From NCBI GenBank assembly GCA_002269645.1, contig NIVC01000687.1, positions 100,624 through 164,623 of the forward strand: a DNA stretch of 64,000 bases, in the 5' to 3' direction. A program made the translations under genes and the position numbers. The notes under the pieces are model-generated. The model ran no database searches. It saw only the letters and a list, made by a program, of their open reading frames with translations, and was not told the DNA's origin. Shown one piece after another: positions 1-64,000 of the stretch (its first letter is position 1; every line of letters starts with the position of its first letter). The DNA is from Macrostomum lignano. Lineage: Eukaryota.

Positions 1-723
1 CTTGACCGCATCGCCCTGAGCTTCAGGCTTTTCTTCATCAACCACAGACTCGCGCATCTCAGCCTCCTCTGCTACATCATCTTGAATCTCTTCCGGCTGC
101 TCCCGCACTGCCTCAGCTTCGGCATCTTCGACGGGCGGCATCGGCGGGAACCTCAGCAGCAGTTCAGAGTCGCCGAAGTCACCGCGGCCAAGCCTCAGTC
201 GGGCTGTCCTGGCAGCTGACGATCGCTGCTGCTGCTGCTGAAGCAGGCTCCGCTTCAGCTGACCGTGCAGCATCAGAGGATGCCGCCGAGCTGGAGCACC
301 AGCTGCTGCCAAGTTGGGAGTGGCAATAAGCATGCAGGCGATGGGGCAGGCGGAGTGCTTGAGGCTGAGCAGCTGCGCGAGGCCCGGGCAGGTCACGATC
401 AGCACGCGGCCCCGGCTCGAGCCTACGGCCAGCCGATCGGACAAAGGCGAGATCACGACGGCGACAGCGTCGCCATCTTCAGCTGGCCAGAGCCGCTGGG
501 TGGCCAGGCGGCTTTCGGTGCTGCAGGCATCGCCTTGGAGGCCCTGCTGGTGAGGCTGCAACTGCGACTGCTGCAGCAGAGGCCTCATCATGCAGACCCG
601 GATGGCCAGGCCAGCTGAGCAGCCGAAGTAGGCGTGGGTCAGGGTGGCGTCGCCGCCGAGGGGTGGCTGCGGCAGCAGCAGCTGCAGCAGGCGGCTGCCA
701 GTAGAGCAGCAGAACAGGCTTAC
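1..723 (-). CDS. WDR18: WDR18/Ipi3 (rixosome WD40 protein), exon 3; runs off the window edge
   Basis: Acceptor TCATCAG at 730-724. Hand translation gives an open frame from 723 to 1: VSLFCCSTGSRLLQLLLPQPPLGGDATLTHAYFGCSAGLAI...ARLRLGRG..., comparable to the WDR18 segments VKLWEVSSGELLL and GLTLRLG as I recall them. It joins exon 2 in phase 0. Confidence 0.8.
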
Positions 724-835
724 CTGATGAAGGAGGTAGGCAAATGGCTTGGGGACTCAGGATGTCGATATAACCGTTCCTCTTGAGTCTGCTCTAAGAG
801 ACTCGGGTTTATGACCCTAAGGTCTAATATATGGA

Positions 836-1272
836 ATCTGGGAGGCTGGCCCAGCAAACTGGGGATCTGGGAGGCTGGCCCAGCAACTGAGGATTTGGGA
901 GGCTGTCCCAGCAACTGAGGATCTGGGAGGCAGTGACCCAGCAACTGAGGATCTGGGAGGCAGTGACCCAGCAACTGAGGATCTGAGGCTGGTGGCCCAG
1001 CAACTGAGGATCTGGGAGGCAGTGACCCAGCAACTGACGATCTGATCTGAGGCTGGTGGCCCAGCAACTGAGGATCTGGGAGGCTGGTGGCCGAGCAACT
1101 GAGGATCTGGGAGGCTGGTGGCCCAGCAACTGAGGATCTGGGAGGCAGTGACCCAGCAACTGAGGATCTGGGAGGCAGTGACCCAGCAACTGAGGATCTG
1201 GGAGGCAGTGACCCAGCAACTGAGGATCTGGGAGGCTGGCCCAGCAACTGAGGATCTGGGAGGCTGGCCAAG
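836..1272. repeat. ~26-30 bp minisatellite (GAGGATCTGGGAGGCAGTGACCCAGCAACT) in WDR18 intron 2
   Basis: About 15 tandem near-identical units read directly. It explains the repetitive ORFs 720-1271, 817-1275 and 1118-1303. Confidence 0.95.
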
Positions 1273-1382
1273 CAATGGCTCCAGTCAGGGATCTAACACT
1301 TGATGATAAACACCAAACTATGATCAACAAAGACCCACCGGAGCAACACCTTAAACAGAGCCTCAAAGCCCACAGCTCGCAC

Positions 1383-1694
1383 CTGGCCATTAGCAGCCCA
1401 GGCGGCCAGCATGCAGTTATGCGGAGCCGCACCGATCGGCCGCACGCCGACAGCCGGGCACATGGCAGCCACCCAGCTGTGCAGCGGTCGCACAGCGGAG
1501 GCGCCGCCGCTCCCGGTCGCCAGCTGCAGCTGGGCGCTGGTCAACGCCAAGCCGGAGTCCCACAGGCAGACTAAACCGTCATCCCCTGATGAGGCCAGAT
1601 AGTGGGGAGGCTGCGACCAGGCCAAACAGCGAATGCGGCGATGATGGGAGCCAGACAGCACTGACAGCAGGTCACCTGTGCTGGCGTGCCACAC
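1383..1694 (-). CDS. WDR18: WDR18 exon 2 (WD40 repeat)
   Basis: Pyrimidine-rich acceptor ...CCCTCCTCAG|GTGTGG at 1695/1694 and donor CAG|GTGCGA at 1383/1382; 312 nt, phase 0. Peptide VWHASTGDLLSVLSGSHHRRIRCLAWSQPPHYLASSGDDGLVCLWD matches the WDR18 pattern [26 protein letters not shown]...SGGKDCLVLVW. Confidence 0.88.
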
Positions 1695-1756
1695 CTGAGG
1701 GAGGGGGAGGGGGAGCGGGTGAGATGTGCTCTTGATGAGTCTTCTTTTAGTCTTGA

Positions 1757-2000
1757 GATTTTGAGTAGGATTTGAGAGATTTTAGGTAGGATTTGGGAGA
1801 TTTCAGGTAGGATTTGGGAGATTTAGGTAGGATTTGGGAGATTTTAGGTAGGATTTAGGAGATTTCAGGTAGGATTTGGAAGATTTTAGGTAGGATTTGG
1901 GAGATTTCAGGTAGTATTTGGGAGATTTTAGGTAGGACTTGAGATTTTAGGCAGGATTTAAGAACTTTTAGGCAGGTTTTGGGAGATTTTAGGAAAAATT
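1757..2000. repeat. ~20 bp minisatellite (GGGAGATTTTAGGTAGGATTT) in WDR18 intron 1
   Basis: Roughly 11-12 tandem units visible. Confidence 0.9.
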
Positions 2001-2175
2001 TGGCGAGTTTATTATCAAGTTCAAAAAAGGTAAAACGGTAGGTCGCAGACTGTCAAGTTGAGGTTTTCAAGATATTTTTATCTACTACTAAAATGGAATT
2101 ATATATGACGTTTACGAATGCTGGACAACAGAATATAAATAATTTTAATGACATAATTTGTACAGGTTTTTATTC

Positions 2176-2487
2176 GAGGTTGCAGTCTAGCGATCAGAGC
2201 GTCGGACTCCCAACTAGAAGGTCAGTGGTTCGATTCTCTCAACCCACTCAGAACAATTTGTGTCCTCTAGCAAGACGCTTCATTGCTTCAGTTTACCCAG
2301 CTGTAAAATGGGTTCCAGCATTAGCTGGGGTTACTGAGGGTTGTGTGGAGTCCCCCAATCCCCCCCCCCAGTCCTTGGACTAAACAGCAATACGCAGCCT
2401 TCAGGTGCGCCGTGGAATGGCTTCGGCTGAGCTGTCGGTTGCCCAATTGGGGCAGGTGTAATCAATTACGAGCGTATTATTATTATA
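2176..2487 (+). mobile_element. tRNA-derived SINE with CORE/Meta-like central domain
   Basis: Degenerate A box (TAGCGATCAGAG) and B box GGTTCGATTC at 2227-2236. Central TGTGTCCTCTAGCAAGACGCTT...CTTCAGTTTACCCAGCTGTAAAATGGG resembles CORE/Meta SINE domains. Ends in a (TAT)n tail near 2475-2486. Confidence 0.65.
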
Positions 2488-2624
2488 ACGTAGCACTAAT
2501 TAGATGACGAAGCACCTGAGTGTCTTAACACGTTGAGGTTACTCTAACCTTTTACCCGCAGCATCTGTGACTATGTCATACTTTTACTTCAACATTTAAG
2601 ACTGCTCAACCCTCCTAGCCTTAC

Positions 2625-2933
2625 CAGAATCCGCTCGCCCAGAGCAGCAGCACAGATTTCGCCGCAATCAGTGAACGCCAAAGATGTGGCCTGACTGGGG
2701 AGAACGATTCGCCGGTGCTGCTGCTGTTGCTGCTGCTGTTGCTGCATCTGCCAGCAGCAGATCAGTGGTTTACCAGCAGCCGCAGAGAACACGGTGCCAT
2801 AGTCTGCTGCACAGCACAAACTGCCAGGCACCGGTGGCTCAGTCTGACGGCACTGATTCAGTTGGGTGCCGCTTTGTAAATCATAGCAGCTGGTTTGGCT
2901 GCCCCCGGCGGGTCCCGAGTCGCTTACAATGAG
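2625..2933 (-). CDS. WDR18: WDR18 exon 1 (first coding exon; no genomic in-frame ATG)
   Basis: LIVSDSGPAGGSQTSCYDLQSGTQLNQCR...PLICCWQMQ9HRRIVLPSQATSLAFTDCGEICAAALGERIL aligns with the WDR18 N-terminus (VCTDS...CIVWELHSG...KIMCPGPVTCL...ESIH). Donor CTG|GTAAGG at 2625/2624, upstream CAG at 2936-2934, in-frame TAA at 2963-2961. Confidence 0.8.
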
Positions 2934-3844
2934 CTGCAGCAGATCAAGTTTGAATCTTTTTTAAGGGACTATTATGGGAACTATGGCCTTAAACATTTTA
3001 GTTAACTATACTTAGCTAATAATACTTATATGGATACTTGATTTTATTTGATTTTAAAGTGCTTTGTAAATGGTGAGTGCAGGCTGCCTTAAAAGTTTGC
3101 TTCCACTTTAAATAGTATGTCTTTATGTAAATTAAGTATTCAACTAAATGTAATACCAAATTAATTCAGATTATGCATGAGCAAAAACCAGCCAGAATTA
3201 AGTCTTGGAATGACATTATCTGACAATGTAAGCATTTTGAAGGGGTTGCATGAGAGAACACACACTGGTGTTCATAATAAATGGTGTTTTTTTATATGCG
3301 AAATATATGATCTTTATTAAATAAAACATAGGTTTAATAGCTACAATAACTTCATTTGTTACTATCAGTTTTTGTCAATCAATAGTTACTTAAGACTGAG
3401 CATTACCATCCATGATTATTGATTCATAACATAGTTAGGTCTCCAACATAACAATGTATAGGCTAAGATATAATAAATAAATAATAGCTATGTACTACAT
3501 AATAGCTTTTGTGATTTCTTGAAAAATTTACTAATAAAACATTGTATTGGTTTTCACTCTAGGGATTATGTTAAGGCTATCCTTCACTGCTAACTTATTA
3601 GAGCTAGGTTTTTGTAGTATATAGGTGCTATAGCATCCTAACTTTCATTTTGATACATTGGATTTTAAATACCTTGACACCTATTAGAATTAGCAATTAG
3701 TGGGAACAAGAATAATATTAAATTTGAAAGAAAATCCTAAAGCCAAATTGAATGATTTTTGTTTGAATGAAAATATCAAATAATTTTTTTGAAATTTAAA
3801 ATTTCTTTTATCTAAAATATAGAGCTATACTCTATAAAAGAGAT

Positions 3845-4030
3845 ATAGACCAGACATGCACAACCTTGGGAATCACTTGGCTGTTTCTATTGGAAACATA
3901 TACATGTAAGTTGCTATTGGCTAAGAGCAGTCACGTGACTACTACTCTGTTCAATAGTGACTTACATGTGTGTGTTGGCAATAGAAATGGCCAGGTGAAT
4001 CCCTAGATTGTGCCCAAGCATGATCTAGAC
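3845..4030. mobile_element. Decayed palindromic (foldback/MITE-like) element
   Basis: Arms at ~3868-3920 and ~3951-4003 are reverse complements (about 80% identity) around a central AGTCACGTGACT. Confidence 0.7.
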
Positions 4031-5000
4031 CTTTATTGAAATAAGTGGAAAAAGATGTTCAACCATCTTGGAAAATCTTGGATCTTAAAAATTTTTGGAA
4101 TTTTCTAGTGACATGTTGCAGCTAGAGTTGAAGCAGATGGTTTTGGGTAAATGGCAAGAGTAACTATGACTGTCTTATAAAGGCTAAATGCATCATCATC
4201 TAATTAGTACTACACCTATATTTGGTGCAAAGGTTAACAGGTTTTGCTTTGCGTTGTATTTTTGAGCTACAATTTTAGACCCCATGTCATATATCTATAG
4301 GTTTTCTACACTTATTCCAATAGGGATCTAGACCACTCAATAACTTGGGAAACCTAAAACTTAAAAGTCTACTAGAGCTATTGTTTGATAAGTTTGATAA
4401 GTTTTAGGAGGGAGCTCCTAAGGGTAGAGCAATAGATTCTTTTAGAAATAAATAAATGTTGCTAGTTTTAAAGCTTTTGTGAGGGGAGCTTTAAAGTCAC
4501 ATAGGTTGTTGTTGTTGTTAAACAAGGTGGGTAGCCTAGGGGCTCCCACAGATCAGCCTAGGGAAGGGCTCTGCTGCTAGATCTGTGTGGCCATACTGCT
4601 AGGGGCATATAGCCCAAGAGGCCATTATTGGGACCAGGGCCTAAAGGCCTAGACATACCTAACTGGGGCTACTAGCTCAAACCTATAGACTAAGGCACTG
4701 CCAACACAAAGTGGAATCAGGGACAGTGCTAAGACCAAGTCCACTCAAGCCACCCCCAGCAGACAAATCCTGAAAGTGCACAAAAAAGATTAGAAAAGCT
4801 TTGGAATACTACTAAAAGTGGTCTAAGAGTGAGGAAACCCCAAAGTCTATAGAAAAGGCTTAATTTTGAAGTGAGTCTAGGCAGCCTATTTACCAAGGGC
4901 AAGTATCTTATCAACCCTATTGGAATAAATGTTGAAAACACATAGATATATACATGCTTTAGAAAAAGAGTCAAATTATTTTACAGCACTTTATGATTAT

Positions 5001-5305
5001 TAGAGATGTTCCAAAAGAGCATTTTTGTTGAAATCAAAATTGGCAAACTTTCCAAAATTGAAATTGAAATTTTTCAAAATCAATTTCAGAAAAACAAAGT
5101 TTAGTATGACCAACATTGACTGTTTTACTTTTGATTTACTGCTAATGCAAAAAGAAATATATGTATATGTAGCAGAAATTAGTTTATTTTTGGCCACTTT
5201 TTAGACAATTCCAAAATCTTGACTTTTGAATTGTTTTAAATCAAAATTTGCTCCTAAAAATTCCTAATTTTGGAAATTTCAAATTCAAATTTTGGAACAT
5301 CTCTA
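5001..5305. mobile_element. MITE with 16 bp perfect TIRs, possibly hAT-type
   Basis: TAGAGATGTTCCAAAA (5001-5016) and TTTTGGAACATCTCTA (5290-5305). Flanking 8-mers ATGATTAT and AGCATTAT match 6/8, as expected of a decayed 8 bp TSD. Confidence 0.7.
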
Positions 5306-7917
5306 AGCATTATAAATTACAAGTGTATAGGCTCCTTCTACAAAGGTATTAGACCTCCCATGTATATTTATTTGCTAGAGCAACAGCCAGCAAGAAAGGG
5401 CAGCATACATGTAGGTGCTTTATGCCTATGCTCGCGCTACACTTTAGAAAATTTTCAAAAGTGCACTGGACACTATCTACAGTTTTACAACTTTTTATAG
5501 GGCTTATCAAGAGGTAAAGATGCTATAGAAACCTTCCTATAAGGCTGCAAGCCTCAAGGCTTTTTCACTATACAGCTCTAAACAATTTTGGATATAAGGG
5601 CCAAGCCAATGGGTTAGGGAAGGGCACAAAGGGCAAGAGGAACCCAGACTCAGCCTAGGATTAGTTAGTTAGGGACTCAAGCAATAAGATTTTTGATGTC
5701 ACATGTTGTTGTTAGGATAATAGGGGCTTCAATTATAGTAAGATTAATATTTTCACTTTCAATGCAAAGGGAGCTCTTAAGTCCATAGGATTGGGGCTTT
5801 AACAAAAGAGATTCTAATGCTATATAACCATTGTAGTTAAGATGAGATCATGAGAATTGCCTTAAAAAATTTCTTATTTAGCTTTTTCTGTCAAGATTTA
5901 CTTATGATGAATTTTGTTTAGAAGCAAAATGCCTGCCAAGTTTTCCTGCAATGCTTTTTTCTTGTAAAAGATTTAGCCAAATAACAAATATTGTCTGCAT
6001 TGCCCCTCCTATGCTTAATTAGGGCCTAGTCTTCAAAAAAGGGATTTGTCCAATCACAACATATTAATAACAATAGCATATCCAATGCATTTTTGTAAGT
6101 TTTCATTTCTATATATATCCAAAAGTATATTGGCAAGCTATTAATTAAAGTATATGTCATGTTACTTTGTCCCAAAAATCTACTTATAAAGATTTAGCCC
6201 TATTTAGGCATTAGGAGGCAACATAAACAAAATCTGCTTCCTGGAAAAATGCACTATGGCAAGCATTGCAGGCAAACCCTAGTGAGAAAAACTTGGCAAA
6301 CAATTCATTTATAGGCAAATCTCAACTAGAAAAGCTTAGTGGGCAATTTGTCTGCAGGTAATTCTTATAGACCTAGTTGGGATAATGAGGGCTAAAGTTG
6401 AAATAAATAAAACAAACAAATAAACTACCTAGTGTTTGCCACTATAAAAGAATGCTAAATTATAAAAAATAGAAATCTTTTGTTGTTTCAATCTTCTTGG
6501 AACCAACTGATAAGCAAGCCATCACTCTCACAGATCTTGTTAAGATTTGGAAAATTTATTTCTTTAGTTGTTTAAACATTACAAGATTATATATAAAAGA
6601 AAGGGATAATATAAGAGTAGAGATAGATGTGAAAGGGAAGAGAAAAGAGGGAAAGAGGGGAAAAATAAGAGGAAATAGGAGAGATGAGAGATGAAGGGAT
6701 AGAATAAGAAGAAGAAATAAAAAAGAAGGAAAAAGGAAAGTAAAAAAAGAAAAGGGGATCATGGAAAGAAAAGGGAAAAATTCCTATCATAGCCAATGGC
6801 CATTATCATAGATAGCAATATTATCTGGCATGGATTGGCCCTTGCAGTGGCAGGTGCAGTCTGATAGAAGAAAGGGCAATCTAGTATGATTTAGACCTTG
6901 GCTACAATAAGGATGAGAAGAGATAGGGAATGGGAGAAAAGCAAAAAAAGGAAAAAAAAGAAAAAGGAAAAGAAGATATAAAAAAAGAAAGAAAAAAATA
7001 TAATTGTTAAAAAAGGCAACTGCAGATCAGAAAAGTAACAGTCAAAAAGGTAACTGTCATAATATATTAATTAGAATTACAAGTTCACATGTATTAGACT
7101 TTAGTGTTAAAATGTATGAGTGGGCCTAGCAATATTAAATGTGTGATCTACTTTATGATTCTTAGCTGACTAGTTTAAAAGCTTAATGAATATCAATAGA
7201 GCTCAAAGGAAGGTAGAACATAGCAAAAGATGAACATTGAGTCTGGCATCTATCAAAAGCAATAATAATTAGAAACAAGATACTTGAATTCCAAGTAGAA
7301 CTCTAAGGAAATTTCCAAGGTGATGCTTAAGTAGTCCTTAGTGCATTACAGTAATTGACATGTATGCAGAATATCAATACAAGTCTATAAGTACATTTTA
7401 ACTACTTTATAGGCCTATATTCTAACAAATATACATTTTTTAAAATATAATACTATATATATAAACTTTTATTTGTTGGCTATTGCCCTTTTGACTATTG
7501 CCCTTTTGATCTGTTGCCTTTTTGATTAGTTCCTAAGAAAAGCAATCAAAAGGTACTCAACATCAATTTAATAAACATTGAATGCCATAGAAAAATGTAA
7601 GAGTCACTTTTCTTTTTGTCTATTATTTTACGTGTACTGCCTTAATAAAATACGACTATTTTTCTAAATCGCTAAAAACATCTTTGTGACTGCATAAATA
7701 AATATTTTTATATTGTTAATAGTAACTCTTAATATTGTTTAGTAGCTCAAAGTATAACCTAGTGCTTTTATTAGTTTTAACGCATATGCCATTTTTGTTA
7801 TATTTTGTATATAAGCGAAAGAATAAACTGAAAGAGGAGCATTCCTTCTTTGGCTGCCTGGCTTGACTTGCCTGGTCTTGCCTTTGACCTCCTCCAGCCT
7901 ATCTATAATTGAGGCTT

Positions 7918-8526
7918 TGTAACTGAACATTGTTCTATAAATAGATCAGAATTGGTCTTAGTCATTTACGGGCGTTCCGCTTTCCCTCTCACGTGGAGCC
8001 TTGAGTGCCTAGCAATTCTCTCCCCCGTTCTCCCCAGGATAAACAGTCCCGCCCGAGCAATCGCTCAACCCCCCTCTTCCCCCCAGCAGAACAGGCATTT
8101 CGCTTCCATTCCCCTCCCCTTTTGTAGACAGTCTGTCTGCACAGGTGTATAGCCTTTTTCCCCTAGACTTACTGTCTGATCCTTGCCTATCTTCCATATC
8201 TATTAGGCATATTGCCTTCTTACCAAAAGCGATATTAGATGCTCTGCCTACTCATGCTAGCATACCCTATTAGTTATTAGAAATTCCTTATTAGTGCGCC
8301 AGTCTACTAGGCAACTCTGATCTATCGCGAAGCCTTTACTCTCCCTCCCACTAAATACTTGGACTGAATAGAGATATAGTGTCTTGCCGCTCGGACACTT
8401 CACGCCACTAGGAGCAACCTACGGCTTACTCCTGTCAGTAGTAGAATTTGCATCTTTCTTTATTCCCCAATTACGTCCCTTGTGATAATTTGATAGAATA
8501 GAAGTCAGTAACCTCACCCTACAACA
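7918..8526 (+). mobile_element. Possible LTR (TG...CA) followed by a degraded PBS-like motif
   Basis: Starts TGTAAC, ends ...CTACAACA, and is followed by GATTTTAGTGACATCAGTAAGATT. No second LTR or gag/pol is recognisable. Confidence 0.3.
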
Positions 8527-9547
8527 GATTTTAGTGACATCAGTAAGATTCAAATAGATTACCCAGGAGCCCTGCAACATATATTTTGTATTGTTTATTA
8601 CTATATAACATTATCAATAGCAATAAGAGGTCTCAACTTTCTATTTATGATATTCTTACTAAGTTATTAGCTAATAATATATTATATAAAACAAAAGCAA
8701 AAATTTATTCAATTACAAATATTACTAGGGAATTCTTGAACTTTAGGTATATAAAATAGGAATGAATCCTATCAAAAAAGGTTGCTTGTATCATGCGCCT
8801 AAACTATTCCTATCAAATAAGTTTATTTGTACTGTGTACTGCAACTTTAAAAAAAACAAAAACCAATAATTTTCCATTCGAAAAATATCAATAAAACTTG
8901 TATTTGAACCTGTTTCATAGAAAATGCTTTTTTTCTTGCACCAAATTGAGCCAATTTTTTGTCCTGCACCGTACTGCACTGGATTTATCTTGCCTACTTT
9001 TGCATCGGAATGCACCAGCACAGCACACATCCAACCTCCTTTTATGCTGGAATTTTCTATGAAAAAGGTCATCTTCTTAAACATGGAGAATAAATAGCAA
9101 TAGGCCTATAATTATAAATGGGACTCAAGTCAAATGATAAATATTAAAAAGGTAAGTCCTAGGTTAAAAATATATAAATTTTCTTAAAGACTTAATTTAT
9201 AATTAAGGACTTTATTGATACTTTTTGGCACCTAGTAGATTAGTTTTCAATTGGGCATTAGGCCTATTAGGGTTTTAGACCTAAAAATAAATGCCATATG
9301 GCCTTGTGATTTTAGCAAAAATCTTTAATATATAGGCCCCTAAGCCTAGTTAGTTCTTTTTAAAGCGTGAAAAAAATTATATATTTCAAAATTTGCATTA
9401 TTATCAAAATTTAATACTTCCATGGCATAGGCCCTATACCTGCCTGTAACTTGTACATTATTAAATTGCTAAAAAGTCTCTAATTAATTATTATTGAGCT
9501 TAATTGGCATATTTTGGTGTCATATTGAATTGAACAGCACTAAAATA

Positions 9548-9659
9548 GGCGATTTCTTAGTTTCCCGCGTTTAATTATAACCCCCACCCCCCACCACCCT
9601 TGAATAGAGGGCGAAATAATTCCGTAAAATAATTAAACGCGGGAATCTTCAGGATCGCC
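9548..9659. repeat. Short inverted repeat/hairpin
   Basis: TTCCCGCGTTTAATTAT (9562-9578) and its perfect reverse complement (9629-9645), with outer GGCGAT/ATCGCC. Confidence 0.7.
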
Positions 9660-10929
9660 CTAAAATTGCCAGAACCCAAAAAACCTCCATTCAAGCCATC
9701 GTGGCATTGACCATTTCCATTGTCATTGAAGGTCTGGAGAATTATTTGACTAATTTACTAAGAAAATTTAGGCCCTAACTGAAAATATTTTCAAAGTCTT
9801 TATAAGCCAATAAGCACACTTATAAGCATTAAATACGACTTGATAAGCATAAGTAAACTTTTTCGTAGAATTCAAGTTTTAAATGTTTTGAAACAGTGTG
9901 AAAATATAATTAAAATCCTGTTACCCAACTATAGAAATTATAGAAAATTACTACAAGCGATATTTATTTTTTTGTTTTTTAAGCTTGGTTGCAGTATGAA
10001 TATTTTTTTTATCAAAATATTAGTAATAATAAAATTTGTTTTAACTTGTTTTGTTGTCAGAATGGGAAGCTGGAGGCTCCGGTCTCTCTCTCATCATTTC
10101 ACGCTTAGTAAATAAAAGTTGTGCTATCCGAAGTGAAAGCACGAGACTCGCCCCGGCGCAGACTATTTGCCCGCCGAGCTTCTTCTTGTTGAGCTTCCCA
10201 TTCAGAAACAAGGCATACGCTTATATTTCTTGGCCCCCTCGGGCCTCCTCAAACAACATGGCTAGCATACATGATGTAGCTGGATGTCCTTGGATGTAGC
10301 TGGTTCGACTGTACATGTTCACGGGGAAATTGGATCACTGAGCCTAAATGACAGCTCTACACTTATACTGGTTTAAACTTTAACAAACAAATTAACGCAA
10401 TCAAAACACCCCCTTGCAACGCAAGTCTTAAGATCTACATATACCCAGATTAAACTGTTCGGGATATACTGTAGTAAATTAAATTATATACCACATATAC
10501 ATATACATGTATCAAATGCATATATTCTTGTATGTTTTCATCTCTAAGACTATATATACATGTTAGGGGTACATCCCGGTGAGCTACTGTATAAGGTATT
10601 ATATAATACGCATCCAATGTAAAAAGCATTGTCCAAGGACCATAGCTGACGTACAGCGGCCCCTTGCACTAATGATATTCACCTAGCTTTCTTCTTCATA
10701 TTTTAAACGTCATATTTAGATCCTATATATCATTATAGGACTGAACAGTACCATCCAATTAATTGAGCAAATTCGTATGTGCTCAGCTCAACGCATAATA
10801 GCAACAGAATAGCACAGCAGAAGCTAGTCTACAGCTTTCAGTGAGTACGAGTTTACAAGTTCTTTGAGTTGGTTTCATGATCTTACTATATCTGAACGGA
10901 TGCAGGCTGCAGGTGGATTTAGCAAAATA

Positions 10930-11620
10930 CGCGCTGCAGTCGATCCTGATTGTTGTCTTATTAGATTTTAAGAAATTCGACTCAGTCGCGTCAGATCCAT
11001 GCTAATAAAGGTGCACCTCAATCACAATGGTGCTATAGCAGCCTGTGTCCGCCATCATGGCAATGCACACCGTGATACCGTGATACGAAAGCTGCAGTCG
11101 CAAGAACGGACGTCCTATCGAACTTTGAGAGGCATCCCTTAGAATGCTCCAGCGAGATACGCTCGCACCGTTCCTGTTCGTTCTAGTGCTTGACTGGGTG
11201 CTGCGGATTGTTCTTCTTACCAACGATGACGGCTTTCTTCAGGGTGCTATCATCCGCATCGTCAGCAGTTCGTCTCTCTCGATGGTCTGGTTCCCGAGGG
11301 CGGCGTTTTATTCTAGGCGGTGGTTGAGACCGTCCTGCTGTTACAACGCTGAGATCTGGACCCTGATGGACTCGCTCAAGCAAGTAGTAGATGCGGGGCA
11401 CGCTGGCCTGCCGCGTTCCACCTTCAAGATCGGTGACAACTGAGTTTCCAAAGCGGCACTTTATCACCGCCTCGGTCTGGTCCGTGGCCACATCGTCCGC
11501 GCCGAGTCGTACTGCGCACAGCCGGTGCAGGAGGCACCGCTGGTGACGCTGCAAGCACCCTACAGACAGACACTCGGCGCTTCCTCGACTGCCTGTTGGC
11601 TGAATTCGTTCGGCCTAAAG
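10930..11620 (+). pseudogene. Degenerate RTE-clade non-LTR retrotransposon (RT and C-terminal region)
   Basis: Motifs LDFKKFDSV and LQRDTLAPFLFVLVLDWVLR (RT GVLQGDTLAP-type), then YNAEIWTL...HIVRAESYCAQPVQE...LQAPYRQ. Contains deletions, stops and frameshifts. The 3' part is homologous to 13251-13700. Confidence 0.8.
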
Positions 11621-13175
11621 GCGCACCAGCTGAAACCCTGCTTTCTAAAGACCCTGGCAGCGTACGCTGGATAGCTGCGCGCGGCCTTCGCGATCAATCT
11701 AGTACTCTATCATCTTGGTCTGTCTAAATTGACCTGAATTGCAACCGTCGGTGACTCCCCCCAGCTAACTGAAGCAACAGGCTTTCTACTACTTGTCCTC
11801 GAGCGAGAATCGTCTTGAGAAATTTGATTTTTCTTTAGAGCGTTCTGTAGAGGATACTAAATGCACTGGCGGTACGAAAAATTAATTACGTTCCTCCTGC
11901 TCATTTCTTAGCGTCTTTCTACTTTAGGTGTTCGTGGTACTATTAAGACCATATTTGACAGCGCATTTTGTCAGATATGGGCAGATGAGGCCGATCTGAG
12001 TTTACTCTGACAGTGACAGTAGCAATAATACTTTTGCAGCAATACTTCTACAGTAATATTTCTAGTTTTGTACTTTTTTCTACAGAAATTCTACTGTAAT
12101 TCTACTGTAAAAATCCAAAAGCATCGATTTTATGAATTCCCCATATAGGTTACCAAGGTAGACAAATTTGGGGTATTGACTAACCAAGGCCAGAAACTTT
12201 CTGAAGCGGAAAGCAACCTTTGTTTTGGTCTCTTTCCACCATTCAAACAAATTAGAAAAAGTTTTCTAGCTTTCAGAGCTTAGAAAATTTAAGTAATCCA
12301 GAAAATTTTGTTTAGAAGATGCGAAAGTATTTGAGGAACTGATTTTGACTTTTTAAGTGCTTCTGGCAGAACTGCATGGCGACTACGGGACAAAAAACGA
12401 CTCTCGATTATTTAATCATTATAAAGCTTCAGTAGCAGTAGTATAGCATTGATTTAAAGTTTAGGATTTCCGAGTATATTAATATATGCATCTTATACAT
12501 TTAGACGTCTCTTTCTATTGAAAGCTTTCCAGACTTTTTCTGGTTTACAGCGGCTTTTCCTGCAGCCAGCACGAGTTTGTTGCTTTTTGTTTTATTGAAA
12601 TGGTTCTTTTTGCTTTCTAAAGAGAAAACGTTTTTCGCCGCGCTTTTAAAAAATCGAATCAGGCAATTTCCATACCGCATCATGTATTTCTTTTACTTGT
12701 CAGTTTAAAAGTAATTCTTTCAGAATTAAGAGACTTTGTCGGAGTTGGCTTGGGAATGAATGAATTTTTTTTCCAAACAGCTCGACAAACAGTTTTCGCA
12801 AACAAATCAAAACAAAAGCGGGGTGTTAAAAAAATTGCAACTCCAAGGTAACAAAATTGTTATAAAAAAAAAGATTTTTACACAATAAACACACACAGCT
12901 GTAGTGTGTGCAAATCTGTTGAGCAAAAAAAGAATTTTAAGAGTCATATAGTGTTTTTTAGTTCTCTTGCTCAGCTTTTTCTGCTATTGTATATTCTTTT
13001 CTGTTTCAGCACAACAACTGTAGAAAAACACACGTGACCTTTCAGGGACCCGCCAATTCATTCAATTCATGCAGGTATTGTCTGATTTTTCTCCTGGATT
13101 TTTTCATTTAGTGCCGCTGTTTAGGGGCGTATTGAATATCGAATCGTGCTCATGCATCCCTCGCGCGATCTCCAT

Positions 13176-13216
<41 letters not shown>

Positions 13217-13789
13217 AAAAGCAACAACAATACGCAGTTAGCGTCACAGCTCACAGGGCGCGCCTCAAGGCCAGGTCGCGAATGAACGCCACGCCGCCGG
13301 CCGAATCTGGGTCGCCGGCGTCAGCCAGCAGGCAGTCGACGAAACGCCGAGTGCACGCCTGCCCCTGCCGGTAGGGGGCCTGCAGCGTTAGCAGCAGCAC
13401 CTCCTGCACCGGCTCTGGGCAGTACGACTGGGCGCGGATGATCTGGACTGCCAGCTGGAGTGGCCGACGGCGCAACAGGTCGCTTGGACGGATCAGACCG
13501 GCGCGGCGATACAAAGCCGCGTTTGTCACTCGCTCGTAGCCGATCTTGAAGGCGGTTTGAAGCAGGCCAGCGTGCACCGCGTCAACTTGTTGCTCCAGCG
13601 ACTCCGTCAGCGTTTAGATCCCGGCATTGTACAGCAGGACGGTCTCGATCACCGCCTGGAACAACGCCGCCCTCTGGCGATCAGGTAAGGCCTCGGACTG
13701 CAGGACTGCCCTTACAGAACGAAAGGCAGCCCAGGAAAGCCCGCGGCGACGCCGCAAATCCTCGCGGACGCCGGAAACCAGAGCCTCAG
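13176..13789 (-). mobile_element. 5'-truncated RTE retrotransposon with (TTG)n tail and 9 bp TSD
   Basis: RTE ORF C-terminus (LSWAAF...VIETVLLYNAGI*TLTESLEQQVDAVHAGLLQTAFKIG...RRAL*), (AAC)n on the plus strand at ~13177-13230, and GATCTCCAT duplicated at 13167-13175 and 13790-13798. Confidence 0.88.
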
Positions 13790-14699
13790 GATCTCCATGC
13801 GGCTACGTCAAGCAAAAGAAAAATGTTTGACAGAGATAGTAGGTCATAAAATGTCTCTGGTAAATACTGTTGCTTCACAATTACAAAAAACCCGAACTTA
13901 TCCCTCGAATTTTGCATGCCTTGTACACCTCAAACTTATACCTGTTTTTGTGGACTCCAGTCCGCTCGTTCATTCCTCAGTCCAACAGTATAAATAGGGA
14001 CAGTACTTAGCTAGCTACTCATTAATTCAAGTAACAGATGAAATTGAAGGGACTCTATAAAAGAGCATAGCTAAGTCTGGGGTGATACATGTACATGTAT
14101 CTCAGAGTATGCAGTTGATATCGTGCAGGGTTAAATCTCTTTTTTAGCTGAGCTTTCTGCATTTTCACTGATTTTGTTTCACTCAAAGTCTAAATTAACA
14201 CATTCATATATCACATTATTGTTTCATGAGAGCCAGCAGTCAAAGATTAAAATAGTTGTACATATACCGACATTCTGTATTTGTGCATACCAATGTAGTG
14301 TGTAATGCCGCAACCGAAACTACAAGTAATTAAAGGATTTTTAATTGATTTCCGAAACACGTTCGCTAGTTTGGCGTACTATTTCTATCATGACCATGTT
14401 CACTGCTAGCTATACTTATTTAATTCGCTGCAGGTTTGTAATAAAATTAGCTCCGAAACCCTGTACGACACATTCAGACACCATCGACAGTATTATGTTC
14501 TTTTTAGTCGGGACTTTACCTAATCTGGGAACTGCTAATTAACACACAGAAGAGTGAAAAAAAAAGCGTCAGGAGGGAGAAGGTAAAAAAGCGGTTACTG
14601 CACGTGAGGTTAGTCATTAAAACATCAATCGTTCCATCGACTCGATTCCTAGCCAAAATATAGGACATTCTAACCAATCTGTCCAAAAAAATAAAAATT

Positions 14700-15764
14700 T
14701 TAGGAAAAGTAAAGTCCAATCTCCGTCAATTCGGACTCAGTAAGTGTATCATTGGCAATGGCATAGCATAGAAATCTGCCCTTCAGTGAGTACGACGGAT
14801 TGCTGTTGTAGCCGAGACGCAGGCATAGAGGAGTACCCGATATTGTTGTTGAGCCACTATTGACGGCTTTCAGACTCCCAAGATGGTAGAAGTTTGTCAC
14901 GGTGCTGCCATTGAAAATCACTCCAACAGAAGCTACTTGGTTAATGCTCGTGAAGTACAGAACGGTACCGGAATTATTAGCAATAACGGAGCCGGAAAGA
15001 GGGTGTACCACATTGATTTTACCATCATCGTCGAAGAACTCGCCTCTGTTGACGGTGCTCGAGCAGTCGTAGAAGTAGTGATACGTTTGGTGGCTGCCTT
15101 CTCGATATGTTCGAGAGTAAATTGTGAACTTCTTTGACTCAGCAAGGTAAGTCGAGGCCAGAGTGTTCCCGTCGGTGTCCACCTCGATGAAGTCTTGATC
15201 GCTGTTTCCAGGAAAATGGACACCATCAGAATCTTGAGTCAAAGATCCGCGAGGAGTAGCCATGTACTTTGACGGGTTTATGAGGTTAAAGTAGCTCTTT
15301 CGGAAGTCAAAGAAGATTACCAGCTTAGACAGGATGCTATCAGAGAGACTTGGTGGCGGTGGTGCTGTTGATTGAGTGGTAGTTGTCATGGAGTTTTGAG
15401 TCGTTGGAGCAGTTGTCGTGGAGCTCATATCTTTTGACTCGTTCCAAACCTTGATGTAGCTTTCGCACTGTTCAGTTCCAGATGTGTTCGTCGAGGAAAA
15501 AAGCGTAGAAAGCTGCTCAGAGTCTCCAAAGTAGCAGAGTTTTGAGCTGCTTTGGAATATGACAGCGCAGGTGCTACTGACGGCACATTTAAACACGCAA
15601 GTCTTCAAGTCGTGCGAGCCGTCCAGCTTGGAAAGTTGATCGAAACTTGAACTGGAGGGGCAAGTTTGCGTCTTAGAGAACTTCAGCTTTTGAGTTTCAC
15701 AGCAGTTTGATGACTTAAAAATAGTCCAGAGCAGGACAATTAAGTAAATTTTCTTGCAGTCCAT
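14700..15764 (-). CDS. Intronless secreted protein: signal peptide + PAN/apple-like domain + Thr/Ser/Pro linker + LamG/concanavalin-like domain (354 aa)
   Basis: ATG at 15764 gives MDCKKIYLIVLLWTIFKSSNCC (hydrophobic leader). Then CVFKCAVSSTCAVIFQSSSKLCYFG (PAN cysteine pattern), STTTTAPTTQNSMTTTTQSTAPPPP, and LVIFFDF...KFTIYSR...LRLGYNSNPSYSLKGRFLCYAIANDTLTESEL (LamG-like). Domain calls come from motif recognition, not an HMM search. Confidence 0.8.
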   Translation of the reverse strand: MDCKKIYLIVLLWTIFKSSNCCETQKLKFSKTQTCPSSSSFDQLSKLDGSHDLKTCVFKCAVSSTCAVIFQSSSKLCYFGDSEQLSTLFSSTNTSGTEQCESYIKVWNESKDMSSTTTAPTTQNSMTTTTQSTAPPPPSLSDSILSKLVIFFDFRKSYFNLINPSKYMATPRGSLTQDSDGVHFPGNSDQDFIEVDTDGNTLASTYLAESKKFTIYSRTYREGSHQTYHYFYDCSSTVNRGEFFDDDGKINVVHPLSGSVIANNSGTVLYFTSINQVASVGVIFNGSTVTNFYHLGSLKAVNSGSTTISGTPLCLRLGYNSNPSYSLKGRFLCYAIANDTLTESELTEIGLYFS

Positions 15765-15809
15765 TAGAAGCAGTGAATGGAGCCCTGTCCGATTATGTGA
15801 TCGCAACAA

Positions 15810-15876
15810 GGATCTGAGGCAGTGACCAAACTACAGTTCTTTTATAAAGTCTGCTTTAGCTTTACGACCAATCAAC
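15810..15876 (-). promoter_or_regulatory. Putative core promoter of the PAN/LamG gene
   Basis: TATAAA on the minus strand at 15846-15841, about 77 bp upstream of the ATG; Inr-like TCAG near 15815; CCAAT near 15869. Confidence 0.5.
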
Positions 15877-16649
15877 AATCAGCTGCTGAATGCAGCCGGG
15901 AGAAATCTTACAATTAAGCAGGCATGTATCAATTGAGGCAATATACCTTGATGTGCGTGTAGAATATAAACGGTACTTTAGCATATAGGCTTCCTAGCCT
16001 AAATATTAGCACTTAATTGACAACGGTAGACCGCTTATTGTCGCTGAAATAGTTCCAATTTATGCATAATTCGCACACATACACCCATTGTCTTTAACTA
16101 AATCCTGATTCAATTTAAAAACTTAAGAGGGAGAAACCTGTCTGTACTGGAAAAAGGCAGGGACTCACGCTTAGCTGTTTTCCGATCTCATTAGTTTTAT
16201 TACTATACATTCTCTGAATATTCTTTGTGTTGTTGGAGCTGTTTCTCTACTGTATTGCAGTGGGTAGCCATGGAAACTGTTCCAAATCATTTTTTTATTG
16301 CTTTAGAAGCTTTTTTGAGATGCATTGGGACTCAATGCAAAAGACTCGTACCCGATCTGTGATCACATCTACGGCATATGGGAATTGATTCTAAATCGAC
16401 GAAACTCTCCATATACATTATCTCGGTTGAGTACTAGATAGTCAGATTTATTAAGGTAATTCGTGTGTTTATTATACTAATTGTGCTAATTTATGTAAAA
16501 ATGGAGCAAGCTGCATTGAAAAGTAGCTATTGTAGAAAAAAATTTAGAGTGTTCTTGAATGGCGTACGCAGGCTTTTCATTTGGGAATCCGCAACTTTAA
16601 ATGGATTTTTGGGAAAAGGAAAAGCCAATTTTTTGTGTCTTAGTTGGCG

Positions 16650-17342
16650 CCCCCGTCTCTTGGTGGGTGCCCCTGTCTCTTATGGTGGGCACCCCTGTGC
16701 TTTAGGGTGGGGGCCCCTGTATCTTATGGTGGCGCCCCTGTATCTTATGGTGGCGCCCCTGTATCTTATGGTGGGCGCCCCTGTATCTTATGGTGGCGCC
16801 CCTGTATCTTATGGTGGCGCCCCTGTATCTTATGGTGGGCGCCCCTGTATCTTATGGTGGCGCCCCTGTATCTTATGGTGGCGCCCCTGTATCTTATGGT
16901 GGGCGCCCCTGTCTCTTATGGTGGCGCCCCTGTATCTTATGGTGGCGCCCCTGTATCTTATGGTGGCGCCCCTGTATCTTATGGTGGGCGCCCCTGTCTC
17001 CTTTGGTGGGCGCCCCTGTCTCTTATGTGGGCGCCCCTGTCTCTTATGGTGGGCGCCCCTGTCTTTTATGGTGGGCACCCTTGTCTCTTATGGTGGGCAC
17101 CCTTGTCTCTTATGGTGGGCGCCCCTGTCTCTTATGGTGGGCCCCCCTGTCTTTTGGTGGACGTCCCTGTCTCTTATTATGGGCCCCCTGTCTCTTGATG
17201 GTCGCCCCTGTCTCTTATGGTGGCCCTTCCCCCTGTCTTTTGGTGGGCGCCCCTGTCTTTTGATGGGTGCCCCTGTCTCTTATGGTGGGCCCCCCTATCT
17301 CTTATGGTGCCCCCCCTGTCTCTTATGGTGGGCGCCCCTACT
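16650..17342. repeat. 21-22 bp minisatellite (GGTGG(G)CGCCCCTGTATCTTAT)
   Basis: About 30 tandem units, homogeneous in the centre and degenerate at the edges. Confidence 0.95.
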
Positions 17343-17849
17343 GTCTCTTAAGCGGAAGCCGGTGGATGCCTTATTCAGGAGGGGACAAACGTTGAGTACC
17401 TGCCATTCTTCAAGTAAGATACATATTGCAGAGGCGGTAGGTAGGTCACGTATTTTTCCAGGGTTCAATTTGGCCCCTACTAGCCGTGTAGTTTGCTTTG
17501 TTCTCAATTGATTCACTAATCATTCGAATGTAACTTTATGAACGTGCTATTAAATATGCATTTTCGTGACAACTGAAACAATACCAAAATTTGTTTTGAT
17601 TTATTAATAGCGTACGAATAAGTCAGTCTGCGTTTAAAGTTCAAAGCTCTTCTAGTTAAGGGGTTTTAGAGGGTTTTTTAAGTTGCAACGATTCCTATTC
17701 TTCTGCGAGGAGTCTACGTGTAGATAAAAATCACATAAAAAAATTCAAAAGAAGCGATGCCGATTCTGATTCTCGTCAACCAACTTTAATTTTAATTTCA
17801 AACGTTTTACATTTACTATGTTTTACTTAGAGCGCTTTTCAAGCATTGA

Positions 17850-18085
17850 TAATCTGGGGGGGGGGGGTAAATAGTGCTAATCTGAGGAGCGTTGCTAATC
17901 TGAGCAGCGGTGCTAATCTTGGAAAAGTGTTGTTAAGGTGAGTGGTGCTGAGTTTGTTTTTGCAAAAATGAGAAAAAGTAATTTTTGATTAATGGGAATG
18001 GTAATTATGGTTACCATTGGACCAAAATAAAAACCACTTGGTGTCATTTCTCAGGCCCCTCAGCGGGGGGGGGGCTAATGGCTAG
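17850..18085 (+). mobile_element. 3' end of a Helitron-like element (hairpin + CTAG)
   Basis: GCCCCTCAGCGGGGGGGGGGC (18055-18075) then CTAG at 18082-18085. The upstream ~160 bp is homologous to 62995-63225. Confidence 0.55.
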
Positions 18086-18481
18086 TCCTTCTAAATATAC
18101 TAAATCTCTAATATTTGTTTGTTTGTATGCTTGTCCATAACGCTCTAGAGACTGCAATCTAAATATACTAAATCTCTAATCTTAATACTAAATCTTAATA
18201 CTAAAGTTGGTGCGATGTTTGTCTGTCTGTATGTTGCAATTTTTCTCCAAGACTACTTGCAACTCAGCGTTGAAACTTATATGGGTAAATCTTAATACTA
18301 AAGTTGGTGCGATGTTTGTCTGTCTGTATGTTGCAATTTTTCTCCAAGACTACTTGCAACTTCTTAATACTAAATCTAAATACTAAAGTTGGTGCGATGT
18401 TTGTCTGTCTGTATGTTGCAATTTTTCTCCTAGACTACTTGCAACTCATCTATCTATCTCGTCTATCTATCTATCTATCTA
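18086..18481 (+). mobile_element. Cluster of truncated Helitron 5' ends
   Basis: TC(T/A)TAATACTAAA or TCTAAATATACTAAA starts recur at ~18090, 18160, 18180, 18190, 18290, 18361 and 18372, followed by (TCTA)n. Confidence 0.75.
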
Positions 18482-21400
18482 TATATACTAAAGTTGACGC
18501 GTTGTTTGTCTGTCTGTATGTCAGTTCGATAACTCCTCCTAGAATACTTGCAACTCAGCGTTGAAACTTATATGGGAAAACTGCAAATTTTCCGAGGATG
18601 GCTTTAGGCTATTTTAATCTTTCATTTTCAATTTTTAAGATCCCTAAAAAAGCAGAAAACGGCGGTCTTGACCTTTGATAATCTTAATTGTCCCCTCTTT
18701 CTGCTCGGAGCTGAAAATTGGCATAAATTTTGAGTGATTACGCCACAACTTTTTCCTATGTCGCCAGTGCATTTTCTCTCCTGTGGGGGAATGGGCGCGT
18801 TCTCATTGGCGGCGTGTGTACAATTGGACCCTGGCTCACTGGCTGACTTTATAGATAATTGCGCAATGATATGGCTACTGATAAGTTTTCCTGCCTATCA
18901 ATGGGCAGTCCTGTGTATTTGTTGGACATTGAAATTCAATGCATCAACTTGCAAGCAGGCAGTGAACGTACACTCGATACTTCAATGCTATAAATCAGAC
19001 AGTTTCAAACGCTAACTGTTCCTCGAGTTTTAAACTTTGAGAGGAGAAACTTATATTGCTGGCAAGATCTTGCAACGCTGAGTTCGGGGATATAAGTTGT
19101 TTGCTTTAACTATGAAAAGAAAAAGCACAGCATTTGGAAAACTATTTCCATACTTTTAACTTTTTGCAAATATTGTACTCAGTTTTGCAAGACGTAATAG
19201 ATAAAGTTGGGGGGAGGGTTCAACTTCTCACTACAGCTGTGGATTGGAGGGTTGATTTAGATTGCGCAATCTTTTGTTAACTTTACCTGAGGCTGATACT
19301 GACTGACTGTGAAATCGGTTGCGCAATGAATTGATTCAATTAGTTCAATATTTTTATCTGTGCCTTTTAACACGAAGCTGTGCGTAGTTCTAACCCTAAC
19401 CCTAACCCTAACCCTAATGAATCTGGCGAGTTGAGTTGTTTGACGGAAAAAATTCGATTAAGTCAAGTTTAGCGGAGACGATTTCAATGTTTAAATTCTG
19501 ACGGAGAAGATTTCTGTTTCGTGGAGAGGATTTCGATGATGTTCAGTTTCACGAAAGGATTTCCATGGTGTTCAGTTTCACGGAGAGGATTTCGATCATG
19601 TTCAGCTTCACGGAGAGGCTTTCTGTTTCGCTGAGATAATTTATGATTGATTTCTGTTTTATGGAAACAATTTTGATGGATTCAGGTTTCAAGGAGAGGA
19701 TTTCGAAGGAGTCCAGTTTCACTGAGAGGATTTCGATGGTTTTTAGTTGCACAGACAGGATTTTTGCTTCGCGGAGAGGATTTTGATGGATTTGGCATCT
19801 TCAATCAGTCAGAGAAGAGAGTAAAGAGAAGACTGAAAAGAGAAGAGAGAAGAGATGATAGAAAACAGAGTAAAATTGAGTGGAGAGATTAGACATGACA
19901 GATTGGAGATGATAGGAGAGAGAATAGATGAGGGATAAGAGCGTACAGAGGCAATAGAAGAGAGGGGAGAGTAGAGGAGAAAGAAAGAGTGAGATGAGGA
20001 GATGAGGAGATGAGGGATGAGAGAGGAGGGGAGAGAGGAGACAGGAGAGAGTACAGACGAAAGACTAGGGAGAAGATATAAATAAGGTAGTAAAGATGAG
20101 AGGAGAGAGAGGAGAGAGAAGCGAAAGGAGAAGAGAGTGAGGAGAGAGGAGAGAGATGAAAGGAGCAAGGAAAGGAGAAAAGAGAGAATGGAGAGAATAG
20201 AAAAGAGAGAAGAGAAGAGACAGGGGATAGTGAAAAGGAGGAAGAAAGATGGGAGACAAGAAAGTAGTGTCAGAGCGTATATGAAATATGAGAAATGAGA
20301 GCAGAGAGAAGAGAAAAGAGAAGAGAGAGAGAGGGTTAAGAGAGACGATAGATAAGTGAGTAGAGATGACATATGAGAGAGGAGAGAAGAGGGAGAGATA
20401 AGAGTGAAGAGAGGAGACAGAAGACAGGAGAAGGTACAGACGAAAGACGAGGGAGAAGAGATAAATAAGGGAACAGGGGTAGAGATGAGATGAAAGAGAG
20501 GAGAGAGGAGATATGAGAGACTTGAGAGTCTTTGAGCTATGGTCTTTGAAAGATTTTGTAAAGAATTTGGAGACGATTTGGAAGATAGGGTTAAAGACAT
20601 GGAATTTCAGTTGATGGATATTTCAGGGAATAGAATTCCGGTGATGGGAGTTCTTCCCCTTTCTCCTCCGAAGGAGGAGTTCCACTCGTATATACTAAAG
20701 TTGACGCGTTGTTTGTCTGTCTGTATGTCAGTTCGATAACTCCTCCTAGAATACTTGCAACTCAGCGTTGAAACTTATATGGGAAAACTGCAAATTTTCC
20801 GAGGATGGCTTTAGGCTATTTTAATCTTTCATTTTCAATTTTTAAGATCCCTAAAAAAGCAGAAAACGGCGGTCTTGACCTTTGATAATCTTAATTGTCC
20901 CCTCTTTCTGCTCGGAGCTGAAAATTGGCATAAATTTTGAGTGATTACGCCACAACTTTTTCCTATGTCGCCAGTGCATTTTCTCTCCTGTGGGGGAATG
21001 GGCGCGTTCTCATTGGCGGCGTGTGTACAATTGGACCCTGGCTCACTGGCTGACTTTATAGATAATTGCGCAATGATATGGCTACTGATAAGTTTTCCTG
21101 CCTATCAATGGCAGTCCTGTGTATTTGTTGGACATTGAAATTCAATGCATCAACTTGCAAGCAGGCAGTGAACGTACACTCGATACTTCAATGCTATAAA
21201 TCAGACAGTTTCAAACGCTAACTGTTCCTCGAGTTTTAAACTTTGAGAGGAGAAACTTATATTGCTGGCAAGATCTTGCAACGCTGAGTTCGGGGATATA
21301 AGTTGTTTGCTTTAACTATGAAAAGAAAAAGCACAGCATTTGGAAAACTATTTCCATACTTTTAACTTTTTGCAAATATTGTACTCAGTTTTGCAAGACG

Positions 21401-24400
21401 TAATAGATAAAGTTGGGGGGAGGGTTCAACTTCTCACTACAGCTGTGGATTGGAGGGTTGATTTAGATTGCGCAATCTTTTGTTAACTTTACCTGAGGCT
21501 GATACTGACTGACTGTGAAATCGGTTGCGCAATGAATTGATTCAATTAGTTCAATATTTTTATCTGTGCCTTTTAACACGAAGCTGTGCGTAGTTCTAAC
21601 CCTAACCCTAACCCTAACCCTAATGAATCTGGCGAGTTGAGTTGTTTGACGGAAAAAATTCGATTAAGTCAAGTTTAGCGGAGACGATTTCAATGTTTAA
21701 ATTCTGACGGAGAAGATTTCTGTTTCGTGGAGAGGATTTCGATGATGTTCAGTTTCACGAAAGGATTTCCATGGTGTTCAGTTTCACGGAGAGGATTTCG
21801 ATCATGTTCAGCTTCACGGAGAGGCTTTCTGTTTCGCTGAGATAATTTATGATTGATTTCTGTTTTATGGAAACAATTTTGATGGATTCAGGTTTCAAGG
21901 AGAGGATTTCGAAGGAGTCCAGTTTCACTGAGAGGATTTCGATGGTTTTTAGTTGCACAGACAGGATTTTTGCTTCGCGGAGAGGATTTGATGGATTTGG
22001 CATCTTCAATCAGTCAGAGAAGAGAGTAAAGAGAAGACTGAAAAGAGAAGAGAGAAGAGATGATAGAAAACAGAGTAAAATTGAGTGGAGAGATTAGACA
22101 TGACAGATTGGAGATGATAGGAGAGAGAATAGATGAGGGATAAGAGCGTACAGAGGCAATAGAAGAGAGGGGAGAGTAGAGGAGAAAGAAAGAGTGAGAT
22201 GAGGAGATGAGGAGATGAGGGATGAGAGAGGAGGGGAGAGAGGAGACAGGAGAGAGTACAGACGAAAGACTAGGGAGAAGATATAAATAAGGTAGTAAAG
22301 ATGAGAGGAGAGAGAGGAGAGAGAAGCGAAAGGAGAAGAGAGTGAGGAGAGAGGAGAGAGATGAAAGGAGCAAGGAAAGGAGAAAAGAGAGAATGGAGAG
22401 AATAGAAAAGAGAGAAGAGAAGAGACAGGGGATAGTGAAAAGGAGGAAGAAAGATGGGAGACAAGAAAGTAGTGTCAGAGCGTATATGAAATATGAGAAA
22501 TGAGAGCAGAGAGAAGAGAAAAGAGAAGAGAGAGAGAGGGTTAAGAGAGACGATAGATAAGTGAGTAGAGATGACATATGAGAGAGGAGAGAAGAGGGAG
22601 AGATAAGAGTGAAGAGAGGAGACAGAAGACAGGAGAAGGTACAGACGAAAGACGAGGGAGAAGAGATAAATAAGGGAGCAGGGGTAGAGATGAGATGAAG
22701 AGAGGAGAGAGGAGATATGAGAGACTTGAGAGTCTTTGAGCTATGGTCTTTGAAAGATTTTGTAAAGAATTTGGAGACGATTTGGAAGATAGGGTTAAAG
22801 ACATGGAATTTCAGTTGATGGATATTTCAGGGAATAGAATTCCGGTGATGGGAGTTCTTCCCCTTTCTCCTCCGAAGGAGGAGTTCCACTCGTATATACT
22901 AAAGTTGACGCGTTGTTTGTCTGTCTGTCTGTCTGTGTGTCTGTCATTTCGACAACTCCTCCTTGAATAGTGCCAACTCAGCGTTGAAACTTATATGGGA
23001 AGATTGGAAATTATCCGAGGTCGGCTATAGGCTATTTTAATTCTGAAATTTTAATTTCTAAGATCCTCAAAAAAGCAGAAAACGGCGGTCTTGACCTTTG
23101 ATAATCTTAATTGTCCCCTCTTTCTGCTTGGAGCTGAAAATTTGCATGAATTTCAAGTGATTGCGCCACAACTTTTCCCTATCTCTGCAGTGTATTTTCT
23201 CTCCAGTGGGGGATGGGGCGTTCTAAATGGCTGCATGTGTACAATCGGACCCTGGCTCACCGGCTGACTTTATAGACAATTGCGCAAAGATTTGTGTTCT
23301 AATTTTCAATAGGCAGCCCTGTGTTTTGTTGAACCTTGAAATTCAATGCATAAACTTGCGGGCCTCTTTAGCAGGCAGTGAACGTACAATTGATATTTCA
23401 ATGCTTTAAATCAGAAAGTTTCAAACGCAAACTGTTGCTCGAGTTTTTAACTTTGAGAGAAAAAATTAATATTGCTGGAAAGAACTTGCAAAGCTGATTT
23501 CAGGGATATAAATTGTTTGCTTTAAATATGAAAAGAAAAAGCACAGCATTGAAAAAACTATTTCCATACTTTTAACTTTCTGCAAAAATTGTACTCAGTT
23601 TTGCGAGACGTAATAGATAAAGTTGGGGGAGAGTTCAACTTCTCACTGCTGCTGTGTATTGGAGGGTTGATTTAGATTGCGCAATGTTTTTGTTAACTTT
23701 AACTGAGACTGATACTGACTGACTGAGAAATCGGTTGCACAATCAATTGATTCAATTGGTTCAATTTTTTATTTGAACACGCAGCTGTGTGTAGCTCTAA
23801 CCCTAACCCTAACCCTAACAATAACCCTAACCAATGAATCCTGATATTTATTTTTTTGACGGAGAAAATTTCGATTGAGTCCAGTTTAAAAGAGAGAATT
23901 TCGATGGTTTTCAGTTTCACGGAAAGGATTTCGAAGGAGTCCAGTTTCACGGAGAGGATTTCGATGGTTTTCAGTTGCACGGACAGGATTTCTGCTTCGC
24001 GGAGAGGATCTTGATGGATTTGGCATCTTCAATCAGTCAGAGAAAAGAGTAAAGAGAAGAATGAAAGCAGAAGAGAGATGAGATGATAGAAAACAGAGTA
24101 GAAATAAGTGGAGATATTAGACATGACAGATTGGAGAGAAGAGGGGATTTAGGCGGGAACGAAGAGGGAGAGAGAAGAAAAGAGGAGAGAGGAGAGAAAA
24201 TAGATTAGGGATAAGAGCGTACAGAGAAAATAGAAGAGAGGGGAGAGTAGAGGAGAAAGAAAGAGTGAGATGAGGGGATGAGGGATGAGAGAGGAGGGGA
24301 GACAGGAGAGACAAGAAAGGAGAAAAGAGGGGAGAAAGGAGAAAGGAGAGAGTAGAGACGAAGGACCAGTTAGAAGATATAAATACGGCAGTAGAGATGA

Positions 24401-27400
24401 GAGAAGAGATAAGAGAGAGAAGCGAGAGAAGAAGCGAGAGGAGAAGAGAAAGAGGAGAGAGGAGAGAGATGAAATAGATAAGAGAGTTAAGAGAGGAAAG
24501 TAGTGAGGAGAGGAGAGATGAGAGATGCGATGATAAGAGATGAGTAACAACATAAGAGAGAAGAGAGAAGAGAGGGGAGAAGATAAAAGGAGCAAGGGGA
24601 GGAGAAAAGAGAGAATGGAGAGGATAGAAAAGAGAGAAGAGAAGAGACAGGGAAAAGTGGAAAGGAGGAAAGAAAGATTGAGACAAGTAAGTGGAGTGTG
24701 AGAGCGTATATGAGATATGAGAAATGAGAGCAGAGAGGAAAGAAAAGAGAAGAGAGAGAGGGTTAAGAGAGACAATAGATAAGTGAATAGGGATGACATA
24801 TAAAAGAGGAGAGAAGAGGGAGAGATAAGAGAGAAGAGAGAAGACAGGAGACAGAAGTGAAGAGGAGAGATATGAGAGAAGAGAGGAGACAAGAGACAGG
24901 AGAGGGTACAGACGAAAGACGAGGGAGAAAACATAAATAAGGGAGTACGGGTAGAGATGAGATGAGAGAGGAAGAGAGAAGAGAGTCACGATAATAGCAC
25001 AGAGTGGAGAGAGTAGATATGAGAGACGTGAGAGTCTTTGAGCTATGGTCTTTGAAAGGTTTTCTAAAGAATTTGGAGACGATTTGGAAGATAGGGTTCA
25101 AGACATGGAATTTCAGTTGATGGATATTTCAGGGAATGGAATTCCGGTGATGGGAGTTCTTCCCCTTTCTCCTCCGAAGGAGGAGTTCCACTTTCTCTAT
25201 CTTAATACTAAAACTGGTGCGTTGTTTGTCTGTGTGTGTGTGTGTTTGTTGGATATCTCCTCCTAGAATACTTGCAAGTCAGCGTTGAAACTTATGTGGG
25301 AAAACTGCAAATTTTCCGAGGATGGCTTTAGGCTATTTTAATCTTTTATTTTTACATTTTAAGATCCCTAAAAAAGCAGAAAACGGCAATTCTGACCTTT
25401 GATAATCTTAATTGTCCTCTCTTTCCGCTCGGAGCTGAAAATTTGCATGAATTTTGAGTGATTACGCAACAACTTTTTCCTATCTCGGCAGTGTATTTTC
25501 TCTCCAGTGGGGGGATGGGGGCGTTCTCAGTGGCGGCGTGTGTACACTTGGATCCTGGCTCACTGGCTGACTGTATAGATAATTGCGCAATGATTTGGCT
25601 ACTGATAAGTTTTCTTGCCTCTCAATGGGCAGCCCTGTGTATTTGTTGGACATTGAAATTCAATGCATCAGCTAGCAAGCAGGTAGTTAACGTACACTCG
25701 ATACTTCAATGCTATAAATCAGACAGTTTCAAACGCTAACTGCTCTTCGAGTTCTAAATGTTAAGAGAAGAGACTTATACTGCTGAATAGATCTTGCAAC
25801 ACTGAGTTCGAGGATATAAATTGTTTGCTTTAAATAGAAAAACTAAAAGCACAGCATCAAAAAAACTATTTCCAGACTTTTAGCTTTCTGCAAAGATTGT
25901 ACTCATTTTGGGGTTCAATGGGCGTTCGACCGACCCCCCAACAGTTGGGGGTTCAATTTCTAACTGCCACTGCGTAGTGGAAGGGGGTCGGGCGCTGTGT
26001 ACTGGAGGGTTGATTTAGATTGCGCAAACTTTTTGTTAACTTGAACTGAGACTGATACTGACTGACTGTGAAATCGGTTGCGCCATCAATTTGTTTTATT
26101 ATCTGTGCCTTTCAATAGGCTGCCCTGTGAAGTTTTGGACATTGAAATTCAATGCATAAACTTGCGAGCCTCTTTAGCAGGCAGTGAACGTACACTCGAT
26201 ATTTCAATGCTTTAAATCAGAAAGTTTCAAACGCAAACTGTTGCTCGAGTTTCTAACTTTGATAGGAGAAACTTATATTGCTGGAAAGATCTTGCAACGC
26301 TGAGTTCGGGGATATAATTTGTTATCTTTAAATATGAAAAGAAAAATCACAGCATTTAAAAAAACTATTTCCATGCTTTTAATTTTCTGCAAAAATTGTT
26401 CTCAGTTTTGCGAGACGTAATAGATAAAGTTGGGGGGGGAGGGTTCAACTTCTCACTGCTGCTGTGTATTGGAGGGTTGAATTAGATTGCGCAATGTTTT
26501 TGTTAACTTTAACTGAGACTGATACTGACTGACTGAGAAATCGGTTGCGCAATGAATTGATTCAATTAGTTCAATATTTTTATCAGTGCCTTTTAACACG
26601 AAGCTGTGCGTAGTTCTAACCCTAACCCTAACCCTAACCCTAACCAATGAATCTGGAGAGTTGAGTTGTTTGACGGAAAAAATCGATTGAGTCCAGTTTA
26701 GCGGAGACGATTTCAATGTTTTAATTTTGACGGAGAGGATTTCTGTTTGGTGGAGAGGATTTCTATTTCTCGGAGGGGATTTTGATGAATGTCAGTTTCA
26801 CGGAGAGGTGTTTGATGGAGTTCTCTTTTACGGAGAAGATTTCGATGATGTTCAGTTTCGCGGAGAGGAGTTGGATGATGGGATTCAGGGAATGGCATTT
26901 CAGGGAATGGAGTACCGGTGATGGGAATTCTTCCCCTTTCTCCTCCAGAGGAGGAGTTGGCCTCGTATATACTAAAGTTGACGTGTTGTTTGTCTGTCTG
27001 TCTGTCTGTCATTTCGACAACTCCTCCTTGAATAGTGCCAACTCAGCGTTGAAACTTATATGGGAAGATTGGAAATTATCCGAGGTCGGCTATAGGCTAT
27101 TTTAATTCTGAAATTTTAATTTCTAAGATCCTCAAAAAAGCAGAAAACGGCGGTCTTGACCTTTGATAATCTTAATTGTCCCCTCTTTCTGCTTGGAGCT
27201 GAAAATTTGCATGAATTTCAAGTGATTGCGCCACAACTTTTCCCTATCTCTGCAGTGTATTTTCTCTCCAGTGGGGGGATGGGGCGTTCTAAATGGCTGC
27301 ATGTGTACAATCGGACCCTGGCTCACTGGCTGACTTTATAGACAATTGCGCAAAGATTTGTGTTCTAATTTTCAATAGGCAGCCCTGTGTTTTGTTGAAC

Positions 27401-30400
27401 CTTGAAATTCAATGCATAAACTTGCGGGCCTCTTTAGCAGGCAGTGAACGTACAATTGATATTTCAATGCTTTAAATCAGAAAGTTTCAAACGCAAACTG
27501 TTGCTCGAGTTTTTAACTTCGAGAGAAAAAATTAATATTGCTAGAAAGAACTTGCAAAGCTGATTTCAGGGATATAAATTGTTTGCTTTAAATATGAAAA
27601 GAAAAAGCACAGCATTGAAAAAACTATTTCCATACTTTTAACTTTCTGCAAAAATTGTACTCAGTTTTGCGAGACGTAATAGATAAAGTTGGGGGGAGAG
27701 TTCAAATTCTCACTGCTGCTGTGTATTGGAGGGTTGATTTAGATTGCGCAATGTTTTTGTTAACTTTAACTGAGACTGATACTGACTGACTGAGAAATCG
27801 GTTGCGCAATCAATTGATTCAATTGGTTCAATTTTTTATTTGAACACGCAGCTGTGTGTAGCTTTAACCCTAACCCTAACCCTAACAATAACCCTAACCA
27901 ATGAATCCTGATATTTATTTTTCTGACGGAGAAAATTTCGATTGAGTCCAGTTTAAAAGAGAGAATTTCGATGGTTTTCAGTTTCACGGAAAGGATTTCG
28001 AAGGAGTCCAGTTTCACGGAGAGGATTTCGATGGTTTTCAGTTGCACGGACAGGATTTCTGCTTCGCGGAGAGGATCTTGATGGATTTGGCATCTTCAAT
28101 CAGTCAGAGAAAAGAGTAAAGAGAAGAATGAAAGCAGAAGAGAGATGAGATGATAGAAAACAGAGTAGAAATAAGTGGAGATATTAGACATGACAGATTG
28201 GAGAGAAGAGGGGATTTAGGCGGGAACGAAGAGGGAGAGAGAAGAAAAGAGGAGAGAGGAGAGAAAATAGATTAGGGATAAGAGCGTACAGAGAAAATAG
28301 AAGAGAGGGGAGAGTAGATAGCGGAATGGGCGCCCGCGCCTTCCCGCTGTGTCCCCTCCGGGACAGCCCTGCAGCTAAGGGGAGAGTAGAGGAGAAAGAA
28401 AGAGTGAGATGAGGGGATGAGGGATGAGAGAGGAGAGGAGACAGGAGAGACAAGAAAGGAGAAAAGAGGGGAGAAAGGAGAAAGGAGAGAGTAGAGACGA
28501 AGGACCAGTTAGAAGATATAAATACGGTAGTAGAGATGAGAGGAGAGATAGGAGAGAGAAGCGAGAGAAGAAGCGAGAGGAGAAGAGAAAGAGGAGAGAG
28601 GAGAGAGATGAAATAGATAAGAGAGTTAAGAGAGGAAAGTAGTGAGGAGAGGAGAGATGAGAGATGCGATGATAAGAGATGAGTGAGAACATAAGAGAGA
28701 AGAGAGAAGAGATTAGAGAAGAGAGGGGAGAAGATAAAAGGAGCAAGGGGAGGAGAAAAGAGAGAATGGAGAGGATAGAAAAGAGAGAAGAGAAGAGACA
28801 GGGAAAAGTGGAAAGGAGGAAAGAAAGATTGGAGACAAGTAAGTGGAGTGTGAGAGCGTATATGAGATATGAGAAATGAGAGCAGAGAGGAAAGAAAAGA
28901 GAAGAGAGAGAGGGTTAAGAGAGACGATAGATAAGTGAATAGGGATGACATATAAAAGAGGAGAGAAGAGGGAGAGATAAGAGAGAAGAGAGAAGACAGG
29001 AGACAGAAGTGAAGAGGAGAGATATGAGAGAAGAGAGGAGACAAGAGACAGGAGAGGGTACAGACGAAAGACGAGGGAGAAAACATAAATAAGGGAGTAC
29101 GGGTAGAGATGAGATGAGAGAGAGGAGAGAGAAGAGAGTCACGATAATAGCACAGAGTGGAGAGAGTAGATATGAGAGACGTGAGAGTCTTTGAGCTATG
29201 GTCTTTGAAAGGTTTTGTAAAGAATTTGGAGACGATTTGGAAGATAGGGTTCAAGACATGGAATTTCAGTTGATGGATATTTCAGGGAATGGAATTCCGG
29301 TGATGGGAGTTCTTCCCCTTTCTCCTCCGAAGGAGGAGTTCCACTTTAATACTAAAAGTGGTGCGTTGTTTGTCTGTATGTATGTCAGTTCGATAACTCC
29401 TCCTAGAATACTTGCAACTCAGCGTTGAAACTTATATGGGAAAACTGCAAATTTTCCGAGGATGGCTTTAGGCTATTTTAATCTTTCATTTTCAATTTTT
29501 AAGATCCCTAAAAAAGCAGAAAATGGCGGTCTTGACCTTTAATAATCTTAATTGTCCCCTCTTTCTGCTTGGAGCTGAAAATTTGCATCAATTTTAGTGA
29601 TTGCGCCATAAAATTTTTCTATCTTGGCAGTGTATTTTCTCTCAAGTGGGGGGATGGTCGCGTTCTCAGTGGCTGCGTGTGTACACTTGAACCCTGGCTC
29701 ACTGACTGACTTTATAGACAATTGCGCAACTATTTGTGTTCTGTTTTTTAACAGGAAGCCCTGTGTATTTTTTGCACAGTGAAATTCAGTGCATTTTAAT
29801 GCATAAACTTGCGAGCATCTTTAGCAGGCAGTGAACGTACACTCGATATTTCAATGCTTAAAATCAGAAAGTTTCAAACACTAACTGTTGCTCGAGTTTT
29901 GAACTTAGAGAGGAGAGACTTATATTGCTGGAAAGATCTTGCTGCAATGAGTTCGGGGATATAAGTTTTTTGCTTTAAATATGAAAATTAAATTCACAGC
30001 ATTCAAGAAAAGATTTTCATACTTTTAGCTTTCTGCAAAGATTGTGCTCATTTTGGAGTTCAATGGGGGTTCGACCGACCCCCAATAGTTGGTGGGGGGG
30101 AGTTCAATTTCTAGCTGCACTGCGTATTGGAAGGGGGTCGGTTGCTGTGTATTTGAGGGTTGATTTAGATTGCGCAATCTTTTTGTTAACTTTAACTGAG
30201 GCTGATACTGACTGCCTGAGAAATAAGTTGCGCAATTTAATTGGTTCAATGTTTTTACGGCGCCTTTCAACACGCAGCTGTCAACCCTAACCCTAACCCT
30301 AACCAATGAATTCTGAGAGCTGGGCTATTTGACGTAGAAATTTCGATTTAGTCCAGTTTCACGGAGAGGATTTCTATTTCGCGGAGAATATTTCGATGGT

Positions 30401-33400
30401 GTTCAGTTTCACGGAGAGGATTTCGATAGTGTTCAGTTTCACGGAGACGATTTCTGTTGCGCGGAGAGGTGTTGGAAAATGGGATTCCGCTGATGGAGTT
30501 CAGGGAATGGAATTCCGCTGATTGGAGTTCTTCCCCTTTCTTCTCCGAAGGAGGAGTTGGCCTTTAATACTAAAGTTGGTGCGTTGTTTGTCTGTTTGTG
30601 TGATACATATCTCCTCCTAGATGACTTGCAAGTCAGCGTTGAAACTTACATGGGAAAACTGCAAATTTTCCGAGGATGGCAGTGGGCTATTTCAATTTTT
30701 TATTTTCACGTCTTAAGATCCCTAAAAAAGCAGAAGTAGTAAAACAATAGGGGAATTTGAACATCTTGCGTAATTTACAATTATTGCGCCACAACAGCCG
30801 GCCTATCTGTGCAGTGTATTCTTTCAACTGAAGGGGTGTAAGCTGGGCCGGTTGACATCAATTTTTAGCGATTGCGCCACAACTGTGTGCACTGAGAACT
30901 TAACCAAACCCCCTGTGTTGAGGGTGCTGGGGCGGCAGTGGAATTCAATGAATAAACTTGCAAGCCTTTTTAGCAGGCAGTGCACGTATGCGTACACTCG
31001 ATAGTTCAATGCTTTAAATTGGGATATTTCAAACGCCAACTGTTCCTCGAGTTTTGAACTCTGAGAGAAGAGACTTATATTGCTGGAAAGATCTTTCAAT
31101 GCTGACTTCGAGGATATAAGTTGTTTGCTTTAAATATGAAAGCAAAAAGCAAAGCAAAAGCAAAGACGATATTTCAATACTTTTAACTCTCTGCAAAGAT
31201 TGTACTCATTTTACGGGTTCAATGGGGGTTCGACCGACACCCCAACAGTTAGGGGGGGGGGTTGAATTTCTAACCTTCACTGCGTATTGGAAGGGGTCGG
31301 TCGCTGTGTATTGGAGGGTTGATTTAGATTGCGCAATTTTTTTTCCTAATTTTACCGAGACTGATACTGAATGACTATGAAATTGGTTGCGCATTCAATT
31401 GATTCAATTGGTTCAATTTTTTATCGGCGCCTTTCAACACGCTGCTGTGTGTAGCTCGAACCCTAACCCTAACCCTAACCCTAACCATTGAATCCTGAGA
31501 GTTTATTCCCTTTGACGGACAAATTTCGATTGAGTCCAGTTTCACGGAGAGAATTTCAATGGTTTTCAGTTTCTTGGAGAGGATTTCTGTCTTGCGGAGA
31601 GGATTTCGATGGTTTTCAGTTTCACGGAGAGGATTTCTGTTTCGTGGAGAGAATTTTGATGTATTTCTGTTTTACGGAGACAATTTTGATGGATTTTAGT
31701 TTCACGCAGAGGATTTCCTTGGAGTTCAGTTTCCCGGAGAGGATTTCTGTTTCGCGAGAGGATTTCGATGGTGTTCAGTTTTGCGGTGAGGAGTTGGATG
31801 ATGGGATTCAGTTGGTGGATTTCAGGGAATGGAATTCCGGTGATGGGAGTTCTTCCCTTTCTCCTCCAGCAGAGGAGTTGGCCTCCTAATACTAAAACTC
31901 TAGCGATGTTTGTTTGTTTGTCCGTATGTTGCAACTTTTCTCCTAGACTACTGGCAAGTCAGCGTTGAAACTTATATGGGAAAACTGCAAATTTTCCGGA
32001 CTGGGTTTATAGCTATTTTAATCTCTCATTTTCTCATTTTGAGATCCCTAAAAAAGCAGAAAACTGATTTCCTAACCTTCTTTGGCCCTCCTGTGGCTAC
32101 TCTGTCTCTCCAGTGGAGGGGTTGCAGTCTGTTTGTAAAAATAGCCACCCCAACCTCCGCCCGCGGGTCGCTGTGTATTTGGGGGGAGGGGGGAGTGGGT
32201 GCGCGTGTTTTAGCGTTCAATGCAAATAAAACCTCCGCGTGTTGGGGTGCAGTTAATTTAATCAGAATGGGGGGGGGTTGGGCTTGGGCTGAGTGTAAAT
32301 AGCAATAGTTAGGACGGGTCGAGATTCAATTGGTTTTATTATCGGCGCCTTTCAAGACGCAGCCCTGTGTATTTGCTGGGCAGTGAAATTCAATGAAATA
32401 AACTTGCAAGCCTCTGTCTCAGCTCAATGCAGCAAGCAGTTAGGGAATCGGAAAATTTCAAATGCTAACTGTTCCTTAAGTTTTAAACTCTGAGAGGAGA
32501 GACTTACATTGCTGGAAATAATTTGCAACGCTGAGTTTGGGGATATAAGTTGTTTGCTTTAAATATTAAAACTACAGCAGGGCATTTAAAAACGATTTCC
32601 ATACTTTTAACTTTTTGAAAGAGTGTACTTATTTTTGTGATAGGTCGGATATAAAGTTGGGGGGGTTCAACTTTTACTTGCCGCTGTGTATTGGAGGGGG
32701 TCGGTCACTGTGTGTTGGATGGTTGATTTAAATTGCGCAATCATTTTGTTAACTTTAACTGAGAGTGATACTGACTGACTGAGAAATAAATAAAGCAGTC
32801 AATTAAATCAATTAGTTCAATTTTTACTTATCGGCGCATTCAACCCTTTAAATTTACCCTTTTAAAGGGTAGGCAGCTCTGTGCAGCTCTAACCCTAACC
32901 CTAACCACTGAATCCTGAGTGTTGAGTTCTTTTTGACGGAGAAAATTTTGATTCAGTTCAGTTTCACGGAGAGAATTTCGATGGTTTTCAGTTTCACGGA
33001 GAGGATTTCTGTTTCGCGGAGAGGATTTTGATGAATGTCTGTTTTACGAAGAGGTTTTTGATGGTGTTCAGTTTCGCGGAGCTTATTTGGATAATGGGAT
33101 TCAGCTGATGGATTTCAGGGAATGGAATTCCGGTGATGGGAGTTCTTCCCCTTTCTCCTCCATCGGAGGAGTTGTCCTCGTCTTAATACTAAAAGTGGTG
33201 CGTTGTTTGTCTGTATGTATGTCAGTTCGATAACTCCTCCTAGAATACTTGCAACTCAGCGTTGAAACTTATATGGGAAAACTGCAAATTTTCCGAGGAT
33301 GGCTTTAGGCTATTTTAATCTTTCATTTTTAAATTTTAAGATCCCTAAAAAAGCAGGAAGCAGCAATTCTGACCTTTGATAATCTTATTTGTCCCCTCTT

Positions 33401-36400
33401 TCTGCTCGGAGCTGAAAATTGGCATAAATTTTGAGTGATTACGCCACAACTTTTTCCTATGTCGCCAGTACATTTTCTCTCCTGTGGGGGAATGGGCGCG
33501 TTCTCATTGGCGGCGTGTGTACAATCGGACCCTGGCTCACTGGCTGACTTTATTTTAACAGGAAGCCCTGTGTATTTTTTGCACAGTGAAATTCAGTGCA
33601 TTTTAATGCATAAACTTGCGAGCATCTTTAGCAGGCAGTGAACGTACACTCGATATTTCAATGCTTAAAATCAGAAAGTTTCAAACACTAACTGTTGCTC
33701 GAGTTTTGAACTTAGAGAGGAGAGACTTATATTGCTGGAAAGATCTTGCTGCGATGAGTTCGGGGATATAAGTTTTTTGCTTTAAATATGAAAATTAAAT
33801 TCACAGCATTCAAGAAAAGATTTTCATACTTTTAGCTTTCTGCAAAGATTTTGCTCATTTTGGAGTTCAATGGGGGTTCGACCGACCCCCCCCAATAGTT
33901 GGTAGGGGGTTCAATTTCTAGCTGCACTGCGTATTGGAAGGGGGTCGGTTGCTGTGTATTGGAGGGCTGATTTAGATTGCGCAATCTTTTTGTTAACTTT
34001 AACCGACGCTGATACTGACTGCCTGAGAAATAAGTTGCGCAATTTAATTGGTTCAATGTTTTTACGGAGCCTTTCAACACGCAGCTGTGTGTAGCTCTAA
34101 CCCTAACCCTAACCAATGAATTCTGAGAGCTGGGCTGTTTGACGTAGAAATTTCGATTTAGTCCAGTTTCACGGAGAGGATTTCTATTTCGCGGAGAATA
34201 TTTCGATGGTGTTCAGTTTCACGGAGAGGATTTCGATAGTGTTCAGTTTCACGGAGACGATTTCTGTTGCGCGGAGAGGTGTTGGAAAATGGGATTCCGC
34301 TGATGGAGTTCAGGGAATGGAATTCCGCTGATTGGAGTTCTTCCCCTTTCTTCTCCGAAGGAGGAGTTGGCCTCGTATATACTAAAGTTGACGTGTTGTT
34401 TGTCTGTCTGTCTGTCAGTTCGATAACTCCTCCTAGAATACTTGCAACTCAGCGTTGAAACTTATATGGGAAAACTGCAAATTTTCCGAGGATGGCTTTA
34501 GGCTATTTTAATCTTTCATTTTCAATTTTTAAGATCCCTAAAAAAGCAGAAAACGGCGGTCTTGACCTTTGATAATCTTAATTGTCCCTCTTTCTGCTCG
34601 GAGCTGAAAATTGGCATAAATTTTGAGTGATTACGCCACAACTTTTTCCTATGTCGCCAGTGCATTTTCTCTCCTGTGGGGGAATGGGCGCGTTCTCATT
34701 GGCGGCGTGTGTACAATTGGACCCTGGCTCACTGGCTGACTTTATAGATAATTGCGCAATGATATGGCTACTGATAAGTTTTCCTGCCTATCAATGGGCA
34801 GTCCTGTGTATTTGTTGGACATTGAAATTCAATGCATCAACTTGCAAGCAGGCAGTGAACGTACACTCGATACTTCAATGCTATAAATCAGACAGTTTCA
34901 AACGCTAACTGTTCCTCGAGTTTTAAACTTTGAGAGGAGAAACTTATATTGCTGGCAAGATCTTGCAACGCTGAGTTCGGGGATATAAGTTGTTTGCTTT
35001 AACTATGAAAAGAAAAAGCACAGCATTTGGAAAACTATTTCCATACTTTTAACTTTTTGCAAATATTGTACTCAGTTTTGCAAGACGTAATAGATAAAGT
35101 TGGGGGGAGGGTTCAACTTCTCACTACAGCTGTGGATTGGAGGGTTGATTTAGATTGCGCAATCTTTTGTTAACTTTACCTGAGGCTGATACTGACTGAC
35201 TGTGAAATCGGTTGCGCAATGAATTGATTCAATTAGTTCAATATTTTTATCTGTGCCTTTTAACACGAAGCTGTGCGTAGTTCTAACCCTAACCCTAACC
35301 CTAACCCTAATGAATCTGGCGAGTTGAGTTGTTTGACGGAAAAAATTCGATTAAGTCAAGTTTAGCGGAGACGATTTCAATGTTTAAATTCTGACGGAGA
35401 AGATTTCTGTTTCGTGGAGAGGATTTCGATGATGTTCAGTTTCACGAAAGGATTTCCATGGTGTTCAGTTTCACGGAGAGGATTTCGATCATGTTCAGCT
35501 TCACGGAGAGGCTTTCTGTTTCGCTGAGATAATTTATGATTGATTTCTGTTTTATGGAAACAATTTTGATGGATTCAGGTTTCAAGGAGAGGATTTCGAA
35601 GGAGTCCAGTTTCACTGAGAGGATTTCGATGGTTTTTAGTTGCACAGACAGGATTTTTGCTTCGCGGAGAGGATTTTGATGGATTTGGCATCTTCAATCA
35701 GTCAGAGAAGAGAGTAAAGAGAAGACTGAAAAGAGAAGAGAGAAGAGATGATAGAAAACAGAGTAAAATTGAGTGGAGAGATTAGACATGACCGATTGGA
35801 GATGATAGGAGAGAGAATAGATGAGGGATAAGAGCGTACAGAGGCAATAGAAGAGAGGGGAGAGTAGAGGAGAAAGAAAGAGTGAGATGAGGAGATGAGG
35901 AGATGAGGGATGAGAGAGGAGGGGAGAGAGGAGACAGGAGAGAGTACAGACGAAAGACTAGGGAGAAGATATAAATAAGGTAGTAAAGATGAGAGGAGAG
36001 AGAGGAGAGAGAAGCGAAAGGAGAAGAGAGTGAGGAGAGAGGAGAGAGATGAAAGGAGCAAGGAAAGGAGAAAAGAGAGAATGGAGAGAATAGAAAAGAG
36101 AGAAGAGAAGAGACAGGGGATAGTGAAAAGGAGGAAGAAAGATGGGAGACAAGAAAGTAGTGTCAGAGCGTATATGAAATATGAGAAATGAGAGCAGAGA
36201 GAAGAGAAAAGAGAAGAGAGAGAGAGGGTTAAGAGAGACGATAGATAAGTGAGTAGAGATGACATATGAGAGAGGAGAGAAGAGGGAGAGATAAGAGTGA
36301 AGAGAGGAGACAGAAGACAGGAGAAGGTACAGACGAAAGACGAGGGAGAAGAGATAAATAAGGGAACAGGGGTAGAGATGAGATGAAAGAGAGGAGAGAG

Positions 36401-39366
36401 GAGATATGAGAGACTTGAGAGTCTTTGAGCTATGGTCTTTGAAAGATTTTGTAAAGAATTTGGAGACGATTTGGAAGATAGGGTTAAAGACATGGAATTT
36501 CAGTTGATGGATATTTCAGGGAATAGAATTCCGGTGATGGGAGTTCTTCCCCTTTCTCCTCCGAAGGAGGAGTTCCACTCGTCCTAATACTAAAGTTGGT
36601 GCGATGATTGTTTGTTTGTTTGTCTGTTTGTTTGTGTGTTGCATAACTCCTCCTAGAATACTTGCAAGTCAGCGTTGAAACTTATATGGGGAAACTGCAA
36701 ATTTTCCGGGGACTGCAGTGGGCTATTTCAATTTTTTATTTTCACATTTTAAGATCCCTAAAAAAGCAGAAAACTGATTTCCTAACCTTCTCTGGACACT
36801 TTTTCTGCTCGGAGCCGAAAATTTGCATGATTTTGAGCGATTGCGCCACAACTTTCTCCTATCTCTGTAGTGTATTTTCTCGCCAGTGGGGGTTGGTCGC
36901 GTTCTCAGTGGCAGCGTGTGTACAAGCGGACCCCGGCTGAAAAATTGAACATGCAGTATTTCGTGGGGTGGTGGGTAAGTAAGCGCAATTATATGGCTAT
37001 TGTGCTGAGATTCAATTGGTTTTATTATCAGCACCTTTCAATTGACTGCCCTGTGCATTGGTTAGACAGTGAAATTCAATGAATAAACTTGCGGGCCTCT
37101 TTAGCAGGCAGTGAACGTATGAACGTACACTCAATATTGCAATGCTTATAAATCGGCAAATTTCAAACTCAGACTGTTGCTGGATTTTTTAACTTTGAGA
37201 GGAGAGACTTATATTGCTGGAAAGAACTTGCAACGCTAAGTTCGGGGATATAAATTGTTTGCTTTAAATATGAAAACTAAAAGCGCGGGATTCAAAAAAC
37301 GATTTCCATACTTTTAACTTCCTGCAAAGATTGTAGGAAGATTTTAGTTGAGGGGTTGAGTTAAATTTAATGATTCCCCGAAACGGGGGGGGTTGGGCTT
37401 GGGCTGAGTGTACATAGCTGTTTTAAAAAGATAGAACTGTGCCGAGATTCAATTGGTTTTATTATCGGCCCTGTGTATTAGCTGGGCAGTGAATTTCAAT
37501 GAATAAACTTGCGAGCTTCTCTAGCAAGCAGTCGGGAAATCGGTAAATTTCAAACGCTAACTGTTCCTCGAGTTTTAAACTTTGAGAGGAGAAACTTATA
37601 TTGCTGGAAAGATCTTGCAACGCTGAGTTCGGGAATATAAGTTGTTTGCTTTAAATATGAAAAGAAAATGCACAGCATTTGAAAAACTATTTCCATACTT
37701 TTAACTTTCTGCAAAAATTGTACTCAGTTTTGCGAGACGTAATAGATAAAGTTGGGGGAGGGTTCAACTTCTCACTGCTGCTGTGTATTGGAGGGTTGAT
37801 TTAGATTGCGCAATGTTTTTGTTAACTTTAACTGAGACTGATACTGACTGACTGTGAAATCGGTTGCGCAATGAATTGATTCAATTAGTTAAATATTTTT
37901 ATCAGTGCCTTTTAACACGAAGCTGTGCGTATAGTTCTAACCCTAACCCTAACCCTAACCCTAACCAATGAATCCGGAGAGTTGAGTTGTTTGACGGAAA
38001 AAATTCGATTGAGTCCAGTTTAGCGGAGACGATTTCAATGTTTTAATTTTGACGGAGAGAATTTCTGTTTCGTGGAGAGGATTTCGATGGTGTTCAGTTT
38101 CACGGAGAGGATTTCGATCACGTTCATCTTCACAGTGAGGATTTCTGTTTCGCGGAGATAATTTATGATTGATTTCTGTTTTATCGAGACGATTTTGATG
38201 GATTTAAGTTTCAATGAGAGGATTTCGAAGGAGTCCAGTTTCATGGAGAGGATTTCGATGGTTTTCATTTGAACGGACAGGATTTCTGCTTTGCGGAGAG
38301 GATTTTGATGGATTTGGCATCTTCAGTCAGTCAGAGAAGAGAGTAAAGAGAAGAATGAAAAGAGAAGAGAGATGAGATGATAGAAAACAGAGTAGAAATG
38401 AGACGAGAGATTAGACATGACAGATGGGAGAAAAGAGGGGAGTAAGGCGGGAACGAAGGAGAGAGAAGAGAAGAGGAGAGAGGAGACGAGAGGGGAGATA
38501 TGAGATAGCAGAGGGAGACAAGAGAGATGATAGGAGAGAGAATAGAGATGAGGGATAAGAGCGTACAGAGGTAATAGAAAAGAGGGGAGAGTAGAGGAGA
38601 AAGAAGGAGTGAGATGAGGGATGAGAGATGAGAGAGGAGGGGAGAGAGAAGAGAGGAGAAAAGAGGGGAGAAATGAGAGATGCGATGAGAAAAGAGATGA
38701 GTGAGAACATAAGAGAGAAGAGATTAGAGATTAGAGAAGAGAGGGGAGAAGATGAAATGAGAAAGGAGAGGAGAGAAGAGAGAATGGAGAGGATAGAAAA
38801 GAGAGAAGAGAAGAGATAGGGGATAGTGGTAAGGAGGAAAGAAAGATGGGAGACAAGAAAGTAGAGTGTGAGAGCGTATATGAGATATGAGAAATGAGAA
38901 GCAGATAGGAGAGAAAAGAGAAGAGAGAGAGGGTTAAGAGAGACGATAGATAAGTAAGAAGAGATGACATATGAGGGAGGAGAGAAGAGGGAGAGATAAG
39001 AGAGAAGAGAGGAGACAGGAGACAGAAGTGAAGAGGAGAGATATGAGAGAAGAGAGGAGACAAGAGACAGGAGAGGGTACAAACGAAAGACGAGGGAGAA
39101 GAGATAAATAAGGGAGTAGGGGTAGAGATGAGATGAGAGAGAGGAGAGAGAAGAGAGTCACGATAATAGCGAATAGAAGAGAGAGGAGATATGAGAGACG
39201 TGAGAGTCTTTGAGCTATGGTCTTTCAAAGATTTTGTAAAGAATTTGGAGACGATTTGGAAGATAGGGTTCAAGACATGGAATTTCAGTTGATGGATATT
39301 TCAGGGAATGGAATTCCGGTGATGGGAGTTCTTCCCCTTTCTCCTCCGAAGGAGGAGTTGGCCTCG
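18482..39366 (+). mobile_element. Tandem array of 11 non-autonomous Helitron units (1.2-2.8 kb each)
   Basis: Unit ends at ~20688, 22892, 25193, 26965, 29345, 30563, 31886, 33180, 34375, 36581 and 39366. Each starts with a shared ~170 bp 5' block (...ATACTAAA...TTTGTCTGTCTG...CCCTAAAAAAGCAGAAA) and ends GGGAGTTCTTCCCCTTT + hairpin + CTCG or a close variant. Confidence 0.88.
19810..20530 (+). repeat. Purine-rich (GA) low-complexity block; paralogues at ~22015-22735, 24035-25035, 28100-29190, 35700-36420, 38335-39210
   Basis: Almost pure A/G on the plus strand, at the same position within six of the units. Confidence 0.9.
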
Positions 39367-40107
39367 TCTCTCTTAATACTAAAACTGGTGCGATTATTGT
39401 GTGTGTGTTGCGATTTTTCTCCTAGACAACTGGCAAGTCAGCGTCGAAACTTATATGGGAAAACAGAAAATTTTCCGGATCAGGCTTTAGGCTATTTTAA
39501 TTTTTAATTTTCACATTTTAACATCCCTAAAAAAGCAGAAAACTGCTTTTAACCTTCTTTGGCCCTTCTGTCTTTCCAGTAAGAGAGTTGGCAGTCTGTT
39601 TGTAAAAATAGCCACCCCAACCTCCGCCCGCGGGTCGCTGTGTATTGAGGGTTGGTGGGTGCGCGTGTTCTGCGTTCAATGCAAATAACCCCCCCCCCCC
39701 GCGTTTTGGGGGTTCAGTGAAATTCTATGCTTCGGGGGGGGGGGGGGGGGTTGGGCTTTGGCTGAGTACATACCACTGTACAGTGTAAACAGAGGCTACG
39801 ATTTGGTTTTATTATCGGCGCCTTTAGTCAGTCAGTCCCTTTAACTGGGAAATGGACAGACTGGTGGGGCCTAAAGTTCTGTTTATTGATTTTTTCACTG
39901 GGCCTTTACTTACTTAATGAGGCGAATTTTCAATTTTCAATTCAATTTTCCATATCATAATAGATTTCTCTCATTCTCTCCAATCTGCCGTTTTTGCTAT
40001 TTACCTATCAAAATACACTAAATTTTTTTTCATTTTTACTCATTTTTGCCTGTTTTTGCTTATTTTAGCCTATTTTAGCCTATTTTTGCTTATTTTTTTC
40101 ATCCAAA

Positions 40108-43100
40108 ATGCCGAAACGCGGAAATATTTCCCGTTCTTCACGCGCTGCATCGGCAGCCAAGAAGCGCAGGGCGTCGGAGACACCTGAAGAACGCCAGCAT
40201 CGCCTTGAGGCGAATCGACTGCGCACAGCCAAAAGCCGTGAGGCTGAAGGCGAAGTTCAGCGCCAGCATCGCCTTGAGGCGAATCGACTGTGCACAGCCG
40301 AAAGTCGTGAAGTCGAGGACGAAGCGGTCCATCAGCATCGACTGGAGGCGCAGCGGCAGCGCCAGAACCAGAATCGCGCGGCTGAGTCCGCTGACGACCG
40401 CGACCGCCGTCTACATGTACAGGCAGGCTGGCGCCGAGACAGGTAGGGGTTCCTGATTATTTATTCTGCTATTCTTACGTGCGAGACTGATCTCTTCTCT
40501 GATACTAATAAACTTTATGCATGTACATCTGGATTTTATAATTCATTTATTAGTAATGATTGAAATGCACCTTCTTCGTTGCCACAGACTGCTGGAGCTG
40601 GCACACCAGCCACATGTCCTCGGTCGCATGGACCGCCAATGTCCGCACTGCAGCGCGCTACGCTGGAAGGACGAGCCAGCTAGCATTTGCTGCCACGCTG
40701 GAAAGGTAAGTCCATTTTTTTATTTTAGTTTACTTGAATTGCTGCCTCATTAATGCTTTTTATACTAATCATTGTATACAGTATGAAACCTTTGACCACC
40801 AATGGAGTCATTAGTCATAGACAATTGCGTGATGTGCTGCTGAAAGTGATAAATCCAACGTAAATCCAACTCAGACCGTCCTGGAGCCCCGCCGTGACCC
40901 CCCTGATGTCCTGAAGCGGCTTCTGACTGGCCAGCACCCAGACAGCTCTCAGTTCCTGAAGGACATCAGGAAGTACAACGGCGCGCTCCACATGACGTCG
41001 CTCGGTGCCAAGCAGCGTGAGCAGCCCGGCTGGAACCCGAGCTTCATTCTCAATGGTCAGGTGCACCACAAGATCGGCAGTCTCTTGCCGGATCCGGGGG
41101 ATGAGGCCAGGTTCTGCCAGGTCTTTTTTGTGGACCAGGAGCTGCAAACCCGGCTGCAGTGGGCCACCGGACTGAACGGTCGTGTGCTGGAAGAGCTGCA
41201 AGCCATGCTGCATGCGTGCAACGGCTACGTGCGCAGCCTCAAGTCCGCCGTTGACTTGCTCCGCAACGACCCTCAGCTGCAAAGCGCCAAGATCGTCATC
41301 AACCCCGATGCCCGTCCATCAGGGGAGCATGCCAGACGCTTCAATTTGCCCGAGTGCAGTGAAGTAGGCATCCTGACGGACCTTGACGATACCGAAGGCG
41401 CAGCCCAGACGCGACGGCGGGACGTGATTTTGCGTCTGAGGGGGGTGGTGAGTTCTGCATCTCGAAATTATGTTTAACTTTTTTATTTGTTAATACAGGC
41501 ATTTAAATCATTTTCCTAAAAAGACTCAGACTTTTGCGCTTCTTTTTGCACATGTATCGCTTAAATATTGAAGCAATTTATTATCTTTTGCTTTTGTGTC
41601 AATTGGAAGACTCAAACATTCTGTTTCATTAATTTAGTTGCTGTATTTGCATTTAAAAAATGAGAATTCGCCCTTTCATCACTTTTGATTCACAGGCCTC
41701 CAGAGCATCTGTGATACCCACCGCTCCTACGATCCCTTGGAGTACGTCCTGCTGTTCCCATTTGGTGAGGACGGCTGGAGCATCGGACTCAAGCAGGATC
41801 GTGGCATCACTATCATGAAGTACTATGCCTTCATGATCCAGGTGCGCCCAGTTCAGTTCAACAGCCTGCTGTACGGTCGCCGACTCTTCCAGCAGTACCT
41901 GGTGGACCAGGCTGCTAAGATCGAGTCCGAGCGACTTACGTACATCCGACTGCACCAAAAGGATCTGGTGTCGGAAAGTCTTCGGGGTCTCCGAGACGCG
42001 CTGCACGAGGACGACGGCAGGCCGGAGGAAGTCGGGAAGCGTGTCATTCTTACTTCCAGCTACGTGGGAGGTCCACGGTACCGTCTGGAGCGTCAGCAGG
42101 ATGCCATGGCGTATGTTCACGCCTTTGGCCGCCCAGACCTGTTTCTGACAATGACATGCAACCCGAAGTGGCCGGAAATTCTGGCCGAGCTGCTTCCAGG
42201 ACAGACTGCTGTCGATCGGCCGGACATCACCGCCCGGGTGTTCGAGCTGAAGAAAAAGGCCTTCCTAAACAGGCTGAAGAGTCTGTTTGGAGATACTCTT
42301 GCTCGAGTCTGCTCGCTGGAGTACCAGAAGCGAGGCAAGTGTGAAATTTGTGAACTTTTTAAAATTTTAAAAATCTTGCATTATCTGTCGCCTCCATAAT
42401 TTCGTAAATTTCAATAGAGTTTTTCATTTTATCTACCTCTAGGTCTTCCCCACGTGCACGCGCTGCTTTGGCTGGCGAACAAGCTGAAGCCGGATCAGTA
42501 CGACGCCGTCATCAGCGCGGAGATCCCGGACCCTGTCGCCGACGCCGACCTGCATCAGCTGGTGGCGGAGAACATGCTGCACGGTCCCTGTGGACAGCAG
42601 CTCAATTCTGCCGCGGCGTGCATGGAGAAAGGCAGGTGCAGCAAGCGCTACCCGAGGGAGTTCCTGGCCGCCACGAAGGTCGAGGAGGATGGCTACCCGC
42701 ATTACTGCCGCAGATCCGTCGAGATGGGCGGCTTCACGGTGACGAAGCTCGCAAAGCTGCGCGGCGGTCAGAGGGTGATGTTCACCTTTGACAACCGCTG
42801 GGTGGTGCCGTACTGCCCAGCGCTGCTGCGCGAGTTTCGCTGTCACCTGAATGTCGAGATCTGCGCGACAGTTCGGGCCATCAAGTACGTGGTGAAGTAC
42901 ATCACCAAGGGTAGCGACATGGCAGCATACCAGATCCGCAAGGAGTCGGCGGCTGCTGCGAATGCCAGCGCTGATTCGGCCACTGAAGGACCACTGGCGA
43001 TCGCCGGTCCGTCCGCGTCGACTGGGACTGCTGCTGCTGCTGCTGCGACTTCCGCAAAGCGACGCAAGATCGACGAGATCGACGAATACCTACTGGGCAG

Positions 43101-45728
43101 GTTCATCGGTCCAATGGAGGCGGTTAACACCATCCTGGGCTTCGAGGTGCACAGCCGATACCCGCCTGTGATCAGGCTCGCGGTTCATCTTAAGGACGAG
43201 CAGCGGGTCTTCTTCACTGACGAGACGGCTCAGGCTGTTGCTGCTACGCCCAAGGCCACGACTTTGACCGCCTTCTTCGATGTGAGTTTTGCAGACAAAG
43301 TGCAATTTGTTAAATTTATCCCTCCTTCCTGTTTCTACCCGCCCACTTTCCTGTTCCTACCCGCCCAGCTCTGTCGCCATGACGAAATCGCCCGCGGTCT
43401 GCTGTACCAGGAGGTGCCCCGGCACTTCACCTGGGACCCCAGGGCGCACCAGTGGCATCGCGCAGGTCGCGGCCGAGTCGCTGCTGATCAGCCAGCCGAT
43501 GTTCTGACGACCAGCAACATCGGCCGCATCTACACAGTCAGTCCTCGGATGGGCGACTGTTTTTACCTGCGCCTGCTGCTGGTGAATGTGCGCGGCCCGA
43601 CTTCGTTCGAGGCTCTGCGCACTGTTGACGGAGTCCTGCTGCCGACCTTCAAGGCCGCCTGCCAGGCTCGCGGACTGCTGGAAGACGACAGGCACTGGCA
43701 GCTGTGTCTGTATGAGGCTGCCCAGACGCGGATGCCTGCTGCTCTGCGCCGACTTTTTGCCGCAATTTTGGCGCACGGCGATCCCAGCGACCCCGCCAAG
43801 CTCTGGGAGAAGTTTTCCCGCGAGATGGCTGGCGACCTGCTGCATCAGGGCTTGAGCGCCGAGGCTGCTATGGCCGAAGTGCTGCGGTCGCTGCAGAAGC
43901 GGCTGGAGCGGATGGGCGGATCCGAGCTGTCTGCCTACGGCCTTCCTGAACCACCGGCAGAAGCGGATCAAGTAAATGAACTCACTGCTATGCACACTGA
44001 CTGTTGATATTTTTAACCTTTAATAGCTTACTGATGACAGCTTCATCTCAATATCCAGGCTCGGCTTCTTTCTGACTGCCTGCCGACGCCGCAAGAAGCT
44101 GCTGAGCTGCAGTCTGAAGTGGATGCGCTGGTCGCTACCCTGACTGACGAGCAGCGAGCTGTCTTCGAGGCCGTGCAGTCCAATCTGACGGCCGGTGGCG
44201 GCGGGCTGCACTTCATTGACGCTCCTGGAGGCACAGGCAAGACGTTCCTGCTCACGCTTCTGCTGAAGTCGGTTCGAGCAAGGCGTCAAATTGCTGTTGC
44301 CGTCGCGTCATCGGGCATCGCGGCGACTATTCTTCCCGGAGGTCGGACCGCCCATTCGATGTGAGTTTTGTGTCTGCATCAATCATTTTATAAACGGTTC
44401 ATTTTTAAGCACAGAAAGGCATCCTTTTAATCCTTTTAATTTATCCTCAAAATTGAAAATCCTCGCGATACCTGCCTACAGGTTCAAGATCCCCGTCTGC
44501 GCTGTACGGCAGGACAGCGCCTTCTGCTCCATCGGCAGGCGGAGCAAATTGGCGGAGATTCTGCGGAACGCCCGCCTCATCGTGTGGGACGAGGCTCCGA
44601 TGACGCACCGCAAAGACCTCGAGATCGTCGAGCGTTCTCTGCGTGATTTGCTGCACGGTGGGCAGCCGTTCGGGGAGCGCTGCTGGTGCTGGCTGGCGAC
44701 TTTCGCCAGTTGCTTGCTGTTGTGCCCGGAGGGACGCAGGCCAACACGATTGAAGCCTGCCTGAATCGGTCGGTGCTGTGGCCGCACTTCAGGCAGCACC
44801 AGCTCACAAGGAATCTGCGGCTGGAGGGCGGCTCGGCTCTCCAAAGCTACGCGGATTTTCTTATGCAGGTGAGAATCTATGGAGTTTCTATGCTCTCATT
44901 AAGCATGCAAATTGAAGGAAAAAATTGTAAAATTTTATTCCACTTTTTCACCGTCAGGTTGGCAACGGGGAGCTGCCAGAGGACGTTGAGGGCATGGTCT
45001 CCTTGCCTAGCGAGATCCTTCTGCCCGAGGACACAACCACTGAGCAGCTCATTCGGCATGTTTACCCGTCCTTTGAGCCGAGTGCGCAGCGTGACCAGAT
45101 GTTCGCGGAGCGGAGCATCCTGGCGCCACTCAACAGGACGGTGGACGAGGCCAACGCCGCCTGCTTAGCGCTCTTCCCCGGTGAGAGTCGAGTCTACTTT
45201 TCTGTTGACTCGATTCCGAATGACGACACGGCAGCCACCAATTTTCCACCGGAGCTGCTGAACCGGCTGGACCCCAGCGGTATGTCGCATCACCGACTGG
45301 AGCTGAAGGTCGGCATGCCGGTCGTCATGATGCGGAATCTGGACCCACCGCTGCTGTGCAACGGGACTCGGCTACTGCTGCGTGAACTGCGTGACAACGT
45401 CCTGCTAGCGGAGGTAACCACCGGCGTCTACCGTTCGCGGCAGGTGTTCATCCCGCGGATCCCGCAGGAGCCGAGTCCGACAGAGGTTCCGTTTGTTTTC
45501 CGCCGTCTGCAGTTCCCGATCCGGCCGTGCTTCGCCATGACCATCCACAAGAGCCAGGGCCAGTCGCTGGGCACCTACGCCGTCGACCTGACGACGGCTT
45601 GCTTTCAGCATGGCCAGCTCTACGTGGCTCTGAGTCGTGCGCGGAGTGCCGATGGCGTTAAAGTTCGGGCTCCAGGCGGACGGACGCGGAACATCGTGCT
45701 GCGCCAGCTTATCGGCAAGCAGAACTGA
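40108..45728 (+). CDS. Helitron RepHel transposase (HUH/Y2 Rep + PIF1-family SF1B helicase), 9 exons, ~1500 aa, with 1-2 apparent frameshifts
   Basis: Inferred exons: 40108-40442, 40588-40705, 40875-41447, ~41696/41704-42334, 42443-43281, 43369-43971, ~44041-44360, 44482-44868, 44958-45728. Motifs: CPHC...CCHAGK zinc finger, IRKYN, YDPLEYVLLFPFGEDGW, PDLFLTMTCNPKWPEI, EYQKRG|LPHVH, KYVVKYITKG, APGGTGKT, IVWDEAPM, GDFRQLL, TIHKSQGQS, QLYVALSRA. Confidence 0.93.
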
Positions 45729-45769
45729 TTAGACTCAATTGAATTAACAGACTCAAATGACAGAAATAT

Positions 45770-46350
45770 AATATGAGTGACATATTATAAGAGTGAGTGA
45801 TAAATTATGAGAGTGAGAGAAAAATTATGAGAGTGAGAGACAAATTATGAGAGTAAGTGACAAATTATGAGAATAAATGACAAATTATGAGAGTAAGTGA
45901 AAAATTATGAGAGTGAGTGACAAATTATGAGAGTGAGTGACAAATTATGAGAATAAATGACAAATTATGAGAGTAAGTGAAAAATTATGAGAGTGAGTGA
46001 CAAATTATGAGAGTGAGTGACAAATTATGAGAGTAAGTGACAAATTATGAGAGTGAGTGACAAATTATGAGAGTGAGTGACAAATTATGGGAGCGAGTGG
46101 GTGAAAAATTATGAGAAGGAGTGGTTAATCATGAGAGGGAGTGAAAAATTATGAGTGACAAATTTGAGAGCGATAATACTTATGAGGGTGCAAAATTCAG
46201 GATGTCATATTGAGTGTGACGAATTATGAGAGTGATAAATTATGAGAGACAAATTATGAGTCATAAATTTTGAGAGTGACGAATTCACGAGCGAAAATAC
46301 TTATGCCACATTGAGTGCCAAATTGAGAGTGCGACAAATAATGAGACTGA
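45770..46350. repeat. 20 bp minisatellite (GAGAGTGAGTGACAAATTAT) directly after the RepHel stop
   Basis: About 17 regular units followed by degenerate copies. Confidence 0.92.
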
Positions 46351-47227
46351 TAAATCTTTTAACATAAACTATTAGGTAGTGGCAAAACTGTTTCTTGATA
46401 GAGTTGCTCATATAAGGGGAGCTTCTAAGAATGCTCAGGCTCCAAGCAATTTAGATTCAATTGCCGTACTTATTTTTTCTGAATCTTTTTAATGTACAAA
46501 GTAGCCGTTCGTAATTATTTATGTATTTTGTTACACGTGTAATATTAACGGCCAATTCACACATTTAGTATTGTCAGTTAAGTTATTAGGTTTCTTCCAC
46601 TTTCTCCCCACCTTTGCTTGCACCCCTATTATAACACAATTTATTGCTGGAAAGAGCTTTAATAAAAAATATATGCCATACTGTACTCGGGGTGCGCAGG
46701 ATTCAGAATACAAACGAGCCAGTCGATTCATAGGCTATTAGTAAACATCATAAATAATGAAAAGGTATTACATGCACATAAATTCTGAATTAACAATTAT
46801 GCAATACTTAGCCAATGACCCGTGCTTATACTATCCCTTTAATTTGGTCGTTTCCTGCGCACCCCCCAATGATGTCTTTGAATTAGTTTTTTTAATATAT
46901 TTAACGGAGACACAGAAGTATAACTACCTGATAGGAATGGATGCGTTAGTTAGATTTCTAATTGCGCGTTGTGTACTGAAAGTGTAGGTCGCTGTGTACG
47001 TATTGGAGGGTTGATTTGGATTGCGTAACCTTATAGTTAATTTATAATGAGCCTAACACCGACTGCCTGATAAATTGATTACGTCATAAATGCTTTGTGT
47101 GACTCTTACTCTGACTGACTTAGCTCATGAGATTCAGCTGATGGATTTCAGGGAATGGAATTCCGGTTATGGGATTCCGGTGATGGGAGTTCTTCCCCTT
47201 TCTCCTCCGGAGGAGGAGTTGGCCTCG

Positions 47228-50200
47228 TCTTAATACTAAAAGTGATGCGTTGTTTGTTTGTCTGTATGTGTGTTGCAATTTTTCTCCTAAACTACTGGCA
47301 AGTCAGCGTTGAAACTTATATGGGTAAACTGCAAATTTTCCGGACTGGGTTTATAGCAATTTTAATCTTTCATTTTTACATTTTAAGATCCCTAAAAAAG
47401 CAGAAAACTGATTTCCTAACCTTCTTTGGCCCTTCTGTGGCCACTCTGCCTCTCCAGTGGATTCGTTGCAGTCTGTTTGTAAAAATAGCCACCCCAACCT
47501 CCGCCCGCGGGTCGCTGTGTTTTGGGGGGTGGGTGCGCGTGTTCCGCGTTCAATGCAAATACCCCCCCCCGCGTGTTGGGGGGTTCAATTAAATTTAATG
47601 ATTCCCCGGAACGGGGGGTAGGGCTTGGGCTGAGTGTACATAGCAGTTGTACAGTGTAAACAGATAGACTGTGTCGAGATTCAATAGGTTTTATTATTGG
47701 CGCCTTTTTTTCTCCATAGGCAGCCCTGTGTATTAGCTTGGCAGTGAAATTCTTGCGAGCTTATCTAGCAAGCAGTCGGGAAATCAGTAAATTTCAAACG
47801 CTAACTGTACCTCGAGTTTTAAACTTTGAGAGGAGAGACTTATATTGCTGGAAAGATCTTTTAATGCTGAGTTCAGGGATGTAAGTTGTTTGCTTTAAAT
47901 ATGGAAACAGAAAGCTTAGAATTACGAAAATGGTTTCCATGCTTTTAAGGTCCTGCAAAGATTGTACTTAGTTTTGCGAGACATAATAGACAAAGTTAGG
48001 GGGAGGGTTCAAATTCTTACTATCGCTGTGTATTGGAGGGTTGATTTAGATTGCGCTATCTTTTTGTTAACTTCAACTTCAACTGATAATGACTGACTGT
48101 GAAATCGGTTGCACAATCAATTGATGCAATTTATTCAATATTTTTATCGGTGCCTTTTAACTTGCAGCTGAGCGTAGTTCTAACCCTAACCCTAACCCTA
48201 ACCCTAACCAATGAATCCGGAGAGTTGAGTTGTTGGACGGAGAAAATTCGATTGAGTCCAGTTTAAACGGAGACGATTCCGATGTTTTCATTTTTACGGA
48301 GAGAATTTCTGTTTCGTGGAGAGGATTTCGATGATGTTCAGCTTCACGGAGAGGATTTCAGTTTCACGGAGAAAATTTCGATTGAGTCCAGTTTCGCGGA
48401 GAGGATCTTGATGGATTTGGAGAAAAGTTGGATGATGGGATTCGGGTCTTGGGATTCAGCTGATGGAGTTCAGGGAATGGAATTCCGGTAATGGGAGTTC
48501 TTCCCCTTTCTCCTCCAGAGGAGGAGTTGGCCTCGTTAATACTAAAAGTGATGCGTTGTTTGTTTGTCTGTATGTGTGTTGCAATTTTTCTCCTAAACTA
48601 CTGGCAAGTCAGCGTTGAAACTTATATGGGTAAACTGCAAATTTTCCGGACTGGGTTTATAGCAATTTTAATCTTTCATTTTTACATTTTAAGATCCCTA
48701 AAAAAGCAGAAAACTGATTTCTCAACCTTCTTTGGCCCTTCTGTGGCCACTCTGCCTCTCCAGTGGAGGGGTTGCAGTCTGTTTGTAAAAATAGTCACCC
48801 CAACCTCCGCCCGCGGGTCGCTGTGTTTTGGGGGGGGGGTGGGTGCGCGTGTTCTGCGTTAAATGCAAAACCCCCGCGTGTTGGGGGGTTCAATTAAATT
48901 TAACGATTCCCCCGGAATGGGGGGTTGGGCTTGGGCTGAGTGTACATAGCAGTTGTACAGTGTTAGGAGATAGCTAGGACTGTGTCGAGATTTAATTGGT
49001 TTTATTATCGGCGCCATTCAATAGGCAGCCATGTGTATTTGCTGGGCAGTGAAATTCAATGAATAAACTTGCGAGCCTCTTTAGCAGGCAGTGAACATAC
49101 ACTCGATACTTCAATGCTTTAAATCGGGAAATTTCAAACGCTAACTATTCCTTGAGTTTTAAACTTTCAGAGAGACTTATATTGCTGGAAAGATCTTGCA
49201 ATACTGAGTTCGGGGATTTAAGTTGTTTGCTTTAAATATGAAAACAAAAAAGCACAGCATTTAAAAAACAATTTCCATACTTTTAACTTTCTGCAGAGTG
49301 TACTCATTTTGGGTTCAAAGGGGGTTCGACCAACCCCCCAACAGTTGGAGGGGAGTTCAACTTTTAATTGCCACTGCGTATTGGAAGGGGGTCAGTCGCT
49401 GTGTATTGGAGGGTTGATTTAGTTTGCGCAATCTTTTTGTTAACTTTAACTGAGACTGATACTGACTGACTGTTAAATCGGTTGCGCAATGAATTGATTC
49501 AATTAGTTCAATTTTTTATCGACGCCTTTCAACACACTGCTGCGTGTAGCTCTAACCCTAACCCTAACCCTAACCCTAACCACTGAATCCTGAGAGTTGA
49601 TTCTTTTTGACGGAGAAAATTTCGATTCAGTCCAGTTTTATGGAGAGAATTTCTGTTTTGCGGAGACGATTTTAATGGATGTCAGCTTCACGGAGAGGTG
49701 TTTGATGGAGTTCTCTTTTACGGAGAGGATTTCGATGATGTTCAATTTCGCGGAGAGGAGTTGGATGATGGGTTTCATGGAATGGCATTTCAGGGAATGG
49801 AGTTCCGGTGATGGGAATTCTTCCCCTTTCTCCTCCAGAGGAGGAGTTGGCCTCGTCTAAATACTAAAGTTGGTGCGATGTTTGTCTGTCTGTATGTTGC
49901 AATTTTTCTCCTAGACTACTTGCAACTCAGCGTTGAAACTTATATGGGTAAACTGCAAATTTTCCGGGTTGGGTTTATAGCTATTTTAATCTTTCATTTT
50001 TATATTTTAAGATCCCTAAAAAAGCAGAAATAATAAAACAATAGGGAATATGATCCACCTTGCGCAACTCTTAGTGATTGCGCCACAACAGCTGGCCTAT
50101 CTGTGTAGTGTATTCTTTTAGCTGAAGGGGTGTAACTGGGCCAGTTGGCATCAATTTTTAGTGATTACGCCACAACTTTCTCCTATCTCGGCAGTGTATT

Positions 50201-53200
50201 TTCTCTCCAATGGGGGAATGGGGGCATTCTCAGTGGCTGCGTGTGTACAATCGGACCCTAGCTCACTGGCTGATTGTATAGACAATTGCGCAACGATATG
50301 TTTTCTGATTTTCAATAGGCAGCCCTGTGTATTTGTTGGACAGTAAAATTCAATGAATAAACTTGCGAGCCTCCCACTGCTGCAGGCAGTGAACGTACAC
50401 TTAATAGTTCAATTCCTTAAAACGGGAAATTTCAAAGCCAAACTGTTCCTTGAGTTTTAAACTTTAAGAGAAGAGACTTATATTGCTGGAAAGAGGTTGC
50501 AATGCTGAGTTAGGGGATATAAGTTTTTTGCTCTAAATGTGAAAATTAAAAGCACAGCATTCAAAAAGTGATTTCCATACTTTTAACTTTTTGCAAAGAT
50601 TGTACTCCATTTCGGGGGTTCAATGAGGGTTTGACAGACTCCCAACAGTGGGGGGGTTCAATTTCTAGCTGCACTGCGTATTCGAAGGGGTTCAGTCGCT
50701 GTGTATTGGAGGGTTGATTTAGATTGCGCAATTTTTTTGTTAACTTTAACCGAGGCTGATACTGACTGCCTGAGAAATAAGTTGCGCAATTTAATTGGTT
50801 CAATGTTTTAACGGCGCCTTTCAACATGCAGCTGTGTAGCTCTAACCCTAACCCTAACCATAACCAATGAATTCTGAGAGCTGGGTTCTGTTTGACAGAG
50901 AAATTTCGATTGAGTCCAGTTACACGGAGAGGATTTTCGCGGAGAGGATTTTGATGGTGTTCAGTTTCACGGAGACAATTTCTGTTTCGCGGAGAGTTCA
51001 GGAAATGGGATTCCGGTGATGGGAGTTCTTCCCCTTTCTCCTCCAGCGGAGGAGTTGGCCTCGTCTTAATACTAAAAGTGGTGCGTTGTTTGTTTGTCTG
51101 TATGTGTGTTGCAATTTTTCTCCTAGACTACTGACAAGTCAGCGTTGAAACTTATATGGGAAAACTGCAAATTTTCCGGATTGGGTTTATAGCTATTTTA
51201 ATCTTCCATTTTAATATTTTAAGATCCCTAAAAAAGCAGAAAACTGATTTCCTAACCTTCTTTGGCCCTTCTGTGGCCACTCTGCCTCTCCAGTGGAGGG
51301 GTTGCAGTCTGTTTGTAAAAATAGCCACCCCAACCTCCGCCCGCGGGTCGCTGTGTTTTGGGGGGGGGGGTGCGCGTGTTCCGCGTTCAATGCAAAACCC
51401 CCCCGCGTGTTGGGGGGTTCAATTAAATTTAACGATTCCCCGGAATGGGGGTTTGGGCTTGGGCTGAGTGTACGTAGCAGTTGTACAGTGTAAGCAGATA
51501 GATAGGACTGCCGAGATTCAATTGGTTTTATTATTGGCGCCTTTTTTCTCCATAGGCAGCCCTGTGCATTAGCTTGGCAGTGAAATTCTTGCGAGCTTAT
51601 CTAGCAAGCAGTCGGGAAATCAGTAAATTTCAAACGCTAACTGTACCTCGAGTTTTAAACTTTGAGAGGAGAGACTTATATTGCTGGAAAGATCTTTTAA
51701 TGCTGAGTTCAGGGATGTAAGTTGTTTGCTTTAAATATGGAAACAGAAAGCTTAGAATTACGAAAATGGTTTCCATACTTTTAAGGTCCTGCAAAGATTG
51801 TACTTAGTTTTGCGAGACATAATAGACAAAGTTAGGGGGAGGGTTCAAATTCTTACTATCGCTGTGTATTGGAGGGTTGATTTAGATTGCGCTATCTTTT
51901 TGTTAACTTCAACTTCAACTGATACTGACTGACTGTGAAATCGGTTGCACAATCAATTGATGCAATTTATTCAATATTTTTATCGGTGCCTTTTAACTTG
52001 CAGCTGAGCGTAGTTCTAACCCTAACCCTAGCCCTAACCCTAACCCTAACCCTAACCCTAACCCTAACCAATGAATCTGGAGAGTTGAGTTGTTGGACGG
52101 AGAAAATTCGATGGAGTCCAGTTTAAACGGAGACGATTCCGATGTTTTCATTTTTACGGAGAGGATTTCTGTTTCGTGGAGAGGATTTCGATGATGTTCA
52201 GCTTCACGGAGAGGATTTTGATGATGTTCAGCTTCACGGAGAGGATTTTAGTTTCACGAAGAAAATTTCGATTGAGTCCAGTTTCTGGAGAAACTTTAGA
52301 TTTGGAGAAAAGTTGGATGATGGGATTCGGGTCTTGGGATTCAGCTGATGGAGTTCAGGGAATGGATTCCGGTGATGGGAGTTCTTCCCCTTTCTCCTCC
52401 AGAGGAGGAGTTGGCCTCGTCTAAATACTAAAGTTGGTGCGATGTTTGTCTGTCTGTATGTTGCAATTTTTCTCCTAGACTACTTGCAACTCAGCGTTGA
52501 AACTTATATGGGTAAACTGCAAATTTTCCGGGTTGGGTTTATAGCTATTTTAATCTTTCATTTTTATATTTTAAGATCCCTAAAAAAGCAGAAATAATAA
52601 AACAATAGGGAATATGATCCACCTTGCGCAACTCTTAGTGATTGCGCCACAACAGCTGGCCTATCTGTGTAGTGTATTCTTTTAGCTGAAGGGGTGTAAC
52701 TGGGCCAGTTGGCATCAATTTTTAGTGATTACGCCACAACTTTCTCCTATCTCGGCAGTGTATTTTCTCTCCAATGGGGGAATGGGGGCATTCTCAGTGG
52801 CTGCGTGTGTACAATCGGACCCTAGCTCACTGGCTGATTGTATAGACAATTGCGCAACGATATGTTTTCTGATTTTCAATAGGCAGCCCTGTGTATTTGT
52901 TGGACAGTAAAATTCAATGAATAAACTTGCGAGCCTCCCACTGCTGCAGGCAGTGAACGTACACTTAATAGTTCAATTCCTTAAAACGGGAAATTTCAAA
53001 GCCAAACTGTTCCTTGAGTTTTAAACTTTAAGAGAAGAGACTTATATTGCTGGAAAGAGGTTGCAATGCTGAGTTAGGGGATATAAGTTTTTTGCTCTAA
53101 ATGTGAAAATTAAAAGCACAGCATTCAAAAAGTGATTTCCATACTTTTACCTTTTTGCAAAGATTGTACTCCATTTCGGGGGTTCAATGAGGGTTTGACA

Positions 53201-54982
53201 GACTCCCAACAGTGGGGGGTTCAATTTCTAGCTGCACTGCGTATTCGAAGGGGTTCAGTCGCTGTGTATTGGAGGGTTGATTTAGATTGCGCAATTTTTT
53301 TGTTAACTTTTACCGAGGCTGATACTGACTGCCTGAGAAATAAGTTGCGCAATTTAATTGGTTCAATGTTTTAACGGCGCCTTTCAACATGCAGCTGTGT
53401 AGCTCTAACCCTAACCCTAACCATAACCAATGAATTCTGAGAGCTGGGTTCTGTTTGACAGAGAAATTTCGATTGAGTCCAGTTACACGGAGAGGATTTT
53501 CGCGGAGAGGATTTTGATGGTGTTCAGTTTCACGGAGACAATTTCTGTTTCGCGGAGAGTTCAGGAAATGGGATTCCGGTGATGGGAGTTCTTCCCCTTT
53601 CTCCTCCAGCGGAGGAGTTGGCCTCGTCTTAATACTAAAAGTGGTGCGTTGTTTGTTTGTCTGTATGTGTGTTGCAATTTTTCTCCTAGACTACTGACAA
53701 GTCAGCGTTGAAACTTATATGGGAAAACTGCAAATTTTCCGGATTGGGTTTATAGCTATTTTAATCTTTCATTTTAATATTTTAAGATCCCTAAAAAAGC
53801 AGAAAACTGATTTCCTAACCTTCTTTGGCCCTTCTGTGGCCACTCTGCCTCTCCAGTGGAGGGGTTGCAGTCTGTTTGTAAAAATAGCCACCCCAACCTC
53901 CGCCCGCGGGTCGCTGTGTTTTGGGGGGGGGGGTGCGCGTGTTCCGCGTTCAATGCAAAACCCCCCCGCGTGTTGGGGGGTTCAATTAAATTTAACGATT
54001 CCCCGGAATGGGGGTTTGGGCTTGGGCTGAGTGTACGTAGCAGTTGTACAGTGTAAGCAGATAGATAGGACTGCCGAGATTCAATTGGTTTTATTATTGG
54101 CGCCTTTTTTCTCCATAGGCAGCCCTGTGCATTAGCTTGGCAGTGAAATTCTTGCGAGCTTATCTAGCAAGCAGTCGGGAAATCAGTAAATTTCAAACGC
54201 TAACTGTACCTCGAGTTTTAAACTTTGAGAGGAGAGACTTATATTGCTGGAAAGATCTTTTAATGCTGAGTTCAGGGATGTAAGTTGTTTGCTTTAAATA
54301 TGGAAACAGAAAGCTTAGAATTACGAAAATGGTTTCCATACTTTTAAGGTCCTGCAAAGATTGTACTTAGTTTTGCGAGACATAATAGACAAAGTTAGGG
54401 GGAGGGTTCAAATTCTTACTATCGCTGTGTATTGGAGGGTTGATTTAGATTGCGCTATCTTTTTGTTAACTTCAACTTCAACTGATACTGACTGACTGTG
54501 AAATCGGTTGCACAATCAATTGATGCAATTTATTCAATATTTTTATCGGTGCCTTTTAACTTGCAGCTGAGCGTAGTTCTAACCCTAACCCTAGCCCTAA
54601 CCCTAACCCTAACCCTAACCCTAACCCTAACCAATGAATCTGGAGAGTTGAGTTGTTGGACGGAGAAAATTCGATGGAGTCCAGTTTAAACGGAGACGAT
54701 TCCGATGTTTTCATTTTTACGGAGAGGATTTCTGTTTCGTGGAGAGGATTTCGATGATGTTCAGCTTCACGGAGAGGATTTTGATGATGTTCAGCTTCAC
54801 GGAGAGGATTTTAGTTTCACGAAGAAAATTTCGATTGAGTCCAGTTTCTGGAGAAACTTTAGATTTGGAGAAAAGTTGGATGATGGGATTCGGGTCTTGG
54901 GATTCAGCTGATGGAGTTCAGGGAATGGATTCCGGTGATGGGAGTTCTTCCCCTTTCTCCTCCAGAGGAGGAGTTGGCCTCG
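47228..54982 (+). mobile_element. Tandem array of 6 non-autonomous Helitron units (1.2-1.36 kb)
   Basis: Unit ends (CTCG) at 48535, 49855, 51063, 52419, 53626 and 54982. The last four form a near-identical dimer repeat of ~2563 bp. Confidence 0.9.
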
Positions 54983-55520
54983 TCCATATACTAAAAATGG
55001 TCTGTCGGTATATGTGTGTGTGATCGATTTTAGCAAAAATGGCTCAACCGATTTTGTTCAAACTTGCACCATTCGATCAGAAATTTTTCCGTGACGGTAC
55101 ATGCATCGTGGCTAAGAAATTGCTCGATGCTAAAGGGATTAAATATTCGAAAAACATGCTTTTTTGCAAAGGTCAAGCAGCTATTTCGACTTGAAACGCA
55201 CTGTAAAAATGCTAGAGAAAAAACTGACTGGTTGAATTCTGATTCTGAAATACACTGTAGATTGCATCACAATACACTTTATTTATCGTCTGTGTACTGG
55301 CTGAATTTGACACTCAATTGAATTGCGTCACAGCTTTGAGTGTGAAAGTATAGTGCAGTACTGAATTTATATTACGTAACCATATTGTTAGCTTTCATAG
55401 ACACTGGTACTGACTTGCCTAAGAAATTGATTATGTCATAACTGCTTCGCGTGACTTTTTACTCTACCTGACTTGGTGTGAGTGTTGAATTATATAAGTG
55501 GTACAAATTTACTGATAACT
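54983..55520 (+). mobile_element. Second non-autonomous Helitron-like family; related copy at ~63225-63680
   Basis: Starts TCCATATACTAAAAATGGTCTGTC...GTGTGTGTG...CCGATTTTGTTCAAACTTGCAC. Segments 55045-55500 and 63228-63660 are clearly homologous, and 55410-55470 resembles 47060-47120 of the autonomous element. Confidence 0.6.
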
Positions 55521-55526
55521 TCGATG

Positions 55527-55590
55527 AGAGCTAGCCTAGAGCTGAGCAGACCAGACTGCTAATGCAGCGACCTGGGTTCGAATCTAAGTA
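55527..55590 (+). other. tRNA-derived head (pseudo-tRNA/SINE head); related copies at 57101-57165 and 63681-63750
   Basis: A-box-like TAGCCTAGAG, anticodon-loop-like ACTGCTAA and B box GGGTTCGAATC. No complete cloverleaf can be folded. Confidence 0.5.
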
Positions 55591-55661
55591 GTTTAAAAGT
55601 AGTAGTGTAAAATTTTTTATTAAAAGCTTTTATTAAAGGACTAAATAAAAACACTTAGATT

Positions 55662-56800
55662 ACTGCACTCGATAAGCTAAGGATTATTGCTATTAATAAA
55701 CCAAGGATTACTGCACTCAATAAACCAAGGACTATTGCTCTTGGCAAACCAAGGATTACTGCACTTGATTAATCAAGGATTATTGCTATTAATAAACCAA
55801 GGATTACTGCACTCGATAAGCCAAGGATTATTGCTATTAATAAACCAAGGATTACTGCACTCAATAAACCAAGGACTATTGCTCTTGGCAAACCAAGGAT
55901 TACTGCACTTGATTAATCAAGGATTATTGCTATTAATAAACCAAGGATTACTGCACTCGATAAGCCAAGGATTATTGCTATTAATAAACCAAGGATTACT
56001 GCACTCAATAAACCAAGGACTATTGCTATTAATAAACCAAGGATTACTGCACTCAATAAACCAAGGACTATTGCTCTTGGCAAACCAAGGATTACTGCAC
56101 TCGATAAGCCAAGGACTATTGCTCTTGGCAAACCAAGGATTACTGCACTCGATAAGCCATGGATTATTGCTATTAATAAACCAAGGATTACTGCACTCGA
56201 TAAGCCAAGGATTATTGCTATTAATAAACCAAGGATTACTGCACTCGATAAACCAAGGATTATTGCTATTAATAAACCAAGGATTATGCACTTGGCAAAC
56301 CAAGGATTACTGCACTCGATAAGCCAAGGATTATTGCTATTAATAAACCAAGGATTACTGCACTCAATAAACCAAGGACTATTGCTCTTGGCAAACCAAG
56401 GATTACTGCACTCGATAAGCCAAGGACTATTGCTCTTGGCAAACCAAGGATTACTGCACTCGATAAGCCAAGGATTATTGCTATTAATAAACCAAGGATT
56501 ACTGCACTCGATAAGCCAAGGATTATTGCTATTAATAAACCAAGGATTACTGCACTCGATAAGCCAAGGATTATTGCTATTAATAAACCAAGGATTACTG
56601 CACTCGATAAGCCAAGGATTATTGCTATTAATAAACCAAGGATTACTGCACTCATAAGCCATGGATTATTGCTATTAATAAACCAAGGATTACTTACTGC
56701 ACTTGGCAAACCAAGAATTACTGCACTCGATAAGCCATGGATTATTGCTATTAATAAACCAAGGATTACTGCACTCGATAGCCAAGGATTACTGCGCTTG
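55662..56800. repeat. 24 bp minisatellite with alternating variants (CCAAGGATTACTGCACTCGATAAG / CCAAGGATTATTGCTATTAATAAA / CCAAGGACTATTGCTCTTGGCAAA)
   Basis: About 45 units in A-B / A-C alternation, giving a 48 bp higher-order period. Confidence 0.95.
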
Positions 56801-56849
56801 ATAAGCTTGGCTACATGTATAGGATTATTTCTATCCAGGGATGCTTGCT

Positions 56850-57060
56850 ATTTAGGGATTCTTGCTATGTGCAGGATGCTTGCTATCTGGAAGGATGCTT
56901 CTACATTATTTGGGGTATGCTTGCTATCTGCAAGATGCTTGCTATCTGCAAGATGCTTGCTATCTGCAGATGCTTGCTATCTGCAGATGCTTGCTATCTG
57001 GGTGGATGCTTGCTAGGAGTATTAGGGGATGCTTGCTACTGGGGGGATGCTTGCTGTCTT
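56850..57060. repeat. 17-18 bp minisatellite (GATGCTTGCTATCTGCA)
   Basis: Tandem copies visible at 56927-57000, with degenerate flanks. Confidence 0.8.
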
Positions 57061-57216
57061 GGGAATATTTTCTATTTAGGGGTAATGACTAAAATTCATG
57101 AGAGCTAGCCTAGAGGTAAACAGACTAAACTGCTAAATGCAGCGACGATAGTTCGAATTTTTAGAGAGTAGAGTTTTTTTAATTAAAGCTTTTTAACGCT
57201 AAGACAAAAAAAATTA

Positions 57217-58500
57217 TGGAAGCGTCATGTAAACAATCATACAAGCGTCATGTAAACAATCATAGAAGCGTCATGTAAAAATCATAGAAGCGTCATGTAA
57301 ACAATCATAGAAGCGTCATGTTAAAATCATAAAAGCGTCATGTAAACAATCATACAAGCGTCATGTAAACAATCATAGAAGCGTCATGTAAAAAAATCAT
57401 AGAAGCGTCATGTTAAAATCATAAAAGCGTCATAAAAAAATCATAGAAGCGTCATGCAAACAATCATAGAAGCGTCATGTTAAAATCATACAAGCGTCAT
57501 GTAAACAATCATACAAGCGTCATGTAAACAATCATAGAAGCGTCATGTAAAAAATCATAGAAGCGTCATGTTAAAATCATAAAAGCGTCATAAAAAATCA
57601 TAGAAGCGTCATGTAAACAATCATACAAGCGTCATGTAAACAATCATAGAAGCGTCATGTAAAAATCATAGAAGCGTCATGTAAACAATCATAAAAGCGT
57701 CATGTAAACAATCATAGAAGCGTCATGTAAACAATCATAGAAGCGTCATGTAAACAATCATAGAAGCGTCATGTAAACAATCATAGAAGCGTCATGTAAA
57801 CAATCATAGAAGCGTCATGTAAAAATCATAGAAGCGTCATGAAAAAATCATAGAAGCGTCATGTAAAAATCATAGAAGCGTCATGTAAAAATCATAGAAG
57901 CGTCATGTAAACAATCATAGAAGCGTCATGTTAAAATCATAGAAGCGTCATGTAAACAATCATACAAGCGTCATGTAAACAATCATAGAAGCGTCATGTA
58001 AAAAATCATAGAAGCGTCATGTTAAAATCATACAAGCGTCATGTAAACAATCATAGAAGCGTCATGTAAAAAATCATAGAAGCGTCATGTAAAAATCATA
58101 GAAGCGTCATGTAAACAATCATAAAAGCGTCATGTAAAAATCATAGAAGCGTCATGAAAAAATCATAGAAGCGTCATGTAAAAATCTTAGTAGCGTCATG
58201 TAAAAATCATAGAAGCGTCATGTAAAAAAATCATAGAAGCGTCATGTAAACAATCATACAAGCGTCATGTAAACAATCATAGAAGCGTCATGTAAACAAT
58301 CATAAAAGCGTCATGTAAACAATCATAAAAGCGTCATGTAAACAAGCATAGAAGCGTCATGTTAACATAGAAGCGTCATGAAAAAATCATAGAAGCCTCA
58401 TATAAAAACTAATGAAAGTGTGTCATTTAAAAAATTAAGAAGCATCATGGAAGAATAAAAGAAGCGTAACGTAAAAATCAAAAGAAGCGTCATGTCAGAC
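57217..58500. repeat. 22-23 bp minisatellite (ATCATAGAAGCGTCATGTAAACA); same family resumes at 63810-64000
   Basis: More than 50 tandem units. Confidence 0.95.
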
Positions 58501-59342
58501 ATGAAACAAGTGTCATAAAAATTAAATGAAGCTATAGTGCTGTGCTGGGGAGAATCACTGAGACGTCAAGGCTCACAGAGAATAACTGAGATTACAGGGG
58601 GGTTTCTGAGATGTTAAAGCAAAAGTCAGAAGCTACTTCAAAGTACATGTACTTTACTTAAGTTTTTTATTGCATTCTTTGTTGGCTTGCCACGGTGGGG
58701 GGGGCGCTGATAGAAGAAGAGTCATGTAAAAATAAAAGGAGCACTATGTATACATAAAATAAAAGTCATGTCAAAGTTAAAAGATTCATTTGGGAATTGC
58801 TACGATGTCAAAGCTTGGAGGGAATCGTTATAGTGCTGTGATTCTTAAAGAAGGAATCACTTAAATGCCAAGGCTTAGGGAAGAAGAATTGCTGTGATTT
58901 CAAGGCTTTAGGTTGGGTAAAAGTTAGGTTTACGTCAGGTTTGGGTTGAGGGTTAGATTTTAGCGCGTTTCAAGGTTAACAGGGGATTTTTTAGATTTCA
59001 AGGTTTATGGGGGCATCGCTGACATGTCAAGGCTTACGAGGGGAATCTATCTATCTATCTATCTATAGCTGAGATGTCAAGGCTCACGGGGGAATAAATG
59101 AGATGTCAAGGCTAATGTCAGAAGGTACATGTAGTTTATTGGAAAAAAGTTATTACATTATTTGTTGGCTCCTCACGGGAGGGATCGCTGATAGAAAAAG
59201 CGTAATGTAAAAAAAAGAAGCTTCATGTCGAAGTTAAGAGATTCATTTGGGAATCCCTACGATGTCGAGGCTTGCAGGGAATCGCTTTAATGCTGTAGTA
59301 GTGCTATAGACTCTTAGAGAGAATTACTGAAATTTCAATGCT

Positions 59343-59400
59343 TTAGGGTTAGGGTTAGGGTTAGGGTTAGGGTTAGGGTTAGGGTTAGGGTTAGGGTTAG
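59343..59400 (+). repeat. Interstitial telomeric repeat (TTAGGG)9
   Basis: Nine perfect hexamers plus TTAG. Confidence 0.95.
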
Positions 59401-60031
59401 AAAGTAGACAGATTTTTTAAGATTTCAAGGCTTATGGGAGCATCGCTGAGATGTCAAGGGGGGAGTTGATATGTTAAGGCTTGTGGGGGGATTGCTGACA
59501 TGTCAAGGCTTACACGGGTACTGGTAGCGTACTGAAGCATACTGGTAGAAGTAGCTCTGAAAGAAGGCAAGTATGGTTGAATTTCAATGTCTGTTATAAA
59601 ATTCTGCACAAACATGTTTTATTGGTACATAAGCCTGGAATTAAAATGAGAATTCGATTCCTAGCCCCCCTCCCTAAGAATTTTTTTTCATTTTAAAGGA
59701 TTCGTCCCTTGCTTATTGGCCACCCCGAAGGGGGGCGCAAGGTCAAAATCTCGACTGACTGAATTGAAACTCCAATTGAGATTGCGCCATAACTTTTTTC
59801 TCTAAGTTTCAATACTGGCTACAGTGTGCAAGGGAGAGAAAAAATGCTCAGTGGCTGTGTGTACATTCCTCTGACCCTAGCTGAATGGCGGACTGCATAG
59901 ACAATTGCTATTTATAGATTTCACTCAACTGTGCATTGGCTCTGCCTGCGCACTGAGCAGCCCATCACTGCTATGCATTTGACAGCAGTGTCGAAGCTTA
60001 TATGGCTGATTTTCTCGCCTTTCCATCAATA

Positions 60032-60103
60032 GGCGGAGTAGCCGCATGTAGGCACTAGGTTTAGGCTAGGCGTAAGGTCCCAGGTTCGAGTCCACCTCAC
60101 TGC
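60032..60103 (+). other. tRNA-like fragment
   Basis: B box GGTTCGAGTCC at 60083-60093 with a weak upstream A box. The acceptor stem is not convincing. Confidence 0.35.
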
Positions 60104-60688
60104 GAACAATTAAATTTGAATTCATTTATATTTATTTGTAACTTATGCATGGACTAATTAGAACATCTTTCGATTAATATTGATTAATAGCGATTGATAT
60201 TTTTTATTAAGTAAAGCAATTAATTATTTTTGCTAATCGGCACAAGCCACTAAGCAAATTTGATATGTAAAACTGCTTCAAGTCTGGCTTATCTCATCAA
60301 TGGGTGTTGCCTAGCTCCATTTAAAGTATGAAATTGCTAAAATGCAGACAATGCTGCTAAACTGCTGAAGGCATAGGCACAGCTAAATCCTGAGTTGTGC
60401 AAAAGTCCGCCGATATGTATCGAACACTGATTAATGAGTCGTACTAAATGCTGAGAAATGTTTTAAATTGTTGAAAGGATCATTGCAAGTTTGCTGAGAC
60501 TGAGGAGCCAGCCGAGAGAACTGCAAAATGCTTGGGGATGAATGAGAATTCTTGAGGGAATAGTATAGGCTTCTCTTCGAAAATAGCCGCGTTGTAGAGG
60601 CAAAGCAGATGGTCGGCAATTGGAGTCTGCATTGAAGCTGAAAAGTATCCCTATAACTTTGAAATTTTGAAATTTTCATTGAATGATA

Positions 60689-61456
60689 TAGCTTTTTGCA
60701 GCCCATTCGGGCTTACGTGCATTTAATTTAATCCAAATTGATTTGCCAAAGTAAATGAGCTTATTGTCTATGGTAGAAAGGCTGCCACAGCGGCACTTAA
60801 TTTAGTCCAACAAGCATCAATTTGGTCCATAGCTTCATTTGCAACTGTTGCGGAGGAGCAGGATCAGCTCCATAATTGTGAACCATGCTAGGTCGTCGAA
60901 CGAATGCCACTGGCTTGTGGTCAAAGCAATCAACAGAGGTGAACACCCAAAGGACATTGCAAGGTTGCTGAATATATTGTAGAAGAAAGATGATTTACAG
61001 CATCGATCAGCGTGTTGAAACCACTTCTGGCATAGGTCGCCTGTGAAAGGTGGCAATCGCCAAGGCAAGTTGCTAGAGACTCAGTTCCAACTGCTACTTA
61101 ATGCAATTGAGACGAACCCTTTGTTGACGGAGCAGAAAATGCAGCAGAAGTTGAAGGAAAAGTTCCAGTTGGTTATCAGATTTGGACTATCAGCAGAGCT
61201 CTGGAAAAGCGACTGAAAATTGCTAGCTGGTACAGACGCTGACATTCCAGCGGTGCGCAACAAACCTTAGGCGGTTGCGAGAAGGCAAGAGTTTGCCATT
61301 GGCTCACAAGCATTTGGACCAAATTGATGCTTGTTGGACTAAATTAAGTGCCGCTGTGGCAGCCTTTCTACCATAGACAATAAGCTCTGTTACATTGGCA
61401 AATGTATCTTGGATTAAATTAAATGCGCGTAAGCCCAAATAAGCTGCAAAAAGCTA
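60689..61456 (+). mobile_element. Tc1/mariner (IS630-like) internal-deletion derivative, ~150 bp inverted termini, TA TSD
   Basis: Arms 60689-60829 and 61315-61456 are reverse complements with a perfect inner ~70 bp. The interior translates, with stops and frameshifts, to an HTH-type N-terminus: SNECHWLVVKAINRGEHPKDIARLLNI...KGGNRQGKL...IETNPLLTEQKMQQKLKEKF...WTISRALEKRL...RNKP*AVARRQEFA. TA at 60687-60688 and 61457-61458; empty paralogous site at ~62395-62420. Confidence 0.8.
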
Positions 61457-61529
61457 TATTATTCTGGGACTGCATTAATATTTTAGATCAGTGCCAATCT
61501 ATTGTATGTGCTAATTTGCAGAGAGTATT

Positions 61530-62020
61530 ACTAATCTGGAAGAGTGGTGCTAATCTGGAGGAGTAGTGCTAATCTTGGCAAAGTGTTGCTAATCTGGGCG
61601 GCGGAGTGCTAATTATTCGGGGTAGTGGTGCTAATCTGGGGGGGGGGAAGTCTGGGGGCTCAGTAATGCTAATCTGAGGAGCGGTGCTAATCTGGGAGAG
61701 CGATGCTAATTTTGTATAAAACTGTGCTAATTTTTGGGAAGTTTTGCTAATTTTTGGGGAGTGGTGCTAATCTGGGGGTGGTGCTGATCTGGGGAAGTGG
61801 TGGTAATTTTTGGGGAGTGGTGCTAATAGTGCTAATCTGGGGGAGAGGTGCTAATAGTGCTAATCTGGGGGAGTGGTGCTAATCTGGGGGAAGAAGTTCT
61901 AATCTGGAGGAAGTAGTGCTAATCTGGGGGAAGTAGTGCTAATCTAAGGAAGTGGTGCTACTTTTGGGGGAATGGTGCTAATCCGGGGAGTGGTGCTAAT
62001 CTGGGGAAATAGTGCTAATA
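61530..62020. repeat. 17-20 bp minisatellite (GTAGTGCTAATCTGGGGGAA); second block at 62500-63060
   Basis: Dozens of GTGCTAATCTG-cored units; a short version is also at 17870-17920. Confidence 0.9.
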
Positions 62021-64000
62021 TATAATTTTCTAATATACTAAAAGTCCTACCTTTGTTTGTCTGTTTGTGAATGACGCATTTAATACTGAATGCCTCAATC
62101 AAATTTGATCGCGTTTTTTTTAAACTTGCAAAATTCTTCACCTTAAAATTTTAGTGACCTTGGATTTTACCTTAAAAAATTCAAATATTTGCTTGGAGAA
62201 CTGCAGAATGCTGGGGGGATGAATGAGAATTCTCAAGGGAGCAGTAAAGGCTTCTCTTCGAAAATAGCCGCGTTGTAGAGGCAAAGCAGATGGTGGGCAA
62301 TTCGAGTCTGCATTGAAGTAGAAAATTTATCCCCAAAACTTGTGACAACATTGATGTCACCTCCAATGCAGATTGACGCAGATTTTTCGAAATGTTCATT
62401 TAATTATATTATTCTGGGACTGCATTAATCTTCTACAGCAGTGCAAGTCTATTGTATGCGCTAATTTTCAGAAACCATTACTGACAAAGTCTTGGCAAAG
62501 TGTTGCTAATCTGAGTGGAGTGCTAATTTAGGGGTAGGGGTGCTAATCTGGGCGGGAGTAGTGCTAATCTGAGGAGCGATGCTAATCTGGGGGGAGAAGT
62601 GCAAATCTGGGGGGGAAGTAGTGCTAATCTTGGGGGAAGTAGTGCTAATCTGAGGAGCGTTGCTAATCTGAGGAGCGTTGCTAATCTGGAGTGCTAATTT
62701 AGGGTAGGGTGCTAGAGGGAAGTAGTGCTAATCTGAGGAGGCGGTGCTAATCTGGGGAAGTAGTGCTAATTTGAGGAGCGTTGCTAATCTGAGAAGCGGT
62801 GCTAATCTGGGAGAAGTAGTGCTAATCTGAGGAGCATTGCTAATCTGAGGAGCGGTGCTAAGCTGGGGGGAAGTAAATCTGAGGAGCGGTGCTAATCTGG
62901 GGGGAATAGTGCTAATCTGAGGACGTTGCTAATCTGAGGAGCGGTGCTAATCTGGGGGGAAGTAGTGCTAATCTGAGGAGCGGTGCTAATCTGGGGGGGG
63001 AGGTAAATAGTGCTAATCTGAGGAGCGTTGCTAATCTGAGCAGCGGTGCTAATCTTGGAAAAGTGTTGTTTAAGGTTAGTGGTGCTGAGTTTGTGCTTCA
63101 AAAGATAAGCACCTTGTGCTAATTAAAAAAAGGTTTTGGCTGATGGAAACTTTTGGCCGATAAGTTTTTGTTTTCTGCAAAAATAAGAAAAAGTAATTTT
63201 TGATTAATGGAAATGGTAATTATGGTTGGACCGATTTTGTTCGAGCTTGCACTGTTCGATCTGAAATTTTTCCGTGACTGTACATGCATCGTGGCTAAGA
63301 AATTGCTCGATGCTAAAGGCATTAAATATTCGAAAAACATGCTTTTTTTGCAAAGGTCAAGCAAACTTTTTGGACTTGAAATGCATTGTAAGAATGCTAG
63401 AGAAAAAACTGACTGGTTGAATTCTGATTCTGAAATAGATTGCATCATAACTGAATTGTAACTCCGACTTGAATTGAAAATGCAGTGTGGAAGCGTAGCA
63501 CCAGACTTGATTTAAATTGCGTAACCATATTGTTAACTGATACTGACTGGACTGAGAAACTGATTATGTCATAACTGCTTCGTGTGATTTACTCTATGCT
63601 TGGATTTTAAACTGTTGAATTATATATATATATATATATATCATATATATATAAGTGCAAATTTGTGTTATCAAAACGATGAGAGCTAGCCTAGAGGTGA
63701 AACAAACTGAACTGCTAAATGCAGCGACGATAGTTCGAATTTTCATAGAGTATAATTTTTTTAATTAAAGCTTTTCAAGTCAGGAAAACTAAAAGACTTT
63801 TTAAAAAAAACGTCATGTAAAAATCAATAGAAGCGTCATGTAAAAAATCATGGAAGCGTCATTTAAAAAATCATAGAAGCGTCATTTAAAAAATCATGAA
63901 GGTCATATAAAAATCATAGATGCGTCATGTGAAAAATCGTAGAAGCGTCATTTTAAAATCATGGAAGCGTCATTTAAAAATCATAGAAGCGTCATGTAAA

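What the first reader, a model, noticed from the sequence alone, without database searches (positions are those of the whole stretch)
18482..54982. 36.5 kb seamless head-to-tail Helitron concatemer: 17 non-autonomous units plus one RepHel-coding element
Seen: 18 same-orientation units abut with no host DNA between them. The junction is usually hairpin-TT(GG/CC)(C/A)CTCG|T(C)...ATACTAAA, at ~20688, 22892, 25193, 26965, 29345, 30563, 31886, 33180, 34375, 36581, 39366, 47227, 48535, 49855, 51063, 52419, 53626 and 54982. Established: Helitrons normally insert singly between A and T, and rolling-circle read-through of the terminator gives 3'-to-5' junctions and tandem copies. Inference: the neighbouring units are divergent subtypes rather than clones, so one run-on event cannot explain the array. 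It looks like a persistent Helitron-built locus that carries its own transposase and grows by repeated end-joined additions and recombination.
Basis: partly seen in the sequence, partly recalled or inferred. Interest (0 to 1): 0.9.

Follow-up and report, generated by a model that had tools for sequence, protein, structure and literature searches.

The report
Mixed head-to-tail Helitron array in flatworm
A 36.5 kb stretch of a Macrostomum (flatworm) genome really is 18 rolling-circle transposons (Helitrons) joined end to start with no other DNA between them, an unusually large and mixed example of a phenomenon already described in bats, maize and other genomes.

Summary
18 same-strand units (18483-54982) each end in a 7-bp GC hairpin plus TTGGCCTCG/TTCCACTCG. 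A T-initial leader and the 5' motif ATACTAAA follow within 1-12 nt (18 junction matches against 0.01 expected by chance). Unit 12 encodes a Helraiser-like RepHel with HUH, YxxxY and Walker A motifs, short introns and one frameshift in a G-run. The other 17 units share only its termini. The closest protein relatives (92% identity) are from Macrostomum lignano. A second locus of an M. lignano assembly has the same seamless junctions. That locus also has one 3' end that abuts unrelated DNA, and another locus has a solitary 5' end, so the termini are real element ends.

One run-on event cannot explain the array, because it holds at least five subtypes that are 70-89% alike and mosaic. U1=U2=U10 are 99.6-99.8% identical, U3~U5 are 99%, and [U15U16]=[U17U18] differ at 4 positions in 2563 bp.

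The best reading is serial RepHel-made end-to-end joins plus recent local duplication and recombination. Perfect head-to-tail Helitron junctions, including between different Helitrons, are already published (Myotis; maize, PMC2267711). This is therefore a large new member of a known kind.

The parts
18086..18461 (+). Ladder of about 8 truncated Helitron 5' ends (13-101 nt). Each restarts at TCT(T/A)AATA(T)ACTAAA. Three rungs are 97-100% identical to the first 72-97 nt of U15/U17. Six of seven rungs end in A before the next TC.
18045..18085 (+). 3' end of a different Helitron family: G/C hairpin, then GCTAATGGCTAG, a canonical CTAG terminus. It abuts the first 5' fragment directly (CTAG|TC).
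18483..22892 (+). U1 and U2, adjacent near-clones of 2.2 kb (type A). Together with U10 they differ at 9 positions in 2207.
22893..29345 (+). U3 (2301 bp), U4 (1772 bp) and U5 (2380 bp). U3 and U5 are 99% identical. U4, of another subtype, sits seamlessly between them.
29346..34375 (+). U6, U7, U8 and U9 (1.2-1.3 kb). U6 and U9 are 95% identical. U7 and U8 are other subtypes.
34376..36581 (+). U10, a 99.6% copy of U1/U2. It lies between unrelated neighbours, U9 and U11.
36582..39366 (+). U11, 2785 bp, a non-autonomous unit with a purine-rich GA block.
39367..47227 (+). U12, the RepHel-coding Helitron (7861 bp). Its 5' 175-460 bp, an internal ~100-140-bp block and its 3' ~90 bp are shared with the non-autonomous units.
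40108..45728 (+). RepHel gene. It has an N-terminal STPR-like ORF (40108-40446) and Rep and PIF1 coding blocks at about 40992-41495, 41698-42334, 42443-43971, 44052-44357, 44483-44865 and 44955-45728. A GC-AG intron lies at 42335-42442. Motifs present: HUH (LPHVHALLWL), YxxxY (KYVVKY), Walker A (DAPGGTGKT). There is a -1 frameshift in the G-run at 44672-44675.
47228..49855 (+). U13 and U14 (type D, 1.3 kb). Their first 180 bp are 100% identical, but they are only 88% identical overall.
49856..54982 (+). [U15 U16][U17 U18], a two-unit tandem duplication of 2563/2564 bp with 3 substitutions and 1 indel. Its limits coincide with unit junctions, to within 30 nt on the left and 3 nt on the right.
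54983..62021 (+). Element of a related family that starts directly after U18's CTCG with TCCATATACTAAAAATGG. Its interior is full of 48-bp and 23-bp minisatellites. No 3' end was identified.
62022..64000 (+). A further Helitron-type 5' end (TTTTCTAATATACTAAAAG...) that runs off the window.

Best explanation
This is a nest of canonical-type (Helraiser-like, Helitron1-like) rolling-circle transposons in a Macrostomum lignano-like genome. It holds 17 non-autonomous elements of at least five mosaic subtypes and one RepHel-coding element. All lie on one strand and are joined 3' terminus (hairpin + TTGGCCTCG) to 5' terminus (T/TC leader + ATACTAAA).

Shown: the ends are true element ends; the units are separate family members, not one diverged concatemer; part of the array is very recent local duplication.

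Inferred mechanism:
1. RepHel-made joins create the precise 3'-5' junctions. A new copy may be integrated exactly at the 5' boundary of a resident element. That boundary is by construction a host-A|TC site and also carries the sequence RepHel recognises and nicks. Alternatively, dimers or multimers made by terminator read-through or from circles may be integrated.
2. Any left end to any downstream right end can then be co-mobilised.
3. Unequal crossing-over or gene conversion between the conserved termini and shared modules duplicates and reshuffles units.

The RepHel copy is simply one member of the nest. It need not be the nest's engine.
For: Ends are real:
- In a second M. lignano locus (L001), four junctions are seamless. 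A fifth 3' end (...GGAGGAGTTGGCCTCG) runs straight into unrelated DNA beginning with T.
- In L002, a RepHel copy sits alone in an innexin intron. Its ATACTAAA 5' end is preceded by non-Helitron DNA.

Autonomous and non-autonomous units are related through shared termini only.

The units are heterogeneous: 70-89% identity between most neighbours and lengths of 1.2-2.8 kb.

Young copies sit among old ones. U10 is 99.6% identical to U1/U2 but has different neighbours. U4 lies exactly between the 99%-identical U3 and U5.

Local duplication is evident. [U15U16]=[U17U18] differ at 4 positions, and the duplicate's limits fall at unit junctions.

The units are mosaic. The 5' and 3' trees disagree, and diverged units share 100%-identical blocks.

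The left-edge ladder of truncated 5' ends mostly shows A|TC joins.

There is precedent. Two different maize Helitrons are joined CTAG|TC, and PCR showed they arrived by consecutive insertions (PMC2267711). Tandem arrays and head-to-tail junctions are reported in bats and plants.
Against: - No empty site or orthologous locus was available, so no single insertion event is demonstrated and the order of events is unknown.
- The 3' terminus is CTCG, not the canonical CTRR.
- Seven of the 18 units start with TA or TT rather than TC.
- The A|T target rule could not be tested. Only one 3' flank (T) was seen.
- The limits of the two-unit duplicate fit homologous crossing-over in the 38-nt identical 3' termini just as well as transposition of a dimer.
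- Only three loci of this family could be examined, so a preference for end-to-end insertion is not quantified.
- The RepHel frame is interrupted once.
Confidence: 0.7

Rival explanations
1. The array is one rolling-circle run-on or multimer integration of a single element, followed by divergence in place.
For: Same orientation and seamless junctions throughout. U1/U2 form an adjacent clone pair. This is the published explanation for homogeneous tandem Helitron arrays.
Against: Unit lengths range from 1.2 to 7.9 kb, with subtype-specific interiors. Neighbours are 70-89% identical, yet identical twins lie non-adjacent (U10 with U1/U2, U3 with U5, U13 with U16). Subtype-like copies occur at other loci: L001 is 98% identical to U2, and L002 is 89% identical to the U18 5' region.
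Confidence: 0.04
2. The array is a satellite-like amplification. A small ancestral cluster of two or three abutting Helitrons expanded and was reshuffled purely by unequal crossing-over and gene conversion, with no end-targeted integration.
For: A two-unit duplicate has 4 differences, and its limits fall in the conserved 38-nt termini. Diverged units share 100%-identical modules, and the 5' and 3' trees are discordant.
Against: There is no higher-order periodicity. The order of types is irregular (A A A' B A' C C' D C A A'' Auto D D C'' D C'' D). At least five subtypes plus an autonomous copy must still have been brought together end to end. The second array in L001 has a different unit order.
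Confidence: 0.15
3. The array is an assembly artefact. Long-read assembly of dispersed Helitron copies produced false joins or false extra copies.
For: Near-identical units (99.6-99.9%) and the G-run frameshift are typical trouble spots for long-read assemblies.
Against: Most junctions join clearly different units, so they are anchored by unique sequence. The same junction type recurs in another contig of the public M. lignano assembly GCA_002269645.1. False joins would not fall exactly at termini 18 times.
Confidence: 0.06
4. The locus has a host-level role, for example as a uni-strand small-RNA (piRNA-type) source or transposon trap. It would be kept because all units face the same way.
For: Only the strict single orientation over more than 36 kb, and probably more than 46 kb. 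There is no direct evidence.
Against: No expression or small-RNA data could be consulted. Single orientation follows automatically from end-to-end joining.
Confidence: 0.05

Closest known systems
Head-to-tail adjacent Helitrons in maize (r1 region of B73; Du et al. 2008, PMC2267711)
   Same: Two different Helitrons lie in the same orientation. The 3' terminus of one is joined directly to the TC of the next, giving a G/T junction with no host A. This was interpreted and PCR-supported as consecutive insertions rather than tandem repeats.
   Different: The maize case has two elements and CTAG ends. Here there are 18 or more elements, CTCG ends, an autonomous copy inside the array, interleaved near-identical clones, and a ladder of truncated 5' ends at one edge.
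Tandem Helitron arrays / perfect head-to-tail junctions in Myotis lucifugus, Bombyx mori and Arabidopsis
   Same: Seamless 3'-5' junctions are attributed to bypass of the termination signal during rolling-circle transposition. The U1-U2 pair fits this directly.
   Different: As cited, those arrays are repeats of one element. This array is a mixture of subtypes.
Helraiser / HelibatN (canonical Helitron1) transposition system
   Same: The RepHel matches Helraiser (7LCC, 1.3e-63). A 3' subterminal hairpin lies 9 nt from the end. There are no terminal inverted repeats. Helraiser circles carry a precise 3'-5' end junction.
   Different: The terminus here is CTCG rather than CTAG. The 5' leader is variable and microsatellite-like. 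The gene contains short introns.
Helitron-derived satellites and subtelomeric Helitron expansions (DINE-TR1 in Drosophila; Hydractinia/Nematostella; Paramecium chromosome ends)
   Same: Helitron sequences are amplified locally, carry internal minisatellites and are sometimes associated with telomeric regions. Units here also carry 30-bp minisatellites, and one subtype carries (CTAACC)5-9.
   Different: In those cases internal repeats or fragments are amplified. Here complete elements with both termini are the repeating units, and there is no evidence that the locus is subtelomeric.

Membership tests
Canonical Helitron (Helitron1 type) | RepHel protein: HUH Rep domain with two catalytic tyrosines, fused to a PIF1-type helicase | tested here: met
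   Helitron_like_N 5e-52, PIF1, Pif1_2B. LPHVHALLWL, KYVVKY and DAPGGTGKT are present. Helraiser 7LCC matches at 1.3e-63. One frameshift lies at 44672-44675.
Canonical Helitron (Helitron1 type) | GC-rich hairpin about 10 nt upstream of the 3' end | tested here: met
   A 7-bp stem with a 3-nt loop, 9 nt from the end, in all 18 units and 5 L001 units.
Canonical Helitron (Helitron1 type) | 3' terminus CTRR | tested here: not met
   The terminus is CTCG in 14 of 18 units and in L001, where it abuts foreign DNA. This is a variant of the consensus. A neighbouring family does end in CTAG.
Canonical Helitron (Helitron1 type) | 5' terminus TC | tested here: inconclusive
   11 of 18 units begin TC after CTCG, 7 begin TA or TT, and all begin with T. 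The leader behaves as a (TCTA)n/(TC)n microsatellite.
Canonical Helitron (Helitron1 type) | Insertion between host A and T without target-site duplication | not testable with these tools
   No empty sites were available. One 3' flank is T (L001). The 5' flank in L002 is ambiguous. Six of seven ladder joins are A|TC.
Canonical Helitron (Helitron1 type) | No terminal inverted repeats | tested here: met
   No terminal or subterminal inverted repeat links the two ends of U13.
Helentron / Helitron2 | Subterminal inverted repeats, T|T target with T-runs at the boundaries, and (for Helentron) an endonuclease domain | tested here: not met
   No subTIRs. No endonuclease domain among the ORFs. The best structural relative is Helraiser. 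The features are as described in PMC4067079.
Tandem / head-to-tail Helitron arrays | 3' terminus of one element joined directly to the 5' terminus of the next, same orientation, no intervening host A | tested here: met
   18 junctions in the window and 4 in L001.
Tandem / head-to-tail Helitron arrays | Units are copies of one element (product of terminator bypass) | tested here: not met
   This holds only for U1-U2 and the duplicated pair U15-U18. The other neighbours are 70-89% identical.

The most novel reading that the evidence does not exclude
This family's RepHel preferentially uses the boundary of a resident element as its integration site. That boundary is a host-A|TC left end that RepHel recognises and nicks anyway. 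One-directional Helitron islands would therefore grow mainly at their 5' edge. The ladder of truncated 5' ends at 18086-18461, mostly joined A|TC, would be the footprint of abortive or prematurely terminated integrations at that growing edge. If so, this would be natural evidence for self-targeted, site-specific Helitron integration.
Probability: 0.25. Interest if true: 0.65.

Novelty: new member of a known kind. Interest (0 to 1): 0.4.

Why it matters
Helitron transposition has been reconstituted only with Helraiser. How tandem and abutting copies arise in genomes is still argued from a handful of junctions. An array with 18 or more precise junctions offers much more material. It has interleaved near-identical and old units, a coding copy, and a pile of truncated left ends at one edge. 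That makes it a rich natural substrate for separating three processes: terminator read-through, end-targeted integration and homologous recombination. Macrostomum lignano is also a laboratory model in which transgenesis and long-read sequencing are possible. For genome annotation, the practical point is that such nests will be mis-called as satellites or as single giant elements.

Tried and rejected
1. More loci of the family were sought.
- A second protein search with the helicase C-terminus gave only Logan contigs of other organisms or families (L003-L009) and a different M. lignano Helitron family (L010). None carried the end motifs.
- A third protein search used the 145-aa ORF that spans the U12/U13 junction, hoping to pull annotated junction-spanning products. 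It found nothing.

2. No canonical 3' end was found for the solitary copy in L002.

3. 3' ends of the elements right of 54983 were sought with the neighbouring family's CTAG-end motif. Only the 18071-18085 site was found.

4. The first BLAST-based identity matrix understated the identity of clones, because internal repeats diluted the averages. It was replaced by global alignments.

5. A Helentron/Helitron2 assignment was rejected.

6. A telomere-linked role was considered because of the (CTAACC)n and (TTAGGG)n tracts. The tracts are internal, conserved parts of one subtype. Nothing shows a chromosome end.
Full report
**Observation**

The window is eukaryotic, repeat-rich DNA. From 18483 to 54982, 18 units lie on the + strand. 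Each ends with the hairpin CTCCTCC-NNN-GGAGGAG followed by TTGGCCTCG or TTCCACTCG. The next unit then begins with a short T-initial leader and ATACTAAA(A/G)(G/C/T)TG(G/A)(T/C)GCG. The combined pattern GGAGTT-N5-25-ATACTAAA occurs 18 times, always on the + strand, against 0.01 expected in dinucleotide shuffles. The hairpin folds as single-stranded DNA at -8.9 kcal/mol. GC and AT skew are strongly one-sided across the block, as expected for a single orientation.

**What the units are**

- Unit 12 (39367-47227, GC 0.5-0.59) carries Helitron_like_N (5e-52), PIF1 and Pif1_2B domains. It matches the solved Helraiser transposase 7LCC at 1.3e-63.
- Read against homologues, the gene is spread over several blocks separated by short introns. 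One is a GC-AG intron at 42335-42442 that splits YQKRG|LPHVHALLWL.
- The HUH motif, the two-tyrosine motif KYVVKY and the Walker A motif DAPGGTGKT are present.
- There is one break that no intron can explain. Inside the conserved PFGGALLVLAGDFRQ motif the frame shifts by one base in the G-run at 44672-44675. This is either a real mutation or a homopolymer error.
- The 17 other units (1.2-2.8 kb) have no such coding capacity. They share with unit 12 only the first 175-460 bp, a ~100-140-bp internal block and the last ~90 bp. This is the classic autonomous/non-autonomous relationship.
- There are no terminal or subterminal inverted repeats.
- The closest proteins, up to 92% identical, are from Macrostomum lignano.

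**Are the junctions two real ends, or the conserved middle of a satellite monomer?**

Two other loci of the public M. lignano assembly GCA_002269645.1 answer this.

- L001 holds a second array with four seamless junctions of the same kind. It also holds an internally deleted RepHel copy whose ...GGAGGAGTTGGCCTCG end runs directly into unrelated DNA beginning with T.
- L002 holds a RepHel copy alone in an innexin intron. Its ATACTAAA 5' end is preceded by a CT-rich microsatellite and intron DNA, not by a Helitron 3' end.

The two motifs are therefore genuine termini that can occur apart.

The leader between CTCG and ATACTAAA behaves as a microsatellite belonging to the 5' end. For one subtype it is (TCTA)n with n = 0, 2 or 5.

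**Composition of the array**

Global alignments give a different picture from 'divergent subtypes rather than clones'.

| Units | Identity |
|---|---|
| U1, U2, U10 | 99.6-99.8% (9 differing positions in 2207) |
| U3, U5 | 99% |
| U13, U16, U18 | 97% (U16 = U18) |
| U15, U17 | about 100% |
| U6, U9 | 95% |
| all other pairs | 70-89% |

- [U15 U16] and [U17 U18] form a 2563/2564-bp tandem duplicate with three substitutions and one indel. Its limits fall at the unit junctions, within 30 nt on the left and 3 nt on the right.
- The order of types is irregular, with no higher-order period.
- Near-identical copies sit among unrelated neighbours. U10 lies between U9 and U11. U4 lies exactly between the twins U3 and U5.
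- The units are also mosaics. Trees of the first 170 bp and the last 110 bp disagree, and diverged units share blocks of 100% identity. Examples are the first 180 bp of U13 and U14, the first 240 bp of U1 and U6, and the last 180 bp of U1 and U3.

**Edges**

The block is not bounded where the finding says.

- To the left, 18086-18461 is a ladder of about eight 5'-terminal fragments of 13-101 nt. Each restarts at TCT(T/A)AATA(T)ACTAAA.
- Three rungs are 97-100% identical to the start of U15/U17.
- Six of seven rungs end in A before the next TC.
- The ladder itself abuts a canonical hairpin-CTAG 3' end of another Helitron family at 18085.
- To the right, U18's CTCG is followed at once by another family's 5' end (TCCATATACTAAAAATGG). 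A further 5' motif lies at about 62022. Their 3' ends could not be found.

**Mechanism**

A single read-through concatemer is excluded by the heterogeneity and by the presence of related subtypes at other loci. Pure unequal crossing-over explains the two-unit duplicate and the mosaicism. It does not explain how five or more subtypes and a coding copy came to be joined exactly end to end, nor the irregular order.

The most economical account combines two processes.

1. RepHel-made joins create the precise junctions.
   - Integration of a copy at the 5' boundary of a resident element gives a seamless CTCG|TC junction without violating the A|T rule. That boundary is by construction host-A|TC.
   - Once formed, any left end to any downstream right end can move together.
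   - Read-through or multimer integration gives clone pairs such as U1-U2.
2. Homologous exchange between conserved termini and modules adds recent duplicates.

All of this is inference. No empty site or polymorphism was available. The ladder of truncated left ends fits repeated transposase activity at the array's 5' edge, but slippage of the 13-nt leader motif cannot be excluded.

**Comparison with what is known**

- Perfect head-to-tail Helitron junctions and tandem arrays were reported in Myotis lucifugus and Bombyx mori and ascribed to bypass of the terminator. Distantly related Helitrons directly next to one another were noted in bat and maize (PMC4067079; PMC5876387). Arabidopsis arrays are cited in PMC11934779.
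- Du et al. 2008 (PMC2267711) described two different maize Helitrons joined CTAG|TC. They discussed exactly the G/T versus A/T junction argument, and showed by PCR across inbred lines that the two arrived by consecutive insertions.
- Helraiser circles carry the same precise end junction.

The kind is therefore known. What is new here is the host (a flatworm), the scale (18 or more units, over 36 kb), the mixture of very young and old units, the CTCG terminus, and the ladder at the edge.

**Limits**

Attempts to sample more loci of the family failed. The genome-wide frequency of end-to-end joins, the target-site rule, and the correctness of the assembly at the near-identical copies all remain untested.

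**Verdict**

This is a large, well-preserved new member of a known kind. Interest is moderate (0.4). It would be higher if a census showed that this family targets its own ends.

Noticed in passing
window 48181-48210, 52016-52069, 54579-54632; also 59343-59400: Telomere-type hexamers sit inside the elements. (CTAACC)5 in U13 and (CTAACC)9 in U16/U18 lie at the same internal position, so the tract is an integral, length-variable part of that subtype. A (TTAGGG)9.7 tract in the opposite orientation lies in the element to the right of the array.
   Followed up: partly
window 18086-18461: A ladder of about eight truncated Helitron 5' ends (13-101 nt) lies in tandem. Six of seven are joined A|TC to the next rung. 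They could be footprints of abortive or prematurely terminated integrations, or of slippage.
   Followed up: partly
window 18045-18085: The canonical hairpin + CTAG 3' end of a different Helitron family (the one with GTGCTAATCTG repeats) directly abuts the ladder. Head-to-tail joining therefore crosses family boundaries.
   Followed up: partly
window 54983-64000: At least two more elements have the ATACTAAA-type 5' motif, at 54983 and about 62022. Long minisatellites fill them: 48-bp at 55658-56795, 23-bp at 57208-58495 and 63811-64000, and about 20-bp GTGCTAATCTGGGG at 61508-63055. Their 3' ends were not identified.
   Followed up: partly
window 40108-40446 (+); L010 113-2729: The N-terminal ORF of the RepHel element matches the STPR DNA-binding repeat family (PF21107, 2.8e-07). 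A RepHel of another M. lignano Helitron family carries the same weak hit. STPR-like N-termini may be a feature of flatworm Helitron transposases.
   Followed up: no
window 44672-44675: A single-base deficit in a G-run breaks the RepHel frame inside the conserved PFGGALLVLAGDFRQ helicase motif. It may be a sequencing error or a real inactivating mutation.
   Followed up: partly
window, near the 3' end of every non-autonomous unit (e.g. 19509-19793, 31523-31792, 38063-38286, 52097-52281): A 30-bp minisatellite (TTTCACGGAGAGGATTTCGATGATGTTCAG and variants) occurs in all units with variable copy number. Purine-rich GA blocks in U3, U5 and U11 (24813-24899, 28532-29051, 38587-39075) drive the extreme GC and AT skew.
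   Followed up: no
window 45774-46155: A 20-bp tandem repeat (about 19 copies) lies downstream of the RepHel stop codon inside U12.
   Followed up: no
window 1293-1694 (-), 14700-15809 (-): Possible host gene fragments lie left of the array. One ORF contains a WD40 repeat (1.8e-07). A 369-aa ORF has weak PAN_3 and Laminin_G_3 hits. Minisatellites lie at 836-1275, 1755-1993 and 16646-17339.
   Followed up: no
L001 11391-12134: In the second M. lignano array, the DNA just beyond the last Helitron 3' end carries a minus-strand ORF with a weak DNA_pol_B_2 hit. It is possibly a Maverick/Polinton-type element.
   Followed up: no
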